In this document: positions 1-64,000 of the stretch, one piece after another
Layout: each line of letters starts with the position of its first letter
Numbering within the stretch: the first letter of the stretch is position 1
Source: Deltaproteobacteria bacterium
GTDB lineage: Bacteria; Desulfobacterota; DSM-4660; Desulfatiglandales; HGW-15
Assembly: GCA_019310485.1 (NCBI GenBank)
Contig: JAFDEF010000011.1
Location: 6,919-70,918 of the forward strand
Length of the DNA stretch: 64,000 nucleotides
Direction: 5' to 3'
Made by a program: the position numbers and the translations under genes
The notes under the pieces: model-generated
Told to the model about the DNA's origin: nothing
What the model saw: only the letters and a program-made list of their open reading frames with translations
Databases searched by the model: none

Positions 1-1141
1 AGAGCTTCTGTTTCAAGGTGTTGAAAAGCGCTTCATTTGCCTTAGGGTCATAAAATATCTTACCAGGCCTGTCTATGGTTGAAAGCCCGCCCAAGGGTAG
101 CACAACACTCACAGGTCCTTTTGCCTTGTTAAGTTTGCTTGCAATGAACTCAGCGATTGCCACATTTTCAGACGCTGTTGTGCGCATGGTGGTCATTGTG
201 GGGTTGTGGAAATTAAGTGTCCGGTTTTGAAATTTTTCTGGCACCTGATCTCGTGGAGGCAAAACAATCGTGTCAGCGGCCCCGGGCACAATAACCTGGG
301 GTAGTGCTGCCCGACCTGCTGCTTCAAGGCGATCTGGACCCGCGTCGTGAAGCCCTCCAACAATGTGGGCACCTATCTCTGCCAGGGTCATATCCATGAC
401 TCCATGGATCCGGCCCATTGAAATAAGCTTTTCCATGGTGCGGCCACCAATGCCTGAAGCATGAAACACCCACAGTTCAAACCCGGAATCTTCCATTATT
501 GTCCTTGCGCGGCTGACCCCTGGGGTCGTTGTTCCGTACATTGTAAAAGAGATTACTCTTTTCCCTGATGCTTTGTATGGCCGATAACCTCTAACCATTC
601 CGACAATTGCTCTGGCAGCATTCCTGAAAACCATTTCAAGCATGGGGTTGAGACCGCTTATATCCAGGAGAGATGGAATCATGATGATATCTGAAATATC
701 CACATGCCACTTAGTGTTTCCCGATGCAAGGGTAGAGACAATACACTTGGGAATGCCGTAGGCCAGGGCACGCATTGCGGAAGCGCAGATTGTGGTTCCA
801 CCGGACCCTCCAACCCCGATAACGCCGTGAGCCTTCCCCGAAATGACAAGCTTGCTGAGGTAAGAGGCTGCCGCATGACTTATTTTCTCAACTGCTTCAC
901 CCCTTGGCATCGCATTGATAGATTCAATATCCAACCCAGAAGCTCCAAGGATGTCTGCAGCGGAGATGTCGGCTTTCACCTGCGGTATGTCTTTTACACC
1001 CACGTCCATTAAAAGAGGCTCACACCCCGCGTCTTTTACCTGTTGTGCCAGGTAGGCAAGTTCCGAACCCTTTGTGTCCATGGTGCCGATGACCACGACA
1101 ACTTTTCTGCTCGCCATGTCTTTGTTTTTCGAATTATCCAT
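1..1141 (-). CDS. Tm-1-like ATP-binding domain protein (UPF0261), 3' end runs off the window
   Basis: Not in the ORF track because it is open at the left edge. Manual translation gives MDNSKNKDMASRKVVVVIGTMDTKGSELAYL...GSGGGTTI-like motif (GGTGGTTI)...TMYGTTTPGV...FHASGIGG...VPGAAD...HNPTMTTMRT. Paralogue of 5976-7214. Alternative start at 1117. Confidence 0.88.
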   Translation of the reverse strand, partial: MDNSKNKDMASRKVVVVIGTMDTKGSELAYLAQQVKDAGCEPLLMDVGVKDIPQVKADISAADILGASGLDIESINAMPRGEAVEKISHAAASYLSKLVISGKAHGVIGVGGSGGTTICASAMRALAYGIPKCIVSTLASGNTKWHVDISDIIMIPSLLDISGLNPMLEMVFRNAARAIVGMVRGYRPYKASGKRVISFTMYGTTTPGVSRARTIMEDSGFELWVFHASGIGGRTMEKLISMGRIHGVMDMTLAEIGAHIVGGLHDAGPDRLEAAGRAALPQVIVPGAADTIVLPPRDQVPEKFQNRTLNFHNPTMTTMRTTASENVAIAEFIASKLNKAKGPVSVVLPLGGLSTIDRPGKIFYDPKANEALFNTLKQKL

Positions 1142-1186
1142 GGTCTCAGCTAAAGAAAAGAGGAACAGGCGCTTTCCTGCAAGCTG

Positions 1187-1642
1187 TCAGTCGCTTGTCT
1201 TCTCATCGCAAAATGCGCCTACGCTTCTAAGTGCCGCCCTTGCTATGTACTGGTCCTGTTTTGAATCGCCACCGGATACGCCAACCGCTCCAACACATTC
1301 ATCTTCCAAAATAACAGGATAGCCCCCCTCAAGAGGAGTCCAGGCATGTGCACCGGCTGCAAGTGCCAGCCCCAGGGCATGAAGCACATCAAAGGCCTGA
1401 GCCTGGGCTCCCTTCGCACTTGTAGGTAGCCTGCTGGAAGAGGCTGTTATGGCCTTGGTTGTGGAGGAGCGGACAGTGTGAAAGGGAGCACCTACCATCC
1501 GCTCGAACATGAGCAAGTGTCCACCCGCGTCCACTATAGCGATACTTACTTTTATTCCCATCTCCTGCGCTCTGGCTAAAGCAGCGCTCATCATGATGTG
1601 AACAGCTTCAGAAGTCAGCATTTTGGTGTTCTTAACCAGCAT
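1187..1642 (-). CDS. GlcG/HbpS family heme-binding protein
   Basis: SIAIVDAGGHL...KAITA...GGYPVI...VGAVGVSGG..QDQYIA motifs. Confidence 0.9.
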   Translation of the reverse strand: MLVKNTKMLTSEAVHIMMSAALARAQEMGIKVSIAIVDAGGHLLMFERMVGAPFHTVRSSTTKAITASSSRLPTSAKGAQAQAFDVLHALGLALAAGAHAWTPLEGGYPVILEDECVGAVGVSGGDSKQDQYIARAALRSVGAFCDEKTSD

Positions 1643-1704
1643 ACGTACCCTCTTTTTCTAAGCAAGAGCAACTTCCCGGCGCCTCTCTCGTCGAAGGCCT
1701 CGCC

Positions 1705-2409
1705 TTAAGGTAAATCCACCCTGCGAACCATAACCTGACCATCCTCTTTTTTCGCCCTAAGAGCGAATTCAAAGATATCGCGCTGGAGGCAAACAATGGG
1801 ATCTTCTGGCGGAAAATACTGAATGTCAGGGGCCAGGAACTTCTGTGTTGTTTGGTGAAAAATGATTTCTCTAAGGGCTTTATTATGATCATAGCTTCCA
1901 TTGCCCAGAAGGTGCGATACATAGGTTGCGCACCATTCATCTTCCGGAGATCTTTCTTTAAGCTGTCTACCCATAGCCACAATACTGACCCTACGGGGCT
2001 GTCTGTCAATGATGTACCTGGCTGTTGGTGCTGCAAGAACAAAACTGCAGAGCAAAACCTCATCAGCAGCTTCAAGCGCTGTTACTGCTCCCTGGACTCC
2101 TGCAGAACTTCTTTGAACCACTGTTTTTCCTTCAAACAAAGAGGGATCTTGTTTTAGGATCTGGCTCGGTGAGTTGCCCAGATCAAAACCTTCGATAGGG
2201 ACTCCAGCGATTTCGCCGCTCAGAATAAGATCCTTATTTTCTTTCCTCAGGGCAAAGGCCTCTTCAGGTGTGGGAACAAGGATGGCTTTTTTTACTCCGA
2301 AAGAAAAGAACAGGGGGGTGCAGGTGAATGCACGGAAAACGTCAATTATCACAGCCGTGCCCTTAGCAGCTTTTGCACCTGACAAAAGACTATCGCGGGT
2401 TACCTCCAT
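1705..2409 (-). CDS. 2-phosphosulfolactate phosphatase (ComB) family protein
   Basis: AVIIDVFRAFT, GE..G..IEGFDLGNSPS and RSSAGV motifs. Start trimmed to MEVTRDS (2409). Confidence 0.85.
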   Translation of the reverse strand: MEVTRDSLLSGAKAAKGTAVIIDVFRAFTCTPLFFSFGVKKAILVPTPEEAFALRKENKDLILSGEIAGVPIEGFDLGNSPSQILKQDPSLFEGKTVVQRSSAGVQGAVTALEAADEVLLCSFVLAAPTARYIIDRQPRRVSIVAMGRQLKERSPEDEWCATYVSHLLGNGSYDHNKALREIIFHQTTQKFLAPDIQYFPPEDPIVCLQRDIFEFALRAKKEDGQVMVRRVDLP

Positions 2410-2651
2410 TTCTGTACCTTTCCATTTCAAGACTTTAAGAAATTTGATTGCAGTGCCTGCAACGAGCTCAGAGAAGATCCTCCGCTTCAACCCCCCGCCG
2501 AGTTTGATGCGGACTGGGTGGCGTTTTTGGTGCGTCAATACAGGCGTTCAAGTTAGCCTATATGTCATTATCTTGCAGGCATGTCAATCTTTTTGTGAAG
2601 CCAGGGGCCAGTGATTGTTGGTGTAAGCGTGCATGAGGCTCAATATTTTGC

Positions 2652-2715
2652 TTGACAAGTGCTGCCCGCATATTAGACCTTATTCGCAGATGTGCAGTTG
2701 CTGCTCATTTGTGCA
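2652..2715 (+). promoter_or_regulatory. Sigma70-like promoter with tandem operator, site 1
   Basis: TTGACA at 2652-2657; boxes TTCGCAGATGTGCA (2683-2696) and TGCTCATTTGTGCA (2702-2715), 5 bp apart. Confidence 0.7.
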
Positions 2716-2784
2716 CCTGCCTCGATGATGAAAGGAGCATAATCTGACTTTTATCAAAAGTTGTGCTTTTCAATGAGGGATTTT

Positions 2785-3129
2785 ATGGCAGAATGCTGTG
2801 TTCGGTGGGATGAAATGCCTTGGGAAATGGTGAGTGAAACAATCAAGCGCAAGGTCTGCTTGGGAAAGCAAATAATGATGGTTTTTTACTGTTTTGAACC
2901 GTTTGCTCAGTGGCCCGAGGAAAGACACATGGCTGAACAAGCCGGATACGTTATCGAGGGAAAAATCGTCTTGAAGCAGCCTGGTGATGGAAGAGAAACA
3001 GTTCTTGGTCCCGGAGACGGGTATCTAATCGAATCCAACAAAAAGCATTCATGGAGAGTTCTGGAGGAAAAGGTGGTCTTGCTCGATATTTTTTCTCCGC
3101 CAAGGATGGAATTGATCGGGCAATCATAG
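2785..3129 (+). CDS. Cupin domain protein
   Basis: PEERHMAEQAGYVIEG...LGPGDGYLIESNKKH...DIFSPPR. Start trimmed to the ATG after GAGGG. Confidence 0.85.
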   Translation: MAECCVRWDEMPWEMVSETIKRKVCLGKQIMMVFYCFEPFAQWPEERHMAEQAGYVIEGKIVLKQPGDGRETVLGPGDGYLIESNKKHSWRVLEEKVVLLDIFSPPRMELIGQS

Positions 3130-3192
3130 TTTCAAGGTTCATTTATGTCATAAGTCAGTCAAATCTCGGTTTTCGAGGCGGAGACAGGAGAA

Positions 3193-4692
3193 GTGAGAGG
3201 GGATCTGCAGCAGAACAAACAGGGTCGAAACGTATACGATGTAATTGTTGTCGGAGGTGGCATTGTAGGAAGTATGATAGCAAGGGAGCTATCTAAATAT
3301 AAGGGCCGCTTTGCGTTGGTTGAAAAAGAGCCGTCTACCGGTTTCGGAGTGTCAAAGGCGAATCCTTCAATGCTTCATTCAGCTTTCATGTTCCCTTCAG
3401 GGCCTTTGCGGCACAGGCTTGTATACGATGCCGCTTCCCGGTACAGGAAACTTGCCGGAGAACTGGACGTTGTCTTCAACGAAGTTGATGAGATCTTTGT
3501 GGCTCTTAACACCACTCAGCTTGAAAAGCTGGAAAAGGCACAAAAGTGGGCCGAAGAAAATAATTTGCCTGGCGGCCACAGGATGATCGGGGCAGGTGAA
3601 TTGCTGGAATTGGAACCCCATGTTACACCAAAGGCGCTGGGGGCCCTTCACGGCAAAGGGGTGGGCGGGATATACGCTCCTGAATGGACGTTTGCTTTAG
3701 TGGAAAACGCTGTCCAGAATGGTCTTGAGCTTTACCTTAGTACAGAGGTTAAGGATATCGGCAGAGAAAAGGACTTCCAATACGATGTGGTCACTTCTAA
3801 AGGGATCCTTGGGACTCGCTACCTGGTCAATGCGGCCGGCCTTTTCGTAGATGAAATAGCGCGAATGGTGGGGGACAATGACATAAAGTTGATACTGACC
3901 AAGGGCGTTATGGCTATCCTTGATAAATCTGTTTCACACCTGGTTCGAAATATGGTTTACGGATCCTACGGAAAGGATCACAGCCAATTGGTAACACCCA
4001 CCGCACATGGTAACATCCTGATCGGAATGGGGTATTTCACGTGCCCGGAGCATAAAGCCGACACCGGGGTCTCGGGAGAAAAGCTGAGTGAGGTTGTTGA
4101 AATGGCCAAGGAGCTCATACCGGCCGTTTCTGAAAAAGATGTTATTACATCATTTGCAGGCATTCGCTCTGAAAATACAAAGGCCCAGGTTATGGGTGAC
4201 TTCTACATTGGGGAGTCGGAACATGCACCAGGTGTGATCCACGCTGCAATAGGTTCTCCTGGACTTACGGCTGCCCCGGCGATTGCGGAGTATGTGATCG
4301 AGTTACTTTCTAGGGCTGGTATGGCCATGGAGGAGAAAAAGGATTTCAAGAAACACAGAACCGGCTGGCGTCGTTTCGAGGAGGCTTCTTTTTCGGAAAA
4401 AGAAAAAATGCTTGCATCTGATCCGAGATATGGGCACGTTGTTTGTCGGTGCGAGCAAGTGACCGAGGCGGAAATCCTGGAAGCTATCCGGCGAGGAGCA
4501 GATACTACTGATGCAGTGAAGCACCTGACAAGAGCCGGCATGGGGAGGTGCCAGGGAGGATTTTGCGGGACTGGCGTTTTGAACTATCTTGCAAGATACA
4601 TGGGAATTTCTCCAACCGATGTTACAAAAAAGGGGGTAGGGTCTTATCAGGTTTGCGGCTTCACTAAAGAAAAGAGGTCTCAGCATGGATAG
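3193..4692 (+). CDS. GlpA/LhgO-like FAD-dependent oxidoreductase with C-terminal BFD-like [2Fe-2S] domain
   Basis: GGGIVG FAD motif, NAAGL, SPGLTAAPAIA, CRCEQVT...RAGMGRCQGGFC; AGGAG RBS before GTG. Confidence 0.88.
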   Translation: MRGDLQQNKQGRNVYDVIVVGGGIVGSMIARELSKYKGRFALVEKEPSTGFGVSKANPSMLHSAFMFPSGPLRHRLVYDAASRYRKLAGELDVVFNEVDEIFVALNTTQLEKLEKAQKWAEENNLPGGHRMIGAGELLELEPHVTPKALGALHGKGVGGIYAPEWTFALVENAVQNGLELYLSTEVKDIGREKDFQYDVVTSKGILGTRYLVNAAGLFVDEIARMVGDNDIKLILTKGVMAILDKSVSHLVRNMVYGSYGKDHSQLVTPTAHGNILIGMGYFTCPEHKADTGVSGEKLSEVVEMAKELIPAVSEKDVITSFAGIRSENTKAQVMGDFYIGESEHAPGVIHAAIGSPGLTAAPAIAEYVIELLSRAGMAMEEKKDFKKHRTGWRRFEEASFSEKEKMLASDPRYGHVVCRCEQVTEAEILEAIRRGADTTDAVKHLTRAGMGRCQGGFCGTGVLNYLARYMGISPTDVTKKGVGSYQVCGFTKEKRSQHG

Positions 4693-4832
4693 AGTGGATG
4701 AAAGCTGTTATGGATCAAAATGCTTTTCAGTCTGCGGCAAGAATGGCCTTGCGTGGCACCGGGTGGAATGGGATACTCAGTGAGGGTCACCAGGCACAAA
4801 GTGGCGTGAAGTTTGGAAAGGAGAAGAGGAAA

Positions 4833-5903
4833 ATGAGTACAATACCTGAAACCATGAAGGCGGCAATACTAATGGGCCCAAACCAGCTTGAGGTGAAAGA
4901 GGTTCCCACTCCGAAGCCGGGGCCCATGGAAGTATTGTTGAAAGTGGCATCCTGCGCTTGTTGCAGTACTGACGTAGCACTCATGGCAAAGCCTTTCCCC
5001 GGGCAACCCCCTTACGGGAGTTTTATTCCTGGGCATGAATATGCAGGGGAGGTCGTTGCACTTGGAGACACGGTTGATGAGTTCAAAATAGGGCAAAGGG
5101 TTGCGGTAGAGGCGCACCTTGGGTGCATGCGCTGCCGTAATTGCCGGGTGGGAAACTATACGGCATGTCTAAATTACGGAACGCCCAAACATAGAGCAAA
5201 TGGAATGACTTCAAACGGCGGTTTTGCCCAGTATGTTGTCAATAACATAAACACTGTTCATGCAATACCTGATCACGTAGGGTTCAATGAGGCAGCTTTG
5301 ATAACGAACCTTGGTTGCGTTCTCTACGGTTTTCAAACTGTGGGAGGGTACGTTGCAGGGGATCATGTGGCAGTTATTGGCCCTGGACCCTTAGGTCTTA
5401 TTTCTTCGCAGGTTGCCAGGGCCTTTGGGGCTGAGATGGTATATCTGATAGGCACCCGAGCCTCAAGGCTTACAAAAGGGGCAGAGACAGGTGCTCACCG
5501 CGTGATAAACATACACGAGGAAGATCCGGTGAAGGTGGTGCTGGAGGGAACCAACGGAGTTGGCGCGGACCTCGTAATCGAGTCCTCCGGCGCTAGCGAT
5601 GCCCCCATGATGGCGATCAAGATGGTAAAGCCTATGGGTAAAATCCTTCTGCTCGGCTTCCCTCACGAACCTGTCCTGGTTGATCTGGAAGACGTGCTCA
5701 TGAAAAACAAATCGATTTATGCTGTGCGCGGTGAAGGGTGGGCAAATCTGAGAAGAGCCGTCTCGCTCATAGGGTCAGGGAAGATAGACCTAAAGCCGTA
5801 TGTTACCCACACATTTCCTCTTGATGAGATAAATACGGCTTTTAAGACTTTCATTGAGCGGATCGGTGGGGCAGTGAAGGTCGTGGTAAAGCCCAATGAA
5901 TAA
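4833..5903 (+). CDS. Zinc-dependent (MDR) alcohol dehydrogenase, paralogue A
   Basis: CSTD, GHE, structural-Zn CxxCxxCx7C, GPGPLG. Start trimmed to MSTIPETMK. Confidence 0.9.
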   Translation: MSTIPETMKAAILMGPNQLEVKEVPTPKPGPMEVLLKVASCACCSTDVALMAKPFPGQPPYGSFIPGHEYAGEVVALGDTVDEFKIGQRVAVEAHLGCMRCRNCRVGNYTACLNYGTPKHRANGMTSNGGFAQYVVNNINTVHAIPDHVGFNEAALITNLGCVLYGFQTVGGYVAGDHVAVIGPGPLGLISSQVARAFGAEMVYLIGTRASRLTKGAETGAHRVINIHEEDPVKVVLEGTNGVGADLVIESSGASDAPMMAIKMVKPMGKILLLGFPHEPVLVDLEDVLMKNKSIYAVRGEGWANLRRAVSLIGSGKIDLKPYVTHTFPLDEINTAFKTFIERIGGAVKVVVKPNE

Positions 5904-5975
5904 TGTGAGCTATGCCTTTGTTCTTGGGCTTTGCTAAGAGACGAGGTCTTGGTGAGCAGCATGGGAGATAGTATC

Positions 5976-7214
5976 ATGGAAAAGACGGTTTTACTGGTTG
6001 CAACGCTGGACACGAAGGAAGAAGAAGCCTTTTATTTGAAACAATGCATTACATCCCAAGGGATTGGTGTCATTGTTATGGATACCGGCATTCTTTCGTC
6101 CCCAAAAAGGAAACCTGATGTAACGCAGGGTGAGGTTGCCAAGCGCGGGGGGATTCCGCTCAAAGAAGCAGTGGCTACCGGGGACAAAGCTAAGTGCACT
6201 GCCAATATGAGCAGGGGTGCCGTGGAGATTGCTAAAGAGCTCTATGGTAAAGACCTTATCCATGGAGTTGTTGGAATAGGGGGGGCACAGGGAACCGAGA
6301 TTGCATGCGCTGCCATGCGGGCCCTGCCTGTAGGCGTGCCCAAGGTAATGGCATCTGCAGTTGCACAAGGAAGGCACATGTTTGGGTTCTATATGGGCAC
6401 AAAAGATCTTACCATTATGCATACGGTATCCGATATGCAAGGGCTCAACTTCTTGACAAGGCGTATTCTTGAAAATACAGCGGCCGCTATTTGTGGCATG
6501 ATCAGAAGCTTGAAAGAAGATACCATGAAGCCAAAGGGAATCCCTGTTGCCATGTCCATGCTGGGGACAACCACCCCTGGAGCGCTCAGAGCTAAAAGCA
6601 TCCTGGAAGGAGAAGGTTATGAGGTAGTGCCTTTTCATCAAAATGGAACTGGCGGCATTTGCATGGAAGACCTTATCCTGGAGGGGTATTTTGAAGGCGT
6701 GTTGGATTTGAACCTCCATGAGATTGGCGATGCCTTTGTTCATGGAATTCACGGCGCAATAAGGGAGGATAGGGCAGAAGCTGCTGGAGCAATGGGATTG
6801 CCCCAGGTCGTAGCGCCCGGGAGTACCAATTACACGGTCCAGGGAACTCCAGAAAGCCTCTCTGAGGAAATGAAAAAGCGTAAATGTTTTTATTACAACA
6901 AGGACCTCACCCTGGTACGATTGCTCCCCGAGGAGCTACGACAAGTGGGGAAGATCGTGGCCAGAAAACTCAACAAGGCAAAAGGCCCGGTGAAAGTATT
7001 TATTCCCCTGAAAGGATGGTCATTCCCAGACAGGGAGGGCTTACCCCACTGGGAGCCCGAAGGAAACCAGGCTTTTGTTGATGCCCTGAAAGAAAATCTT
7101 AATCCCTCTATTACCGTTATCGAACTTGATGCTCACATCAATGACCCTGATTTTATTGACCCGGTGGTCAAGGAGTTCATGTCCATGATGAAACAAAGGA
7201 AGCCGGCCGGTTAA
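5976..7214 (+). CDS. Tm-1-like ATP-binding domain protein (UPF0261)
   Basis: ATLDTKEEE, GIGGAQGT, LPVGVPKVM, SMLGTTT, FHQNGTGG, HINDPDF motifs. Confidence 0.9.
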   Translation: MEKTVLLVATLDTKEEEAFYLKQCITSQGIGVIVMDTGILSSPKRKPDVTQGEVAKRGGIPLKEAVATGDKAKCTANMSRGAVEIAKELYGKDLIHGVVGIGGAQGTEIACAAMRALPVGVPKVMASAVAQGRHMFGFYMGTKDLTIMHTVSDMQGLNFLTRRILENTAAAICGMIRSLKEDTMKPKGIPVAMSMLGTTTPGALRAKSILEGEGYEVVPFHQNGTGGICMEDLILEGYFEGVLDLNLHEIGDAFVHGIHGAIREDRAEAAGAMGLPQVVAPGSTNYTVQGTPESLSEEMKKRKCFYYNKDLTLVRLLPEELRQVGKIVARKLNKAKGPVKVFIPLKGWSFPDREGLPHWEPEGNQAFVDALKENLNPSITVIELDAHINDPDFIDPVVKEFMSMMKQRKPAG

Positions 7215-7279
7215 TTACGCTTCCAGAGGGGATCACGCAAACCGGTCCGGCCGGGCAGGGGCTTGTGATTTGTGGGCGG

Positions 7280-7298
7280 GTATGCCATCCAGGCATAC
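7280..7298 (-). other. Candidate bacterial SECIS element
   Basis: On the mRNA strand GUAUGCC-UGGAU-GGCAUAC: perfect 7-bp stem starting 20 nt after the UGA, with G at loop position 2. Confidence 0.6.
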
Positions 7299-7633
7299 TA
7301 TTTAGTTTGAGGGATCAGTCAGATAACTTCCATTTGCTCCGTGGCTTTAATGCAATGGTGAACGTCAGGCGGGCAATAGATAACATCCCCCGGCCTTAGC
7401 TTCTCTTCTTTATCTCCCATAATGCCTATGCCTTGGCCTTTTAAAACAAAGAATTCGTGTTCCCAGGGATGGCTATGCTCAGGACTTTTCCCCCCTGCTT
7501 CAATTGTGAGAACGCGCAAGTTGAAATTAGGAGCCCCATCCTTTTCCGTAATGATATGCCGGATTACGGTTTTTTCCGCACCGTCAAAGTCAACGACCTC
7601 TGGTTCCTGGTCCATATAATGAATGTGTTTCAT
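7298..7633 (-). CDS. TM1459-like cupin, candidate selenoprotein (in-frame TGA at 7319-7321)
   Basis: APNFNLR...HSHPWEHEFFVLKG...HH. Reading through the TGA gives EVI-U-LIPQTK-TAG, matching the family C-terminus EFL-C-LIP. A hairpin follows at 7280-7298. Confidence 0.75.
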
Positions 7634-7722
7634 GTTTTTCCTCCTTTAGTTTTCTTGGAAATGCCTTTCCGTTCACCCGGAGGCTGGAAATCAACCAGGG
7701 AAGAACCAGAGCACTTCTTTTC

Positions 7723-8742
7723 TTAGAGCGTCAAAGCGATTCTTCCTGGTGTTGTCTTGTTCCTCAAGGCATCCAAGGCATCGTTAGCTTGTGCAAATGG
7801 ATATGTTTTTGTGACAACAGGCTCTATTTCCCCTCTTTCGACGAGCTTTATGAGATCGAGAAGTTCTGCTTTTGTTACAAAGCGGGATCCTTTGATTTCA
7901 TACTCATGGTAGTGCATGGCCATGGTATCCAGGGGGAAAGGCCTTCCGGGAGCATACCCGACGATTATGAGCCTTCCTCCGCTTTTGAGTGAAGGAAACG
8001 ACCACTTGAGCGTTTCAGGCGCACCCACGATCTCGATTACAGCATCAACACCTGCTCCCTGTGTCAGATCATGAAGGGCTTGCTCGGCTTTTTCAGGCTT
8101 AAGGGTCTCATCAGCGCCATATTTCTTGGCAAGGTCGAGGGCATTTTCTTCTATATCAACAACAATAACCCTTGCCCCGCTTAGTTTTGCAATCTGCACA
8201 GCATGGATGCCAAGGCCGCCTGCACCCACAATGAGTACATCCTGGCCCGGTTTTACGCGGGCAAGCGTTGTTATTGCGTGATAAGAAGTGCCGATAGCGT
8301 CTGCCAGAATCGCCATCTTGTGAAGATCCAGACTTTTTTGAAACGGGCAGAAATTGTACGCTGGAATCACAAGGTATTCTCTAAATCCTCCTTCAAGCTC
8401 AAACCCCACTCTTTTCAGATTATCGCACAAGTTTTCTCTACCTGTAAGGCACCTCATACATTTGTGGCAGGTTACGTAAGAGTAAACCACCCCCACATCA
8501 CCGGTGTGAATTTCTGTGACATTTTCCCCAATAGCTGATATCTCCCCCACCACCTCGTGACCGAGAACGTGAGGTAGATTCACTATTGGAGGAGGGATAT
8601 CCCCCCTGATAATCTTAAGATCAGTCTGGCATATACCGCAGGCTTTTACCTTGACAAGAACTTCATCAGGCCCCGGAGAGGGAATTTCTCTATCAACCAT
8701 CTGGAGCGCTTCGTTGTAAGAATTGAGAACAAGGGTTTTCAT
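7723..8742 (-). CDS. Zinc-dependent alcohol dehydrogenase (AdhP-like MDR)
   Basis: CGICQTD, GHE, CxxCxxCx7C, GAGGLG. Confidence 0.9.
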   Translation of the reverse strand: MKTLVLNSYNEALQMVDREIPSPGPDEVLVKVKACGICQTDLKIIRGDIPPPIVNLPHVLGHEVVGEISAIGENVTEIHTGDVGVVYSYVTCHKCMRCLTGRENLCDNLKRVGFELEGGFREYLVIPAYNFCPFQKSLDLHKMAILADAIGTSYHAITTLARVKPGQDVLIVGAGGLGIHAVQIAKLSGARVIVVDIEENALDLAKKYGADETLKPEKAEQALHDLTQGAGVDAVIEIVGAPETLKWSFPSLKSGGRLIIVGYAPGRPFPLDTMAMHYHEYEIKGSRFVTKAELLDLIKLVERGEIEPVVTKTYPFAQANDALDALRNKTTPGRIALTL

Positions 8743-8806
8743 GATTTCTGCCTTTCATCTGAGAGTGAAAAGAACAGTGAGAAAGCCTCTTTGAAAGAAA
8801 CCATTC

Positions 8807-9688
8807 TTACCCCAGTTCAGCTTTCTCAATTGCATCCTTGACCAGTTGTTTCTTGGCATCGCTCAAAGGCAACAACGGCAGGCGGGGAGGACCTCCATAG
8901 TAACCTGCAAAATCCATGGCCTGCTTTACACCTGCAACCCCGCCGGCACCGGAGACCGACTGGTTGAGGCGAAAAAGTTTGGAATGAAGCTCCCTTGCGC
9001 CTCTCACGTTCCCTTGCATGAATTTTTCGTAGAGCTTACAGCAGGGTTCCGGGAATGCATTGGCAAGGGAAACAACGCCTCCTGAAGCACCCAGGCTTAG
9101 GCCAATAAAAAGCGTGTTGATCGTGCCTGCAAGAACATCAAAATCAGGGCTGCAAACCTCCAGGTAGTGGGCGATACCGGCGGGAGAGGTATCTTTCATG
9201 CCACCTATGTTTGGGTGCCTGGAAACAACCTCAATCACCCTGGGACTCAATGTGACCCCGGTAAATCCGGGAGCATTGTAAACAAAGACTGGAACATTCA
9301 CAGCATCTGCGACGTCCGTATAATAACCAATAAGGGCGTCATCGGTGAGCGACTTCTTGAAATAACTGGGCGTGAGCAAGGAAACGATATCTGCACCAAT
9401 TTCCTGGGCCTTTTTCGAAAAAGCTATGGTTTGCCTGGTTGATTCATAACCCGTGCCCGCCATCACGATCTGGCTGTCAGCCTTTTCCCGAATGACTGTT
9501 TCAAGTACGCTCAGTTTTTCTTCATCAGTGAGGCTCTTGTTTTCACCGTTGCTTCCAAGAACCAGAAACCCACTCAGTGGGGTTTCCCTATATTTTCGAA
9601 CGTTTTCTTTCAAGTGTTCAAGAGAGACTTCCTCGTTTACAAAAGGAGTCGTGATCGGTGCGAAAATTCCGGATACTTTGCCACCCAT
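8807..9688 (-). CDS. DapA/NAL-family class I aldolase, HOGA-like
   Basis: APITTPF, GSNGE (as in 4-hydroxy-2-oxoglutarate aldolase), YNAP, Schiff-base GMKDT, PRLPL. Confidence 0.85.
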   Translation of the reverse strand: MGGKVSGIFAPITTPFVNEEVSLEHLKENVRKYRETPLSGFLVLGSNGENKSLTDEEKLSVLETVIREKADSQIVMAGTGYESTRQTIAFSKKAQEIGADIVSLLTPSYFKKSLTDDALIGYYTDVADAVNVPVFVYNAPGFTGVTLSPRVIEVVSRHPNIGGMKDTSPAGIAHYLEVCSPDFDVLAGTINTLFIGLSLGASGGVVSLANAFPEPCCKLYEKFMQGNVRGARELHSKLFRLNQSVSGAGGVAGVKQAMDFAGYYGGPPRLPLLPLSDAKKQLVKDAIEKAELG

Positions 9689-9783
9689 AGTTATACCTCC
9701 AAGAAGCATAAGAAAAAAAGCAAAAGTGTGTACCGTCTATAAAAAAGCTACTGCAAAAAGAGAAATGCAGGTGCTAAAGGCAT

Positions 9784-10980
9784 CTATCCGCAAAAGGCTG
9801 CCACTCGCTTTGCCACAAAATCCACCATCTGCTGCGTAGCTTTGCTAAACTGACCAGCAGTGGCAAGCAAAGCCGGGTGAGAGTTAAACTCTTCAGCGCT
9901 GTAGCCGTCCTCAGCATAACCCTTTTCAAAGTAGGGAATTTTCATCAGCTTGTCCATTACTTCTTGTGGAACAGGCTCATAAATTTGGTTGCTAAACTCT
10001 AAATGCCTGCCTTTGAAAAAAAGCCCTTCCAGATAGGGGGGAGGACATGTGAACACTGCATTGGCACCTGCAGTTTTTTCTACGTGCCAGGATCGGACAA
10101 CCCCGTCTACGGTCGGGCTCATCCTCATCGAGCAAAGAAGCATTTTTCCGGGATACTCGTTGTTTTCATCAACCAGCCGGCACGCCTTCTTGAAGATCGC
10201 TATTTCAGCCCAGCGAACATCGGCTTCGCTCAGCTCTATGTTTCTTTCCTGTGCTTCTTTTTGCAAATCTCCCAAAGTACCGTAGCGGGCGCTCATGGCG
10301 GTAATCACGGAACGCCACTTGCTTAGGTCAACACCTTTGGCCTTTGCCTCCTTAATCCCTTCAGCCACTGCGTTCATGCAGGCTACAAATTGAGGAATTA
10401 TGAAAGCCAGGGTGTTGTTGGTGGGTATGGCCCTTGCAGTCAGTTGTTTGATTACCTCGTAGCCTTCGGCTGTACCCGGGACTTTAATCATGACATTGGG
10501 TGAGAGGGAATGGAGTTCTATGCCCTGGCTCACCATTTTTTCAACGTCATGGCGTATCCTGGGATCTACCTGCCCTGAAATAAAACCATACTTATAATTC
10601 GTTGCTTCAAAAATTGGCAAATACGCCTCTGCTCCTCGCTTCACTATCTCTTTATAAGTATCCCAGAACACGACTTCAGAATCAGTGCAGCGGTCTTTAC
10701 CTATCCGGTCATCAATCCATTTGGACCAATAGTCCGGGTTGTCTTTGATCGCATTGTAGGATAGCGGCGGATTCGTGGTCACGCCTCGGAAGATATTGTC
10801 CTCCGGGTTGTTGTTCTCACTGTACAAACGGTCCAGCCAGGCTGTCATTTCCTCTTTGTCGGAAGCCTGCTCAATCATCTTCTTCCGCCAGTTGTCATAA
10901 ATAAGTGGGGATGAATCCCACCATATCTCAGCTTCAGGATTAACCTCCCATAATCTTTCAATAACACTTTTTGACGCCAT
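9784..10980 (-). CDS. Transaldolase-family protein (atypical)
   Basis: WWDS, GVTTNPPL, SGQVDP, Schiff-base MIKVPGT, NNTL. Confidence 0.85.
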   Translation of the reverse strand: MASKSVIERLWEVNPEAEIWWDSSPLIYDNWRKKMIEQASDKEEMTAWLDRLYSENNNPEDNIFRGVTTNPPLSYNAIKDNPDYWSKWIDDRIGKDRCTDSEVVFWDTYKEIVKRGAEAYLPIFEATNYKYGFISGQVDPRIRHDVEKMVSQGIELHSLSPNVMIKVPGTAEGYEVIKQLTARAIPTNNTLAFIIPQFVACMNAVAEGIKEAKAKGVDLSKWRSVITAMSARYGTLGDLQKEAQERNIELSEADVRWAEIAIFKKACRLVDENNEYPGKMLLCSMRMSPTVDGVVRSWHVEKTAGANAVFTCPPPYLEGLFFKGRHLEFSNQIYEPVPQEVMDKLMKIPYFEKGYAEDGYSAEEFNSHPALLATAGQFSKATQQMVDFVAKRVAAFCG

Positions 10981-11001
10981 TTTTCCCCTCCTGCAACAAA
11001 A

Positions 11002-11364
11002 TTAATCACGAATGTCATCAGAGGCCAGAAGATCAACACCGGTTCCCAGAAAATTAGGAATTATCACATCACCGATCTTGATCGGTGGTTGAACCTTCAC
11101 TTTTGATAGCTCATCCATGGCCCTGAATATTTCCCTTTTAGGTATCCCTGTTCTGGTTCGAACAGGCAGCCTTTTGCTTCGACTCTGTTCAACAACGACT
11201 GTAGAAGTCAAAATTCGTTTTGGCTCGAGGAATTCTTGCTTGAGGTATTCTTTGCCCCTTTTGCAGACTTCGCCTTTTATTATTACATTGCCATCCTCCA
11301 TCCAGACTCTGGCATGGCATCCTTTAGGGCAGGTAATACATATGAGATCTTTGGCTCCCTTCAC
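11002..11364 (-). CDS. DUF1667 small CxxC metal-binding subunit
   Basis: ICITCPKGC...CKRG...PKRILTSTV...LPVRT. Confidence 0.85.
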   Translation of the reverse strand: MKGAKDLICITCPKGCHARVWMEDGNVIIKGEVCKRGKEYLKQEFLEPKRILTSTVVVEQSRSKRLPVRTRTGIPKREIFRAMDELSKVKVQPPIKIGDVIIPNFLGTGVDLLASDDIRD

Positions 11365-11367
11365 AGC

Positions 11368-12621
11368 CTACCTCTCCTCGCAACGGATTTGAAGTTTGCT
11401 CACAGATGGGCCCATTTGCGAGAAAATTTTCTTTGGAATTTTCAAGCGAATCATTTCGCTAGGCCGGGCATAGGAAAATTTTTTCTCAAAGTTTTCCCCC
11501 ACTCTGAGCACCATTTTCCCCATGGGTTTCTTAACTCTTAAATAAAAGATAGTTTCACGGTCCCCGGATATTTTTTGGGGAACAACTTGGCCTACACCTT
11601 CATCTGCCTCGACTTCCATGATTCGTTCACGTCCGAGCGTTTTTCCCTTGATGCGTTCATAAGCTCCAGTGGCGGCAAGTTCTCCTTCATTGGACACATT
11701 GTCAACAAGATCATTTACATGAAGGACGTTTCCGCAGGAAAAAATTCCTTCCACACTTGTTTCCAGACAGTCATTAACATATGGTCCGCCTGTTTTAGGA
11801 TCAATAAGCACGCCTGCCTGCTTGGAAAGTTCATTTTCAGGGATCAGGCCTACTGAAAGCAGCAAGGTGTCACATTCCACATATTGCTCCGTTCTCTTTA
11901 TCGGATTCCAGTCAGTATCGACTTTAACGAGCGTGACCCCTTCCACACGCTTATCTCCGTGAATTTCGGCAACCGTGTGACTCAGTAGAAGGGGTATCTC
12001 ATAGTCGTTCAAGCACTGGACCACGTTCCTGATGAGGCCGCTGGAATAGGGCAAAATCTCGGCGACCGCAACGACCTCAGCCCCCTCCAAGGTAAGGCGC
12101 CTGGCCATTATAAGGCCAATGTCCCCTGAACCAAGTATTACAACTTTTTCCCCAGGCATGTATCCTTCGATGTTTATAAGCCTCTGGGCATGCCCGGCTG
12201 TAAAAATCCCCGCCGGTCTCGTACCGGGTATTCCAAGGGCGCCCCTGGGCCTTTCCCTGCATCCCATCGCAAGGATGATTGATTTACACTCGTATTTGCG
12301 CAAGCCGCTATGTTCACTGACGGAAGTTAGTGTCCTGTCTTTTTCGATTTCCAGAACAGTGGTGTTAAGCTCGATATCAATGCCGGCGGATTCGGCCATT
12401 TTAATATATCGGTTCGCATACTCGGGACCTGTCAACTCTTCTTTGAATTTTTCAAGGCCAAACCCGTTGTGGATGCATTGCCTCAGAATCCCACCGGGCA
12501 GTTCATCCCGCTCAAAGACAACCAGATTCTTAACACCCCTCCTGTCAGCCTCTACGGCAGCAGCGAGACCGGCTGGGCCGGAACCGATAATAGCAATATC
12601 CAGCTTAGATCTTTTCAACAT
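11368..12621 (-). CDS. NAD(P)/FAD-dependent oxidoreductase (thioredoxin-reductase-like partner subunit)
   Basis: GSGPAG, GGILRQCIHNGFG, ELTGPEY, GCRER, GSGDIGLIMARR, GNVLHVNDLVD. Start trimmed to MLKRSK, overlapping the upstream stop. Confidence 0.88.
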   Translation of the reverse strand: MLKRSKLDIAIIGSGPAGLAAAVEADRRGVKNLVVFERDELPGGILRQCIHNGFGLEKFKEELTGPEYANRYIKMAESAGIDIELNTTVLEIEKDRTLTSVSEHSGLRKYECKSIILAMGCRERPRGALGIPGTRPAGIFTAGHAQRLINIEGYMPGEKVVILGSGDIGLIMARRLTLEGAEVVAVAEILPYSSGLIRNVVQCLNDYEIPLLLSHTVAEIHGDKRVEGVTLVKVDTDWNPIKRTEQYVECDTLLLSVGLIPENELSKQAGVLIDPKTGGPYVNDCLETSVEGIFSCGNVLHVNDLVDNVSNEGELAATGAYERIKGKTLGRERIMEVEADEGVGQVVPQKISGDRETIFYLRVKKPMGKMVLRVGENFEKKFSYARPSEMIRLKIPKKIFSQMGPSVSKLQIRCEER

Positions 12622-14114
12622 TCCCCAGCTCCACTTTCTCCACCCTGCTTTGTGTAGCCTACAATATGGTGAGAGCCGGCCCCTTTCTTTGTTACCTTCG
12701 TGGCAGGAATCCCGAGAGTGTTTGCCAGGTATTTTAGAACACTGCTTCCGCAAAAGCTTCCTTGGCAGCGCCCCATACCCGCTCTTGTGAGGTGTTTGAC
12801 CCCGTCCATCGTGTCTACCCCTCTTTTTATTGCATTTATTACTTCAGCCTCTGTCACCTGTTCGCAGCGGCAGACAATATGTCCGTACTTCGGGTTTGAT
12901 GCAATCATTTTTTCCTTCTTGCTCAGGGGGGCGCTTTCAAACCTCGGAAAACTTTCTTTTCTGGTGTGGAAAACTTTCTTTTCCTCGGCTTTCAGTCCTT
13001 GTTCTACCAGCAGCCTGATTACCATATCGGCAATTCCGGGCGCTGCAGTGAGTCCGGGTGCACCGGCAAGCACATGTATAGCACGGGGTGCGTGCTCTGA
13101 AGGAGCAATATAGAAATCCCCGTCCGATGCCTTGTTATTCGTGCAGAGAATGCCTGAAAAACTTGTAATCATGTCTTTTTCCCTGAGCGCTGGAACGAGC
13201 TCCTTTCCAAGCTTAAATGTCTCCTCAATGTTTTCCCTGCTCACACTTGTATCCTTTTTGTTCCTTGGCTTGACGTAATGAACCCCAAGGATCAAGTTCC
13301 CATGAGCAGTCGGTGCAATGTCCTGGCTATGCTTTTCGCTAAAGGTTCCAAATAGCATATGCCGCACAAGAGATGATACCGACTTATCGAAAATGAGCAT
13401 CGTGCCTTTGCGCAATTCCAGGTGAATATCAGCATCCCCGAGCAATGCGGCTATTTCATCAGAGTAAAGGCCTGCAGCGTTGATAACATATCTTGCTCTT
13501 ATTTGCCCTCTGGTGGTCGTCACCTTATAGTAATGATCATCCTCTTTGTCTATGCCGGTTACAGCAGCTCCCAGATACAGGCTCACACCGTTTTGTACAG
13601 CATTTTCCGTAAGTGCAAATGTCCACTCAGGTGTGTAAAGTACACCCGGTTCTTTTGCATAAAGCCCTGCAATTGCCTTTTTCGTCACATAAGGTTCGAG
13701 TTGCCGTATTTTTTCAGGCCCAATTATCTCATAACCCCGGGCACCATTTGACTCTCCCCTCTTCTTTGCCTCCCAGAGGTTTTCTATGTGCTCTTGTTTC
13801 AGGGCCAGCCATATTTCTCCAACTTCCCTGTAGTGCAGGTCAAGTTCGCGGGCAAGCTTTTTAAAACGCTGCGGCGCATTCGCACTCAACTTGCCTTTAA
13901 GGGAGCCGATAGGGCAAAAGTCAGGCAGATGGATCTGAGACAGACTTGCCTTTGATACTCCGAATCCGGGGAAAGCCTCTTTTTCAATGAGAGCAAACTT
14001 TCCCTTGAGCTTTGAAAGCTCACGGGCGATCATGGCTCCAATGATACCGGCCCCTATTATAACCACATCACATTCACCCAGAAATGCAGGGCTTACAGAT
14101 TGGGCCTTTGCCAA
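12615..14114 (-). CDS. GlpA/LhgO-like FAD-dependent oxidoreductase with BFD-like [2Fe-2S] domain, second paralogue
   Basis: GAGIIG, NAAGL, APGLTAAP, CRCEQVT...RAGMGRCQGSFC. Confidence 0.88.
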   Translation of the reverse strand: MAKAQSVSPAFLGECDVVIIGAGIIGAMIARELSKLKGKFALIEKEAFPGFGVSKASLSQIHLPDFCPIGSLKGKLSANAPQRFKKLARELDLHYREVGEIWLALKQEHIENLWEAKKRGESNGARGYEIIGPEKIRQLEPYVTKKAIAGLYAKEPGVLYTPEWTFALTENAVQNGVSLYLGAAVTGIDKEDDHYYKVTTTRGQIRARYVINAAGLYSDEIAALLGDADIHLELRKGTMLIFDKSVSSLVRHMLFGTFSEKHSQDIAPTAHGNLILGVHYVKPRNKKDTSVSRENIEETFKLGKELVPALREKDMITSFSGILCTNNKASDGDFYIAPSEHAPRAIHVLAGAPGLTAAPGIADMVIRLLVEQGLKAEEKKVFHTRKESFPRFESAPLSKKEKMIASNPKYGHIVCRCEQVTEAEVINAIKRGVDTMDGVKHLTRAGMGRCQGSFCGSSVLKYLANTLGIPATKVTKKGAGSHHIVGYTKQGGESGAGEC

Positions 14115-14116
14115 TG

Positions 14117-14482
14117 TTACCCCTCGCCCCGGGCATACTTTATTGCAGGCGCGAACACGTTATAAATAACAAGTTCTTCTTCAACGTTTCGTATCGCATG
14201 CTTTGTATTGGGGGGAACCTGGACCACCGTACCCGGTTCTACAGGAAACTCACCAACCCCATCAATGAACATCGTGGCTTTGCCCTCGAGAACATAGACG
14301 AGATCCGGCTGATCCCTGTGCACGTGGTCGGGTAATGTCACTCCTTTTTCAAGTCTGATCTGCATAACTGCAATGGGCGAGTCATCTTTCTCGCGGGTGT
14401 ATATCCACCTTATGGCACCCCTGTCCGTCATGAAATGCGGCTCCCACTCTACCTCAGATATCTTCTTAAATGGTGCAGTCAT
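14117..14482 (-). CDS. Cupin domain protein
   Basis: PDHVHRDQPDLVYVLEG...PGTVVQVPPNTKH; GGAG RBS. Confidence 0.88.
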   Translation of the reverse strand: MTAPFKKISEVEWEPHFMTDRGAIRWIYTREKDDSPIAVMQIRLEKGVTLPDHVHRDQPDLVYVLEGKATMFIDGVGEFPVEPGTVVQVPPNTKHAIRNVEEELVIYNVFAPAIKYARGEG

Positions 14483-14605
14483 TGTGTTCTCCTTTCAATT
14501 TAACTTTTAGGTTTCAAGGAAAAATCAGCCACACAAGTAATATTTTTTTCAAGTTGGCGGGTTTTCTTGCGGTACAAGTGTCATACTCTGTAAGTGACAC
14601 AAATT

Positions 14606-14669
14606 TGCTCATTTGAGCACTTAATGCACATCTGTGTATCTTGATAAGCACAAAAGGAAGTTTTGTCAA
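14606..14669 (-). promoter_or_regulatory. Sigma70-like promoter with tandem operator, site 2
   Basis: TGCTCATTTGAGCA (14606-14619) and TGCACATCTGTGTA (14625-14638); minus-strand TTGACA at 14664-14669. Confidence 0.72.
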
Positions 14670-14680
14670 GACAAAAACGG

Positions 14681-14707
14681 TGAAACCCGCCAAAGGAGCG
14701 GGTTTCA
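14681..14707 (-). terminator. Intrinsic terminator-like hairpin after the ABC permease
   Basis: TGAAACCCGC-7nt-GCGGGTTTCA, followed on the minus strand by CCGTTTTT. Confidence 0.6.
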
Positions 14708-14782
14708 TTATAGATGTCGAGATGATCTCAGAGGCAATTTCAAAGGGGCAACTTGAAAAACGCAGCCTTCGAAACTCCTCAA

Positions 14783-15661
14783 TTACTCCTCAAAGCCAAA
14801 GGCCCTTCCCCTGACGCCATAAAGCCCTGTGGGTTTAAATAGAATCACAATAAACATGACCATGAACGGCCCGACAAAAGCAAGTGGAGCGTAAATTGTG
14901 CCTCCTACAGAGATAACCTGTCCAAGGATAAGCGCAGAGACAAGAGTACCCTTGATACTTCCCAATCCGCCCAGTATCACTGTGATAAAAGCGAACAGGA
15001 GCATATCAAACCCCATGTAAGGGGTGACTCCAACCAAGGGTGAATTAAGGGCGCCCCCGAACCCGGCCAGTCCGCTTGCTATGACGAAAGTTACAGTGAA
15101 AATGCGGCCGAGGTTTATTCCCAATCCCCTTACCTGGTCAGGGTTTTCAATTCCTGCGCGGATCGCTTTGCCTGCAATTGTTTTGTTAAGCATAAGATTA
15201 ATAAAAACGTACACCAGCATGCCGATCACAAAAACCATCAATCGGTACAAGGGTATCTTGGCACCCAGCATGTGGACTATGGTATGGAAAGGCATGCCGA
15301 CCGGTTTACTTGCAAGTCCGAATACATACTGTACTATTCCAATGCCGATTAGAAATACGCTGAAAGTCACCACCATGGTGAACATGAGTTCTTTTCCGTA
15401 AACCTTTCGGAGTAATTGGGTTTCCACTATAAACCCTGCAACTGCGGCTGCGGCTGTCCCGCAAATTAACCCGAGCACGAAACTTCCGGTTGCTGAGACC
15501 AAGGCAAAGGTGAGGTATGCTCCAAAGGTGTAATAAACCATCTGTTCCATATTAACAATTCGCATAAGGCCAAAGCCGATGGATATGCCGATAGAAACCA
15601 GGAACAAAATACCACTGATACCCAATCCAAAAACTACAGCCGAAATGTAGAGTTCAAGCAT
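14783..15661 (-). CDS. Branched-chain amino acid (HAAT) ABC transporter permease, LivH-like
   Basis: Hydrophobic; GLMRIVN, GKAIRA, VILGGLGSIKG. Confidence 0.88.
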   Translation of the reverse strand: MLELYISAVVFGLGISGILFLVSIGISIGFGLMRIVNMEQMVYYTFGAYLTFALVSATGSFVLGLICGTAAAAVAGFIVETQLLRKVYGKELMFTMVVTFSVFLIGIGIVQYVFGLASKPVGMPFHTIVHMLGAKIPLYRLMVFVIGMLVYVFINLMLNKTIAGKAIRAGIENPDQVRGLGINLGRIFTVTFVIASGLAGFGGALNSPLVGVTPYMGFDMLLFAFITVILGGLGSIKGTLVSALILGQVISVGGTIYAPLAFVGPFMVMFIVILFKPTGLYGVRGRAFGFEE

Positions 15662-15712
15662 TATTCGATTCCCCTCAAATTATTGTCTTGTTTGTGATTC
15701 AGTCCTTGTACT

Positions 15713-16687
15713 TTATGTTGCACTTTGTGCTGAAGCCTTCCCTCTGGATCTAATCTTTGCCCCTATTGTTTGAATGGTTCCCCAGACTCCTCCGCTGAAC
15801 TTGAAGCAGACTATGATGGTCAACACGCCGACTGCAAGCTCCCATCGGGAGACAAAAGTACTGACCAAGTCCTTTAACCCGAGAAAGGCAAAGGTCCCGA
15901 AGAAAGGACCATACACGCTCCCAGCGCCCCCAAGCAGGGTTGCCACGAGGACTTCTGCAGCCCGTGCCGGTTCAGTTATGCTTGGATTCACAAATCCGTA
16001 ATTGATGGCATACATGGAGCCGGCTAAAGCTGCCAGTATGCACATCAGGGTATATCCGGTCCAACGGATTTTGAAAGTATCATATCCAAGAAATTTCATC
16101 TTGTTTTCATTCACTTTAATAGCCCTGAAGGACGCACCCATGGCTGACCTGTCAAGCCATGTATACCATATCATTACTACAAACAGGACGATCATGGCGA
16201 ACCAGAAAAATTGGTCAGGTTTCCTTAAATCCAGCAAAGGAGTGGCATGCATTCTAGACCGGTACCAGAGGCCGTCATCTCCTCTTGTAATGGGGTAAAG
16301 GATCTTTTCCACCAAAAAGAGGCCCATCGCGCATGTAGCGGCATTGATTAGGGCAAAGTAATCTCCGCGGAGTCTGATAAATGCGGGCCCAAGGATCAAG
16401 CCTGCTATAAGCCCCATCAGAAGTGCAAGCGCGATGGCGACCAAAATATTGTTGCCTATGTGGGCAAGATAGATGGCTGACGCATAAGCCCCCACGCCCA
16501 GGTAGAAGGGCTGTCCAAAGGAGACCATACCCATGTAACCGTAAAGGATGTCATTTGCTATGATGTAGATCGAAAAAGTGGTGATCTCCACAAGGAAGGT
16601 CATCTTGTTAGGGAAAAAATACCTTGCAATGACAATGAGAACCACGAGTGTCAAGGGCCCACGTAGATATCTTGAAAGCTTATCCAT
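15713..16687 (-). CDS. HAAT ABC transporter permease, LivM-like
   Basis: GYMGMVSFGQ, RLRGDYFAL, LLGGAGSVYGP. Confidence 0.88.
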   Translation of the reverse strand: MDKLSRYLRGPLTLVVLIVIARYFFPNKMTFLVEITTFSIYIIANDILYGYMGMVSFGQPFYLGVGAYASAIYLAHIGNNILVAIALALLMGLIAGLILGPAFIRLRGDYFALINAATCAMGLFLVEKILYPITRGDDGLWYRSRMHATPLLDLRKPDQFFWFAMIVLFVVMIWYTWLDRSAMGASFRAIKVNENKMKFLGYDTFKIRWTGYTLMCILAALAGSMYAINYGFVNPSITEPARAAEVLVATLLGGAGSVYGPFFGTFAFLGLKDLVSTFVSRWELAVGVLTIIVCFKFSGGVWGTIQTIGAKIRSRGKASAQSAT

Positions 16688-16735
16688 GTTTTTTTAAGTC
16701 CTCCGAGAACTCTGTTTTAGATCTGTCTCCTGTAT

Positions 16736-17437
16736 TTACAGGTATTTCTCAAATGCCAGGTCTTGGATTTCCTTTTTGTCCGCAACTTCTGCGACGATTT
16801 TCCCCTCCTTCATGGCATATACACGGTGCGCGACTTCAGCAGTGAGCGGCAGGTTTTGCTCAATAATCACAAGTGTACTTTGCTCGCTTATTTTCTTAAA
16901 AGCGCCTTTCAGGTCTTCGATTACGTGAGGTGCAAGACCCTCAGTCGGCTCGTCCATCAAGACAAGTTCGGGCTTTCCAAGAAGAGATTGCGCCATAAGT
17001 AGCATCTGTCGCTCGCCACCGCTGAGGTTGCCCCCCTTTCTATCCATGAGGGTCTTCAGCTTGGGAAAATGCTCTAACACCCTGTCCCAGTCGTAGTCCT
17101 TGGTAGCATAGCTGCCCAGCTCCAGGTTTTCCCTCACCGTTAGATCTGCAAACACGTGCTTGTCTTGCTGGATGTATTTAAGACCCTTGAGAGCCACCTC
17201 GTAAGAAGGCAGATGGCCTATATCCTCCCCTTTGAAAAGGATAGTGCCACTGTCTTGCTTTAGAAAACCTGCGACAGTCCGGAAAAGAGTGGTTTTACCC
17301 GCACCGTTTCGTCCCACCACAACCACTACCTCCCCTGTTTGTATCTCAAGAGAAACATCAAAAAGGACATGGAGAGTTTTATAGGACACGCTGAGTTCTT
17401 TTACCTCTAGAATTCTTTCATTGCTTTTTTCAATCAT
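16736..17437 (-). CDS. HAAT ABC transporter ATP-binding protein, LivF-like
   Basis: GRNGAGKTT, LSGGERQML, DEPTEGLAP. Start trimmed to MIEKSN. Confidence 0.9.
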   Translation of the reverse strand: MIEKSNERILEVKELSVSYKTLHVLFDVSLEIQTGEVVVVVGRNGAGKTTLFRTVAGFLKQDSGTILFKGEDIGHLPSYEVALKGLKYIQQDKHVFADLTVRENLELGSYATKDYDWDRVLEHFPKLKTLMDRKGGNLSGGERQMLLMAQSLLGKPELVLMDEPTEGLAPHVIEDLKGAFKKISEQSTLVIIEQNLPLTAEVAHRVYAMKEGKIVAEVADKKEIQDLAFEKYL

Positions 17438-17456
17438 GACATGTTTCCCGTTTTCG

Positions 17457-18218
17457 CTAGGTTTCAAGCTTCCAGTAGCAGCGCCTGACTTCCGGGTCAT
17501 TGAGCGTTGACTCACAGTCCCCGCAGCAAATGATCCTGCCTTCATGCATTACAGCAAGTCTGTCCACAAACTCCTCAAGTTTAGAAACTTTGTGTTCAAT
17601 AAGAAGGATTGTTTTATCGTGAATATACTTTCTGAAAACATCAATCACTTCTTCAATCTCCTGGTCTCCCAGGCCTGAAAAAGGCTCGTCGAAGATTACA
17701 ACTGCTGGATCAGACACAAAAGTCATGGCAAGCTCAAGCCTTTTCTTGCTCCCCAGAGGCAAGTTTCCAACAATCTCATCTTTGAGATGGTCAAGTTCAA
17801 GCATTTCCATGGTTTCTTGAACCCTGGAAGCAATGCCTGGTTGCCTCAGTGAGCTGAAAAACATCTTGAGCGTGAAAGGCTTGTTTTCTTTTTTTCTAAA
17901 ATATGAAAGGGAAAGGTTTTCGTACACTGTCAGGTTGTCAAATACATGAACCAGTTGAAAAGTCCTCAAAATCCCCATCTTGACCCTGTTTGCAGCGCTC
18001 AAATGAGTGATGTCTTTTCCGTCGTGAAAGACATGTCCCTCTTCGGGATTATAAAAGCCGCTAAGGATGTTTATGAAAGTCGTTTTGCCGGCCCCATTCG
18101 GCCCGATGATTCCCAGGGTTTCTTTTTCCTGCAAGTCAAAGTCAACCCTGTCAACGGCGACAAAATCCCCGAACCGCTTTGTGACCCCTTGGGTCATCAG
18201 TACTGGCTTTTTATCCAT
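17457..18218 (-). CDS. HAAT ABC transporter ATP-binding protein, LivG-like
   Basis: GPNGAGKTT, RTFQ, DEPFSGL, IEH. Confidence 0.9.
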   Translation of the reverse strand: MDKKPVLMTQGVTKRFGDFVAVDRVDFDLQEKETLGIIGPNGAGKTTFINILSGFYNPEEGHVFHDGKDITHLSAANRVKMGILRTFQLVHVFDNLTVYENLSLSYFRKKENKPFTLKMFFSSLRQPGIASRVQETMEMLELDHLKDEIVGNLPLGSKKRLELAMTFVSDPAVVIFDEPFSGLGDQEIEEVIDVFRKYIHDKTILLIEHKVSKLEEFVDRLAVMHEGRIICCGDCESTLNDPEVRRCYWKLET

Positions 18219-18272
18219 GTTAAACCCCTGATAAATGGGCTAAGATACATTGTTCTCCATAATTTTTCAAAA

Positions 18273-18313
18273 TGCCATTTCAGGGGCGTCAATCAGGGAC
18301 CCCCGAAATGGCA
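18273..18313. other. Intergenic stem-loop after the binding-protein gene
   Basis: TGCCATTTCAGGGG...CCCCGAAATGGCA inverted repeat. Confidence 0.5.
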
Positions 18314-18331
18314 CTCATAACGGGTTAGTAA

Positions 18332-19573
18332 TCAGTAACCAAGCATTGACAAAGGAGGCAAAGCCTTTTCACCGCCGTAAGCGCCTGTCACAGTAAACAC
18401 GTCGTACTTGTTCTTTCTCTCGCTTGCCTTCTTGCCTTTAACCAGGAAGGCCAGGTACTTGCCTGTCAACTCATGATCGATCCTAAATCTGGCCGGCCCC
18501 TTAACCGTATCAAAAGTTGCTGTGGCAAGGACCTTGCCGATTTTCCTGTAGTCCACACTTCCTGCTTTTTCAACTGCCTGAAGGAGCACGCTTGCAGCAG
18601 TGTAGGCAAGAACAGAGTAAGCATCAGGCGGGAAACCGTATTTTTTGACATGGTCCTCTCTGAGCGCGCGGCCTCTTTCAGCAAGGTCTTTGCTGAAATT
18701 GTCAAGGTCATAGTAATAGTAAATAAGTGCGCTCAACTGGGCTGCAGCAGCAGGAGGAATACCCATGGCGACCTCGTAGGTGGTCCACATATTGAAAAAC
18801 ATGCTCACTTTATGAAGACCCATGTCATAGGCTTGCTTAAAGCAGGCGATTGCATCCCCGCCGAAGTGATTAACGGCAAACACGTCGGCCTTCGCAGCCA
18901 GGGCCTTGTTAATGGCTGGTGAAAAATCAGGCGTCCCTTTCGGGAATTCCTCAACACCAATGACCTTTCCACCGTATTCCTTGCAAGCATCTTTCAAACC
19001 CATGAGCATTGTGGTTCCCCATGAGTCAGGCCTGCCAACCCAGAAAAAGGTCTTTTTGCCCATACCCCTTATGAGTGCATCACCTGCAAGCCAGCCGATA
19101 CTCCACGGGGTAAATGCCACCGAATAAGTGGCTGTGGCCGGGTTGCCTTTCTTAAAGGAGTCAAGAGCCGGTACGCAGCCCGGAATATAAGGGGTCCCTG
19201 TAATTTTGCACTCTTCGTTCAAAGCAGCCGACATAGGGTTATAGATACTTCCGGTCACTCCCTGGCAGCCGGCCTCCACCAGCTCCCTGAAGCGCCGTAC
19301 CCCTACATCAAGTTTCATCTCGTCGTCTTTGACAAGGAGCTTTACGGGTATGTTTCCCCAAGGCATCTTCAAACCGCCCCTTGCATTAACCTGCTCAACC
19401 AGCAATGCGACGCACTTCCTCTGGGTTTCCGCTGCATGAGCCAGCGGCCCACTCAGTCCTGTGATGAACCCAAGTTTAAACACTTTCGGGTGCTTTTCTT
19501 TGGCAAATGCTCCGTTTGCGCAAAACATGAAAATCACGGCAAATACCAACAAGAAAATCCATAACTTTTTCAT
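18332..19573 (-). CDS. ABC transporter substrate-binding protein (LivJ/type I periplasmic binding fold)
   Basis: Signal peptide ending AFA, LSGPLA, TVKGPARFR; next to LivFGMH-like genes. Confidence 0.88.
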   Translation of the reverse strand: MKKLWIFLLVFAVIFMFCANGAFAKEKHPKVFKLGFITGLSGPLAHAAETQRKCVALLVEQVNARGGLKMPWGNIPVKLLVKDDEMKLDVGVRRFRELVEAGCQGVTGSIYNPMSAALNEECKITGTPYIPGCVPALDSFKKGNPATATYSVAFTPWSIGWLAGDALIRGMGKKTFFWVGRPDSWGTTMLMGLKDACKEYGGKVIGVEEFPKGTPDFSPAINKALAAKADVFAVNHFGGDAIACFKQAYDMGLHKVSMFFNMWTTYEVAMGIPPAAAAQLSALIYYYYDLDNFSKDLAERGRALREDHVKKYGFPPDAYSVLAYTAASVLLQAVEKAGSVDYRKIGKVLATATFDTVKGPARFRIDHELTGKYLAFLVKGKKASERKNKYDVFTVTGAYGGEKALPPLSMLGY

Positions 19574-19712
19574 TCTAACTTCCCTCCTTTTTTGTGTGTG
19601 AAGGACTCTAAAAACATGACCTAAACCATACCCCTACACTCTAATGATCACCCCCCTTCTTCCTGACGTTTGATGCTGCGAGTAAAGGAACCAAATCCCA
19701 TCCCGGGCAGCC

Positions 19713-20651
19713 TTACTGGGCCAGGAGTTCGGCGGCTGTTTCCTGGTCAGTAATCAGAACATTGACGAAACGGCCTCTGAGAGCCCCCAGGGTAGCCTCG
19801 GTCTTTTCCTTTCCCGCAGCAACACAGATTTTGTGCTTTATGCGTCTTAGCTCATCAAGGTTCAACCCGATGGTTCGATCATCCAGTTGGTCCCAGCACT
19901 GCCGGCCGTTTGCGTCAAAAAAACGACCGCAAATGGCACCCACAGCACCGCTTCGTTTTAACTGAACAGCATCCCTTTTGTTAAGAAAACCCGATCTCCA
20001 CAGCAGCCCCTCCTGTCCAATTAGACCTACGCCAAAAAGAACCAGGTCAGCTTTTCTTGCGATATCAAGTGTTTCGTGGATCTTCTTTTCTTTGAAGAGC
20101 GTGTCTCGAATCGCACGGTTCCTCACTATTACCGGGGCAGGCACAAGGTGAGCCTGAGCTCCGAGTTTTTGGCCTAACATCATGGTAAGCATGTTATTGT
20201 CCGCACCCTCAATCGTTCCCAGACCTCCGCCTATCTGAACCAGGCTTAGATGTTTTGCTTCTACAGGTTGCAGGTGACTCACAACGTGATAAACGGTGTG
20301 TCCCCATGTAACGCCCATAACGCTATAGTTATGAATGACTCCTCGAAGATACCTGGCGGCTGCTTCCCCTACCTGGTCCAGAAGTGACTTGCCGCTGTAC
20401 TCCGTCGTTTTCACGACTATTGACTGGTCAAGGTCAAACTTTTTTGCAAGTTCTATTTCAGTCTCGGTAAGGTCAATCCTCGGGTCATTGATGGTGATCG
20501 TGATAATACCGTTTTTCCTTGCCTCTTTTAAGATTCTGCTTACCTTGAAGCGGCTGAGCCCAAAAAGCCGGGAAATCTCCTCCTGGGTTTTTTCCTCGTT
20601 GTAGTATAGGTAGCAAATCTTCAAAATGTCCCGATCACTAATCTCTCGCAT
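19713..20651 (-). CDS. SorC/DeoR(LsrR)-family sugar-binding transcriptional regulator
   Basis: YLYYNEEKTQEEIS..FGLSRFKVSRILKEAR HTH, GVTWGHT, GAVGAICGRFFD, LITD. Confidence 0.92.
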   Translation of the reverse strand: MREISDRDILKICYLYYNEEKTQEEISRLFGLSRFKVSRILKEARKNGIITITINDPRIDLTETEIELAKKFDLDQSIVVKTTEYSGKSLLDQVGEAAARYLRGVIHNYSVMGVTWGHTVYHVVSHLQPVEAKHLSLVQIGGGLGTIEGADNNMLTMMLGQKLGAQAHLVPAPVIVRNRAIRDTLFKEKKIHETLDIARKADLVLFGVGLIGQEGLLWRSGFLNKRDAVQLKRSGAVGAICGRFFDANGRQCWDQLDDRTIGLNLDELRRIKHKICVAAGKEKTEATLGALRGRFVNVLITDQETAAELLAQ

Positions 20652-20703
20652 ATATTCGTTCCATCACCCAGCAGCATAGTTTTTGCGAACAAATCTATTT
20701 CAA

Positions 20704-21483
20704 TCAGACCAGAGAACGAAGCTTCTTTACAGAGCTTTTGCACACCTCCAGGATGAGTTTAATATCCGTACCAAAGCCGATCATTTTCATGCCCTGTTCA
20801 ATCCAGTACCTGGCCTTTTCAACAGAGCTTGTGTGAATGCCCGGTATTATGCCTCTATCGTTAGAAACCTCTATGACCTTGCGAATTGCGCTATCCACCA
20901 CAGGATCAGAACTGTTACCCGGTTTACCCAGGGACGCTGAAAGGTCTGAAGGCCCCACGAAAGCAACATCAATACCAGGAACAGATAGTATTTCAGAAAG
21001 GTTTTTAACGGCATCCCGGTGTTCTATCTGAAGAGCAATCAGAACTTCTTCATTCAAGCGGGCCATAGTTTCGACCGCATCGCCCGCTTCGAAGAAGGTG
21101 TGTTGGCGCGAAAGCGCCATACCCCGCTCTCCAACTGGTTGATAACGACACCATTTGATTACGTTCTGCACATCTTGAACGCTCTGTATTTGAGGAATTA
21201 GAAGCCCGGAAGCACCTGAATCCAAAGGTCGTGATAGATAATCGTGAGATGATTTGGACGGGGGTCTAACAATGATGGGAATATCAACAGCGCGGCTGGC
21301 AAGCACCATATCACTCACCGTTTCCATGGTAAAGCAGCCGTGCTCCATATCAAGGAAAAAGAAGTCAAAGCCCGCCTGTGCGAAAAGCACGGCAATACCG
21401 GGGGTTCTTACCTCAGAGACCATGGGGCCGAAAACCACCCTGCCTTCCTTGAGCGCTGCTTTTAGCTTGTTCTTGAAAATCAC
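20704..21483 (-). CDS. HpcH/HpaI class II aldolase family protein
   Basis: GFDFFFLDMEHG, PVGERG, QIE, FVGPSDLS. Confidence 0.9.
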   Translation of the reverse strand: MIFKNKLKAALKEGRVVFGPMVSEVRTPGIAVLFAQAGFDFFFLDMEHGCFTMETVSDMVLASRAVDIPIIVRPPSKSSHDYLSRPLDSGASGLLIPQIQSVQDVQNVIKWCRYQPVGERGMALSRQHTFFEAGDAVETMARLNEEVLIALQIEHRDAVKNLSEILSVPGIDVAFVGPSDLSASLGKPGNSSDPVVDSAIRKVIEVSNDRGIIPGIHTSSVEKARYWIEQGMKMIGFGTDIKLILEVCKSSVKKLRSLV

Positions 21484-21538
21484 GCTTTCCAGTTCTCCAC
21501 TTCACGGGGGGAACCCGGTGCCACGTTAGTCAAGGCTC

Positions 21539-22306
21539 CTAGCTAAAAAAACGACCGCCGTTAATATCAAGAGTTACACCCGTAATGTAACTCGCTTCGT
21601 CGGAACACAAAAAGATAACACCTGCTGCGACCTCTTCAGGCGTGCTGAGCCTTCTTAAGGGGATCTCGGATAGAATTTTTTGTCTGTATTCTTCGGGCCT
21701 AGAATTCCAAAGGTCAATAGTTCGTTGGCTTGCAAGGGTAATTGTCGGAGCAATGGCATTTACATAGATACCCTCCGGGCCAAGCTCATAAGCCAGATGC
21801 CTTGTAAGGCCGATCACTCCAGCCTTGGCCGAAGTGTAATGGCAACCTGCCAGAGATCCGAGCCACCTGCCCGCAAGGGCAGAAACATTTACGATCTTGC
21901 CTCCGCCACCTTGCTTTCTAAACTGTCGAACAGCCGCCTGCGAACAAAGGAAAGTGCCTTTGAGATTCACGTCTACTACCTTATCCCATGAATCTTCATC
22001 AATATCCAGGAACTTGTGTGGAGTATGAAGGGCCCCTCCTGCCACGTTCACCAGTATGTCCAACCGCCCAAAGCGTTCTACTGCCTTTGAAATTGCCCCA
22101 TGAATCGTCTCTGGATTACAAACATCCACAACAGCCCCAATAACGGAATCAGGTGCGCCGAGCTCTGATAGGGTGCGCTCCACCATTTCTTGTGTAATGT
22201 CCGTAGCACAGACGCTGGCACCTTCCTTAAGGAAGGCCTTGCAAAAAGCTGTCCCCAGTCCCCCGGAAGCCCCGGTAACAAATACGACTTTATCCTTAAG
22301 TCTCAT
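21539..22306 (-). CDS. Short-chain dehydrogenase/reductase
   Basis: TGASGGLG, YTSAK catalytic motif, ITGVTLDINGG. Start trimmed to MRLKDK. Confidence 0.9.
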   Translation of the reverse strand: MRLKDKVVFVTGASGGLGTAFCKAFLKEGASVCATDITQEMVERTLSELGAPDSVIGAVVDVCNPETIHGAISKAVERFGRLDILVNVAGGALHTPHKFLDIDEDSWDKVVDVNLKGTFLCSQAAVRQFRKQGGGGKIVNVSALAGRWLGSLAGCHYTSAKAGVIGLTRHLAYELGPEGIYVNAIAPTITLASQRTIDLWNSRPEEYRQKILSEIPLRRLSTPEEVAAGVIFLCSDEASYITGVTLDINGGRFFS

Positions 22307-22373
22307 AAGCGTATCTGATGAGGAAAAAATATGCAGGGCCGGGGGAAGCCCTTCCTTCCGGCCCAAAAAACGA

Positions 22374-23231
22374 CTAGATATGCCATGACCGGGAATCGTA
22401 GTCCCTGTCCTTGATCTCTATCTTGATTTTTTTCACCTCATTGGCAAAGTCGGCCAGATTGTCCGATGCCTTGTCAAAATACTTCAACCCCTTTTCCTTG
22501 CTGCCCAGAAATGGATCACCAATGGTTGCTTCTTCGACATATTCGTGGTGTTCCATGGGCACCCATATGTTCTCCGACCCCTGAAAAACCACTGTAGGCA
22601 CACCATCTGTCTTGGCAAATGCAGGGCCCATCCACTTAGGAGCATGCGCTGTGTGGGCATGGGCTCTTTCCATGTGCACACATTTCTCGTCATAGGCAAG
22701 GCTTGTTGATGTTTCAAGCTCCCCTGAATGCCACGCGATTTTTTCTTCAAATATGTCCTGAACAACCTGGATTTTTCTCTCAGTAGGGGTCATGTGCCAG
22801 CAGCAAAAACAACCTGTTTCATATCGCAGCCTGCGTAACACCTCATCACATACTTTGGTGTTTGATGCATGATGGCTGATATATATAAGTTTGTTGAAGC
22901 CATGGAAAATCAGGCACCTGCCGATCTCATAAATAATGCGCCTCAGCGTTTCGCCTGAAAAACTCAAGGTTCCCACCCCGTCATTTACCGTCCCCATATG
23001 ATGCGGAGAATACCCTACGGGGATCATTGGGGTATAGGGAACCTTTGCTTTCTTAGCTGCTCTTTTGGTTACCTCAATTGTCACGATCGCATCCGTTGCA
23101 AGCGGAATATGGGGACCGTGTTTTTCCTGGCTCCCGATTGGAATGAAAACCACATCCGTGGTCTTCAGCACTTCTTTTACGTCCGGGTAGGACATCTCTT
23201 CCATTGCATAAGTCCACATTTCTTCAGCCAT
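22374..23231 (-). CDS. Creatininase-family amidohydrolase
   Basis: PIGSQEKHGPHIPLATD, GYSPHH, HSGELETS, IGDP. Confidence 0.9.
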   Translation of the reverse strand: MAEEMWTYAMEEMSYPDVKEVLKTTDVVFIPIGSQEKHGPHIPLATDAIVTIEVTKRAAKKAKVPYTPMIPVGYSPHHMGTVNDGVGTLSFSGETLRRIIYEIGRCLIFHGFNKLIYISHHASNTKVCDEVLRRLRYETGCFCCWHMTPTERKIQVVQDIFEEKIAWHSGELETSTSLAYDEKCVHMERAHAHTAHAPKWMGPAFAKTDGVPTVVFQGSENIWVPMEHHEYVEEATIGDPFLGSKEKGLKYFDKASDNLADFANEVKKIKIEIKDRDYDSRSWHI

Positions 23232-23255
23232 TTCTAATCCCTCCTTTGCTTTCCC

Positions 23256-24260
23256 TTAATGAGAAATCGCTTTTGATTCCACGTGTGTTTGTTTTTTATC
23301 CTGGATTATATCCCAGTTTGGGCTATACGGGGGCTTTTTACCCTCAAGTACAATAAGCGCATTTTCCGCTGCGCCCTCAGCAAGCTTGGCCACTGTTTGC
23401 TTTGTCAGGGCTGCACTGTGAGGGGTCACAAGTACGTTTTCGAGCTGAAAGAGTTGATTTTGCGGGTCCGGTGGCTCTTTTTCAAACACATCCAGTCCGG
23501 CTCCTGCAATATGCCCGTTCTTCAGCGCTTCAACTAAATCTGCTTCGCGGATAACTTCGCCCCTGGAAGTGTTGATTATAAAGGCCGTAGGCTTCATTAG
23601 AGTGAACTGATCCTTGCCTATCAAGCCTATCGTTTCTTCAGTGGCCGGCACATGTAAGGAAAGGAAATCCGCTGTTTTTAAAACTTCATTGAGATTATCG
23701 CTAAGCACAACACCGTCCAACACAATTGAAGCAGCATCAACATATGGATCGTATGCCCAGACTTCCATATTAAAACCTTTGATGCATATATCGGCAACTA
23801 TCCTTCCTATTCTGCCAAGCCCGATTAAGCCGACCCTTTTGCCTGCAAGGCCGTCAGGAAGGTACTCAAACCGAGATTTGAAATTTCCTTTCCTTGTTTG
23901 CTCATCCAGGTAAGAGAATCGCTTTGCAAGCGCGCCCATCATCAAAACAGCGTGTTCGGCAACAAATCGGTCTTGAGGACCTTTTACACCGCATACCACT
24001 ACGTTATGCTCAGTGGCTGCCTCGATATCAATATTGCTTAACCCACCACCGGTTCTGGAAATGACCTTAAGACTTGAAGCAGCCTTGATCATGTCCGCAG
24101 TGACTCGGGTGGCTGTTCGCAGAATCAGGGCGTCCGCATCTTTGAGGAGTTTACCAACAGATTCTTCTGAAGGGTCAGGGCTAATCACTATTTCTGCCCT
24201 TCCTTCGAGAACTTTAAGGCCGGCCTCATCAATTGGTTCGGAAAGTAAAATCTTGTGCAA
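23256..24260 (-). CDS. D-2-hydroxyacid dehydrogenase (SerA-like, no ACT domain)
   Basis: GLGRIG, INTSRG, LDVFEKEP, TPHSA. Probable TTG start at 24260 after GGGG RBS. Confidence 0.88.
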   Translation of the reverse strand: MHKILLSEPIDEAGLKVLEGRAEIVISPDPSEESVGKLLKDADALILRTATRVTADMIKAASSLKVISRTGGGLSNIDIEAATEHNVVVCGVKGPQDRFVAEHAVLMMGALAKRFSYLDEQTRKGNFKSRFEYLPDGLAGKRVGLIGLGRIGRIVADICIKGFNMEVWAYDPYVDAASIVLDGVVLSDNLNEVLKTADFLSLHVPATEETIGLIGKDQFTLMKPTAFIINTSRGEVIREADLVEALKNGHIAGAGLDVFEKEPPDPQNQLFQLENVLVTPHSAALTKQTVAKLAEGAAENALIVLEGKKPPYSPNWDIIQDKKQTHVESKAISH

Positions 24261-24327
24261 CGAATTCCCCTGCTGCCGGCTCCTTAACCGACTTCTGAGA
24301 TAATTATATGGTGCTAGTTTGCAGGAT

Positions 24328-24383
24328 TGCTCATTTGTGCAGCTTCTGCACATCTGATACCTTATCTTCTCCTTATTTGTCAA
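24328..24383 (-). promoter_or_regulatory. Sigma70-like promoter with tandem operator, site 3 (heads the operon containing the SorC regulator)
   Basis: TGCTCATTTGTGCA (24328-24341) and TGCACATCTGATAC (24347-24360); minus-strand TTGACA at 24378-24383. Confidence 0.72.
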
Positions 24384-24498
24384 GCAAAAAATCCCTCTGT
24401 CTGGGATATAAATCTTACGACAAAGGGAGAATTAGTTGGCGCTTTTTAATACCTTTCTACGGCAAAAAGGAGAGCGTATTCCTTCATAAAAAGAAATT

Positions 24499-25533
24499 TT
24501 ATAGTAAGTCTGACATCAGTTCTTCTAAAAGGGACAGGTTGGAACGATCGGGCTTTAAAGTCCCTTGTTGAATTTTTTTTGTGAGCTGGGTGATCGCTTC
24601 GTTTAAGGGAGTGGGTACCCCGGCTTCTTTTCCCTTCTTTACGACAAGGCCGTTAAGGTAATCCACTTCGCTGTAGCGTCCCTTGAGATGGTCCTGGAGA
24701 ACCGAGTTTCTGGCTTCTCTTCCAATATGGGTGACCAGGGTGATTAGATTTTTTTTCAGCACATCGTCGGTTGACCCTGTAAACTCCTCAGGGCTAAGAC
24801 CGTAAATAGCTTCTATCCTATATCCCAGCTTTGTTCCAACCTCTGTTGCCTCCCTGCCTAGCTGAATGCAGAAATCAAAAACTTGGGGTATCTCTGTTGC
24901 CTCCCACTCGCGCAAACCCAGAACCCCAATGGGCGCCTGCAACATCGAATTGGCAATTAACTTTGTCCACTTGGCTCCCCATATGTTGGTGGTGAGATCT
25001 ACCTTGCCTACGGATCTCAGGATCTCAGCCAGCTCTTCAATGCGGGGAGTAATCCTCCCGTGAAGCTCCCCAAGGGCAAACCACGTGCCGCTATGGGTCG
25101 TATTTCGTTTTACTATTGCCGGTTCAAATACTTCAGCAGAGAGCTCCACAACACAGCCCACATCCCTCTGGAAACCAATTATCGGAGCTATCCATTCGTC
25201 ATTCAGGCTATTTTGCATGGATACCAGAAATCCATCTGGTTTCAGGTATGGTTTGATAAACTGGGCCATCCAGCAACTGTCGTGGGATTTTGCAGTCATG
25301 AGCACAATATCAAACTGCTCGTTCATGCCGCAAACTTCGCAGATGTGAACAGCACGCACAGGGGTGTGGAGCCGCTCATCAGGCATGTTGACCCTGAGAC
25401 CCTGCGTCTTCATAGCTTCTACGTGCTCAGGCCACTGGTCAATGAGAAGCGGGTCGTAGCCAGCTTTTGTTAGGTCTGCCCCAACACTACTGCCGATTGC
25501 ACCTGTTCCCAGTACAGCAATTTTTTTGCTCAT
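24499..25533 (-). CDS. Ketopantoate reductase (PanE/ApbA) family oxidoreductase
   Basis: GTGAIG, KS, QN, WTKLIAN, SVLQD..KGR.SEVDYLNG. Confidence 0.85.
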   Translation of the reverse strand: MSKKIAVLGTGAIGSSVGADLTKAGYDPLLIDQWPEHVEAMKTQGLRVNMPDERLHTPVRAVHICEVCGMNEQFDIVLMTAKSHDSCWMAQFIKPYLKPDGFLVSMQNSLNDEWIAPIIGFQRDVGCVVELSAEVFEPAIVKRNTTHSGTWFALGELHGRITPRIEELAEILRSVGKVDLTTNIWGAKWTKLIANSMLQAPIGVLGLREWEATEIPQVFDFCIQLGREATEVGTKLGYRIEAIYGLSPEEFTGSTDDVLKKNLITLVTHIGREARNSVLQDHLKGRYSEVDYLNGLVVKKGKEAGVPTPLNEAITQLTKKIQQGTLKPDRSNLSLLEELMSDLL

Positions 25534-25690
25534 TTAGATTCCCTCCTTGCTCCAATGGATTTCAAAGTTGTTAGCTCTGGCTGCGATGACGGGAAAAATA
25601 TCCCAAGAATAGAATAGGAGGCAAGAAAAATATCTCTCCCCATTTTTGTATTAGCCTCAGCAATAGAGGGCACCACTATCTCTTTTGCTG

Positions 25691-25719
25691 TTGATTCAGA
25701 AAAGGACATCTTCTATACT
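25691..25719 (+). promoter_or_regulatory. Sigma70-like promoter upstream of AOR
   Basis: TTGATT-17 bp-TATACT. Confidence 0.5.
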
Positions 25720-25794
25720 GCGCTTCGTGGTTTATGAAATTCCCAGTACAAAGGAGGAGGCAGTGGAAAAAACAGGATTGGAAAGGGGGCAAAA

Positions 25795-27666
25795 ATGGAA
25801 GCTAGCGGATATGCCGGAAAAGTGTTGAGAGTTGATCTTGAAGAAGAAAAGATCTCCGTAGAACGGCCTGAGGAAAGCTATTACAAGAAATACCTCGGGG
25901 GTAGAGGGATAATTATGCATACACTGCTCTCCGAGGTGCCGCCTCATGCGGATCCTTTTAGCAGGGAGAATAAGCTTGTTTTTGCTGCCGGTTTGCTCAC
26001 CGGTCATAAGTTGATAGGGACAAGCCGGGCGAGCGTTGGCGCCAAGTCGCCTCTAACAGATGCATGTGGGGAGTCCGAGGCAGGAGGTTACTGGGGGGCG
26101 GAATTGAGACGAGCAGGATATGACGCTATAATCATTGAAGGTAATGCCGGGCGCCCCCTTTATCTGTGGGTTCATGATGAGCGCGCAGAGTTAAGGGATG
26201 CACAAGAAATTTGGGGTTTGGACATGCGCCAGGCAATGGAGTGGTTCCAGAAAGATATTGGGGAGAAAAAATATCGAACCGCACTGATTGGCCCAGCAGG
26301 AGAAAACAGAGTCCGTTTTGCCAACATCATAGTTGACTGCAACCATGCTTTTGGAAGAGCCGGACTGGGGGCGGTAATGGGGGCCAAAAATCTGAAAGGG
26401 GTAATTGTCAAAGGATCGAAGATTCCTGAAGCTGCAGAGAAGGAAAGGGTCTTGCAGCTTAACCGTATTATGAAAGAAAGGTACAAAAGATCTGCCTTTG
26501 TGAAGTATGGAACAGGCGGGGCGATGAAGACTTTTGAGGAACTAGGCAATCTTCCTGTCCGGAACTGGTCTGGAGGAAGTTTCCCCCAGGTGGAAAAAAT
26601 AGATGCTGTTACCCTAAAGCACAAGTACGGTGCAGGTATGGAAAGTTGCTTTAACTGCCCCATAAGCTGCAAGAAAAAGATTCAGGATCTGGAAGAACCA
26701 TGGAGTATTGACTCCGTCTATGGTGGTCCTGAGTACGAAACTCTTGCTTCTTTTGGATCCAACTTGCTTATTGATGATCTGAGTGCAATATGTAAGGCAA
26801 ATGAATTGTGCAACCGCTACGGCCTGGATACCATTTCCACAGGAGCAACAATTGCTTTTGCCATGGAATGTTTTGAAAATGGATTATTGAAAAAACAAGA
26901 CACGGATGGAGTGGAGCTCAAATTTGGTTATGCGCCGGCAATGCTGGATGTTCTTGAAAAAATAGCGCTTCGGAAGGGAATAGGAGATTTACTTGCAGAA
27001 GGGAGCAAGAGAGCAGCACAGCAGATAGGGAAGGGGGCTCTTGATTTTTCAATGCAGGTCAAAGGCCAGGAAATACCTTTTCATAATCCGAGGCTCAACC
27101 AGGGGCTGGCAATCCATTACAGTGTGCATGCTGTTGGAGCTGACCATGTTTCAGGGACGATTGATCATCTTCTCCCCGGGCTAATGGCAGACTGGGATAC
27201 CCTTGACCAAGCTGAAACCATGGATCCCACCGAGCTTAGCACCCGCAAGGCGCGCATGACTTATTTGCTTGGGCTGTGGAGGGCAATGCCGAATTACCTC
27301 GGCCTGTGCAACTTTGTTCCCTGGCGCTACAAAGAGGTATGTGAAGGGGTGGAAGCAATAACCGGGTGGAAAATAACCGCCTGGAAACTAATGAAGGCGG
27401 TTGAGCGGGGTATAACCATGATGAGGGTTTTCAATCTGCGCGAAGGGTTCACCCACGAACACGATTTCCTTCCTGAGCGCTTTCATGAACCCGCGGTAGA
27501 GGGCCCATTGAAGGGCGTGAAGATTGACCGAGAAAAATTCGAGGAAATAAAAAAGATTTATTACCAGATGCTTGGATGGGACACTAATGGAGTTCCAAGG
27601 AAGAGTTGCCTTGCAGCCCTGGACCTCGAGTGGCTCTCTTCTTACATAGATGTTGCCGAGGATTAA
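25795..27666 (+). CDS. aor: Tungsten-dependent aldehyde:ferredoxin oxidoreductase family protein
   Basis: YLGGRG, KSPLT, IGPAGE, GRAGLGAVMGAKNLK, CFNCPISC, GPEYET, GLDTIS, YYQMLGWD.NG.P. Confidence 0.9.
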   Translation: MEASGYAGKVLRVDLEEEKISVERPEESYYKKYLGGRGIIMHTLLSEVPPHADPFSRENKLVFAAGLLTGHKLIGTSRASVGAKSPLTDACGESEAGGYWGAELRRAGYDAIIIEGNAGRPLYLWVHDERAELRDAQEIWGLDMRQAMEWFQKDIGEKKYRTALIGPAGENRVRFANIIVDCNHAFGRAGLGAVMGAKNLKGVIVKGSKIPEAAEKERVLQLNRIMKERYKRSAFVKYGTGGAMKTFEELGNLPVRNWSGGSFPQVEKIDAVTLKHKYGAGMESCFNCPISCKKKIQDLEEPWSIDSVYGGPEYETLASFGSNLLIDDLSAICKANELCNRYGLDTISTGATIAFAMECFENGLLKKQDTDGVELKFGYAPAMLDVLEKIALRKGIGDLLAEGSKRAAQQIGKGALDFSMQVKGQEIPFHNPRLNQGLAIHYSVHAVGADHVSGTIDHLLPGLMADWDTLDQAETMDPTELSTRKARMTYLLGLWRAMPNYLGLCNFVPWRYKEVCEGVEAITGWKITAWKLMKAVERGITMMRVFNLREGFTHEHDFLPERFHEPAVEGPLKGVKIDREKFEEIKKIYYQMLGWDTNGVPRKSCLAALDLEWLSSYIDVAED

Positions 27667-27669
27667 GAA

Positions 27670-28035
27670 ATGAGCAAGGTTGTTAAAGTGGACGAAATTC
27701 CGTTTGAAAGTGTCGAGTGGGGGCGTACCAAAGAAGTCATAAGCCCCCAGAGTGGGGGATCCAGGAACGTCAAAGTGAAAGTAACAGAGTACCTGCCCGG
27801 CCATGAGCATGATCTGCACGTACATCCAGATCAGGAAGAAGTTATTTTTGTTCTCTCGGGTAAAGGTACTACCCACTGGGAAGGCGGAAAACAGGAGGTA
27901 GGGCCGGGTTGCGTAATTTTTATACCAGCCGGGGAGGCTCATGCAAATGTGAATTCAAGTGATACGGAACCCCTTAGGGTAATCGTGATCAAAAGTCCGC
28001 CTGATGATAGAGAAGTGAAGGTTAAGAAGCAATAG
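27670..28035 (+). CDS. Cupin domain protein
   Basis: HDLHVHPDQEEVIFVLSG...GPGCVIFIPAGEAH. Confidence 0.9.
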   Translation: MSKVVKVDEIPFESVEWGRTKEVISPQSGGSRNVKVKVTEYLPGHEHDLHVHPDQEEVIFVLSGKGTTHWEGGKQEVGPGCVIFIPAGEAHANVNSSDTEPLRVIVIKSPPDDREVKVKKQ

Positions 28036-28062
28036 AACACGGATCAGAGGGAGGTAGTTAAG

Positions 28063-29118
28063 TTGGCAAGAAATAGCCGGGTTGGATTGGCCATTGTTGG
28101 AACAGGTGCATGGTCTGGAGCAATAGGGGATGTGGCGAAACGAAGTGAAAAGGTTGACCTTGTGACCTGTTTTGATACAAATGCCGACAGAAAGAAGTCA
28201 TTTAGTGAAAAGTTTGGCTGCGATATGGAAGAGAGCTTCGAAGATGTGCTCAGAAGGGATGATGTTGAAGCCGTTCATCTTGCATCTCCAAATGCGCTTC
28301 ATGCCGAGCAGGCGATTCTTGCTTCGAAATATGGAAAGCATGTATTCGTAGAAAAGCCTATTGCGAACACGATTGAAGACGGAAAAAGAATGATCGACGC
28401 GTGCAAACAAGCCAGCGTAATTTTGATGGTTGGGCACCACATGAGACGTCTGGCAGGATTTCGAAAACTTAAAGAGCTTGTTGAAGCTGGAGCAATCGGA
28501 AGGCCTGTTCAAGTTGATGCCAACTTTTCTCAAAATTTGGGCTTTGAGCTAACGCCAGAAAGCTTCAGGTGGTCCGGTGATGACTCTGGGTGCCCTGCAG
28601 GTTCATTGATGACCTTGGGGATTCACCATGCCGATATATTTAGCTATCTGTTTGGGCCCATAAGAAGTGCTTTTTCGTATTTCAACAGGCTTTATATCCC
28701 TGCCCCTGTAGAAGATGTGACAGCCACTGTTTTTCAGTTCAAGTCGGGGATCCTTGGGTATCTAGGTTCTAATTATGTTTCTCCTAAGGCCATGTGGATG
28801 TATGTTTATGGAACAGAAGCGAACGTATTGTGCACTGTTATTTTGCCTCAGTTGCCTTTTGAAGAATACCTGTTTGCATGGCAAAAGGTGGACCAAAACA
28901 CAACTTTGCAGATTTTTGAAAAAGAAAAGACAGGTGCTAGAACGATACCTCTGAGAGTTGGCAATCCGATCCTCGAGGAGGTGGACGAATTTGCTGATTG
29001 CATAAGAACAGGGAAAAGGCCCGAAACGGATGGCGAGGGCGCTCTGAGAGCACTGGCCCTGATTCGGGCAGCCATTGAGTCTGCTAAGACAGGAAAACCG
29101 GTAGAGTTAGCCCTTTAG
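28063..29118 (+). CDS. Gfo/Idh/MocA family oxidoreductase
   Basis: VGTG, SPNALH, GKHVFVEKP, GIHHAD. Confidence 0.9.
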   Translation: MARNSRVGLAIVGTGAWSGAIGDVAKRSEKVDLVTCFDTNADRKKSFSEKFGCDMEESFEDVLRRDDVEAVHLASPNALHAEQAILASKYGKHVFVEKPIANTIEDGKRMIDACKQASVILMVGHHMRRLAGFRKLKELVEAGAIGRPVQVDANFSQNLGFELTPESFRWSGDDSGCPAGSLMTLGIHHADIFSYLFGPIRSAFSYFNRLYIPAPVEDVTATVFQFKSGILGYLGSNYVSPKAMWMYVYGTEANVLCTVILPQLPFEEYLFAWQKVDQNTTLQIFEKEKTGARTIPLRVGNPILEEVDEFADCIRTGKRPETDGEGALRALALIRAAIESAKTGKPVELAL

Positions 29119-29123
29119 GATCT

Positions 29124-30029
29124 CTAGCGAGTTCCATCCTTTTTTCTTTCAAATCCTGCCATCTTTTCCATAACAGCACAGAGAGAGGCTGTGTCTCTTT
29201 TGGCCCATCCATGAGCCAGAGCGGAGGTGTAAAGCTGTGCTGATGTTGAAAGAAGAGGCGTGGGACAATGGAGTTCTTTTGCAAAGGCACTGATGATTTT
29301 TATGTCTTTTTGATGAAGCTCCACTTTCATAGTAGGCTCGTCATAACTGGCATTAACCATCAAAGGCCCCCGAACTTCAAACATCCGGGAGGAACCTGCA
29401 CTGTCACTAATGACCTTGTAGATCAACTCAGGATCCAGGCCGGCCTTCATTCCAAGCACAAAGGCTTCGGCCGCAGAAGCATTATGGACGGTTACGAGAA
29501 GATTAGCTACAAATTTCATTTTTGTGCCCATACCGAACTCACCCACATAATAGTTGGCACGGGCAATTCCGTCGAATACGGAACCGCAATCTTCGCATAC
29601 CTTCCTGGTGCCACTTGCGTATACGACAATATCTCTACGCGCGGCCTGCGCCCCAGTGCCGCTCAAGGGGCAGTCAAGCATTTCTACACCTGCGCGCTTT
29701 AAAGCCTCGTATGCCTCGTTTTTGGCCTCCAGTGTAAGGGTACTTGTCTCAACTACGACTAAGCCGCTTTTGCCCTCTTCCGAGAGGCTATCTTTACCAA
29801 GCACAACCTCATGCAGCGCTTCGTTGCTCGGTAAAGACGTAATAACCACGTCAGTTTTTTGAGCCACTTCTTTGCATGAGGTGGCAGCGACACCATTTTT
29901 CTCTACAAGCGCTTTAACCCTTTCAGGCACAATATCGTAGCCTGTAACCTGAAAACCTGCCTTGAGGAGGTTCGCCGACATGGCAGAGCCCATGATCCCC
30001 AGGCCAATAATCCCCACTTTTTGCTTCAT
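29124..30029 (-). CDS. Beta-hydroxyacid dehydrogenase (3-hydroxyisobutyrate/tartronate semialdehyde reductase family)
   Basis: GLGIMG, DCPLSG, KFVAN, KD motifs. Confidence 0.88.
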   Translation of the reverse strand: MKQKVGIIGLGIMGSAMSANLLKAGFQVTGYDIVPERVKALVEKNGVAATSCKEVAQKTDVVITSLPSNEALHEVVLGKDSLSEEGKSGLVVVETSTLTLEAKNEAYEALKRAGVEMLDCPLSGTGAQAARRDIVVYASGTRKVCEDCGSVFDGIARANYYVGEFGMGTKMKFVANLLVTVHNASAAEAFVLGMKAGLDPELIYKVISDSAGSSRMFEVRGPLMVNASYDEPTMKVELHQKDIKIISAFAKELHCPTPLLSTSAQLYTSALAHGWAKRDTASLCAVMEKMAGFERKKDGTR

Positions 30030-30153
30030 GGCTTTTCCTTTCGTGAAAAGATAGCGTTAATGTTTCATGATGTTGTTCTAGAAATCAATTCCTGCCCGGC
30101 CAAAAGATCATACCTGTTGTTTGGCAGGATGAACTCCTTTTGTTCGTAGAGTG

Positions 30154-31515
30154 TCAATCCTTGGTCGCATCCAGGCGCGGAATGAATTGCCCGTATCCGC
30201 GTTCCGCGACCGGCTTGGCGTTTTCAGCAACAACTTTTCCCCGGACAATCGTCGTTACAATCCTTCCTTGCACTTCCATCCCATCGTACGGTGTCCATCC
30301 GCACTTAGAGACAATTTCTTGGTTTGAAATCCTATCCTTCCCCTTCAGGTCTATTAATAGTACGTCGGCGTCCGAACCCGGAAGCAGGCATCCTTTGCGC
30401 GGATAAAGACCATAAATTCTAGCCGGCATCTCACACAGCGCCTTCACTACACGCTCAAGACTTACCAAGCCCTTATTGACACCGTTTAACATAAGTCTGA
30501 GTGTTGTTTCAATCCCGGGAATCCCAAAGGGTGCATCCCAAATATTTTCAATCCCTGCGGCCTTTTCAGATTTTGGAAAAGGACAGTGATCGGTGCTTAC
30601 TATGCTTATCCGCCCTGCCTCCAACTCATCCCACATCTTGTGCGCGGTCTCGGCATTGCGAACAGCCGGGGCAAATTTAGCCCATGGTCCCTTCTCTAAC
30701 AAGTCGTTATGGCTTAAGTAGAAGTACTGAGGGCAGCTCTCAGCATAGATTTGCGCTCCCTGGAGCCTGGCTTGTTGGATCACCTCCAGCGATTCAGGCA
30801 GGCTCACATGTGCAAACACGGCACTCGCTCCTTCCCTTGCTGCCAGCGAAGTTGCAGTTGATATGGCAACCAGCTCTGCATCCTCAGAGCGCCATTCTGA
30901 TACAGTTAGGTAATCCTTTCGTCCTGAATGTCGTAGCAACTCCTCGTTAACACGAAGAATGGAGTCGTCTTCTGCATGAATAAGGGTGGTACCGCCAAAT
31001 TTAGCTAACGTCCGAAACAGTTCACGCAGATTTCCAGCAGGCATAGGAACAACACCATGAAGGGCGCAAGTGAAAGTCTTAAAGGCAACCGCACCCAGCT
31101 CCCACATGTTTTTAAGCTCATTAAGGTTGTCGGGCACAGCACCTCCCATGAGTGAAAAATCTACCAGGGACCTAGATTCAAGATAATCCCTTTTTTCTTG
31201 AAATATTCTTGCATTCAACACAGGAGGCTCTGTGCGGTGGTGTTCAATTACAGTAGTGGCGCCCCCTACTGCTGCTGCGGAGGTGCCTGTTATGAAATCC
31301 TCCCGTTCAGTATGACCGGGATCCATCATATGGACGTGCCCGTCCACGGCACCTGGCATGACTAGGAGGCCTGAGGCGTCAATTACCTGTTTAGCCTCTA
31401 TATCATGGGCTTTCACCAGAGCTGAAATCTTACCCTCTTTTACCAGAATGTCAGCCTGAAAACTTCCATGTGGAGTGGCAACAACACCTCCCCTAACAGC
31501 CATGTCTGCTTTCAT
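30154..31515 (-). CDS. Cyclic amidohydrolase (allantoinase/hydantoinase/dihydroorotase family)
   Basis: PGAVDGHVH, GGATT, FK, HAE, HVS, STDHCP, GSDAD, SKCGWTPY. Confidence 0.9.
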   Translation of the reverse strand: MKADMAVRGGVVATPHGSFQADILVKEGKISALVKAHDIEAKQVIDASGLLVMPGAVDGHVHMMDPGHTEREDFITGTSAAAVGGATTVIEHHRTEPPVLNARIFQEKRDYLESRSLVDFSLMGGAVPDNLNELKNMWELGAVAFKTFTCALHGVVPMPAGNLRELFRTLAKFGGTTLIHAEDDSILRVNEELLRHSGRKDYLTVSEWRSEDAELVAISTATSLAAREGASAVFAHVSLPESLEVIQQARLQGAQIYAESCPQYFYLSHNDLLEKGPWAKFAPAVRNAETAHKMWDELEAGRISIVSTDHCPFPKSEKAAGIENIWDAPFGIPGIETTLRLMLNGVNKGLVSLERVVKALCEMPARIYGLYPRKGCLLPGSDADVLLIDLKGKDRISNQEIVSKCGWTPYDGMEVQGRIVTTIVRGKVVAENAKPVAERGYGQFIPRLDATKD

Positions 31516-31550
31516 ATTATTATCTCCAGATTATTAATTCTTGTATGCCC

Positions 31551-31745
31551 GTAATTACCAAGGTATTCAGGTTTAAGGCTGAAGACTAAAGGATTTTCAA
31601 TAAGTAAACTAAGGCTGGTTCCCTTTCAACGAACTGAAATGCAGTGAAGATTGTACTGCCCGTATGAAAACACATACAAGCAGAGGACTTCCCAGTATTT
31701 TAACCTTCAGCCTTCAACCTTCAGTCTATCCACCTGAGTGGCTAC
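31551..31745. mobile_element. MITE-like non-autonomous element with 8-bp target-site duplication
   Basis: GTATGCCC direct repeats at 31543-31550 and 31746-31753; imperfect terminal inverted repeats GTAATTACCAAGGT / ACCTGAGTGGCTAC; internal inverted heptamer arrays (AGGCTGA... / ...TCAGCCT). Confidence 0.75.
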
Positions 31746-31756
31746 GTATGCCCAAG

Positions 31757-32332
31757 CTAAGGCCGGGGTGCGATTTCATAAGGTTCACACCCATCAACGA
31801 TTTGATGTGCCTCGAGAATCAGTTCAACAGCCAGCTCTGCTCCTCTTTTGTAAATCATTTCACATGTGTGGTTTTCACTAAGTGGAACCCATTTTTCACG
31901 GAGAGGGCGGCATTCTTTTGCGCCGAACTCCTCTGAGAAACGCCTGTGAAGCTCGAATGCAAGTTCATCAGGACATTGAAGTTCGTCCATCGGCGATGTT
32001 CTTCCATAAATCAGCCCAATGCATATAATGCCGGCCGCCAGAGCCCCACAAAGGTGACCCACTTGTTCAACTTCAAGCTCCTCGCTGGGACGCAGATCTT
32101 TCCCTGAGGCAATACCTTCCAAGATCTCGTTCATGTTCATGCCGGATACTTTTAGATGAGTCCCTCCTCCACCATGAAACCCTGTCATTATTCTTACCAT
32201 TGATGGGTCCGTAATCTTTAGGGTGTCATTTATGGCGAGGAAAGTGGACTCGCTGCAGTGAAATCCCTTTCTGCGATTTTCTATGGCTTTTTTCCCCGCT
32301 TCTTCTACTTTTTCTTTGATTTCTTCCTTCAT
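31757..32332 (-). CDS. C-GCAxxG-C-C family putative redox protein
   Basis: GFHCSES, GFHGGGG, LCGALAAG, ECRPL, TCE. Confidence 0.85.
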   Translation of the reverse strand: MKEEIKEKVEEAGKKAIENRRKGFHCSESTFLAINDTLKITDPSMVRIMTGFHGGGGTHLKVSGMNMNEILEGIASGKDLRPSEELEVEQVGHLCGALAAGIICIGLIYGRTSPMDELQCPDELAFELHRRFSEEFGAKECRPLREKWVPLSENHTCEMIYKRGAELAVELILEAHQIVDGCEPYEIAPRP

Positions 32333-32529
32333 TCCCCGAATTCGCTCCTAAACTTATTTGAAAGTTTTTTAACCAGATTCGGCTGAGGTTGAGATTCACT
32401 GTTCCACTTCATTTACGTTCCTCAATGTAGCTTAACCGTTTTGTAATCTCGTACTGCTGCGGTAATAAATTCTTCAACGGAGAAATTTTTGCGGCAGCAG
32501 GGCATAGTGAAAGAAAAGTCGATCTGAAC

Positions 32530-32970
32530 TTACAGGTATTCCTTCTGCCAGGTTTGGGTGGCTTTCTTAATCCTTTTTTGGAATAGCTCCTTTTCCACAA
32601 TTCCTGGAGGAGAAACCACCACGAGGAGCATAAGCATCTCGTCTCCGGTATTGACAATCCTGTGCTCCACTTCGGGCGGGACAAAGATAGCGCTCCCGGG
32701 CCCCACCTCCCTTTGTTCGTCACCCACGGTTTCAATGCCCTTGCCCCGGAGGACGTAGAGGAGCTCCTCAACAGGGCTGGGGTGCTTATGGAGTGGGATG
32801 CCCGCACCCGGGGGAAAGCTTGTTTCCCATACACTCATTTGTTTCACGCCGTTCGTGCTCTGGTCGAAAAGAACTCTCAGCGTCTCATTAAGCCCTTCGT
32901 GCTCGTAAATTGGCCCTTCCTCTCCAAACCATGACGGCTTCTTTATATACTTGAAAGTTTTTTCTCCCAT
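32530..32970 (-). CDS. Cupin domain protein
   Basis: PLHKHPSPVEELLYVLRG...GPGSAIFVPPEVEH. Start trimmed to MGEKTF. Confidence 0.88.
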   Translation of the reverse strand: MGEKTFKYIKKPSWFGEEGPIYEHEGLNETLRVLFDQSTNGVKQMSVWETSFPPGAGIPLHKHPSPVEELLYVLRGKGIETVGDEQREVGPGSAIFVPPEVEHRIVNTGDEMLMLLVVVSPPGIVEKELFQKRIKKATQTWQKEYL

Positions 32971-33002
32971 AAGCCCCCGCCTTTCCCGTCCAAGTGCTTC
33001 TT

Positions 33003-33776
33003 TTAATGAATTGTCCACCCTCCATCTACCATGAGGACATGACCGACCACCATGTCCGAGAGCGAGCTGCACAAAAATAGAGTGGCACCTATGAAATCTT
33101 CGGGTTGAGCCCATCTCTTTACGGGAAGCATCTCTCCAAGGGCCCACTCCTTGTATCCGGGCCTTTGCAATAGCTGCCTTCGAGTGGGGGTTTCAGTTAC
33201 GCAGGGTGCTATTGCGTTTACGTGAATGCCTTTGGGGGCCCATTCGTAAGCAAGAGCACGGGTGAGATGGTGCACTCCGGCCTTTGCAGCAGCATAAACA
33301 GACCTGCCCTTAAAAGCGACCTGGCCAAAGGTAGAACCAATATTGATGATTTTGCCTCCGCCCTGAGAGATCATTATGTGCGCTACGGCCTGGGAGGCAA
33401 AGAATATCGCTTTTAGGGAAGTGTCCAGCGTTTGGTCCCACTCCTTCTCGGTTACTTTGAGAGCCTCTACGGTATCAGTCCATGCCGCATTGTTTACAAG
33501 GATGTCGATCTTCCCAAAAGAGTTGTGCACCTGTTTAACCATTGATCGGATCTGAGAGACGTCTCTTAGGTCCGTGGGTCGGACAAGGGCTCTCCTGCCT
33601 AAAGCCTGGATCTCGGAGGCTACCTCCTCCAGGGCCGATTGCGTGCGGCTAACCAGGGCCACGTCAACGCCTGCCTCTGCAAGGCCGATAGCCAAGCTTC
33701 GACCAATGCCCTGGGATGATCCGGTGACAATAGCAACTTTGTCTTCCAGGCCAAAACTGTGATAGTCTCTGCTCAT
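33003..33776 (-). CDS. Short-chain dehydrogenase/reductase (KduD/gluconate 5-dehydrogenase-like)
   Basis: TGSSQGIG, NNAA, YAAAK, VDGGW. Confidence 0.88.
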   Translation of the reverse strand: MSRDYHSFGLEDKVAIVTGSSQGIGRSLAIGLAEAGVDVALVSRTQSALEEVASEIQALGRRALVRPTDLRDVSQIRSMVKQVHNSFGKIDILVNNAAWTDTVEALKVTEKEWDQTLDTSLKAIFFASQAVAHIMISQGGGKIINIGSTFGQVAFKGRSVYAAAKAGVHHLTRALAYEWAPKGIHVNAIAPCVTETPTRRQLLQRPGYKEWALGEMLPVKRWAQPEDFIGATLFLCSSLSDMVVGHVLMVDGGWTIH

Positions 33777-33780
33777 GAGC

Positions 33781-35049
33781 TTACCTCATTGCCTCTTCCA
33801 TGTGTTCAACACGGGTAAAGACAACAGGGCCTTCTGCCGTAACAAGCACGTTTTCTTCCAGCCGGCAAGTCTGGGGAAGAAGCGGGTGTCCTGCGAAAGT
33901 CTCCACAGCAAAATACATATTCTCCTTGATTTCAGCAGGGTAATCCAGTGAGTAGGCACGTGAGATCCACATACCTTCATACAGCGTGATACCAATGCTG
34001 TGGGCAAACTGCTGAAGGGTTACAGTTCCATACTTATCGTCGTCATATTCAGGGAAAGCCGCTGCCACGTCGGCCGTTGTGTTCCCCGGGCGGAGCTTTT
34101 CGATTCCAGCATACATTGAATCGTAGACCTCCCGGTAGAGATCAATCTCCTGCTGTGTCATCTTGGCTGCGCATTTGAAGCAGCGGACGAAGTCGACAAA
34201 ATACCCGGAGGGTCCGACCGCGTTGATATCAACGATAACAAGATCTCCCTGCCGGATCATCTTGTCTGTTGCCCAGCGCCTGTACGGGCTGGTATTGCCG
34301 CCCGAGGCAACAATAATGTCATAGATAATCTCGCATCCTCGTTCCAGCATGAACTCGTGCACCTTAGCCTCAATCTCTCGTTCCCTAACGCCGGGTTTCA
34401 GCCATTCATACTTAATTTTCCACATAGCTGCATCGCCGATTGCAGAGGCTTGCTTGAGAAGTTCGATTTCATCCCTTGTCTTAATCACCCGAGCAGCAGA
34501 CATTGCGGGCCAACCATTTACGATGTTTAGTCCTCTTTCCTGGAAGGCTTGAAGCGCGGGCATATCAAGATTGTCTATTCCTATTTTTTCTTTTTCAACA
34601 CCGTGGTCTTTCAATACGCCAAGAACATCATCCGCCATTTTCCCTGCCATATAAGGCACTGCTCCCTCTGCCCACTGCCAGGTCATGGCCGGCCTGATTC
34701 GACCTTCCATCCATGGGAGATCCATCTTGGCACAAACCATGTCCGAGCCGGCAGTTTCAAATAAGACCGGCTCTCCCCCCTGGGGCAAAACAGCGTAACG
34801 GATGTTGATATTGTATTTCCAGTTCCCCTGGTATCCGCCTGTGACGTAGCGGATATTTGCCCCTGCAAAGAGAACAAGGGCACCTAGATCATGAGCGTTC
34901 ATTTGCTCTCGCGCCCTTTCAAGGCGCTCTTTTCTGAGGCGCTCGAAGTCTACCCGATACTGCCAGTCGGCGCCTGTCTGGCTATAAAGGCGGTGGGGTT
35001 CCCACTCGTGCGGTTTGCCGGTAAAACTTGTGTCTATCTTGTACGTCAT
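33781..35049 (-). CDS. M24 (Xaa-Pro peptidase/creatinase fold) family hydrolase
   Basis: IKTRDEI, D..D (VDINA...YFVDF), AHSIG, VET, RLEE metal ligands. Start trimmed to MTYKID. Confidence 0.88.
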   Translation of the reverse strand: MTYKIDTSFTGKPHEWEPHRLYSQTGADWQYRVDFERLRKERLERAREQMNAHDLGALVLFAGANIRYVTGGYQGNWKYNINIRYAVLPQGGEPVLFETAGSDMVCAKMDLPWMEGRIRPAMTWQWAEGAVPYMAGKMADDVLGVLKDHGVEKEKIGIDNLDMPALQAFQERGLNIVNGWPAMSAARVIKTRDEIELLKQASAIGDAAMWKIKYEWLKPGVREREIEAKVHEFMLERGCEIIYDIIVASGGNTSPYRRWATDKMIRQGDLVIVDINAVGPSGYFVDFVRCFKCAAKMTQQEIDLYREVYDSMYAGIEKLRPGNTTADVAAAFPEYDDDKYGTVTLQQFAHSIGITLYEGMWISRAYSLDYPAEIKENMYFAVETFAGHPLLPQTCRLEENVLVTAEGPVVFTRVEHMEEAMR

Positions 35050-35497
35050 TTTCTCCTCCTTTTTGTGAGAAATTTCAAAGTCAATGTGGAGCTTTCTAAT
35101 ACATTCAAAAAACAAGACAAATGGCAGGCCCTCGGAATGTGAGCCTTCATCAAAGGCTCACGCTTCCTATATTACTGGAAAAGACGAGTAACAAAAGACC
35201 ATAGCCTTGTCAAGAAAATTCACTCTGGCCAAACGCGCTTTTCCTTTACATTCCTAAAGTTGACATTAAAATACCTTAATATAATATAATTGAAAGTAAA
35301 TATTAACAATGTGCCCTAGAAGGGTATGAACTGAAAGTGCACAATATTTAATTTCTATGAAATATTTTCAACTGAATGGAAATTGCGTTGACATTCATGC
35401 CTGTTTTATGCATTGTAATACTGGTGGTAGATGGGGAAGTCGGATTGTGGCAACAGCCCACTTGAATATTTCCTTTCTCGCATAGGTGAAGAATGCC

Positions 35498-36124
35498 ATG
35501 TCTGGAACACTGGTTGATTTGGGGAAAAGGATTCGGAGAGAGAGGCTTAGGAGACAGTTGACTCTTGAGAGATTTTCGGAGATGACCGGTCTTTCAAAGA
35601 GCTTCCTGAGCCAGATTGAAAGGGGGATAGCTGAACCCTCCATTACTTCACTAAAAAAGATTGCCAAGCAATTCGGGTTTAGCGTTGTTAATCTTTTCCA
35701 GAGCGAAGAGGACATGAACTCAGCGTGGGAATATCAAAAAGTTGCGCAATCGCCTGGAGTGAAGAAAACCGGGTATGTTGAGAAGGCTGAAGTTGTCCGT
35801 TCAGACAGGCGCAAGCGGCTAGCCTTGCCCGGCTCAAAAGTGATGTATGACCTTCTTACTCCTGACATGAACCGCCAATTGGAAGTCATGTATATGCGTG
35901 TGAAAAAAGGGGAGAACTCCGGCGAAGAACCGATGCTCGATCCGCCGGGTGAGAAGATGGGAATCGTGCTGAAAGGCACGCTCGAAGTCTCCGTCGGAGG
36001 AGATGTTTACAGGCTTGAAGAAGGGGATAGTATCTATTATCCAACAAGCTACCCTCACTCCTGGCGAGCGCTTGAAGGGGATATAATAGAAGTCATCTGG
36101 ATCCTCACCCCACCATCGTTCTAG
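35498..36124 (+). CDS. XRE-family HTH regulator with C-terminal cupin sensor
   Basis: GKRIRRER...GLSKSFLSQIERG..EPSI, then cupin GEKMGIVLKG...GDSIYY. Confidence 0.92.
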   Translation: MSGTLVDLGKRIRRERLRRQLTLERFSEMTGLSKSFLSQIERGIAEPSITSLKKIAKQFGFSVVNLFQSEEDMNSAWEYQKVAQSPGVKKTGYVEKAEVVRSDRRKRLALPGSKVMYDLLTPDMNRQLEVMYMRVKKGENSGEEPMLDPPGEKMGIVLKGTLEVSVGGDVYRLEEGDSIYYPTSYPHSWRALEGDIIEVIWILTPPSF

Positions 36125-36240
36125 ATGGTGAGTTAAGCTTTCCCGGATGCTTTTGTGAGTGTAGATGAGAGCGGGAATGCCATAGGCCTCCAGGCTCTTT
36201 TTGTATTCTTGAATTTTACGATAAGAAGAAAGGAGAAAAA

Positions 36241-37485
36241 ATGAGTAATACAAAACAAAACACTGGCCAGCCATGGAAGACAGATAACTGGTTTGTCAGT
36301 CCATGGAACTATGTGGATGAGGTGACAAGAGATTTCCGTCCTCCGGAGAAAGTAAAGATTCATGACATAACGCTACGTGACGGGGAGCAGCAGGCAGGGG
36401 TGATTTTTACAAAGGACGACAAGATAAGAATTGCAGAAAAGCTTGCTGAGGTGGGAGTTCACCGTATTGAGGCAGGAATGCCAGCAGTTTCCCCCAACGA
36501 CGAGGCGGCCATACGCGAGATTGTCAAGCGAAATCTGGGACCGGAGATTTTCGCTTTCTGTCGCTGCATGGTCCCTGACGTGGAACTTGCGGCAGATTGC
36601 GGTGTGGACGGAATTGTGATCGAGATTCCTGCAAGTGCACACCTGATTTCCGAGGCATACAGATGGCCGCTTGAAAAGGCGATAGATCTTTCCGTGAAAG
36701 CAACGGCTTTTGCAAAGGAAAAGGGGCTTTATACGGTTTTTTTCACCATCGATGCGACCAGGACCGATCTTGGGTGGTTGCTTGACTTGATTGATCGTGT
36801 TTCAAGTGAGGGACACATGGATGCGTTTACACTGGTAGATACATTCGGCGTGCTCTCTCCCCATGCAGCTACCTACTTTACCAACAAGGTGAGGGAGAGG
36901 GTGAAGAAGCCCCTTGAGATTCATTTTCATTCTGATTTCGGCCTTGGGGTTGCCAACACGATTAATGCTGTTTTGGCAGGAGCGGAAGTTATTCATTCAA
37001 CAGTTCTCGGTATAGGTGAAAGGGCCGGGAATACGCCGATGGAGGAGACAGTGCTTGCCTTTTTGACCATGTACGGGATTGATGTAGGTATAAACTACGG
37101 GAAACTTAACGAATTATCGAGGCTAGTGCGCGAGCTTTCAGGCGTTGAAGTGCCTGCGTGCAGGCCTTTCATTGGAGATGGCGCTTACACAATTGAGTCA
37201 GGGATTGTTACCGGGTGGTTCAAGAATGCATTTGAGTCAAGCCCCACAACGGTTTTTCCGGTTAACCCCAATTTTGTCGGCCATGAGCCCCCCAGAATAC
37301 TGATGGGCAAGAAGAGCGGCCTGGACAACATTGAAATATGGAGCAAGAAGTTGGGGATTGAACTTAGCGAGGAAGAGGCGATGGAGGTTCTAAAAAGGGT
37401 GAAACTCAATTCCCATGATTTGAAAAGAACTCTTACTGATGATGAATTTAAGGAAGTCGTGGGTGAGGTGAAGGCTCAGAAATAG
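36241..37485 (+). CDS. DRE-TIM metallolyase (LeuA/homocitrate synthase-like, no regulatory domain)
   Basis: HDITLRDGEQ, IEAG, HFHSDFG, GIGERAGN, ESGI, GKKSG. Confidence 0.88.
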   Translation: MSNTKQNTGQPWKTDNWFVSPWNYVDEVTRDFRPPEKVKIHDITLRDGEQQAGVIFTKDDKIRIAEKLAEVGVHRIEAGMPAVSPNDEAAIREIVKRNLGPEIFAFCRCMVPDVELAADCGVDGIVIEIPASAHLISEAYRWPLEKAIDLSVKATAFAKEKGLYTVFFTIDATRTDLGWLLDLIDRVSSEGHMDAFTLVDTFGVLSPHAATYFTNKVRERVKKPLEIHFHSDFGLGVANTINAVLAGAEVIHSTVLGIGERAGNTPMEETVLAFLTMYGIDVGINYGKLNELSRLVRELSGVEVPACRPFIGDGAYTIESGIVTGWFKNAFESSPTTVFPVNPNFVGHEPPRILMGKKSGLDNIEIWSKKLGIELSEEEAMEVLKRVKLNSHDLKRTLTDDEFKEVVGEVKAQK

Positions 37486-37523
37486 GTTGGCATACGTTCT
37501 AGTTTAGCCAGAGGGGAAAGACA

Positions 37524-38906
37524 ATGATTGCCGAAGAAGCCAGAAAGGAGCTTAAAGGCATTGTCGGGGAAAAAGGATACGCGGAGCATAAAGAAGCTTT
37601 AATTAGCTACTCTTATGATGCATATGCTGTTGAGGCTGAACCGGAATTGGTTCTCTTCCCTACGACAACTGAACAAGTTTCAAGAATTATGCAGGTTGCC
37701 TCCAGGGAAAGGATACCGGTAACCGCACGTGGTGCAGGCACCAACCTTACGGGTGGCTCTGTTCCAGTGAGGGGAGGGATTGTTCTGGCTTTTACAAGAA
37801 TGAATAAGATCCTGCAGATTGACAAAGAAAACAGGGTAGCCGTTGTACAGCCCGGTGTGGTGAACATGGATTTTCAGAAAGAGGCTGAACGCCACAACCT
37901 CTTTTTCCCCCCTGATCCTGCGAGCATGGCCATATCCACAATGGGGGGAAATGTGGCCGAAAACGCCGGGGGACCCAGAGCAGTTAAATATGGAGTGATG
38001 AAAGATTATCTTCTGGGTCTGGAAGTAGTGCTCGCCTCAGGGAAGGTGCTTATGACAGGCGGGAAGACGATGAAAAATGTCACGGGATATAACCTAACAC
38101 AGCTGATTTGTGGGTCAGAGGGGACTCTGGGGATCATCACCAAGATTATTGTTAAGTTAATCCCGTTACCTGAGACAAGAAGAACGTTACAGGTAGCATA
38201 CAGGCAACTGGAAGATGCAGGCACGACGGTTTCAAGGGTCTTTGACATGGGCATTCTACCAGTTGCCTTTGAAGTGCTCGACAATGTATTTATTAATATT
38301 ATTGAAGACTACTCGCACATTGGGCTCCCGAGGGATGCAGAGGCCCTGCTCCTTATTGAGGTAGACGGGCCGGAAGTTGCGGTTGAAGCGGAGGCAAAAC
38401 AACTTAACGAGCTTTGCCGCGAAATCGGTGCCGTGGATATAAAAATAGCAAGAACATTTGAAGAGAACGATGAGATATGGAAGGCAAGACGTTCTGCTTA
38501 CGGTGCTGAGGCACAATTGAGGCCCACTGCTATTGCCGAGGATTGTACCGTGCCTGTAGGCAAACTGGTTCAAATGTTTCGAGAAGTTGCCAGAATTGCA
38601 AAGAAGTACAACCTGCTTATTCCTATTGTGGCCCATGCCGGTGACGGCAATCTTCATCCCCAGATTCTCACCGATGTTCGAAACAAAGAGGAAATGAAGC
38701 GGGTTGAGAAGGCTATTGATGAAATATCGGCCAAATCCGTGGAGCTTGGTGGGACTCTTACGGGCGAGCACGGAATTGGCATTGCCAAAAGAGAGATCCT
38801 GGGTATGGAGATCGGGGAAACAGGGATTGAAATTACCAGGGCAATAAAGAAAGCCTTTGACCCGGACAACATTCTCAATCCGGAAAAAGTGGTCAAGGTG
38901 GATTAG
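37524..38906 (+). CDS. GlcD-like FAD-linked 2-hydroxyacid oxidase subunit
   Basis: RGAGTNLTGG, PPDPAS, ENAGG, GSEGTLG, HAGDGNLH, GEHGIG, DPDNILNP. Confidence 0.92.
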   Translation: MIAEEARKELKGIVGEKGYAEHKEALISYSYDAYAVEAEPELVLFPTTTEQVSRIMQVASRERIPVTARGAGTNLTGGSVPVRGGIVLAFTRMNKILQIDKENRVAVVQPGVVNMDFQKEAERHNLFFPPDPASMAISTMGGNVAENAGGPRAVKYGVMKDYLLGLEVVLASGKVLMTGGKTMKNVTGYNLTQLICGSEGTLGIITKIIVKLIPLPETRRTLQVAYRQLEDAGTTVSRVFDMGILPVAFEVLDNVFINIIEDYSHIGLPRDAEALLLIEVDGPEVAVEAEAKQLNELCREIGAVDIKIARTFEENDEIWKARRSAYGAEAQLRPTAIAEDCTVPVGKLVQMFREVARIAKKYNLLIPIVAHAGDGNLHPQILTDVRNKEEMKRVEKAIDEISAKSVELGGTLTGEHGIGIAKREILGMEIGETGIEITRAIKKAFDPDNILNPEKVVKVD

Positions 38907-38922
38907 AAGGACCTCCTGTTCA

Positions 38923-40089
38923 ATGATATCTGCTGAAGAGGTAAAGGAGTTATCAAGTCGGTGTGTGAAGTGCGGACTTTGTCTAGCTTCCTGCCCTGTT
39001 TACCAGGAAATTCTGACAGAAGAAGCTAGCCCTAGGGGAAGGGTGCAGCTGGCCAAACACATCTTTCACGGGCAGGAAGAAAAGAGTTCGGGTGTGTCAG
39101 AGAAACTGGCCGAAGCTTTTTATCTTTGCACTTCCTGTAATGCCTGCTCTGTGTCTTGCCCTTCGCAGATAAAACCTACCGAAGTTATCCAGGAGGGCAG
39201 GGAAGAAATCTTCGCAGCAGGCGGAGCTCCTGAGCCCGTAAAAGCTGTGAAGGAGAATATATTAAATACTGCAAATGTCTATGCTGCGAAAAAGGAAGAC
39301 CGTACCGCGGTCTACCCCGCTGCCTTGCGGGAGAGGATTGGCGCCAAAGGGCCAAGGAAGGCTGATACGGTGCTGTTTTTGGGATGTGTTGCAAGCTATC
39401 TGGATATGAAAATTGTGCCCAGCTTTATAAAGATTATGGATGCGGCCAAGGTTGACTATACCCTGTTTGCAGAAGAAGAACTTTGCTGTGGGCTCCCCCT
39501 GTATGTGATGGGAGATAAAGAAAATTTTAGGAAAAATGCGAAGGAAGTTATTGACATGATCAAGAAGACAGGTGCACGGGAGATTGTTACTCCGTGCGCC
39601 GGGTGTTACAAAACCTTCAGGAAGTACTATCCTGAAGTAGGAGACATGGGTGTTCAAATATACCATTCCGTTCACTATATCCTCAAGCTGATCGAGATGA
39701 AAGCTTTAGACTTTGATCTCAAGACGAATAAAAAGGTAACGTATCACGACCCCTGCGATCTTGGCCGCACCTTTGAAATATTCGATGAGCCCCGTGAAGT
39801 ATTGAAGGCTGTGTTGGAACACGAGCCACTTGAATTGGAGAGAAGTCGCTTGTTGGCTAGATGCTGCGGCGGAGGGGGGAGTGTAACGGCAGTGGGGCCA
39901 GAGCTGGCCGCCGAGATGGCAAAGACCAGGATAAAGGACGCAGAGGAAGTGGGTGCCGAGGTAATTGTTTCAGGGTGCTCCACATGTAAGGATAATTTAA
40001 GAAAGGGATTAAAACTTATCCCGAAAGCCGAGCGGCCTAAAATCAGAGTTAAGGATATTACGGAGATTGTGGCAGAGGCAATAACTTAG
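38923..40089 (+). CDS. GlcF-like Fe-S protein (2x[4Fe-4S] plus CCG domains)
   Basis: CVKCGLC...CP, CTSCNAC...CP, CCG, YHDPC, CCGGGG. Start trimmed to MISAEE. Confidence 0.88.
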   Translation: MISAEEVKELSSRCVKCGLCLASCPVYQEILTEEASPRGRVQLAKHIFHGQEEKSSGVSEKLAEAFYLCTSCNACSVSCPSQIKPTEVIQEGREEIFAAGGAPEPVKAVKENILNTANVYAAKKEDRTAVYPAALRERIGAKGPRKADTVLFLGCVASYLDMKIVPSFIKIMDAAKVDYTLFAEEELCCGLPLYVMGDKENFRKNAKEVIDMIKKTGAREIVTPCAGCYKTFRKYYPEVGDMGVQIYHSVHYILKLIEMKALDFDLKTNKKVTYHDPCDLGRTFEIFDEPREVLKAVLEHEPLELERSRLLARCCGGGGSVTAVGPELAAEMAKTRIKDAEEVGAEVIVSGCSTCKDNLRKGLKLIPKAERPKIRVKDITEIVAEAIT

Positions 40090-40121
40090 GAAATGTGCGG
40101 CTCTTGGAAGGAGGAAGTATC

Positions 40122-40433
40122 ATGGCACCGGACAAAGCGATCCTCGTAACAGTGATTCTTCATCATGACCAGTCTAAAACGCTTGATGAAATCATGGAAC
40201 ACGCAAAGACCACCGGGTTTTACCGGGATTTCCCACCAGAAGGCTCCGAGCTGGTGTCGTGGGTAGTTGCCATGTCTTACGGTTTCATCATTCAGTTACG
40301 GGTGGAGCCAGGAGCGCTTCGGAGCCTCAACCGCTTCATGGAGCAAAAGGCATGGGGTGCTTTCCGCTACGAGGTTTACCCTTCCTACGATTTCGCACCC
40401 ATAGCAGAAAACCTCAAGAAAGAACATTCTTAA
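40122..40433 (+). CDS. Small conserved-looking hypothetical protein (possible dimeric alpha+beta barrel)
   Basis: Strong GGAGG RBS and protein-like composition (FPPEG..LVSW...AWGAF..EVYPSYD). Confidence 0.7.
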   Translation: MAPDKAILVTVILHHDQSKTLDEIMEHAKTTGFYRDFPPEGSELVSWVVAMSYGFIIQLRVEPGALRSLNRFMEQKAWGAFRYEVYPSYDFAPIAENLKKEHS

Positions 40434-40493
40434 TTTTCAGGTCGGCCGCGGGTTTCGAGTGTGTTATGCAAACAATGGGATTTTTTTCAAAGC

Positions 40494-40976
40494 CTACTCT
40501 GGCACAATGAAGGGCCCCGTTTCTATCAGGTCTTTTTTCCAATCCGAGCCGAACGTCGCGTTGAAGAATTCTCCTAGGCGCTCAAACAACTGCTCCCATG
40601 CCTGTTTCTTGCTCTTGTCCATTACTTGCTCGAGAAAACCGCGGAGCTCACCGATTTTCTCTTTTGGGAAGAAGGCCTTTGCCCCCAGGTCAATTGATTT
40701 CTTTAGTGTTTCAACGGTAAAGGCGTTAGCCGTAAGCATAACCGCAGGTATATTATTTTCAGCACACAGCTTTAGAAGCTCAAGACCGTTTACTCCCATT
40801 ATATCAAGTATAGCCAGATCAGGAGTGTTCTTTTCAATATATTTTACCGCGTCTTCATAGCTTGTTTTGCCTACCACTTTGCAAATGTCCAGTTCGTCTC
40901 GCAAGGTCTCGATTACATCCGGCTCATCATCAACGGCCAGAACAACTTTGTCTTTCAGAGGGCTCTCTTTTACCAT
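40494..40976 (-). CDS. Single-domain response regulator
   Basis: VDDE, ILDIMGVNG, MLTA, PK; GGAGG RBS. Confidence 0.9.
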   Translation of the reverse strand: MVKESPLKDKVVLAVDDEPDVIETLRDELDICKVVGKTSYEDAVKYIEKNTPDLAILDIMGVNGLELLKLCAENNIPAVMLTANAFTVETLKKSIDLGAKAFFPKEKIGELRGFLEQVMDKSKKQAWEQLFERLGEFFNATFGSDWKKDLIETGPFIVPE

Positions 40977-41046
40977 GCCGACTTAACCTCCTTTTCATTT
41001 GGTTTGGTTCGCAAAAACGCCTTTAAGCCATTTTCGCGGATCAGGC

Positions 41047-41919
41047 TCAGACCTGGAGCAGGTCTGTGTGGCCTGCCACTTTAAGATGGGCCTCCAAGGA
41101 TCGAATGACAATCGGAATAAGGGCAGTTTCAGGGAGCCCCAGTGAGCTCAGTACTCGCGCCCCAAGGGTTGTCACATCAGAAGCAGGAAAATCCGCACTC
41201 TCTTTCAGGACGATGCTATGGATATTTTGGAAATAGTTCAAGCCTTCCTCCATCAAGGGATATATAGAGTCTCCAAGGTGAGGTTCGTCCCATGAGGCCA
41301 TGAGGACCTTCAATCCTTTCACTTTCTGTAATTTCCTGATGGAGGCAATTGAAGGCAACACCTCGTCGTAAATGGGAACACCACCTGCCATTGGAATTGC
41401 ATCTCCAGAAAAAAGCGCCATATCAGGCTCAAGCACGAAAGAGACAGATCCCTTTGAATGGCCGGGAGTATGAAAGACCTTCAGGGTCAATCCCTGCCCC
41501 AGATCAAGGGAATCGCCATCTCTTAGTTCTCTCTCAATGGCTACCGATCCTTCTACAAGCGAATAGAAGTTCAAGATTGGGCGTTCCCTGTACTGGCGGT
41601 CAATGTCTTCGATCCAGGCCGCAGCATCTTTATGTGCAGCCGTGTTGCACCCCGTTTCCTTTTTTATTGCCAGGGCCCCTCCGATATGGTCCGGATGAGA
41701 GTGTGTGAACAGGAGGGTATCTATATCTCCTGGGCTCCTGCCCGTTTCCTCTACATAATCAAATATGGCACGGTGGGACCCAGAAACACCGGAATCAATC
41801 AGGTAGATCTTTTCTCCATAAATGAGATAAGCATAAACAAACCGGCTGAGCGTTTTCTCGGGGCCTACCTGGAGGCTAAAAGGGATTTTCAATGCATGAA
41901 TGTGTTCAGTGACTTTCAT
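41047..41919 (-). CDS. Metallo-beta-lactamase fold hydrolase
   Basis: LIDSG, THSHPDHIGG, HTPGHS, SGD. Confidence 0.88.
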   Translation of the reverse strand: MKVTEHIHALKIPFSLQVGPEKTLSRFVYAYLIYGEKIYLIDSGVSGSHRAIFDYVEETGRSPGDIDTLLFTHSHPDHIGGALAIKKETGCNTAAHKDAAAWIEDIDRQYRERPILNFYSLVEGSVAIERELRDGDSLDLGQGLTLKVFHTPGHSKGSVSFVLEPDMALFSGDAIPMAGGVPIYDEVLPSIASIRKLQKVKGLKVLMASWDEPHLGDSIYPLMEEGLNYFQNIHSIVLKESADFPASDVTTLGARVLSSLGLPETALIPIVIRSLEAHLKVAGHTDLLQV

Positions 41920-41994
41920 TTACTTTCCTCCTCAAAAAAGCTATTTGGCTCTCCAACCTGCGCCCCTGGGCCTTAGGCCAAAGGCTTCAAGCTA

Positions 41995-43503
41995 TCAGCG
42001 ATAAGCCCTTCTTTTTGGCTTTAGGGCCGGAGCAAGAAATGGGCCTATAATTGAAATAGCCGACAAGATAATAAATATAAGACTTATTGGGTGTTTTACA
42101 AAAATAGAAGGATCCCCCTGGGAAATAATCAGGGACATCCTCAGATGTTTTTCCAGATTAGGCCCGAGTATTATAGCAAGAAGCATTGGTACCACAGGGA
42201 AGCCATACTTGTTCATGAAATATGCGAGAAGCCCGAAGCAAAACATTATACCTGTATCAAAAAAGGTGTTTCTTAGGGCATACGTACCTACAATGCAAAG
42301 TGTTGCTATTATGGGCAGAAGGATTTTTTCCGGCACTTTGAGCACAGAAACCCATATTTTTATAGTTGATAGCGATATCAAGAGGTTCATAATATTGGCA
42401 AAGAGAAATGCCCAGAAAACGCTGTAAACAAACTGTGGGGTCTGCTGAAAGAGCAATGGCCCGGGGACCAAGCCATGAATCATAAGTGCGCCCATAAGGA
42501 TGGCCGTGATTGGGTCTCCAGGGATTCCAAGTGTGAGCATGGGAATAAGGGCGCCTCCGGCTACCGCATTGTTTGCTGCTTCGGGGGCTGCAACTCCCTC
42601 CGGTTCGCCCTTGCCGAAATTCAGAGATTTCTTTGAAATCCGCCTGGCATAATCGTAACTGAGAAAGACTGCGATAGGACCTCCGGCCCCGGGAATAGCG
42701 CCCACCCCAGTTCCTACGAGCGCTCCCAAACTCATTGGCTTCAGCAGCTTCAAAATGTCCCTAATTCTTGGGAGAACGCCGGATATCTTGTCCCTGTATT
42801 GGGGAATCACCCTGGTCTTGCCTGCTATGCCGACCAGAACCTGTGGTATTGCAAAAAGACCGATCATGGCGGGCAAAAAGGAAATACCCGCCTGGAGTTC
42901 CACAACACCAAAAGTGAACCTGGGGGTTCCCATCATGGGATCCAGGCCAACGGTCATAATAATAAGTCCAAGAATACCGGAGATCAACGCCTTCACCATC
43001 GAGGTCTGGCCAAAACTGCAAATAAGGGTTATACCGAGCAGAACAAGGGCAAAAAGTTCGGGAGCCCCGAATCTAAGCGCAGCCTTGGCTATTAAAGGAG
43101 AAGCGAGAGCAAGACAGACCAGCCCGAACATCCCTCCAAAAAAAGAGGAGGTCACAGCAGTGCCTAGTGCTCTTCCTCCTATTCCTTTCTTCGTCATTTC
43201 ATGTCCGTCAATTGCGGTTGCCGATGCGGAAGGCGTCCCTGGAATATTGAGAAGTATTGCAGAAAAGGATCCTCCGGTCATGCCGGAAGCAAAAAGGCCC
43301 AACAACAGGCATATCGATGTTACCGGAGGTAGGTTAAAGGTTATGGGCAAAAGAAGGACCATTCCCAGGGATATAGTGAGGCCGGGGGTCGAGCCAATAA
43401 AGAGCCCAAATACGACTCCTACCATAATTGCAAAAAGGTTCTGGATGTGAAGCACCTCAAAAAGTGCTGCAAGGGCCATTGAATGCATAAAGTACCCTGT
43501 CAA
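41995..43503 (-). CDS. Tripartite tricarboxylate transporter large permease, TctA family
   Basis: GSTPGL, NIPGTPS, PEAANNA, LTLGIPG. Start could be at 43488 or 43479. Confidence 0.92.
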   Translation of the reverse strand: MTGYFMHSMALAALFEVLHIQNLFAIMVGVVFGLFIGSTPGLTISLGMVLLLPITFNLPPVTSICLLLGLFASGMTGGSFSAILLNIPGTPSASATAIDGHEMTKKGIGGRALGTAVTSSFFGGMFGLVCLALASPLIAKAALRFGAPELFALVLLGITLICSFGQTSMVKALISGILGLIIMTVGLDPMMGTPRFTFGVVELQAGISFLPAMIGLFAIPQVLVGIAGKTRVIPQYRDKISGVLPRIRDILKLLKPMSLGALVGTGVGAIPGAGGPIAVFLSYDYARRISKKSLNFGKGEPEGVAAPEAANNAVAGGALIPMLTLGIPGDPITAILMGALMIHGLVPGPLLFQQTPQFVYSVFWAFLFANIMNLLISLSTIKIWVSVLKVPEKILLPIIATLCIVGTYALRNTFFDTGIMFCFGLLAYFMNKYGFPVVPMLLAIILGPNLEKHLRMSLIISQGDPSIFVKHPISLIFIILSAISIIGPFLAPALKPKRRAYR

Positions 43504-43959
43504 TCAAAAAATCAGGCCGCCGGGGAGTTGGACCTGAAAAACTTTTTGGAAAAAGAAATAAATGCCGACAGTGGCGAGGACTGAAACCGCCACAATGCCT
43601 TTCCACTTCCGTGCGCCGGAGGACAACATCAAGACAGCAATAAAGAGCGGCGTTGTCATAAGAAACCCGGCATAGCTCATTACCCTGACGTAAAGATAGA
43701 CGAGGAGGGTGAGAAAAATGACTCCTCCCACTTCTCTGACCGTGATTCCCTGCCCTTGTTTTGGCTTGGATTTGGTAAAAACACTCTTCAGGAGAAGAAT
43801 GAGGGAAAGGGAAAACAGGATGATAAATAGCGTCCAGGGCATGAAATCTATTCCCAGCGTATTGGGGAGATTTCTCTGAGGCAGCCTTGCTGTGAGAAAG
43901 GCAAAGAAAGAGCAGAAAGCAATAAGTATGGCAGAGATTATAATATTTGCCTTTTTCAT
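43504..43959 (-). CDS. Tripartite tricarboxylate transporter small permease, TctB family
   Basis: Four hydrophobic segments ending VQLPGG, between TctC and TctA. Confidence 0.85.
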   Translation of the reverse strand: MKKANIIISAILIAFCSFFAFLTARLPQRNLPNTLGIDFMPWTLFIILFSLSLILLLKSVFTKSKPKQGQGITVREVGGVIFLTLLVYLYVRVMSYAGFLMTTPLFIAVLMLSSGARKWKGIVAVSVLATVGIYFFFQKVFQVQLPGGLIF

Positions 43960-43979
43960 TGGAGAACCTGGAAATAGGG

Positions 43980-44007
43980 AAGGGCTGAAAAACCATTTTC
44001 AGCCCTT
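43980..44007. other. Intergenic stem-loop between tctC-like and tctB-like genes
   Basis: Perfect 12-bp inverted repeat AAGGGCTGAAAA-ACCA-TTTTCAGCCCTT. Confidence 0.6.
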
Positions 44008-44030
44008 ATTTTCTTTAGTATTTCCCTGGC

Positions 44031-44990
44031 TTATTTGACAAGCCCTCCCAGTCTCATAGCTTTTGCTATGCTTGCATCCTGAACCTTCAGGTAAGCTTCA
44101 AATTCCTTTCTTCCCATGTAACTGACCTTGAAGCCTTTTTGTTTGGCAATCTTTTGAAATTCCGGGCTCTCCGCACCTTTCCTGAAGGCTTCTGCAAGTA
44201 TGTTTATGATGCTCACAGGCGTGCCTTTTGGAACGCTGATACCCCTGAAAAGCTCCATCACTATTGGGTACCCCATTTCCTTCAGGGTTGGGATATTCGG
44301 GTATGCAGGATCCTTTTTTGCGGTTGTCATAATAATAATTCTCGCCTGTCCTGCCTGAACTTGCGGGGCAATTTCAGGGATAGGAACACAAATAGCCTCT
44401 ACCTCTCCTCCAAGCAAACTCGGTACACGGCGTTTACCCCCAAGCGGCACATGAATTACTTTGATTCCAAATTCCTTTTCAATTAGCACTGCGGTTAGAT
44501 GTGTGCCGCTTCCCGTTCCCGCATTTCCAATCTTTATTTTCCCGGGGTTTTTCTTGGCATACGAGATGAACTGCTCAAATGTTTTCCAGGGAGCATCTGC
44601 TCGAACGGCAATCGGCATACCTGTATATCCGATCCTGCATACGTGGTCAAAAGCAGTGTACTTGAAAGGCACATTGCCTATATTGGTGGAGGTGAGAATG
44701 GATAGAGAGTTCCACCCAACGGTGTACCCGTCACGACGAGATGCCTTAAGGGCGCTATACATAATGCCGCCCCCTGCGCCCGGCCTGTTCACGGCAACTA
44801 TGGGCTGGCCGAGATAGGGCTTCGTCCCTGCTGCAAGTGCTCTTCCCATGAGGTCGGCAGCTCCACCTGCACCAAAAGGAATCAGGAACTTTATTGGTTT
44901 TTTAGGGTAATCTGCAGCCGACGCCATGCCAAGGGCAATGGTAAGACTCAAAAAGATAGCCACCAGAAAAAATAATTTCTTGCTCTTCAT
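44031..44990 (-). CDS. Tripartite tricarboxylate transporter substrate-binding protein, TctC/Bug family
   Basis: Signal peptide, YPKKPI..IPFGAGGAAD, NRPGAGG, DGYT, PTLKE. Confidence 0.92.
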   Translation of the reverse strand: MKSKKLFFLVAIFLSLTIALGMASAADYPKKPIKFLIPFGAGGAADLMGRALAAGTKPYLGQPIVAVNRPGAGGGIMYSALKASRRDGYTVGWNSLSILTSTNIGNVPFKYTAFDHVCRIGYTGMPIAVRADAPWKTFEQFISYAKKNPGKIKIGNAGTGSGTHLTAVLIEKEFGIKVIHVPLGGKRRVPSLLGGEVEAICVPIPEIAPQVQAGQARIIIMTTAKKDPAYPNIPTLKEMGYPIVMELFRGISVPKGTPVSIINILAEAFRKGAESPEFQKIAKQKGFKVSYMGRKEFEAYLKVQDASIAKAMRLGGLVK

Positions 44991-45081
44991 GATACCTCCT
45001 TTTCGCTTTAGTTACGGGTGAAAAAATAAGTGAGTCTCCACAAACCCATACCAGACCTTACTTACTCCGCGGGGAATCAGT

Positions 45082-46149
45082 TCAGGGATGCACGACAACC
45101 TTTAGTGCATTATCCTTTCGTTCCATGAAAGTTGTGAGCGCTTCATTGATATTTTCCAGAGGAAAAGTGTGGGTGATGAGACTTTTGCCTTCAATTTTAC
45201 CCTCGGCCATCAACGAAATAGCCCTGTGTACGCTCATACGGCCTTCCCCCCTAACAGTGAATATATTAATTCCGTTCTTGACGGCAAGGCCTATATCGAT
45301 AGTCACAGGATCGTCGAAGTGAGCAAGTAACACGATCTCTCCACCCCTTCGAGTCATTTCAAGTGCCTGCTGAAGACTCTCTTCCATGCCTGCTGCCACC
45401 AGTACCAGGTCGGCGCCGATGCCAGAGGTAAGTTCCCTTACTATTTCAACGGGGTTTTCCCTGTTAACATTGACCACGTTATCCGCGCCCAGTTTTTTCC
45501 CCAGCTCGAGCCTGTCGTCCCTGGTTCCGTTCAAGATCACCCTTCCTGCACCCAATGCTTTACAGCACTGAACAGCCATCAGCCCAATAGACCCAGGACC
45601 AAGAATGGCTACCGCCTCACCCGAGATATAGCCGCCTGCCATGTCTATCCCGTAGAGTGAAGTACCGGCCGTTGTCGCCAGTGTTGCTTCCTCAAAAGAA
45701 ATGTTATCAGGGAGTTTGCATAGGGTATTTACATGATTAACAGCATACTCAGCGAAACCTCCATTTGTTGTGAAACCATTCGCCCGATGGCCTTTTTCAA
45801 AGTTACCGTAGTTAAGGCAGGCAGTGTATTTTCCCATAATGCAGTTCTTGCAACGCCCGCAACCCTTGTGAACTTCCACAACCACTCTGTCTCCCGGCTT
45901 GAACTCGTCAATTCCTTCTCCAACCGCTGCTATTGTACCGGAATATTCATGTCCTATGATAAATTCTTCAAAAGGCGGCTGTTTTGGCATCCCTCTTTTT
46001 ATTATTTTGATATCCCCACCGCAGACTCCGCACGCAGCAATTTTTACAAGAGCCTCGTCACGCCCCGGAAGGGGTACTTTGCGCTCAACAACCCTGACAT
46101 CGTTAAAGCCATAAAGGACCGCGGCCTTCATTTTTTCCGGTATTTTCAT
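45082..46149 (-). CDS. Zinc-dependent (MDR) alcohol dehydrogenase, paralogue B
   Basis: CGGD, GHE, YTACLNYG...HRANGFTTNGGFAEY, GPGSIG. Confidence 0.9.
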   Translation of the reverse strand: MKIPEKMKAAVLYGFNDVRVVERKVPLPGRDEALVKIAACGVCGGDIKIIKRGMPKQPPFEEFIIGHEYSGTIAAVGEGIDEFKPGDRVVVEVHKGCGRCKNCIMGKYTACLNYGNFEKGHRANGFTTNGGFAEYAVNHVNTLCKLPDNISFEEATLATTAGTSLYGIDMAGGYISGEAVAILGPGSIGLMAVQCCKALGAGRVILNGTRDDRLELGKKLGADNVVNVNRENPVEIVRELTSGIGADLVLVAAGMEESLQQALEMTRRGGEIVLLAHFDDPVTIDIGLAVKNGINIFTVRGEGRMSVHRAISLMAEGKIEGKSLITHTFPLENINEALTTFMERKDNALKVVVHP

Positions 46150-46328
46150 GAAGTTTACCCCTGGTGTTCCTTGCCCGTGTTCTCAAAGGTAAAACTTGAC
46201 CCCAGCCAAAGCCAGTATCTAGAATCAAGGGGCATAAATGTCTGCTCCGCTTGCGTAGACTTCACCAAAGCAATCGCTCCTCTCTCGAGCGATCAATCAC
46301 AGGCTTGGCTTCAGGGAGGGTATTCCCG

Positions 46329-46739
46329 CTACGTACTGCCCCCATCAGCTCGGTTCAATAATATATCAATTGCCGGATGGTTTTGTATGTTTTTCTTAAC
46401 TACACACACATCGGCTGCCGATTTGATGGCATTTAGATATTTTTCAGGAAAATCCTTTGCCACTTCAATATCTACGACAATTCTTCCAATCAGTCCGGAT
46501 GTCCGGTCATTTTCGGATCTAACTCTTAACTTGACTTTGTTTCTTGGTATGTCGTGTTTTTCACAGAAGAACTGGATGTAGAAGCCCGCACATGTTCCGA
46601 TAGAGGCGAGAAGGAGTGCAGTTGGGGAGGGCTCCGTACCTTCTCCCCCGGCGGTCTTTGGTGCATCAGTTGGAATCGTGAACCCGTTGTAAAGGGCGTT
46701 TACTTTCTTGCCCCCTAATACTTCTATCTCTAGTTCCAT
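46329..46739 (-). CDS. OsmC family protein
   Basis: TDAP..GGEG..PSP..LLLASIGTC...C.V. Confidence 0.88.
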   Translation of the reverse strand: MELEIEVLGGKKVNALYNGFTIPTDAPKTAGGEGTEPSPTALLLASIGTCAGFYIQFFCEKHDIPRNKVKLRVRSENDRTSGLIGRIVVDIEVAKDFPEKYLNAIKSAADVCVVKKNIQNHPAIDILLNRADGGST

Positions 46740-46821
46740 AACTAACCTTGAAATTGATCAGGATTCTCGTGTCGTATAGATCGCAGCGATAACCATGGTG
46801 ATCGCATTTTTCTTTTCGGGC

Positions 46822-47196
46822 TTAGAGGTTCTTCTCAGGGCCAGGAGGAGAGTAAATTATTATGTAGGTGAAGTCTTCCAAAGGGTCTGCCCAGACATAG
46901 TGCATTTCGCCGGGCGGGACATAGACCGTGTCACCTGGCTTCAGATTGTAAGGCTTTTCATTAATTGAAATCCCACCTGTTCCTGAAAGAACATGCATGC
47001 AATGCTCTTCCTCGTGACTGTGCCCGAGGCCTGTCTGGTTACAGTTAAGGCCTGCCTTCATGGTGTTCACAAGGAATGAGAACCGTGTTATTCCGCAGCT
47101 TTCCTCATCAAGGACTATTTTGCATCTAACTGAACCGCCGTGGGTAATCTTTTCTGCCACTTCATCAATCGGAAAAACATATTTTTTTTCAGCCAT
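46822..47196 (-). CDS. Cupin domain protein
   Basis: GHSHEEEHCMHVLSG...PGDTVYVPPGEMH...YSPPGPE. Confidence 0.88.
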   Translation of the reverse strand: MAEKKYVFPIDEVAEKITHGGSVRCKIVLDEESCGITRFSFLVNTMKAGLNCNQTGLGHSHEEEHCMHVLSGTGGISINEKPYNLKPGDTVYVPPGEMHYVWADPLEDFTYIIIYSPPGPEKNL

Positions 47197-47375
47197 GATT
47201 TCTTTTCCTCCTAAAATGGTTGATTAATTCGACCCTTTCAACCTCTCAGGCTCAAGGCCTCTATTTTCCAAGGGCAAGGGAGATTACTGAAATTTCTTGC
47301 GCCCCAGGGATAAAATACCCCGCCAGCAAAGCTGCCGTCTTGAAAGTTCCACCCGCAAGCAGGTGTCGTGATTGG

Positions 47376-47744
47376 CTATTCCTTCACTTCAATAAAATCA
47401 GCACCAACGGGGGGGCACGTGAAGAATTCTATGTAGCGAAACTCTTCGTTTGAACGGTTAATGGTTCCGTGTTTTTCACCTGGCTGTATACATATCACAT
47501 CACCGGGCCTTAGTGTTATTTCTTTGCCTTCAACTGTTTCAATAGCCTCGCCGCTGATCGGAATAATCACCGATTCCCTGTCCTGGTGGTAGTGATACGG
47601 GACCTCTTTTCCAGGAACCAGCACGGCGAAGAGTCCACCAAGATCCTTGAACCCATCTTCCTTTTTCAGGACCTCAACCCGGTAGAACTCCTGGGGATTG
47701 GGGTTTTCGAAGCTGAGAAATTCTTCTGTTTTTAGGAGCTTCAT
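47376..47744 (-). CDS. Cupin domain protein
   Basis: PYHYHQDRES...PGDVICIQPGEKH. Confidence 0.88.
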   Translation of the reverse strand: MKLLKTEEFLSFENPNPQEFYRVEVLKKEDGFKDLGGLFAVLVPGKEVPYHYHQDRESVIIPISGEAIETVEGKEITLRPGDVICIQPGEKHGTINRSNEEFRYIEFFTCPPVGADFIEVKE

Positions 47745-47824
47745 GGTATGTCCTCGCTTCCTGAGTTGGGGGGCGGCCTCCAGCAGGCGGTCAAAAGTAA
47801 TTCAAACTTCCCAATTTCCTAGAA

Positions 47825-47927
47825 TGCTCAAATGAGCAAATCTGCACAATTGTAGTAAATAGGCTCAGAAATAGTGTTTTGTCAAGAAAAAATGGAACGG
47901 GTTGCTCTCAAATTGAAAGTGTTGACA
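47825..47927. promoter_or_regulatory. Divergent promoter region with tandem operator, site 4
   Basis: TGCTCAAATGAGCA (47825-47838) and TGCACAATTGTAGT (47843-47856); minus-strand TTGACA at 47880-47885 and plus-strand TTGACA at 47922-47927. Confidence 0.7.
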
Positions 47928-48048
47928 GATAATCTGTCCCATTACAGAAAATGCCTTGGTGGCAGATGTTGGAAAGAAAGGTATGGCTTGAACCATTTAG
48001 AGAGGCGTGCTATTTCCTGCTCAATATCTCTTATAAGGAGAATCGTTC

Positions 48049-50190
48049 GTGCAAAAGGTGGTAAGGAGTGTTTGTCAGGCATGCCATTGCGAATGTGGTG
48101 TACTGGTTCATGTTCAAGCTGGCAGGGTGAAAAAAATCAAAGGTGATCCTGATCACCCTATGAACAGGGGATTTGTGTGTATAAAGGGTAGGGCGCAGCC
48201 TGAGCTTTTGTATCATCCGGATCGAGTGATATATCCCATGAAACGTGCTGGAGAACGTGGCAGTGGCTTGTGGAAGAGAATTTCCTGGCATGAGGCGCTT
48301 GAAGGAATATCACAAAAGCTCACGGCGCTTAAAGAAAAGTATGGGCCAGAGTCTTTTTGTGCAATTCACGGGACAGGCCCCAGACCTACCCACTACTCCA
48401 CGGCACTGCTCAGTTATGCACTGGGGAGTCCAAACGTGGCGAGCACGGATTTTCACATTTGCTTTGTACCTTCAGTGGTGGCGGGAAAGTGGACAATGGG
48501 GCACTGCATCACACTTGAAAATGGTCCAGACTACCGCAATGCCAATTGTATACTGGTGGTCGGTGGAAACCCTCTTGCATCCCATCCTCCAAGAGGCCTT
48601 GACCTCCTTGAAGCGAAGAAAAACAGAGGAGCTAAGCTGATAGTGGTTGACCCTCATCGCACAGAGATTGCGGAAAGAGCAGATCTGTGGCTAAAAATCC
48701 GGCCGGGAACAGACCTGGCATTAGTCCTGGGGATGATTGGATTTATCATAGAGGATGGTCTTTATGACAAGGAATTTGTCGAAAAATGGTGCTACGGGTT
48801 TGATGCTTTGAGACAGCGCGCCATGGAGTATCCCCTCAACAGGGTAGAGGAAATCTCATGGATCCCTGCTGACATGATTAAAGAGGCAGCCAGAATGTGC
48901 GCTACAATTAAGCCAGCAGTCCTGCATCATCGGGTAGCAGTGGAACACAACATTAATTCGACCCAAACATGCAGGGCACTTGCCATAATGATAGCTCTCA
49001 GTGGAAACATCGATGTTCGTGGGGGGAATGTATTTCCAGTCTCTTTTCCCGGGCACATCCGTTTTGGTCATGTTGCAGGGGAGAGCAGGCGATTCAGACC
49101 TGCCCCGGGGCTGGAAGAAAAACGAGTCGGGGCCAAAGAATACCCACTTATATCCGGCCCAGACGCTGTTTTGCCTTTTGTTGCAGCCCCGCTCATTAAA
49201 AGAGCAATCCTTGAGCGCAAGCCCTATCCGATCAAGAGCATGTTTTCCGCAGGAGGAAACCCTGTTTTAAACATGCAAAATGCGAGAAGTGTGTGGACAG
49301 CTTTAAAAGAGCATCTCGAGTTGTTGGTGGTGGCAGATTTTTTTATGACACCGACTGCTGAATTGGCTGACTATGTTCTTCCGCCTGCTACCTGGATGGA
49401 AAGAGACGAAATTTGTGATGCCCTCTACCCAAACTATATTGCTGCCCGGCAAAGAGCGGTTGAGCCTGTAGGCGAATCCTTTCATGACCTAAGAATTGCT
49501 ATTGAGCTGGCAAAAAGGATCCCCTGGGCGAATCGAAATTACATGCCCTGGGACAGTGTGGGGGAGTTTAACGAAAGCTGCCTCAAGAATAGCGGTCTTA
49601 GCTTCAGAGAGTTGAGATCAATAGGCATCGCAGAAATACCCATGAAATACAGAAAGTACGAGAATGGAGGATTTCACACCCCTACCGGCAAGGTCGAACT
49701 TTACTCTACTATGTTCGAAAAATATGGCTATGATCCCCTGCCTTCGTACAGGGAGCCACCGGAGAGTCCTGTTAGCACTCCAGAGCTATTCGAACAATAC
49801 CCCTACATTCTCTACACGGGAAACAGGCACGTCGAATTCTTTCACTCAGAGGGGAGGCAGATCAAATCCTTAAGGGAGAAAGTTCCTTATCCTTTGATTG
49901 AAATACATCCCCTGACAGCGGCTCGAGAAAACATTCACGGTGGGGAGTGGGTATGGATTGAAACCCCTCAAAGACAAGGGGAAAAAGCCAAGATGAAGGT
50001 GAAGATCACTGACAGGGTTGACCAAAGAATGGTGCATGCCCGGCATGGTTGGTGGTTTCCCGAGAAACCTGGTCCAGAGCACGGGTGTTTTGAGCCAAAC
50101 ATTAACGTAGTAACTACAGATGATCCTCCGCTTGAAGAAATTTGTGCTTCTGCCAGAACCAGGGGCACGCTTTGTAAGATCTACAAGTAG
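48049..50190 (+). CDS. Cytoplasmic Mo/W-bis-MGD oxidoreductase, acetylene-hydratase-like clade
   Basis: N-terminal CQACHCEC...CIKG [4Fe-4S] motif, VDP, RPGTD, GNID..GG, TPTAELADYVLP, TPTGKVEL, HGWWFPE; no Tat signal. Confidence 0.85.
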   Translation: MQKVVRSVCQACHCECGVLVHVQAGRVKKIKGDPDHPMNRGFVCIKGRAQPELLYHPDRVIYPMKRAGERGSGLWKRISWHEALEGISQKLTALKEKYGPESFCAIHGTGPRPTHYSTALLSYALGSPNVASTDFHICFVPSVVAGKWTMGHCITLENGPDYRNANCILVVGGNPLASHPPRGLDLLEAKKNRGAKLIVVDPHRTEIAERADLWLKIRPGTDLALVLGMIGFIIEDGLYDKEFVEKWCYGFDALRQRAMEYPLNRVEEISWIPADMIKEAARMCATIKPAVLHHRVAVEHNINSTQTCRALAIMIALSGNIDVRGGNVFPVSFPGHIRFGHVAGESRRFRPAPGLEEKRVGAKEYPLISGPDAVLPFVAAPLIKRAILERKPYPIKSMFSAGGNPVLNMQNARSVWTALKEHLELLVVADFFMTPTAELADYVLPPATWMERDEICDALYPNYIAARQRAVEPVGESFHDLRIAIELAKRIPWANRNYMPWDSVGEFNESCLKNSGLSFRELRSIGIAEIPMKYRKYENGGFHTPTGKVELYSTMFEKYGYDPLPSYREPPESPVSTPELFEQYPYILYTGNRHVEFFHSEGRQIKSLREKVPYPLIEIHPLTAARENIHGGEWVWIETPQRQGEKAKMKVKITDRVDQRMVHARHGWWFPEKPGPEHGCFEPNINVVTTDDPPLEEICASARTRGTLCKIYK

Positions 50191-50199
50191 TCGAACAGC

Positions 50200-50228
50200 T
50201 TGACATTAGAACGGTCGCTACTTATGAT
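50200..50228 (+). promoter_or_regulatory. Sigma70 promoter
   Basis: TTGACA-17 bp-TATGAT upstream of the Zn dehydrogenase. Confidence 0.65.
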
Positions 50229-50290
50229 CGTGGCTTTAAAGAACGCTCGCGCATATTGCGCTTTTTTTATTAAAGAAGGAGGTTTTGAAA

Positions 50291-51364
50291 ATGGAAATAC
50301 CTGAAAAGATGAAGGCAGTGGTTTTGATGGGGCCAAACAAGCTCGAAATTAAAGAAGTTGATACACCCAGGACCGGACCGCAGGATGTTTTAATCAAGGT
50401 TCAGGCTACGGCTGTTTGTTCGAGCGATGTCAGCCTGATTGCCAAGCCGTGGGAAGCGCAGCCCCCTTATGGATCATTTATTATCGGGCATGAGTACGCG
50501 GGCATCGTGGCTGCTGTTGGAGACACTGTGGATGAATTCTCGGTGGGAGACAGGGTGGCTGTTGAAGCAAGCTATGGCTGCGGGCGCTGCAGGAATTGCA
50601 GGCTTGGAAATTATACTGCGTGTCTTAATTATGGAAACCTGAAACGAGGACACCGGGCCAACGGATTCACCACTAACGGCGGTTTTGCTCAATATGCATT
50701 GAACCAGCTAAACACGGTGTACAAAATCCCTGACTCAATCGAATTTGATGAAGCTGCCCTGATTACCAACCTGGGATGCGTTCTTTACGGATTTCAGACT
50801 ACCGGCGGGTACATTGTGGGCGATGATGTCGCGATCATAGGACCAGGCCCTCTGGGCCTAATATCGGCCAGCGTGGCCCGGGCACTGTGTGCGGAAAGGA
50901 TTTTTTTGATCGGCACCAGAAGCAGCCGCCTTGAAACAGGCAAATCCATCGGTGCAGACCGTATTATTAACGTGCATGATGAAGATCCTGTAAAAGTGGT
51001 TCGAGAGGAGACTGGTGGAAAAGGAGCTGATCTTGTCATTGAATCCTCGGGCGCGCCCACAGGCATTCAAACTGCGGTTGAAATGTGCAAGCGCATGGGG
51101 AAGGTTTTGCTTCTCGGGTATCCCGAGGAGCCTGCCTCTTTGAACTTTGCCATGATGGGGATGCGTAACATACATATTTTTTCAGTTCGAGGAGAAGGGT
51201 GGGCTAATTGCGCACGTGGTATATCCTTACTTTCCCAGGGTAAAGTTACACTAAAGCCGCTTGCCACCCACTCATTCCCGCTGGACCAGGTCGAAGAAGC
51301 TTTTAGAACATTTACCGAGAGGATTGGGGGAGCCATCAAGGTAATTGTGCACCCCAATGAATAG
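50291..51364 (+). CDS. Zinc-dependent (MDR) alcohol dehydrogenase, paralogue C
   Basis: CSSD, GHE; long stretches near-identical to 4833-5903 (EAALITNLGCVLYGFQT.GGY, VRGEGWAN, ERIGGA.KV). Confidence 0.9.
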   Translation: MEIPEKMKAVVLMGPNKLEIKEVDTPRTGPQDVLIKVQATAVCSSDVSLIAKPWEAQPPYGSFIIGHEYAGIVAAVGDTVDEFSVGDRVAVEASYGCGRCRNCRLGNYTACLNYGNLKRGHRANGFTTNGGFAQYALNQLNTVYKIPDSIEFDEAALITNLGCVLYGFQTTGGYIVGDDVAIIGPGPLGLISASVARALCAERIFLIGTRSSRLETGKSIGADRIINVHDEDPVKVVREETGGKGADLVIESSGAPTGIQTAVEMCKRMGKVLLLGYPEEPASLNFAMMGMRNIHIFSVRGEGWANCARGISLLSQGKVTLKPLATHSFPLDQVEEAFRTFTERIGGAIKVIVHPNE

Positions 51365-51376
51365 GAGGGTCCCTGC

Positions 51377-51775
51377 ATGAAGTATATTCTCAAGATGGAA
51401 GACGGTCGCGTTGAGCCGATAAAGGACCTGATGAAATCAGAGGATGAATTTGCACTTCGCCGCATTTTTGTTGATGCCCAAATGGGCGGTGCAAAGAACC
51501 TGACTTTCGGCTACGCCCGATTTGAGCCAAGGACCTCATATCACAAGAAACATTTTCACCCCCATGCAGAAGAAGTATTTTACATACTGAGTGGTAAAGG
51601 AATTGGGGGTATTGGAACAAGCGGAAAGGAAGTTGAAATAGTCAAGGGCGACACGGTCTGGGTTCCGCGAGGGGCCGTTCACTGGCTTTACAATCCTTTT
51701 GACGAGGTGTGCGAAATTCTCTTTGTGTACTCTTCCCCTTCTTTGTCCGCTGCAGGTTATGAGATCATTGAGTAA
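51377..51775 (+). CDS. Cupin domain protein
   Basis: KHFHPHAEEVFYILSG...GDTVWVPRGAVH. Confidence 0.88.
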   Translation: MKYILKMEDGRVEPIKDLMKSEDEFALRRIFVDAQMGGAKNLTFGYARFEPRTSYHKKHFHPHAEEVFYILSGKGIGGIGTSGKEVEIVKGDTVWVPRGAVHWLYNPFDEVCEILFVYSSPSLSAAGYEIIE

Positions 51776-51827
51776 CACAGGGTGGAGTTTTCACCTTCCC
51801 AGGATAAGCAGCCGCCGGGTCATAACG

Positions 51828-52979
51828 GTGCCTACCTTTGCCTCGCTAGGCATGATGGGGGTTTTTCATGCTTTCTGGGGCACGGCCCTTCCAGCTTTAC
51901 GGCTTTTCCTCGATATCAATATTGAGAAAGCAGCAATCTTGACCGCCTATACCCAGGCCGGACAGGCCGCAGCGTGCGTGCTTGGAGGGGTGTTGTGTGA
52001 TTTATTTCGCCGCGACAGGGTTCTTTTCCTTGGGTGCCTCTTGCTTGGTACAGGCGCTCTTTTTCTGGGAGGGATCCGCTCCTTTGAGATTACACTTTTT
52101 GTGGCACTGGGTATGGGTTTCGGCTGCGGGCTGATCCTGAGCAGCTCCAATGCCCTTTTGGTAGGGCTTTATCCAAATCGGAAAGGACCAATCCTCAATA
52201 TTCATCACAGTGTGTACGGCGCTGTATCACTGTTTAGCCCTCTTGTCATGGGCTACTTGATTAGCTCAGGGCATGGCTGGACACAGGGGTACAGGGGCCT
52301 TGGCTGGATTCTGATCGTAACCTGCTCTTTTTTCCTTTTAACCGACGCGCCTCTACCCTCTGAAAGCACGAACAGAACTTTTTTCAAGGACCTGGGAGGT
52401 CTTTTCAGAAAAGGAGAATTTATTTTCCTTTTGCTGATTGCGGCCATGTCAATCGGAACCCAGATCGCCATAATGTTTTTGTCCGTTACCTTCCTCAGCG
52501 AGGTTAAAGGCTTGAGCATTATAGAGGCGAGCGCAGTGCTGTCTGGTTTTTTTATTTTCCTGCTTGCGGGGCGCTTGATGTGTAGCTGGCTTGCTTTGCG
52601 AACTCAGGTTTCAAAGATAATCTTCGGACTGGTTATCCTGCAGCTCTGCAGCTTGATCGTTGCGTGGCAAGGAAGAGGGTGGTTTTCTGCCGGCGCGATA
52701 GTGGTGAGCGGTCTGGCATGTTCAGGAATATTTCCTGGCCTGCTTGCATTGACAGGGACTCTTTATTTTGACATGGCCGGCAGCTCGCTGGGGATTCTTG
52801 CTTCCATGAACTGGATTGGTGGAATGCTTATTGTCTGGATTTCAGGGATAGTTTCGCAGAGAATGGGTTTAGAATTTGGTTTTGTTGCAATAGTAGGATC
52901 TTCTCTTGTCGGTGTAGCTTTGTTCCTTTCCAGGTACAGGGTCTTTGTGAGGGAAGAAAAGAAGCTGGCCCTACTTTAA
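51828..52979 (+). CDS. MFS transporter (FucP/TsgA-like)
   Basis: About 12 hydrophobic segments, GVLCDLFRR motif-A-like loop, SGIFP. Start codon uncertain. Confidence 0.8.
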   Translation: MPTFASLGMMGVFHAFWGTALPALRLFLDINIEKAAILTAYTQAGQAAACVLGGVLCDLFRRDRVLFLGCLLLGTGALFLGGIRSFEITLFVALGMGFGCGLILSSSNALLVGLYPNRKGPILNIHHSVYGAVSLFSPLVMGYLISSGHGWTQGYRGLGWILIVTCSFFLLTDAPLPSESTNRTFFKDLGGLFRKGEFIFLLLIAAMSIGTQIAIMFLSVTFLSEVKGLSIIEASAVLSGFFIFLLAGRLMCSWLALRTQVSKIIFGLVILQLCSLIVAWQGRGWFSAGAIVVSGLACSGIFPGLLALTGTLYFDMAGSSLGILASMNWIGGMLIVWISGIVSQRMGLEFGFVAIVGSSLVGVALFLSRYRVFVREEKKLALL

Positions 52980-53057
52980 ATGGTTATCTTGAAATAAAAT
53001 ACTGTCAAAAAGAGCCGCCGGGCTTTATAGTTTGAACATTACTCAAGGGAGGAAGAG

Positions 53058-53951
53058 ATGGAGAAAAAGGATATTGGCTGGATCGGGCTGGGAAAAATGG
53101 GGAATCCCATGTCAAGAAATCTTCTTAAGGCAGGATACTCCTTGAGCGTTTATGACATTCAAGAAGGGGCCGTCAAAAAATTGGCCGAGCGGGGCGCCAC
53201 GGTTGCCGAGTCAGCGGTTGCGGTAGCAAGGGGAGCCAAGGTCACGATTTCGATGATCCCTGATGACAAAGCTTTAGAAGATGTGGCACTTGGTGAAAAC
53301 GGGGTTTTAGCCGGCGCAGCACCAGGATCTATTTACATTGACATGAGCACGGTTTCTCCTGCTTTATCGAGTCGCGTTGCTGAGGCAGCAGCCGGTAAAC
53401 ATATAAAGTATCTTCGCGCTCCTGTCTCCGGAAGTACTGAGTCTGCGGGCGCAGGAGCCTTGACTATCCTCGCCTCCGGCCCGAGGGAGGCTTTTGAGGA
53501 GTGCAAGGATATTTTCAAGGTGATGGGTCAAAAGGTTTTTTACACCGGTGAGGGTGACGAAGCACGTTACTTGAAACTTCTCATAAACATAATGGTTGGA
53601 ATCACCTCTGCCATGACAGCAGAGGCCCTGGTCCTTGGAAAGAAAGGGGGCCTTGATTGGGAAAAGATGATAGACATCATAAACGGCAGTGTTGTGACCT
53701 CACCACTTATAGGTTTCAAGGTCCAGTTGCTGAAGGAGCAGAAATTTACTCCTGCTTTTACCGTTGACCAGATGACAAAAGACTTTGACCTTGCGCTTGA
53801 AACCGGAAGGGCGCTTAATATTCCTTTGCTGCTCACATCCCTGACCCGGGAACTTTATGGGATAATGAAAGCAACGGGCAGAGGGGGTTTTGATTATTTC
53901 GGACTTGCCGCTCTAGCAAAAGAAATGGCTGGATTGAATACCGGCACCTAA
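53058..53951 (+). CDS. Beta-hydroxyacid dehydrogenase family protein
   Basis: GLGKMG, DMSTVSP, APVSG, KLLIN, KD. Confidence 0.88.
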   Translation: MEKKDIGWIGLGKMGNPMSRNLLKAGYSLSVYDIQEGAVKKLAERGATVAESAVAVARGAKVTISMIPDDKALEDVALGENGVLAGAAPGSIYIDMSTVSPALSSRVAEAAAGKHIKYLRAPVSGSTESAGAGALTILASGPREAFEECKDIFKVMGQKVFYTGEGDEARYLKLLINIMVGITSAMTAEALVLGKKGGLDWEKMIDIINGSVVTSPLIGFKVQLLKEQKFTPAFTVDQMTKDFDLALETGRALNIPLLLTSLTRELYGIMKATGRGGFDYFGLAALAKEMAGLNTGT

Positions 53952-54156
53952 CCGTTGTACTTGTAACAAAACACACCTCATCTAACGGTGGACCCGGATA
54001 GGTTCTAGAGATTCCGGGACTAGAAGAGCAGTTAGAGTAACAAATTTTGGCGGGGGAGGGAGGCTGCTGCCTTGGTTGACAATCTGCCACCTTAACCCCT
54101 AAAATGCTTTAAATTCCCTGTGGGAATTTTTCTGGAAGAATATGAGGAGAAGCCTA

Positions 54157-55128
54157 ATGGCAAAAGAAAAACAAAAGAGAGGTTTGTTCGGTTGGCTTAA
54201 AAAGGGCCCTTGGATTCTCACCCTGGCTGCAATAGTAGCATTATTAGTTTTTGTGGTCTCGGTTATGATCATTAACTCAAGGAAGCCCCAGTACCACGAT
54301 GTCAGGAGCCTTGGCGAAAGCATCAGAGGGGGCTACTTTGTCAGGATAAATCAGATCCTTATAAAAGAAATGGCGGATAACTGGCTTCCCAATGACATCT
54401 TCTGGCCAACAGTTTTTCTGGACAACATGCCTAATTTCCAAATTGGCGAATTGGAAGTAGTCAGGTACAATATCAGGGTGTTGAGAGATAACCTTTCCCG
54501 TATGCGAACAACGGATAAACTTGATGCAGACGTTGACAAGGCTTTTACATCTCTTTCCAATGATCCCTACAAATGGTGGTTTCCTTCAGCCGAGAGTAAA
54601 TGGAAAGAGGCCAATAAGCATCTCGATGCCTATTACAGAAACCTGCGTGCCGGAAAATCTCATTTTTACCCCAGAGCTGATAACCTGATCCAGCTTCTAG
54701 GCCAGTATGCCTCCCTGATGGGAGGGGTAAACACAAGGCTTATCAATGCTCCCCGCGACATAAAGGAAGCTCTTCCGGTTGAACAGGGTCAAGAGAAGAC
54801 AACCTCACCTGAAAAACCGGTGGATGTAAATATACCATGGTACAAGGTGGATGATAATTTTTACTATGCCCAGGGTGTGGCATACGCCCTCCACGAGTCC
54901 TTGCAGGCAATTCGGCTGGATTTTCTGGCAGTTTTAACAGACAAGAACTCTTTGGGCCTTGTAGATAAGATTTTGGAAGATCTTAGCCGGTGCAACTTTG
55001 AGCCTCTGATTGTTTTTAACGGGCACCCGGGTAGTATTTTTGCCAACCACTCCCTGAACCTGTCCGGAATATTCAATGATGCGAGACAAAAGATAAATTC
55101 CCTGATTACAGCCCTGGCACAGGGTTAG
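54157..55128 (+). CDS. DUF2333 family membrane-anchored protein
   Basis: N-terminal TM segment, WLPND, LDNMPNFQIG, WWFPSAE, RADNL, DDNFYYAQG, ANHS. Confidence 0.8.
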   Translation: MAKEKQKRGLFGWLKKGPWILTLAAIVALLVFVVSVMIINSRKPQYHDVRSLGESIRGGYFVRINQILIKEMADNWLPNDIFWPTVFLDNMPNFQIGELEVVRYNIRVLRDNLSRMRTTDKLDADVDKAFTSLSNDPYKWWFPSAESKWKEANKHLDAYYRNLRAGKSHFYPRADNLIQLLGQYASLMGGVNTRLINAPRDIKEALPVEQGQEKTTSPEKPVDVNIPWYKVDDNFYYAQGVAYALHESLQAIRLDFLAVLTDKNSLGLVDKILEDLSRCNFEPLIVFNGHPGSIFANHSLNLSGIFNDARQKINSLITALAQG

Positions 55129-55139
55129 ATCATTTTTCA

Positions 55140-55481
55140 ATGCACGAGATGACCATAGCTCAGAATCTTATACAAATTCTCAGGGAAGAGATGGGCAGAC
55201 ACGGGGCAAGGTCCCTTAAATCGGTTCACCTAGATATTGGCCAGATGTCTGCTGTCGTGCCTGAGGCGCTTTCTTTTTGTTTTGAAGTGGCCACCTCCGG
55301 CACTGATATGGAAGGGGCCAGGCTGGTTATGAATGTGGTTCCCCTCAAGGGCTACTGTCCACAATGCAAGAAGGAATTCGAGATAAAAGGTTACACTTTT
55401 ATCTGCCCTTCTTGTGGCAGTACTGAAATCAAAACCATTGGAGGTCGCGAACTTTCCGTTGTCGAAATAGAAGTGGACTAG
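55140..55481 (+). CDS. hypA: Hydrogenase maturation nickel metallochaperone HypA
   Basis: MHE N-terminus, CPQC...CPSC, GREL. Confidence 0.93.
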   Translation: MHEMTIAQNLIQILREEMGRHGARSLKSVHLDIGQMSAVVPEALSFCFEVATSGTDMEGARLVMNVVPLKGYCPQCKKEFEIKGYTFICPSCGSTEIKTIGGRELSVVEIEVD

Positions 55482-55655
55482 GAGGCTGTCGGAAAACGCC
55501 CATCTGCCATTCGACAGGCTCATGGCCCTGAGCATAGCCGAAGGGCTGCGTTATCCTGACCCTTCGTCGTGGCGGCGTACTTCCAGGTGCGCCTCATTGC
55601 TCAGGGTTTCGTCCCGCTGCAAACAGCGCGATGAGGATTTTCAAAAAGCCTCCTA
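55479..55655. mobile_element. Small inverted-repeat element (MITE-like) with nested REP-like palindrome
   Basis: Termini TAGGAGGCTGTCGGAAAA / TTTTCAAAAAGCCTCCTA; internal TTCGACAGGCTCA...TGAGCATAGCCGAA (about 55507-55545) and GGCGTAC...GTGCGCC hairpins. Confidence 0.6.
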
Positions 55656-55818
55656 TGAATCCAGTTGGGCGACAGGCTACTAAGGATTTCCCCCCTGTAC
55701 CTCTAGGGCAGGTGCTTGTTGGAGGATTTGTGAGTCACCAAAAAGGAGAAAATTTTCTGCTTAAGGTGTCAACTCCCTTCATTTGTTTTTCGGGATAATG
55801 GCAGGAGGTGGGTTTTTC

Positions 55819-56481
55819 ATGAAAGTTCCGGTTATAAGAAACATCCTGGAAGCAAATGATCGTATAGCAGAACAGAACAGAGAGCTTTTCAAGAAAAGTG
55901 GTGTTTTTGTAATCAACCTGATGGGGTCTCCAGGCGCCGGCAAAACCAGCCTGCTTGAAAGAACCATTGATGCATTAAAGGAGGAGTTGAGGATAGGAAT
56001 TATTGAGGGCGATATTCAGTCCTCAAGGGATGCTGAACGGCTTGCCCGGAAAGGGGTTCCTGCGGTGCAGATCAACACCGGTGGAGCATGTCACCTGGAC
56101 GGAAACATGATCAGGGGAGCCTTGCCCGAACTTGATTTCAGCAAAATTGACCTACTGGTGGTCGAAAATGTCGGGAACCTGGTGTGCCCTGCGGAGTTCA
56201 AAGTGGGAGAAGATGTCAAAACCATGATCCTCAGCATTACAGAAGGAGACGACAAGCCTGCCAAGTACCCGCTGATGTTTCGTGAATCGAGGGTGCTACT
56301 GGTAAACAAGGTTGATCTTCTTCCATACCTAGATTCGGACCTCGAAACACTCAAGCAGAATTCACTCAGAATCAATCCCTCTCTTGAGATATTTGAGATA
56401 TCGTGCAAAACAGGGGAAGGGCTCGAACACTGGTACACCTGGCTACGGAATGCCACAGGGGCGAGTAAAAAAGAGCCTTAG
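55819..56481 (+). CDS. hypB: Hydrogenase nickel incorporation GTPase HypB
   Basis: GSPGAGKT, EGD, CHLD, ENVGNLVCPA, EGDDKP.KYP, NKVD. Confidence 0.93.
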   Translation: MKVPVIRNILEANDRIAEQNRELFKKSGVFVINLMGSPGAGKTSLLERTIDALKEELRIGIIEGDIQSSRDAERLARKGVPAVQINTGGACHLDGNMIRGALPELDFSKIDLLVVENVGNLVCPAEFKVGEDVKTMILSITEGDDKPAKYPLMFRESRVLLVNKVDLLPYLDSDLETLKQNSLRINPSLEIFEISCKTGEGLEHWYTWLRNATGASKKEP

Positions 56482-56541
56482 CCGGAGAGAGGCGGCCCAG
56501 GTCGAGCAAGCGGGGGCTTTTGGAGCGATTTGAGAGATTAA

Positions 56542-57216
56542 ATGTTTGAACCTCTGAAGCTGGAGTATTTGTCAAAAAAAAAGACCGAAGTTCTCAGAGA
56601 ACCTTCTTCGACAAGGCCTGCCATATGGGTAGCGGAAGATGACAATGCAAAGGCTGTTGTAAAAGACTATAGCGTAAACAAGTTGCTCTACAGAAACCTT
56701 GTTGGTCGTCTCCTGATTTGGCGTGAAAAAAAAGCTTACAGGAGGCTCCGGGGGCTTGAGGGGGTTCCAAATTTTTTTGGTGTGGCTGATGGCCTGGCCC
56801 TGGTGATTGAAAAAGTGCCGGGCCAAAGTTTTGAGGGGCTTGAAAAAGAGTTAAAGCTTCCGAAATCATTTTTTGATGATCTCAGGATCCTTGTAAAGAA
56901 AATTCATGACCGGGGCGTGGCTCATTGTGATCTAAAAAGAGCGCCCAATATTTTACTGGGAGATGACGGCAAGCCGTATATCATTGATTGGTCTGCGGCC
57001 ATTTTGGAAAGAGAGTGCCGCTTTTTTCCTTTGAACCTGGTTTACAAGAGATTCTTAAAAGATGACTTTAACGCGACCATAAAGGCGCAACTGAGACATT
57101 GTCCCGAGGCTCTAACAGAGGAACAGAAAAGGGCTTATTTTAGGCGAAACCGCCTTGAAAGGCTTATAAGAAGAGTAAGAGATCTGCTAAGAGAATTCTT
57201 GCAAAAGATTGCTTAA
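56542..57216 (+). CDS. RIO/Kdo-like atypical kinase domain protein
   Basis: VVKD, RE, HDRGVAHCDL...NILL...IIDW. Confidence 0.75.
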   Translation: MFEPLKLEYLSKKKTEVLREPSSTRPAIWVAEDDNAKAVVKDYSVNKLLYRNLVGRLLIWREKKAYRRLRGLEGVPNFFGVADGLALVIEKVPGQSFEGLEKELKLPKSFFDDLRILVKKIHDRGVAHCDLKRAPNILLGDDGKPYIIDWSAAILERECRFFPLNLVYKRFLKDDFNATIKAQLRHCPEALTEEQKRAYFRRNRLERLIRRVRDLLREFLQKIA

Positions 57217-57233
57217 ACTCTAGCGCTACTGAC

Positions 57234-57917
57234 CTAAGACTTCGTGTTGAGGGAGACCAAGATTTTTTGGGCCATGCCTCTTCCCAGCGCAAGGCGTGTG
57301 GTTCCGTGGCCTACTATCAGCCTTCCCATTCCAGGATTACTTATAACCTCCAGTTGATCGCTGGGCCGTAACCCCATGCTTCCGAGCCTTGTGCGCACCT
57401 CTCGTCCTCCGAGTATGTCAGTTATGACGACTCTTTCGCCAGGCTTTGCCAGAGACAGCGGCATGAGGGGACGCCTTTTCTTTAGGCAGTCAGGGCAAAT
57501 GCCGTAAATCTCCATCTTGTGCTGGAGGATGTGGAAACCTTCCATAGCTGCAATTCTTGCCTGCAATTGTTCTATCTCGTCATTCCTGAATTCAACGATC
57601 TTGCCGCACTTGGTGCAAATCAGGTGGTCGTGGTGTCTTCCCAGGTGGCGATGTTCATAGCGGGGCGGCTGTCCCTCGAATGTCTTCTTTTGCGCAAATC
57701 CGAGCTCCACCCACCGATTCATACACTGCCTTACAAAGTCAGGTTCGTAGTCATAGCCCCTTTTTTTCAAGAGATCCATAAGCTCTTCAACAGTGATATG
57801 TTCTTCTGTGTCAAGAAAGACATCAATGACGTTCAAGCGTTTATCGATGTCTCCCAGGCCATCCTCTGCGATAAGCGCTCGAAAATTCGCTTTTTCAAAA
57901 TGACTATTTGTTTGCAT
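57234..57917 (-). CDS. Fur-family regulator fused to a C-terminal FeoA domain
   Basis: HHDHLICTKCG...YGICPDC, then FeoA-like LSLAKPGE...RLGSMGL...RLALGRGMAQKILV. Confidence 0.88.
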   Translation of the reverse strand: MQTNSHFEKANFRALIAEDGLGDIDKRLNVIDVFLDTEEHITVEELMDLLKKRGYDYEPDFVRQCMNRWVELGFAQKKTFEGQPPRYEHRHLGRHHDHLICTKCGKIVEFRNDEIEQLQARIAAMEGFHILQHKMEIYGICPDCLKKRRPLMPLSLAKPGERVVITDILGGREVRTRLGSMGLRPSDQLEVISNPGMGRLIVGHGTTRLALGRGMAQKILVSLNTKS

Positions 57918-58021
57918 TGATCAGCTCCAACCCTGAAATATTCTCAGTACAGCTTAAACGGAATGGCTCGTTAGTGGCCGACATTCTTAGCCCCAGTTAC
58001 AAAAGCTTCCAGGCTAAAACA

Positions 58022-58063
58022 GAGAAGGGCATACCACTTAATCAATGGAATGCCCTTTCTTTT
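58022..58063. terminator. Terminator-like hairpin downstream of the cold-shock gene
   Basis: GAAGGGCAT...ATGCCCTTTC inverted repeat with flanking T tracts. Confidence 0.5.
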
Positions 58064-58080
58064 GTCAGAAACAAAATGTG

Positions 58081-58281
58081 CTAAGCAACAGTTACATTTA
58101 CGGCGGAGGGGCCTTTTTTGCCCTGCTCAACGTCAAAGGTAACTCGATCGCCTTCATTCAAGGACTTGAAACCGGATGCATTGATCCCAGAATGATGAAC
58201 AAATACATCTGTTCCGTCTTCTTGTTCAATGAACCCGTAGCCCTTGCGGTCATTAAACCACTTCACGATTCCATTAGCCAT
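58081..58281 (-). CDS. Cold-shock protein (CspA family)
   Basis: [30 protein letters not shown]; GGAGG RBS. Confidence 0.95.
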
Positions 58282-58577
58282 TGTGACAACCTCCTTTCCA
58301 AAAATACTTGGTTCCAAACTTCAGGTCGCCACTCTTGCTAAATGGATCTTTCCCTCAGAACGAAACCGGCCTGCTCAAATAAGCAAAACCATGTTGGCAT
58401 AATAGTCTTTTTTTTAAGTATGTCAAGCTTTTTCTCACTAGGGGCCCTGAGTTTTTTATGGCACTCTGGGATGGATTATTGTAGGGAATAAAAAAAGCCT
58501 CAGGTCTATTGACCCGCGATAGATTCTCTGCTCGTGTTAGCGAGGATTGGTGTTTCCCGGAAAGGAATTAAAAGTCC

Positions 58578-59396
58578 TTGGAATTCTGCAATCAAAAAAA
58601 GAATTATTTCTTGATAAAAATTTCTACCTCAGATCCGGGGATTTATAACCAGGCATCAACACTAAAGAGTTTTTTGAGGAAAGATTACAACCCTGGAGCT
58701 TCTTTACTTGTCCTTGTTTTCTTGCCCGAGAATGTCGACGAAATACTTGAGCGATTTGTCAAGCTATTCCCGGGAGCCGACATTGTGGAGACAGGACTTT
58801 CTCCTGTTCCGGGTACCCCCGGATATGAGGGGCTTATCTCCGAAAAGATCAGCATAATTTCTGGGCTCGGAGGGATGATGCCAAAGGAGAGGCAGGTATT
58901 AGTGAAAAGCTTTCTTTCTTTTGGGAGCGGCTTTCATCCTACGACACGCCTGTGCGCCAGACTGATGGAAAGAATGTTTTCAGGCAGAATGAAAGATATC
59001 CTGGATGTAGGTACTGGAAGCGGTATTCTGGCACTGTGCGCATGGCGGCTTGGAGCAAGGAGGGTGCTGGCAGTTGACACAAGTTTTGGAGCGATAAAGG
59101 AAGCAGGCTCGAATATCAAGGCCAATGGCGCATCAGGGAGTATCCTGGTTGTGCACGGCTCTGCCGATTGTGCAAGACCAAAGGGGTTTGATCTTGTCGT
59201 TGCCAACCTCACCATAGGGGTTATGAAAGGGCTGGCGCCAAGTTTTCCCTTGCTCTTGAGGAAGGGAGGACATATGATCCTTTCCGGGTTTGTGGAAAAG
59301 CACAAGCAACTTGTTTTGGAAAAATTGGAGTCTTCTGAGATTATAGAGGAAGACGAACTGGACGGGTGGAAAGGCGTTGTCCTCTCCGAGGGATGA
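58578..59396 (+). CDS. PrmA-like class I SAM-dependent methyltransferase
   Basis: SFGSGFHPTT..C, LDVGTGSGILA, FDLVVANL, ILSG. N-terminus divergent and start uncertain. Confidence 0.78.
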   Translation: MEFCNQKKNYFLIKISTSDPGIYNQASTLKSFLRKDYNPGASLLVLVFLPENVDEILERFVKLFPGADIVETGLSPVPGTPGYEGLISEKISIISGLGGMMPKERQVLVKSFLSFGSGFHPTTRLCARLMERMFSGRMKDILDVGTGSGILALCAWRLGARRVLAVDTSFGAIKEAGSNIKANGASGSILVVHGSADCARPKGFDLVVANLTIGVMKGLAPSFPLLLRKGGHMILSGFVEKHKQLVLEKLESSEIIEEDELDGWKGVVLSEG

Positions 59397-59559
59397 TCTT
59401 TTTTTTGGAGCCTTGGAGAAATAAATCTTGATGCCATCTGTAAGGTCGGCCGCTTAATCCAGGCGATGAGGTGTCGCAGGGTAGATCAATTGGAAGGCAA
59501 CTTTGTCCGCGATTCTTGCATAGAGAAACAAAATACAAGGAGAAAAGGAGACAGGGAAG

Positions 59560-59904
59560 ATGAGTGAAAAAACACATCTTTATGTATTATGGACTAGTGG
59601 TGATCCGGCTGCAGCGGAAAAGATGGTTTTCATGTACACTATAAATTCCCTTATCAATGGGTGGTGGGAAAATGTTACCTTGATCGTTTGGGGCGCTGCA
59701 ACCAAGTTGGTAAGCGAAAATCCAGGGATGCAAGAAAAGGTTAAAGAAGCGATAGATGCAGGTGTTCATGTTACCGCATGCAAAGCGTGCGCAGACCAAC
59801 TGGGGGCAACTGAAACATTGGAGAATCTCAAGGTGGAGGTCAAGTATTGGGGGGTACCGCTTACCGAGGTATTGAAAGCGGATGAAAAACTACTAACAAT
59901 ATGA
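59560..59904 (+). CDS. DsrE family protein
   Basis: LYVLWTS, LIVWG, ACKACAD. Confidence 0.82.
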   Translation: MSEKTHLYVLWTSGDPAAAEKMVFMYTINSLINGWWENVTLIVWGAATKLVSENPGMQEKVKEAIDAGVHVTACKACADQLGATETLENLKVEVKYWGVPLTEVLKADEKLLTI

Positions 59905-59977
59905 AATCTTCTCATGCTTTACAATTGAATTCCCGCATCAGGCGAGCAAGTTATCTTTGGTTCTTAAGCTACGGAGC

Positions 59978-60784
59978 TTAAGGTAATGATTGTGAGTTGC
60001 AGATTAACCTGCCGTTAACCCATATCTCGAAACCCTCGAGTCTTGTGCGCTGCTTTTCCAGCTCGCTTTTTGCCCATTGTGCCCAATGATTGAATGGCGG
60101 CAGGAAGATATACCCGCTCTTTCTTTCCCCAATTGCAGTGTATTGGTTTTGCGCTACCGACCCCGCAGTCAGTAAGCACACGAGGGCAGCTCTTTCCTCG
60201 TGATCTGCGCATTCCCGGCAATTGCGAAGAAGCGTTCCGCTCCGCTCTAACCGGAGAGCGTGCTTGGAGAACAGGTCAAGTGCCAACCACTGATCATAGA
60301 GCCAGTCAAATTTCCTTCCCCGTTGAAGAAAGGGCATGCGCTCGAAGTAGGTCACTGGAATTACAAGTGCAAGATATGCATTGGGAAATGCTTCGACAAT
60401 ATTGCTTCCCGGCCACACTCGCGGAAAATCGAACTTGTTATGGGCCACAGGTACAAGAGGGGCGATCTGCCTGGCTGTATCAAAGCCTGCCCTGCGGAGT
60501 TGCTGTCCTGTGCCGCGCACATGGGAAAGATACGGCTTGCACCTGCGCTGGAAGGCGCCTAAGGTGAGGAGCTTTTCGCAGGGGCGTGCACCCCAGTGCA
60601 AATCCGGCAGAACCGGCGCATCTATTGCTGCAATGTCTGCACCGCCTTTAGATCCCAGGACCTCCAGGCGGCTTTCCCGCGAAGAGGTAGCCCGGCCAAT
60701 CCTGAGTTCTCCATTTGAAAGCCTGGCAACCCCTGAGCTACGCCTGGTCTTCGAAAACCCTACATCCAGCCCGATAAGATCCAT
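59978..60784 (-). CDS. DUF429 family protein (RNase H-like fold)
   Basis: IGLDVGFS, AIDAP, RPCE, VEAFPN. Start trimmed to MDLIG. Confidence 0.7.
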   Translation of the reverse strand: MDLIGLDVGFSKTRRSSGVARLSNGELRIGRATSSRESRLEVLGSKGGADIAAIDAPVLPDLHWGARPCEKLLTLGAFQRRCKPYLSHVRGTGQQLRRAGFDTARQIAPLVPVAHNKFDFPRVWPGSNIVEAFPNAYLALVIPVTYFERMPFLQRGRKFDWLYDQWLALDLFSKHALRLERSGTLLRNCRECADHEERAALVCLLTAGSVAQNQYTAIGERKSGYIFLPPFNHWAQWAKSELEKQRTRLEGFEIWVNGRLICNSQSLP

Positions 60785-60788
60785 TTTT

Positions 60789-61181
60789 CTACCCGGCATT
60801 CGCATCCTGCTCTTTGACGGGGTTTTTGAAAGAGCAAGGGACACCTACAAGGCACTTCCCGCATACGTCAGCTTTGCCCAGGGATACATATTTCTTCTCG
60901 TTTTTGAGGCAGACCTGGTAGCACTTGTGCCTGTAAAAGTTGTCAATGAAAAGTGCTCCCCCGACGAAGCGACTTACACTGCGCTCGCATGAACCATTGT
61001 GGTGATAAAGGCAGGCCTCTGCTTTGGGGCGAGGATCTGGCGGCAGTTTAAGGGAGGTGAGGAAACTCCCCGCTCTGCCGCAGCACCCTGACTCTGTGAT
61101 AAGCATGTTATTTAGGCCAAAGCGCCCGAGGCCCGCTACAAAGGCAGCGTGGCGGTGTGACCAGTCGCTAACAAGCCTTTT
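60789..61181 (-). pseudogene. 5'-truncated epoxyqueuosine-reductase-like (QueG-like) Fe-S protein remnant
   Basis: SDWSHRHAA..AGLG.FG.NN.LIT..G..GR...VCGKC...PC. No start codon of its own, and two expected Cys codons appear as AGT/TTC. Confidence 0.75.
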
Positions 61182-61197
61182 CAGCAGGTGAGACTTC

Positions 61198-62028
61198 TCA
61201 AATTCCGCCAAAGTAAAATGAGGTTCCAGGGATAACTTTTCGTCGTGTGCGCACCGGCATGCCTTCGTAAGGATATACCTCGTGTTCAAGCACTGCCTTT
61301 TCATGGGTTGGGAGTATATAGTCGGACCTTTTGTCAATTTCCTCAACGCTTTTCCAGCCCTCAACGGTATTGACAAAGCGAGCCGGCACCCAGTAGCGCC
61401 ATTTCTCCTCCATATTTGGCTCCATATTCTTGAGTTGAAAGATGGCATCTCCCGCAAAAACAGCATCCCCTGCAGACGTCTTGACCACTACACACTGATG
61501 TCCCACCGAATGCCCGGGAGAGGGGAAAACGCTCACTCCCGGCACGATAGTTGCCTCTCCCTCTACAAATTCGAAATGGCACCCGACAAAAGGGGCTTCA
61601 ATTCCTAGCACAGGAGACTCATAGGAACGATAATAGAGAGGCAGGGGATTGTGGGCCATGGTAAATTCCGCCTTGGTGCAGATGTAGCGCGCATTCTTGA
61701 AAGCCTTCATGTTGTGCACATGATCCCAGTGCAGGTGGGTGAAAATACAGATATCAATTTCTTCAGGATCTACCCCCATCCTTCTCAGGAATTCCGGGCT
61801 TTCGACACATCCTCTCTTTTCGCATTTGTGATGGTAGCGAGTTGCTCGTTCTGCATCAGGAAGACCGGTGTCAATCATTATTTTGTATTCGCCGGTGTCC
61901 ACGTAGAAACAAACTGTGGGGTTCCAGATTTTCTTGCCCGCAGGGCCTTTCCAGAAAATATAGGTTCCAAGATCAACCTCGAGCCATCCAGTGTTGACGG
62001 GGTAAATTCGAGTTTTTTCTATCGACAT
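61198..62028 (-). CDS. N-acyl homoserine lactonase-like MBL-fold hydrolase (AttM/AiiA family)
   Basis: IDTG, THLHWDH, PGHSVGHQ, AGDA, LPTH. Confidence 0.85.
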   Translation of the reverse strand: MSIEKTRIYPVNTGWLEVDLGTYIFWKGPAGKKIWNPTVCFYVDTGEYKIMIDTGLPDAERATRYHHKCEKRGCVESPEFLRRMGVDPEEIDICIFTHLHWDHVHNMKAFKNARYICTKAEFTMAHNPLPLYYRSYESPVLGIEAPFVGCHFEFVEGEATIVPGVSVFPSPGHSVGHQCVVVKTSAGDAVFAGDAIFQLKNMEPNMEEKWRYWVPARFVNTVEGWKSVEEIDKRSDYILPTHEKAVLEHEVYPYEGMPVRTRRKVIPGTSFYFGGI

Positions 62029-62285
62029 TGCTCACACTCCTTTTTCTATAACTTGTGTTCGTCCGGTTCATTTATCAAGAGAGAACTGATTTTGCAACAA
62101 TCCCTGAAGTCTCTAAATGTTTCGTCATTCTTTTACAGCACCCGCAGTGGGTGCCGTTATTATCTGCCTCGCGGCAATGAATGTAAGACTGCACAATCTC
62201 ATACCTTTTGTTTGTCAGTAAATGCGATAAAATCAACAAACAGGCATGGTTTCCTCCCTAATTGCCATCGGTTAACCATGTATGA

Positions 62286-62628
62286 TCATGACAGCAGTCT
62301 CCGAATGGTGTCTGCCGGAAAGGGCTTCCCATGCCCCGGGTAAACTGTCTTTGCGCCCTCTTTCAAGGCAATCTTTCTCCTCTCGGTGCATGGCAATTCT
62401 GGCACCTGTGATGTTTTTGATTGCGCTGGCTGATCCAATATGATCAGGGTGCCCGTGGGTCATGACCATGAGTTGAATCTCTTCAGGCCGGATAGGCACT
62501 CGCTGGATACCTTTCACAAAAGCCTTCACTTTGTTTGGGGCTCCACCATCGACCATGATGATCCCCTCACCTTTGATCAGGTAGTAGCGCACAATTCCAA
62601 CCACAAGCGGATAAATGTTAACTTTCAC
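62286..62628 (-). pseudogene. MBL-fold hydrolase with internal deletion and frameshift
   Basis: N-terminal half with THGHPDHIG is joined near 62355-62365 to the family C-terminus KEGAKTVYPGHGKPFPADTIRRLLS* in another frame. Confidence 0.75.
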
Positions 62629-62711
62629 TATTAACCTTCCTATCCCAATGAAGAGCTCCCCCGAAGAAAAGTCAGTGGAAACCGGGGATTCCGCCCCCTG
62701 CCGGTAGTCTC

Positions 62712-63203
62712 TTAATCCAGATCCAGCTCAGCTTTACACTTGTTGCATCTTACAGCACCACGAAAAACTTTGTTGCCGCATTCAGGACAAATGTAGCGAG
62801 CTTCCTCATCTTGAACGAATTTTTCTGTTCCGTGCTCTCGCCAGTATGGAATGGCACGCAGGATAACTTTTTTGCCCACACTCATGGGGAAATCTTCAAT
62901 ATACTGGCAAGGAAACTCGTCGCATTCGTGACATCCGCTGTAGCCCTTTTCTATGGTGCACGCCCTTATCTCACACTGCTTGCAATGCATAAATTGATCG
63001 TCAGAGAGGCACCCCTGGCATTTTATGTCTTCCACTGTAAGATTTTCGCTGTTAGGAAGAGTTCCTTTGCCTGGAACTCCTCCCTTGTAAAGCTCAACCA
63101 ACCTCTCCTTGAAGTTTTGGTTATTGTCACGGTCTGCAATGTAAATGGCACAGACCCCGCAATAAAGACCACAAGGAGAAACAAAAGCCGGATTTATGCT
63201 CAT
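62712..63203 (-). CDS. DUF3795 family Cys-rich protein
   Basis: PCGLYCGVC, CQGC, C.IR.C, C.EC.EFPC, C-terminal zinc ribbon. Confidence 0.85.
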   Translation of the reverse strand: MSINPAFVSPCGLYCGVCAIYIADRDNNQNFKERLVELYKGGVPGKGTLPNSENLTVEDIKCQGCLSDDQFMHCKQCEIRACTIEKGYSGCHECDEFPCQYIEDFPMSVGKKVILRAIPYWREHGTEKFVQDEEARYICPECGNKVFRGAVRCNKCKAELDLD

Positions 63204-63241
63204 AATTCAACCCTCCATTTTATTTGTCGCCATCCCTTTTT

Positions 63242-63982
63242 CTATCCTTTGACCCTTATCTCGCGTCCACGCCAGAAGATAGAACCCTTGACATAGTAGT
63301 AGAGCGCTCGCGAGATACAGCATGTCGCCACAATTGCAGACAATGGAAAAAATAGGAGTTTGAGTGGATGAAAACTTGCTAGACGCCTGACAGTGAAAAA
63401 ACTGAAGTACTGTATACCATAAGCGGTTACTCCTGCAAAAAGCAAAAGCCCGTTAAGGTTCAAGACTCCGAGAGCAGCGGCGAACAAGGGCGTCCAATTC
63501 TGGAGGATTCCTGCTATGATCAATGGAATTGCAAGCCACGGTTGGCCCTCAACAGCCACTAAAATGTTCTTGGTTGTGCCCCAAAAAGCGTCATAAGAAT
63601 TTTTGAATAACCTTACCCGCAAACACTCAGGAGCTATTCTGTAGGCAACACGATAGCCCTGTTTTTTTAAGATGCGCGCTAGTGCCACATCATCAAGCAT
63701 CTCGCCTTTTATTCGTTGGAATCCTCCAATATCGTGAAACGCACGAGCTCTCACAAGCATAAGTGCCCCTGAGGCTAATGCGTGGGGGGAATCTGGATCC
63801 TCTTCCTCATCCCGAGCTGGAATAATTACACTTATCTTTTCTGATCGATGCACAGGATCAAGAGGGGAAGAGACCCAGTGGATGCGTTTCTGGGCTAATA
63901 GTGACATCGCTGTAATTGCCAACCAGAATATAGTTACAATTGCAGTGAGGATCAGAACCGGATATTCCATACCGATATTCAT
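63242..63982 (-). pseudogene. GT2 glycosyltransferase with in-frame internal deletion
   Basis: ISVIIPARDEE runs straight into DPDSPHALASGALMLV...IGGF...LDD...WRGR; the DD/GK/DxD core is absent. Confidence 0.7.
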
Positions 63983-64000
63983 ATCAACCTAAGATATATT

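Follow-up and report, generated by a model that had tools for sequence, protein, structure and literature searches.

The window, the whole 64,000-nucleotide stretch of DNA that was analysed, holds a 45-kb island of putative catabolic operons in which four intergenic regions each carry a strong and a weak 14-bp box downstream of a TTGACA hexamer. We take gene spacing as the mark of operon extent, and on that basis four operons of 4, 8, 10 and 8 genes are predicted, one of which contains a gene for a SorC-family regulator. This bears out the gene count of about 30 given in the original prediction, but not its description of these genes as dispersed, as all lie in the one island. The features are as follows, with boxes 2 to 4 on the reverse strand.

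2652-2657, + strand: -35-like TTGACA of promoter 1, with a T-rich tract 5' of it; the weak box begins 25 nt downstream
2683-2696, + strand: weak box 1, TTCGCAGATGTGCA
2702-2715, + strand: strong box 1, TGCTCATTTGTGCA
2761-7214, + strand: operon 1, four genes: cupin (probable start 2773 or 2785), FngA-like FAD/[2Fe-2S] dehydrogenase (3193-4692), Zn-ADH (4698-5903), UPF0261 kinase-family protein (5931-7214)
7279-7299: terminator-like hairpin 3' of operon 1
7319-14482, - strand: operon 2, eight genes: cupin, FngA-like DAO+BFD, FngB-like Pyr_redox_2, FngC-like DUF1667, transaldolase-like, DHDPS-like aldolase, Zn-ADH, cupin
14606-14619, - strand: strong box 2, TGCTCAAATGAGCA read along transcription
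14625-14638, - strand: weak box 2, TACACAGATGTGCA read along transcription
14664-14669, - strand: -35-like TTGACA of promoter 2, with TATCAA 17 nt downstream
14681-14707, - strand: intrinsic-terminator-like hairpin (11 pairs and a T run) that ends operon 3, immediately upstream of promoter 2
14783-24260, - strand: operon 3, ten genes: D-2-hydroxyacid dehydrogenase (TTG start at 24260), creatininase-family hydrolase, SDR, HpcH-type aldolase, SorC, Liv-type ABC transporter (binding protein, two ATPases, two permeases)
19713-20651, - strand: SorC/DeoR-subfamily regulator in operon 3, candidate repressor, 312 aa, assigned by PF04198 and alignment to DeoR
24328-24341, - strand: strong box 3, TGCACAAATGAGCA read along transcription
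24347-24360, - strand: weak box 3, GTATCAGATGTGCA, overlapping a -10-like TATCAG
24378-24383, - strand: -35-like TTGACA of promoter 3 (SorC operon)
41047-47744, - strand: operon 4, eight genes: cupin, cupin, OsmC-like, Zn-ADH, TctC, TctB-like, TctA, metallo-beta-lactamase-fold hydrolase
47825-47838, - strand: strong box 4, TGCTCATTTGAGCA read along transcription
47843-47856, - strand: weak box 4, ACTACAATTGTGCA, spacer 4 bp
47880-47885, - strand: -35-like TTGACA of promoter 4

The predicted extent of operon 4 is the least certain, given gaps of 83-180 bp between its first genes. A Cupin_2 domain is encoded at the head of each of the three operons other than the SorC operon, as had been proposed, but the other leading cupins are just 17-23% identical to the first; by this measure the leading cupins are unrelated paralogues, and the regulon argument would hold without them. 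NCBIfam models return only sub-threshold likenesses for the island enzymes, to IolM, IolN, G3P oxidase and aldolases, and we therefore assign no pathway to the island.

The tandem operator and its distribution in the genome

All eight boxes (four strong, four weak) lie where the original prediction had placed them, and the 4-5 bp separation that it described is reproduced by spacers of 5, 5, 5 and 4 bp at sites 1 to 4. The complete operator is a 33-bp pseudo-palindrome in which the weak box (consensus TACWCAGATGTGCA) comes first and is separated by 5 bp from the strong box (TGCWCAWWTGWGCA). An alignment of 18 sites from this genome and others shows a spacer of 5 bp in 17 and of 4 bp in one, although the logo drawn from these sites overstates conservation, since most of its invariant columns were pre-set by the search pattern. 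Two 14-bp boxes in this arrangement make a bipartite operator that would suit a dimer of dimers, as expected for the SorC family.

Within the window, TGCWCANWTGWGCA gives 13 strand-matches at up to one mismatch against 0.77 expected, a number reached in none of 100 shuffles. The exact strong box, TGCWCANNTGWGCA, occurs four times in the whole genome (3,637,494 bp, 103 contigs), each time inside the window, with 16 matches genome-wide at one mismatch and 400 at two. A two-box matrix trained on sites from relatives only, with this genome's own sites excluded, ranks the four window sites first in a whole-genome scan at 33.5-41.9 bits; no other independent site has more than 18.6 bits, and a reversed-genome control reaches 16.9 bits at most, which leaves a gap of about 15 bits to background. 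One further candidate at window position 58372 (TGCTCAAATAAGCA, 16 bits) has neither a weak partner nor a TTGACA and is probably a chance match.

The SorC gene and the operator in related genomes

The regulator carries a SorC effector domain (PF04198, residues 60-311, 243.2 bits against a cut-off of 27, E = 3.5e-72) behind a Sigma70_r4-type helix-turn-helix (HTH; residues 9-46, E = 4.6e-07) of the kind expected in the SorC/DeoR subfamily. It aligns over its full length, from residue 6-11 onward, to the structures of DeoR, SorC and LsrR, the best solved relative being Bacillus subtilis DeoR (8r7y, residues 11-309, E = 2.2e-51), and its gene is the sole PF04198 gene in the 3.64-Mb genome. Its scores against the NCBIfam equivalogs for DeoR (NF053881, 276.5 bits, cut-off 420) and LsrR (NF011947, 170.4 bits, cut-off 486) fall below threshold, placing it outside DeoR and LsrR orthology by these models.

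We compared the genome under study (G000) with sets of 61 family and 209 class genomes. Four of the 61 family genomes have the exact tandem composite, as do four of the 209 class genomes, and a reversed-pattern control gives no match. Among the 209 class genomes, only G000, G006, G018, G026 and G061 have a SorC orthologue with 70% identity or more. All four genomes with the exact pattern have such an orthologue; the fifth genome with an orthologue, G006, has the composite with one mismatch, and the exact pattern is absent from all 198 class genomes that lack a SorC homologue. Site 3 does head the SorC-containing operon here, as predicted, and this position is kept in four of four genomes with an assembled operon head; the operator lies upstream of the operon running from the 2-hydroxyacid dehydrogenase to SorC in G000, G018 (L025), G061 (L022) and G026 (L024). 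The gene order of operon 3 is conserved in G061, G018 and G006, while in G026 an internal deletion has removed the catabolic genes between operator and SorC, and both of these are retained.

Other members of the predicted regulon also have the site in relatives: cupin2 in G006, the cupin1 orthologue in G018, and in G061 both the FngA-1 orthologue (a degenerate copy) and the metallo-beta-lactamase-fold gene. FngA-like genes occur in 3 of 61 family genomes, all three with SorC. A search for SorC in genome contigs returned a single locus, in a relative (Deltaproteobacteria bacterium MAG). A pattern scan of metagenomes matched at least 111 stretches, of which 80 were fetched; most of these are low-complexity repeats or chance matches, which a pattern that fixes about 17 bases would be expected to produce in so much DNA. 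Among those fetched, only L046, L053, L057, L071, L086, L094 and L097 combine the promoter architecture with regulon genes, where the sequence reaches that far, whereas L054, L082 and L090 have the TTGACA and no regulon gene. A cupin-ADH-TctC set lies behind the same operator on L071, and on L097 the composite is directly 5' of a 60%-identical SorC gene. Several genomes thus keep the motif 5' of the regulator gene as well as of orthologous operons, the pattern of an autoregulated regulon, and the link between tandem operator and SorC gene supports the proposal of one SorC regulon.

Because the catabolic island co-occurs with SorC and with the sites as a whole, phyletic co-occurrence alone cannot separate SorC from another factor encoded in the island. 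The boxes might then belong to a different transcription factor, encoded elsewhere or by the XRE-cupin regulator gene in the window (35486-36124), with SorC a regulated passenger. A 14-bp palindrome of the 6-2-6 type is not known to be specific to SorC proteins, and tandem 14-bp palindromes are often used by XRE proteins. However, a close orthologue of the XRE-cupin protein is present in G018 only (73%) and is not found at E <= 1e-20 in the operator-bearing genomes G061 (97% complete), G026 (97%) and G006 (83%), a phyletic pattern that misfits the distribution of the operator and leads us to reject this protein as the regulator; its gene also has no box upstream. In G026 and L097, moreover, SorC follows the operator with no intact enzyme gene between them, and distant SorC homologues in other gene contexts (G034, 36% identity; G172, 35%) still have TGAGCA-type tandem boxes 5' of their own genes. 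For a further homologue, in G015 (48% identity), a box lies just 3' of the SorC gene. Control by a factor other than SorC is improbable on this evidence. We consider it very likely, from the sequence comparisons, that a single SorC/DeoR-subfamily protein (19713-20651) represses its own operon and also the three other catabolic operons nearby, which together make up about 30 genes of the 45-kb island.

Promoter geometry and proposed mode of action

The order along transcription anticipated for these promoters, TTGACA, 17-25 nt, weak box, strong box and gene, holds at four of four sites. Across all 17 sites with upstream sequence, a -35 element (TTGACA in 16, TTGAAA in one) precedes the weak box by 17-27 nt and is followed after 16-18 nt by a TA-starting hexamer, this spacing having been read by eye for L094. 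A strict scan for sigma-70 promoters comes up empty at all four sites, since the -10-like hexamers there have no T at position 6; the promoter reading therefore relies on the conserved TTGACA/TA-hexamer spacing in the 17 sites, and the start point and repressor geometry on a non-canonical -10. Boxes placed in this way, 3' of a conserved TTGACA and over the -10/start region, would fit a SorC repressor tetramer on a bipartite operator.

Each promoter comprises a conserved T-rich tract and TTGACA, the TA-starting hexamer and then the 33-bp operator. In the mechanism that we favor, by analogy with DeoR and CggR, a SorC tetramer built as a dimer of dimers would contact each box with one pair of DNA-binding domains, the strong box anchoring the protein and the weak box being filled cooperatively. 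As the boxes would span approximately -12 to +28, bound SorC would block RNA polymerase. The inducer would be a pathway intermediate, probably phosphorylated, that loosens the SorC-operator complex and is possibly made or consumed by the island's UPF0261 kinase-family proteins and FngABC-type polyol-phosphate dehydrogenase; the presence of these kinase-family and dehydrogenase-like genes in the regulon is only suggestive of a sugar or sugar-phosphate effector.

SorC could instead bind the boxes as an activator or dual regulator, a reading that draws on the weak -10 elements, which are common at activated promoters. We regard this as very unlikely, as the boxes lie downstream of the -35 element and over the -10/start region in all 17 sites with upstream sequence, a position typical of repressors, and the characterized relatives DeoR, CggR and LsrR are repressors in the available text of PMC11229326 and PMC5137460. 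That the palindromes act in RNA, as a 5'-leader hairpin or attenuator, or form a repeated promoter cassette without a dedicated binding protein is scarcely credible: the strong box can fold into a hairpin of 5 bp (listed as terminator-like at site 2) and the boxes probably lie inside the transcribed leader, but strong-box positions 4 and 11 are complementary in just 7 of 18 sites, so that these W positions show no compensatory variation, leader folds vary between sites without significance (z -1.9 to +0.6), Rfam gives no match in the window, and the sequence between -35 and boxes is not conserved, so the sites are not recent copies of one cassette.

Relation to known systems and the putatively regulated genes

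The proposed repression by SorC at these promoters can be compared with characterized members of the family, which, in the available portions of PMC11229326 and PMC5137460, act as tetramers on bipartite operators, with autoregulation by CggR and LsrR. B. subtilis DeoR, of the SorC/DeoR subfamily, shares with the protein described here an N-terminal HTH and a PF04198 effector domain, but differs from it in the stretch aligned to the DeoR HTH, which reads SRFKVSRIL here and SRPTVSRLL in DeoR. Its operator likewise joins one strong palindromic half to a weaker one and is bound by the tetramer through avidity (PMC11229326, available text). The half-site, however, is TGWGCA here and TTGAA/TTCAA for DeoR, and the distance between half-sites of one box is 8 bp here but, by our own count on operator strings in the available text of PMC11229326, 11 bp for DeoR, so that binding in the manner of DeoR is proposed by analogy only. 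For DeoR, the operator spans -60 to -21 and deoR is outside the operon, whereas here the boxes lie over -10/+1 and the regulator gene is inside its own operon; none of dra, nupC and pdp is found among the regulon genes.

B. subtilis CggR, of the SorC/CggR subfamily, is a repressor that controls the operon containing its own gene, as proposed here. It binds a tandem operator downstream of the promoter as a C2-symmetric tetramer, and the phosphorylated intermediates FBP and DHAP reduce the cooperativity of this tetramer (PMC11229326, available text). The box spacing of CggR is about 20 bp by our own count, close to the 19 bp found here. CggR differs in its winged-helix DNA-binding domain, which belongs to the other subfamily, in its weak sequence match to SorC (E = 1.2e-11), and in its single target operon with an operator at +32 to +77 (same source). 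Escherichia coli LsrR, a SorC/DeoR-type repressor, matches SorC at E = 5.4e-40; in the available text of PMC5137460 it acts through two boxes to repress both its own gene and an operon for transport and catabolism, and the product that a pathway kinase phosphorylates releases it. The box sequences here are unlike those of LsrR, and the regulon contains no lsr genes.

A further likeness concerns a regulon member and not the regulatory element. In operon 2, adjacent genes encode an A subunit of the FAD/[2Fe-2S] type, a B subunit of the FAD type and a C subunit with DUF1667, the same three-subunit set as the electron-bifurcating glycerol-3-phosphate oxidoreductase FngABC of Pyrococcus furiosus, many homologues of which appear to act on polyols other than glycerol (PMC13689815, available text). 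No glycerol kinase or glpF is nearby, and the score of the A subunit does not reach the G3P-enzyme cut-offs. The 45-kb island is, in our assessment, a sugar or polyol regulon, real yet fairly ordinary, in an uncultured deltaproteobacterium. A more ambitious reading, possible but doubtful, is that SorC here represents a new SorC/DeoR branch with compact 6-2-6 half-sites and a fully C2-symmetric 33-bp operator, whose promoter-proximal box also serves as the -10 hexamer at the ancestral promoter, the one of the regulator's own operon, and that it controls an uncharacterized anaerobic polyol/cyclitol-phosphate pathway (UPF0261 kinases, FngABC-type bifurcating dehydrogenase, three aldolase types) induced by a phosphorylated intermediate.

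The literature covered on SorC operators and regulons and on SorC in Deltaproteobacteria, mostly titles and abstracts, holds no account of this motif or regulon. For uncultured deltaproteobacteria of hydrothermal sediment, a group without genetics, these data provide a clean, experimentally testable regulator-operator pair and a candidate regulon with about 30 genes. Understanding of the SorC family is unchanged, and the operator design, with a strong anchor box and a weak box over the -10, adds a data point on how SorC tetramers may read DNA. UPF0261 kinases, FngABC-like bifurcating dehydrogenases, IolN-like hydrolases and small cupins, all poorly understood families, are joined here in one putatively co-regulated unit, which narrows the search for their substrates.

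Paired boxes at four promoters

We re-read the sequence of all four promoter regions, and the layout proposed for them in the original prediction is borne out. Along transcription, each carries a T-rich tract with TTGACA, 17–25 nt of unconserved sequence, a weak 14-bp palindrome (weak box), a spacer of 5, 5, 5 and 4 bp at sites 1–4, respectively, a strong 14-bp palindrome (strong box), and a leader of 67–123 nt that ends at the first gene.

Operons headed by sites 1–4 (window coordinates; gene content by Pfam and NCBIfam), with weak and strong boxes read along transcription
Operon 1, 2761-7214, + strand: cupin, FAD/[2Fe-2S] dehydrogenase, Zn-ADH, UPF0261; weak TTCGCAGATGTGCA, strong TGCTCATTTGTGCA
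Operon 2, 14482-7319, - strand: cupin, FAD/[2Fe-2S] dehydrogenase, Pyr_redox_2 flavoprotein, DUF1667, transaldolase-like, DHDPS-like aldolase, Zn-ADH, cupin; weak TACACAGATGTGCA, strong TGCTCAAATGAGCA
Operon 3, 24260-14783, - strand: D-2-hydroxyacid dehydrogenase, creatininase-family hydrolase, SDR, HpcH aldolase, SorC, five-gene Liv-type ABC transporter; weak GTATCAGATGTGCA, strong TGCACAAATGAGCA
Operon 4, 47744-41047, - strand: two cupins, OsmC-like, Zn-ADH, TctCBA, MBL-fold hydrolase; weak ACTACAATTGTGCA, strong TGCTCATTTGAGCA

The predicted total of roughly 30 regulon genes is recovered (4+8+10+8 = 30), provided that operon extents follow gene spacing; the first genes of operon 4 are separated by 83–180 bp. 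An 11-pair terminator hairpin at 14707-14681 lies between operon 3 and promoter 2, directly 5' of the -35 element, and no intergenic terminators of comparable strength were seen inside operons. The T run of this hairpin is the conserved TTTTTG tract that precedes TTGACA (14676-14707), with a like arrangement in the relative G018 (L025, about 430-470). Operons 1, 2 and 4 do each begin with a cupin, as predicted; these share only 17–23% identity with the first leading cupin and so are not evidence of duplication.

Allowing at most one mismatch, the palindrome gives 13 strand-matches in the window versus 0.77 expected, a count reached by 0 of 100 shuffles. The window is C51:6919-70918 of an assembly of 3,637,494 bp in 103 contigs, in which exact TGCWCANNTGWGCA occurs four times, always at sites 1–4; a further 16 matches differ from it at one base and 400 at two. 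We then ran the proposed genome-wide motif check in a non-circular form, scanning both genome strands with a two-box matrix built from seven sites present only in relatives, with the reversed (not complemented) genome as control. At the top of the ranking stand the four window sites, with 41.9, 41.1, 34.2 and 33.5 bits; the fifth and sixth places go to window sites read again on the opposite strand, and the next independent match reaches 18.6 bits (reversed-genome best, 16.9 bits). Because of this gap, we conclude that the element marks exactly four promoters in this genome, and we regard it as genuine, specific and conserved. One isolated box close to the consensus (TGCTCAAATAAGCA, 58372-58385, 16 bits) is flanked by an unannotated ORF and the gene of a PrmA-like methyltransferase; lacking both a weak partner and a TTGACA, it is probably due to chance. 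Two neighboring features were recorded: genes for a tungsten-type aldehyde:ferredoxin oxidoreductase, a small cupin and a GFO/IDH/MocA oxidoreductase (25795-29118), lying between operons 3 and 4 without an operator, and a 227-aa protein with a FUR domain and a C-terminal FeoA domain (57234-57917), adjoining hypA/hypB-like genes.

Operator position and the candidate regulator

The genome encodes a single PF04198 protein, the SorC regulator of operon 3 (19713-20651, - strand, 312 aa). As in the window, the composite of weak and strong box lies 5' of the 2-hydroxyacid dehydrogenase-to-SorC operon in three relatives, G018 (L025:499-523), G026 (L024:8477-8501) and G061 (L022:6167-6199, located by matrix). 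In G026, the ORF that follows the operator (contig C15, L024:7936-8448), read by eye, begins dehydrogenase-like and continues as an apparent HpcH aldolase C-terminal end in a different frame, which looks like an internal deletion of catabolic genes that left operator and SorC intact. A metagenome scan for the composite returned at least 111 stretches; of the 80 examined, the majority are simple repeats or matches by chance. The promoter architecture recurs on seven contigs, six of them with regulon genes.

Metagenome contigs sharing the promoter architecture
L046, L053, L086, L094: composite 5' of dehydrogenase-creatininase
L057: same promoter, at contig end
L071: composite 5' of cupin-ADH-TctC
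L097: composite immediately 5' of SorC (60% identity)

Three further stretches (L054:691-715, L082:1265-1289, L090:3806-3829) show TTGACA followed by tandem TGTGCA/TGCACA boxes with no regulon-gene homologue within reach, and may belong to related regulators. Boxes of TGAGCA type accompany more distant SorC homologues: CGCTCAAATGAGCA-N6-TATCAAATGAGCA about 70 nt 5' of the gene in G034 (36% identity), TACTCAAATGAGCA-N6-GCTCACATGAGC after a TTGACA in G172 (35%), and a single box just 3' of the gene in G015 (48%).

Other members keep the element as well. The site is retained at the G061 MBL orthologue, with a degenerate copy 5' of the FngA-1 orthologue, and at the G018 cupin1 orthologue, where an 83-bp unit with weak and strong operator is tandemly duplicated upstream (contig C841, L026:1730-1837); there, a -35-like hexamer (TTGAAA) is found only at the upstream copy. 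A 2-oxoacid:ferredoxin oxidoreductase operon of G018 (POR gamma/delta, alpha, beta; contig C1002, L027:3444-6382) also has the operator at its head and is without counterpart in the window's regulon.

Exact copies of the composite TGTGC-N5/6-TGCWCANNTGWGCA are present in 4/61 family genomes (our genome G000, G018, G026 and G061; reversed control, 0) and, class-wide, in the same four of 209. SorC homologues are found in 7/61 family genomes at E≤1e-10, with identity ≥70% in these four and G006, and in 11/209 class-wide at E≤1e-30. G006 has a one-mismatch composite, TATACAGATGAGCA-cttat-TGCACAAACGAGCA, 5' of its cupin2 orthologue, and its SorC-operon head is missing where the contig ends. As the genomes are mutually related, these counts serve as a description and should not be read as a statistical test. 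FngA-like genes are likewise confined to SorC-bearing genomes (3/61), as the whole island probably is; this weakens the phyletic argument, and we place the weight on the G026 and L097 positions and on the distant homologues. Assignment of SorC to the operators is well supported. The rival factor, an XRE-cupin regulator (35486-36124), has no box at its own gene and a close orthologue in G018 only, with none at E≤1e-20 in G061, G026 or G006. Action of the boxes at the RNA level is unsupported, as strong-box positions 4 and 11 are complementary in just 7/18 sites, the four leader folds are dissimilar (z -1.9 to +0.6), and an Rfam search of the window gave no match.

Promoter geometry and relation to DeoR, CggR and LsrR

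All 17 sites with upstream sequence (the L094 promoter read by eye) have TTGACA (16) or TTGAAA (1) 17–27 nt 5' of the weak box and a TA-starting hexamer 16–18 nt after this -35-like element. At seven sites (window site 3, L022, L024, L053, L057, L086, L094) the weak box starts 17 nt past the -35. In six of these the -10-like hexamer coincides with the opening six bases of the box (TACTCA or TACTCG); at site 3 the hexamer, TATCAG, is shifted by one base relative to the weak-box start. None of the four window sites is recognized as a promoter by a strict sigma-70 scan, since their hexamers have no T at position 6, and the promoter call thus rests on conservation. Whichever the spacing, both boxes would span about -12 to +28, which falls inside the RNA polymerase footprint.

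The whole operator, TACWCA-GA-TGTGCA-N5-TGCACA-WW-TGAGCA, is nearly identical to its own reverse complement, centered on the spacer, and would suit both a C2-symmetric tetramer, as described for CggR, and the avidity model of strong and weak half-operators described for DeoR (PMC11229326). Boxes are 19 bp apart here, compared with ~20 bp in CggR and 23 bp in DeoR, and half-sites within a box 8 bp apart versus 11 bp in DeoR, as counted on the operator strings in PMC11229326. Window SorC aligns with DeoR over residues 11-309 and differs in the HTH-aligned stretch (SRFKVSRIL versus SRPTVSRLL); since it also scores below the NCBIfam DeoR and LsrR equivalog cut-offs, we take it to be a separate SorC/DeoR subfamily member. 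Judged from sequence, the regulon appears to work in the way already established for SorC repressors that act locally and control their own expression. A literature search that covered sources other than RegPrecise found no description of the motif or regulon.

Likely pathway and a possible inducer

The DAO+BFD, Pyr_redox_2 and DUF1667 trio at 11002-14114 matches the subunit set of FngABC, recently described as an electron-bifurcating glycerol-3-phosphate:NAD/ferredoxin oxidoreductase, many homologues of which reportedly act on other polyols (PMC13689815); a second copy, an A subunit alone, is located at 3193-4692. The island also encodes four Zn-ADHs and an IolN-like hydrolase, along with aldolases of three types and two uptake systems. 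Its gene content resembles that of an anaerobic pathway for a polyol, cyclitol or sugar acid that runs through a phosphorylated intermediate; matches to specific NCBIfam models all score below the cut-offs and give no substrate assignment. By analogy with LsrR, whose inducer is reported as the product of the pathway kinase (PMC5137460), this intermediate could be a natural SorC effector. According to PMC12624787, UPF0261 has a single demonstrated activity, as the ATP-dependent kinase MarK. Two UPF0261 genes are present, one inside the regulon (5931-7214) and one (2-1141) in a divergent ComB-like/HbpS-like operon adjoining site 1, an arrangement kept in G061 (L148).

What the first reader, a model, noticed from the sequence alone, without database searches (positions are those of the whole stretch)
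7280..7633. Candidate selenocysteine-containing cupin: TGA at the conserved Cys position plus a SECIS-like hairpin
Seen: the ORF track stops at TGA 7319-7321, in the middle of the last beta-strand. The frame continues GAA GTT ATC TGA CTG ATC CCT CAA ACT AAA TAG, i.e. EVI-U-LIPQTK*. A perfect 7-bp hairpin GUAUGCC-UGGAU-GGCAUAC starts 20 nt after the UGA, with G near the 5' side of the loop. Established: the protein closely resembles Thermotoga TM1459 (APNF.MR...HSHPWEHE.FVLKG...EFLCLIP), whose Cys in CLIP lies beside the 4-His metal site. Bacterial SECIS elements sit just 3' of the UGA and have a loop G. Inference: a 111-aa metal-plus-Sec cupin that standard gene callers truncate, placed as the last gene of an operator-controlled catabolic operon. 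I cannot tell whether this family is already catalogued as a selenoprotein.
Basis: partly seen in the sequence, partly recalled or inferred. Interest (0 to 1): 0.85.

Follow-up and report, generated by a model that had tools for sequence, protein, structure and literature searches.

The report
Selenocysteine-containing TM1459-like cupin gene
A small metal-binding cupin gene that annotation cuts short at a TGA codon almost certainly reads that codon as selenocysteine, which would make it a selenoprotein family missing from the catalogues I could read.

Summary
The cupin gene lies on the minus strand (7633..7298). Its frame meets TGA at 7321-7319, continues LIPQTK and ends at TAG. A 7-bp hairpin with loop UGGAU starts 20 nt after the UGA.

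- **Codon at this column:** across the window plus 80 homologous loci it is TGA in 22, Cys in 59, and TAA/TAG in none.
- **Coding after the TGA:** the next codons vary only at third positions. The true stop is a mix of TAA, TAG and TGA.
- **Hairpin:** all 22 TGA genes have it at a fixed spacing. In the 21 aligned, all 7 pairs covary.
- **Sec machinery:** the genome has selA, selB, selD and tRNA-Sec.
- **Protein:** the 111-aa product matches Thermotoga TM1459 (TM-score 0.91). Sec falls at Cys106, which lies beside the 4-His metal site.

No cupin appears among the 119 selenoprotein families in a 2026 review. No NCBIfam model reaches its cut-off. Supplementary tables were closed. The biochemical function is unknown and gene context is not conserved. 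It is a new member of a known kind.

The parts
7298..7633 (-). Full coding sequence of the cupin selenoprotein: 111 codons plus TAG, with ATG at 7633-7631 and TAG at 7300-7298
   Evidence: Translation with TGA=U. Pfam Cupin_2 E 2.4e-16. AF2 pLDDT 96. Foldseek TM-score 0.91 to TM1459.
7640..7645 (-). Shine-Dalgarno-like AGGAGG, 6 nt upstream of the ATG
   Evidence: Read directly from the sequence.
7319..7321 (-). In-frame TGA read as selenocysteine (residue 105), at the column of TM1459 Cys106
   Evidence: 22 TGA, 59 Cys codons and 0 TAA/TAG at this column in 81 homologous sequences. Alignment to TM1459.
7301..7318 (-). Six codons translated after the Sec codon (LIPQTK). They complete the last beta-strand.
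   Evidence: In the 21 aligned Sec genes, Ile is coded ATC 8, ATT 12, ATA 1. Pro uses all four CCN codons. First and second positions are invariant. Strand 101-108 in the model.
7280..7298 (-). Bacterial SECIS hairpin: 7-bp stem and loop UGGAU. It starts at the G of the TAG stop. The spacing from UGA to loop is 27 nt.
   Evidence: -10.8 kcal/mol. Covariation in 7 of 7 pairs and 99.2% of cells paired, against 19-57% in slid controls. Meets the bSECIS model as stated in PMC13188914.
7456..7476 (-). HSHPWEH motif holding three of the four metal-binding histidines (H53, H55, H59). The fourth is H93 (codon 7357-7355).
   Evidence: H53, H55, H59 and H93 are invariant in 25 aligned homologues. They align with TM1459 H52, H54, H58 and H92 (ligand list from PMC5031596).

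Best explanation
The gene at 7633..7298 (minus strand) encodes a 111-residue selenoprotein. It is a TM1459-like single-domain cupin with a four-histidine mononuclear metal site, and the conserved active-site cysteine (TM1459 Cys106) is replaced by selenocysteine.

**Decoding (inferred from the anatomy).** When UGA 7321-7319 reaches the ribosomal A site, the hairpin 20 nt further 3' sits at the mRNA entrance. Its stem is 7 bp, its loop is UGGAU, and it begins at the real stop codon. It recruits SelB-GTP-Sec-tRNA(Sec), so Sec is inserted. Six more codons (LIPQTK) are then read to the TAG. Without selenium or SelB, the product would be a 104-residue protein lacking half of its last strand.

**Protein function (inferred).** From the TM1459 structure, the selenol lies in the substrate cavity next to metal ligand His59 and the invariant Arg40. 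The most likely role is as a redox-active or nucleophilic partner of the metal centre in a small oxidoreductase. The substrate is unknown.

**Evolution.** The Sec form arose within one clade of sulfate-reducer-type bacteria (Thermodesulfobacteriota) from Cys-containing ancestors. Those ancestors are widespread in archaea and other anaerobes.
For: **Shown**
- In-frame TGA, downstream frame and hairpin.
- At the aligned column in 81 sequences: 22 TGA, 59 TGT/TGC, 0 TAA/TAG.
- The true stops of the 21 aligned Sec genes are TAA 11, TAG 7, TGA 3. The exclusive use of TGA at the first position is therefore not a stop-codon habit.
- Codons after the TGA change at third positions only.
- Hairpin in 22 of 22 TGA genes, with UGA-to-loop spacing of 23-28 nt in the 21 aligned. 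The loop is UGGAU in 14 of the 21 and carries GG at positions 2-3 in all 21. L028 adds another UGGAU.
- 7 of 7 stem pairs have changes on both sides. 99.2% of cells are paired, against 19-57% when the partner is slid. 0 of 500 shuffles reach the covariation score.
- In the 43 Cys genes scanned there are only short chance stems. The one exception is a relic in L024.
- selA, selB, selD and tRNA-SeC are in the genome. selA is present in 5 of 5 other TGA-bearing genomes tested.
- The genome's own selD has UGA followed 16 nt later by a 6-bp stem with loop GGA, the same design.
- Contigs of 4 other sequencing runs are letter-identical over 7150-7750.
- In the protein database, at least 70 of 98 homologue clusters end exactly at the residue before this column. 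The 17 with a C-[LMIV]-[IV]-[PT] tail, as in CLIP, run on.
- Fold and metal ligands.
- TM1459 Cys106 lines the cavity, 3.14 A from His58 and 2.91 A from Arg39 (passages of PMC5031596).

**Inferred**
- SelB recruitment, actual Se incorporation, and the redox role of the Sec.
Against: - No experimental evidence of selenium incorporation. No RNA holder was listed, so expression could not be examined.
- The hairpin folded alone is weaker than the -7.5 kcal/mol of the bSECIS model in 3 of 21 genes (L012 -6.2, L017 -7.4, L020 -5.8).
- On the opposite strand in the window, the same palindrome followed by ATTTAGTTTG is flagged as terminator-like for the convergent UPF0261 gene. A lax T-run criterion is met on that strand in 9 of 21 loci. 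A second role as terminator cannot be excluded.
- selA is also present in 4 of 5 Cys-form genomes. Machinery is therefore necessary but does not discriminate.
- In TM1459, replacing Cys106 or truncating at 107 raised a non-native alkene-cleavage activity. The residue is thus not needed for folding or for that reaction, and a 104-aa product might still be functional.
- Gene neighbourhood gives no functional hint.
Confidence: 0.92

Rival explanations
1. The TGA is the genuine stop of a 104-residue cupin. The hairpin is a transcription terminator or RNA-stability element shared with the convergent gene, and the LIPQTK frame is a vestige.
For: - The simple scan flags the + strand hairpin 7279-7299 plus ATTTAGTTTG as terminator-like.
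- 9 of 21 loci meet a lax T-run rule on that strand.
- C-terminally truncated TM1459 variants are stable and active in a non-native assay.
- All database gene calls stop here.
Against: - 22 of 22 stops at this column are TGA, while the next stops are a mix of TAA 11, TAG 7 and TGA 3.
- Third-position-only variation in the following Ile and Pro codons shows that they are translated.
- A T-run follows the hairpin on the gene's own strand in only 1 of 21.
- By raw ORF maps, 12 of 20 loci have a co-directional rather than convergent downstream ORF. 3 are convergent and 5 are unclear or cut.
- The conserved GG loop at a fixed distance from the UGA is not a terminator property.
- Cys-form genes lack the hairpin.
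Confidence: 0.03
2. The UGA is read through, but by something other than Sec-tRNA. Examples are near-cognate Trp or Cys insertion, or a leaky stop enhanced by the downstream structure.
For: Downstream coding constraint shows translation beyond the UGA but does not itself identify the residue. No selenium data exist.
Against: - The column is Cys in 59 of 59 non-TGA homologues, the classical Sec/Cys pair.
- The hairpin meets the published bSECIS constraints and resembles the one after the selD UGA of the same genome.
- A complete Sec machinery is present and is found in 5 of 5 other TGA genomes tested.
- Three Sec genes use TGA as their true stop only 6 codons later, so UGA is not generally leaky or reassigned.
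Confidence: 0.03
3. The TGA is a nonsense mutation, pseudogene or assembly error peculiar to this record.
For: None beyond the bare presence of a stop in a conserved strand.
Against: - 21 further genomes carry TGA at the same column.
- At least 70 of 98 protein clusters are truncated at the same residue.
- Contigs of four other runs are identical over the region.
Confidence: 0.01

Closest known systems
TM1459 of Thermotoga maritima (Mn-containing Cupin_2 protein; PDB 1vj2, 5wsd and many variants)
   Same: - Single-domain cupin of about 110 residues.
- phmmer E 9e-17 with HSHPWEHE and CLIP aligned.
- Foldseek TM-score 0.91, rmsd 1.3-1.5 A, 36-37% identity.
- Four His ligands, Arg39/Arg40 and Trp56/Trp57 are conserved.
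   Different: - Residue 106 is Cys in TM1459 and Sec (UGA) here.
- TM1459 has no SECIS.
- The native function of TM1459 is unknown as far as I recall. The passages I read cover only the biocatalytic alkene cleavage, so the comparison gives a site but not a reaction.
Bacterial selenoprotein genes with the consensus bSECIS (model of Zhang and Gladyshev as summarised in PMC13188914), for example selD of this genome
   Same: - UGA aligned with Cys in homologues.
[quoted passage not shown]
- 4-16 bp upper stem and 16-37 nt spacing. All are met here.
- selD of the same genome has a 6-bp stem with loop GGA, 16 nt after its UGA.
   Different: - The Sec is only 7 codons from the C-terminus, so the hairpin lies at or behind the true stop codon rather than inside the coding region.
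- The protein family (cupin, PF07883) is not among the 119 families of that review's Table 1.
Selenoproteins with Sec near the C-terminus (UXX-star and KCU-star families listed in PMC13188914 Table 1)
   Same: Sec lies a few residues before the stop, so the SECIS must lie mostly 3' of the coding sequence. These genes are routinely truncated by gene callers (names seen in the table).
   Different: Those are small thiol-oxidoreductase-like or unknown proteins named after motifs at the very end. Here Sec sits inside the last beta-strand of a metal-binding barrel. I did not compare sequences with them.
Metal-centre selenoenzymes: formate dehydrogenase (Mo/W-Se) and [NiFeSe] hydrogenase
   Same: Sec lies at or beside a catalytic metal (described in PMC13188914).
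   Different: These are unrelated folds and cofactors, and in those enzymes Sec is a direct metal ligand. Here direct ligation is not shown. In TM1459 the homologous S is reported 3.14 A from a ligand histidine, not from the metal.

Membership tests
Bacterial selenoprotein gene (Sec-UGA plus bSECIS) | In-frame UGA aligned with Cys in homologues (Sec/Cys pair) | tested here: met
   59 Cys codons against 22 TGA at one column in 81 sequences, and no TAA/TAG.
Bacterial selenoprotein gene (Sec-UGA plus bSECIS) | UGA-containing orthologues in other Sec-using organisms, with conserved coding sequence 3' of the UGA | tested here: met
   21 other genomes carry the TGA. The L/M/V-I-P codons after it vary at third positions only.
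Bacterial selenoprotein gene (Sec-UGA plus bSECIS) | [quoted passage not shown] | tested here: met
   Window: 7 bp, loop UGGAU, 27 nt, -10.8 kcal/mol. Geometry is met in all 21 aligned. The energy of the trimmed hairpin is met in 18 of 21. Covariation in 7 of 7 pairs.
Bacterial selenoprotein gene (Sec-UGA plus bSECIS) | selA, selB, selC and selD in the genome | tested here: met
   Aragorn finds tRNA-SeC. selD 372 bits, selB 388 bits and selA 624 bits, all over cut-off.
Bacterial selenoprotein gene (Sec-UGA plus bSECIS) | Selenium actually incorporated at the UGA | not testable with these tools
   Needs 75Se labelling or mass spectrometry.
Cupin_2 / TM1459-like four-histidine cupin | Pfam Cupin_2 above the gathering score, and a cupin barrel fold | tested here: met
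   59.6 bits against a cut-off of 27.2. AF2 pLDDT 96. TM-score 0.91 to TM1459.
Cupin_2 / TM1459-like four-histidine cupin | Four metal-binding histidines (TM1459 H52, H54, H58, H92) | tested here: met
   H53, H55, H59 and H93 are invariant in 25 sequences and aligned to the TM1459 ligands.
Cupin_2 / TM1459-like four-histidine cupin | Bound metal (Mn in TM1459) | not testable with these tools
   Needs metal analysis of the purified protein.
Rho-independent terminator (rival for the hairpin) | GC-rich stem followed by a U-run on the transcribed strand | tested here: not met
   On the sense strand of the cupin, 1 of 21 has a T-run and the window tail is CCGCCCACAA. On the opposite strand the lax rule is met in the window and in 9 of 21 in all.
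(R)-mandelonitrile lyase NF049940 (best NCBIfam match) | Score above the curated cut-off of 140 bits | tested here: not met
   36.3 bits.

The most novel reading that the evidence does not exclude
The selenol of residue 105 is a direct or redox-switchable fifth ligand of the four-histidine metal ion. This would create a mononuclear His4-Se(Cys) Mn/Fe/Ni centre with no described counterpart among selenoenzymes. The Sec/Cys pair would then mark the so far unassigned catalytic residue of the whole TM1459 cupin family, which is found across archaea and anaerobic bacteria.
Probability: 0.2. Interest if true: 0.8.

Novelty: new member of a known kind. Interest (0 to 1): 0.62.

Why it matters
- **A family to add to the catalogue.** This looks like a selenoprotein family absent from the current inventory, which lists 119 families in the 2026 review. 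It is not rare. At least 70 of the 98 nearest protein clusters in the public database are cut off at this codon and named plain 'cupin domain-containing protein'.
- **Selenium next to a histidine-bound metal.** The Sec lies beside a histidine-coordinated mononuclear metal in a cupin barrel. The listed families are mostly thioredoxin-like proteins with redox motifs, plus a few enzymes with Mo/W or NiFe centres, so this is a different chemical setting.
- **A testable clue to TM1459 function.** From recall, not from a call, Sec/Cys pairs usually mark catalytic redox cysteines. The finding therefore points to Cys106 as the functional residue of the TM1459 family. TM1459 is a structural-genomics protein whose native function is, as far as I recall, unknown, and it is widely used as an artificial-metalloenzyme scaffold.
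- **Annotation.** Gene callers and selenoprotein pipelines should extend these genes by 6-7 codons.

Tried and rejected
- **Gene neighbourhood as a clue to function.** The window's neighbours are a Zn-ADH, a DHDPS-family aldolase, a transaldolase-like protein, FAD oxidoreductases and a Liv-type ABC transporter. They have no counterparts next to the other 20 Sec genes. Those genes sit beside a transketolase plus an ARMT1-like phosphatase, a PEP-utilising enzyme, a CCG/4Fe-4S protein, an aldehyde:ferredoxin oxidoreductase, a histidine kinase or Tex. Cys-form loci show synteny only within a lineage: M42 peptidase plus an ABC-2 transporter in Cloacimonadota, and an FAD protein in Bathyarchaeia. 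I rejected this as a basis for a substrate proposal.
- **Expression.** The look-up of sequencing runs listed no RNA holder, so nothing can be said about expression.
- **Sec machinery as a discriminator.** selA is also present in 4 of 5 Cys-form genomes, so it is only a necessary condition.
- **Cys94 as a resolving cysteine.** Reading the translations printed, Cys follows His93 in 14 of the 21 Sec genes that passed my motif filters. It is Ser, Thr or Arg in the others, so I did not pursue it.
- **Paralogues.** tblastn of the genome finds only this one copy of the family, plus five distant cupins at 26-37% identity.
- **Literature.**
  - Full-text searches for cupin plus selenoprotein (9 papers) and cupin plus selenocysteine (12 papers) gave nothing relevant by their listings. 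I checked passages of two of them and they are unrelated.
  - In PMC13188914 I read parts 1 and 2 of the three parts of section 7. These hold the whole of Table 1.
  - For PMC12013277, PMC13326102 and PMC1976440 I read passages only.
  - The family lists in supplementary tables (for example Table S2 of the BSepDB paper, PMC13326102) were closed and may bear on the claim that the family is uncatalogued.
- **Rows dropped.**
  - 17 of the 80 loci failed my motif filters. I examined them separately: 1 has TGA and 16 have Cys.
  - The covariation alignment holds 21 of the 22 TGA genes. L028 was found later and folded on its own.
  - The tree holds 64 of the 81 sequences.

Full report
**What is in the sequence.** The feature lies on the minus strand.
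- An AGGAGG at 7645..7640 precedes the ATG at 7633-7631.
- The table-11 ORF runs 104 codons to TGA 7321-7319.
- The same frame continues CTG ATC CCT CAA ACT AAA and ends at TAG 7300-7298. With TGA read as a residue the product is 111 aa and ends ...MEVI-U-LIPQTK.
- A perfect 7-bp hairpin with loop UGGAU occupies 7298..7280. Its first base is the G of the TAG, and 20 nt separate it from the UGA.
- A hairpin of this general kind follows 1.6% of all TGA triplets in this genome (2145 of 136144). The single-genome observation would not carry much weight on its own.

**Comparative test of the codon.**
- A search of the 5.8-billion-protein collection gave 98 homologues.
- At least 70 of them end exactly at the residue before the TGA column. 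A further 7 entries of 104 aa escaped my motif filter.
- The 17 with a C-[LMIV]-[IV]-[PT] tail, as in C-L-I-P, run on to their own stop.
- A scan of one genome per species returned 80 loci.
- Reading the DNA at the aligned column in the window plus these 80 loci gives TGA in 22, TGT in 28, TGC in 31, and TAA/TAG in none. Searches covered 64 sequences. The 17 that failed my filters were read.
- In the 21 Sec genes aligned, the frame stays open for 5-6 further codons. It ends at TAA in 11, TAG in 7 and TGA in 3. The exclusive use of TGA at the first position is therefore not a codon-usage habit.
- The codons after the TGA behave as coding sequence. Ile is ATC 8, ATT 12, ATA 1, and Pro uses all four CCN codons. 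First and second positions are invariant.

**Comparative test of the hairpin.**
- All 22 TGA genes have a 5-9-bp stem starting 16-20 nt after the UGA. The crude scan picked a different stem in two of them.
- In the 21 aligned genes the loop has GG at its second and third positions and is UGGAU in 14. The spacing from UGA to loop is 23-28 nt.
- On the alignment, 99.2% of 133 cells form standard pairs. All 7 pairs show changes on both sides (38 cells).
- 0 of 500 column shuffles reach the covariation score. Sliding the 3' partner by 1-3 columns drops pairing to 19-57%.
- The energy threshold of -7.5 kcal/mol is met by the trimmed hairpin in 18 of 21.
- The 43 Cys genes examined have only short chance stems.
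- The exception is L024. It has TGC followed 21 nt later by a 6-bp stem with loop UGGAU. I read this as a recent Sec-to-Cys change that still carries its SECIS.
- The genome's own selD has its UGA followed 16 nt later by a 6-bp stem with loop GGA, which is the same design.

**Machinery and reality of the DNA.**
- The genome is 3.64 Mb in 103 contigs, rated 94% complete.
- It holds tRNA-SeC, selD (372 bits, with an in-frame TGA), selB (388 bits) and selA (624 bits).
- selA is present in 5 of 5 other TGA-form genomes tested. It is also present in 4 of 5 Cys-form bacterial genomes, so it is necessary but not discriminating.
- Contigs from four other sequencing runs are letter-identical over 7150-7750.

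**The protein.**
- Pfam gives Cupin_2 (E 2.4e-16).
- The closest solved structure is Thermotoga maritima TM1459 (E 9e-17). HSHPWEHE and CLIP align residue for residue, and the Sec falls on Cys106.
- An AlphaFold2 model of the 111-aa product has pLDDT 96. The Sec lies inside the last strand, residues 101-108.
- The model superposes on TM1459 with TM-score 0.91 and rmsd 1.3-1.5 A.
- H53, H55, H59, H93, R40 and W57 are invariant in 25 aligned homologues.
- According to passages of PMC5031596, TM1459 binds Mn through H52, H54, H58 and H92. Cys106 lines the substrate cavity with its SH 3.14 A from His58 and 2.91 A from Arg39.
- The same paper shows that C106 substitutions and truncation at 107 increase a non-native alkene-cleavage activity. 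The residue is therefore not structural.

**Evolution.**
- In a maximum-likelihood tree of 64 sequences, all 21 Sec forms lie in one clade with 100/99 support.
- The clade also holds three Cys forms (L022, L024, L049). All its labelled members come from Thermodesulfobacteriota or 'Deltaproteobacteria' MAGs.
- Cys forms outside the clade come from Bathyarchaeia, Thermoproteota, Nitrososphaerota, Cloacimonadota, Brocadiaceae and others.
- The tree needs two changes of state. One origin of Sec is not excluded.

**Rival readings.**
- *Terminator.* The simple scan flags the palindrome on the + strand as terminator-like for the convergent UPF0261 gene, and 9 of 21 loci meet a lax T-run rule on that strand. 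On the cupin's own strand only 1 of 21 has a T-run. By raw ORF maps, 12 of 20 other loci have a co-directional downstream ORF. The fixed distance to the UGA, the GG loop and the linkage to TGA are not terminator properties. A secondary terminator role in the window cannot be excluded.
- *One-off mutation or error.* This is refuted.
- *Read-through by another tRNA.* This is not formally excluded, because no selenium data exist. It is disfavoured by the Sec/Cys pair, the SECIS and the machinery. In addition, three Sec genes use TGA as their real stop six codons later.

**Context.**
- The gene is the last of a co-directional string. The string comprises a Liv-type ABC transporter, two DAO/BFD FAD proteins, a Pyr_redox_2 protein, a transaldolase-like protein, a DHDPS-family protein and a Zn-ADH.
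- It is convergent with a UPF0261 gene.
- None of this is conserved beside the other Sec genes or across lineages of Cys genes.
- I therefore do not tie the function to this operon. The 'operator' was not tested.

**Known or new.**
- The decoding mechanism is the ordinary bacterial one.
- The family is not among the 119 prokaryotic selenoprotein families and subfamilies in Table 1 of the 2026 review PMC13188914. I read the table in full.
- The word 'cupin' does not occur in the main texts of that review, the deep-Sep paper or the BSepDB paper.
- Full-text searches pairing cupin with selenoprotein or selenocysteine found nothing relevant.
- No NCBIfam model (release of June 2026) reaches its cut-off.
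- The database entries of 104 aa that carry a name are called 'cupin domain-containing protein' or 'quercetin dioxygenase-like cupin family protein'.
- Supplementary tables were closed and earlier scan findings could not be consulted. Prior listing under another name remains possible.
- I rate it a new member of a known kind.

**Mechanism, and what is shown versus inferred.**
- *Shown:* the Sec/Cys pair, translation-type constraint beyond the UGA, a covarying SECIS-type hairpin, the machinery, the fold, and the position of the residue by homology.
- *Inferred:* SelB-dependent insertion of Sec; a redox or nucleophilic role of the selenol next to the His4 metal; and a truncated 104-residue product under selenium shortage.
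- *Unknown:* the metal, the substrate and the physiological role.

Noticed in passing
G000:C2:12271-13197 (locus L001): The genome's selD is itself a selenoprotein gene. It has one in-frame TGA after GSG, followed 16 nt later by a 6-bp stem with loop GGA.
   Followed up: partly
L024:1883-1942 and L018 (both contigs of one Desulfatiglandales MAG record set): One MAG holds both a Sec form (L018) and a Cys form (L024) of the cupin. The Cys form keeps a SECIS-like hairpin (6 bp, loop UGGAU) 21 nt after its TGC codon. It looks like a recent Sec-to-Cys conversion.
   Followed up: partly
window about 14165-14482, 32620-32946 and 46888-47184 (all minus strand): There are three further distant Cupin_2-like genes in the same window, at 26-33% identity to the Sec cupin. 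The one at 14117-14482 is homologous to a second cupin that lies directly downstream of the Sec cupin in L023 and L027.
   Followed up: no
window 7723-19573 (minus strand) and 1705-7214: A long catabolic-looking cluster. It comprises a Peripla_BP_6 binding protein, ABC ATPase and permeases; two DAO plus BFD-[2Fe-2S] FAD oxidoreductases with a Pyr_redox_2 protein (I recall opine or amino-acid oxidases being built this way); a transaldolase-like protein; a DHDPS-family aldolase; two Zn-ADHs; a UPF0261 protein; and a 2-phosphosulfolactate-phosphatase-family protein. The substrate is not identified.
   Followed up: no
window 7279-7299 (+ strand): The SECIS palindrome read on the opposite strand, followed by ATTTAGTTTG, is flagged as terminator-like for the convergent UPF0261 gene that ends at 7214. 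The element may serve both genes.
   Followed up: partly
protein ids P0002-P0064: The homologue entries that carry a source name are called 'cupin domain-containing protein' (NCBI) or 'quercetin dioxygenase-like cupin family protein' (JGI). Most are stored as 104-aa proteins, which is a systematic truncation at the Sec codon.
   Followed up: yes
window 6900-8100: Near-identical DNA is held by contigs of 13 runs at half or more of the sampled words. The runs are labelled hydrothermal vent or sediment metagenomes and come from different coded studies. Four of them were laid and are identical over 7150-7750.
   Followed up: partly
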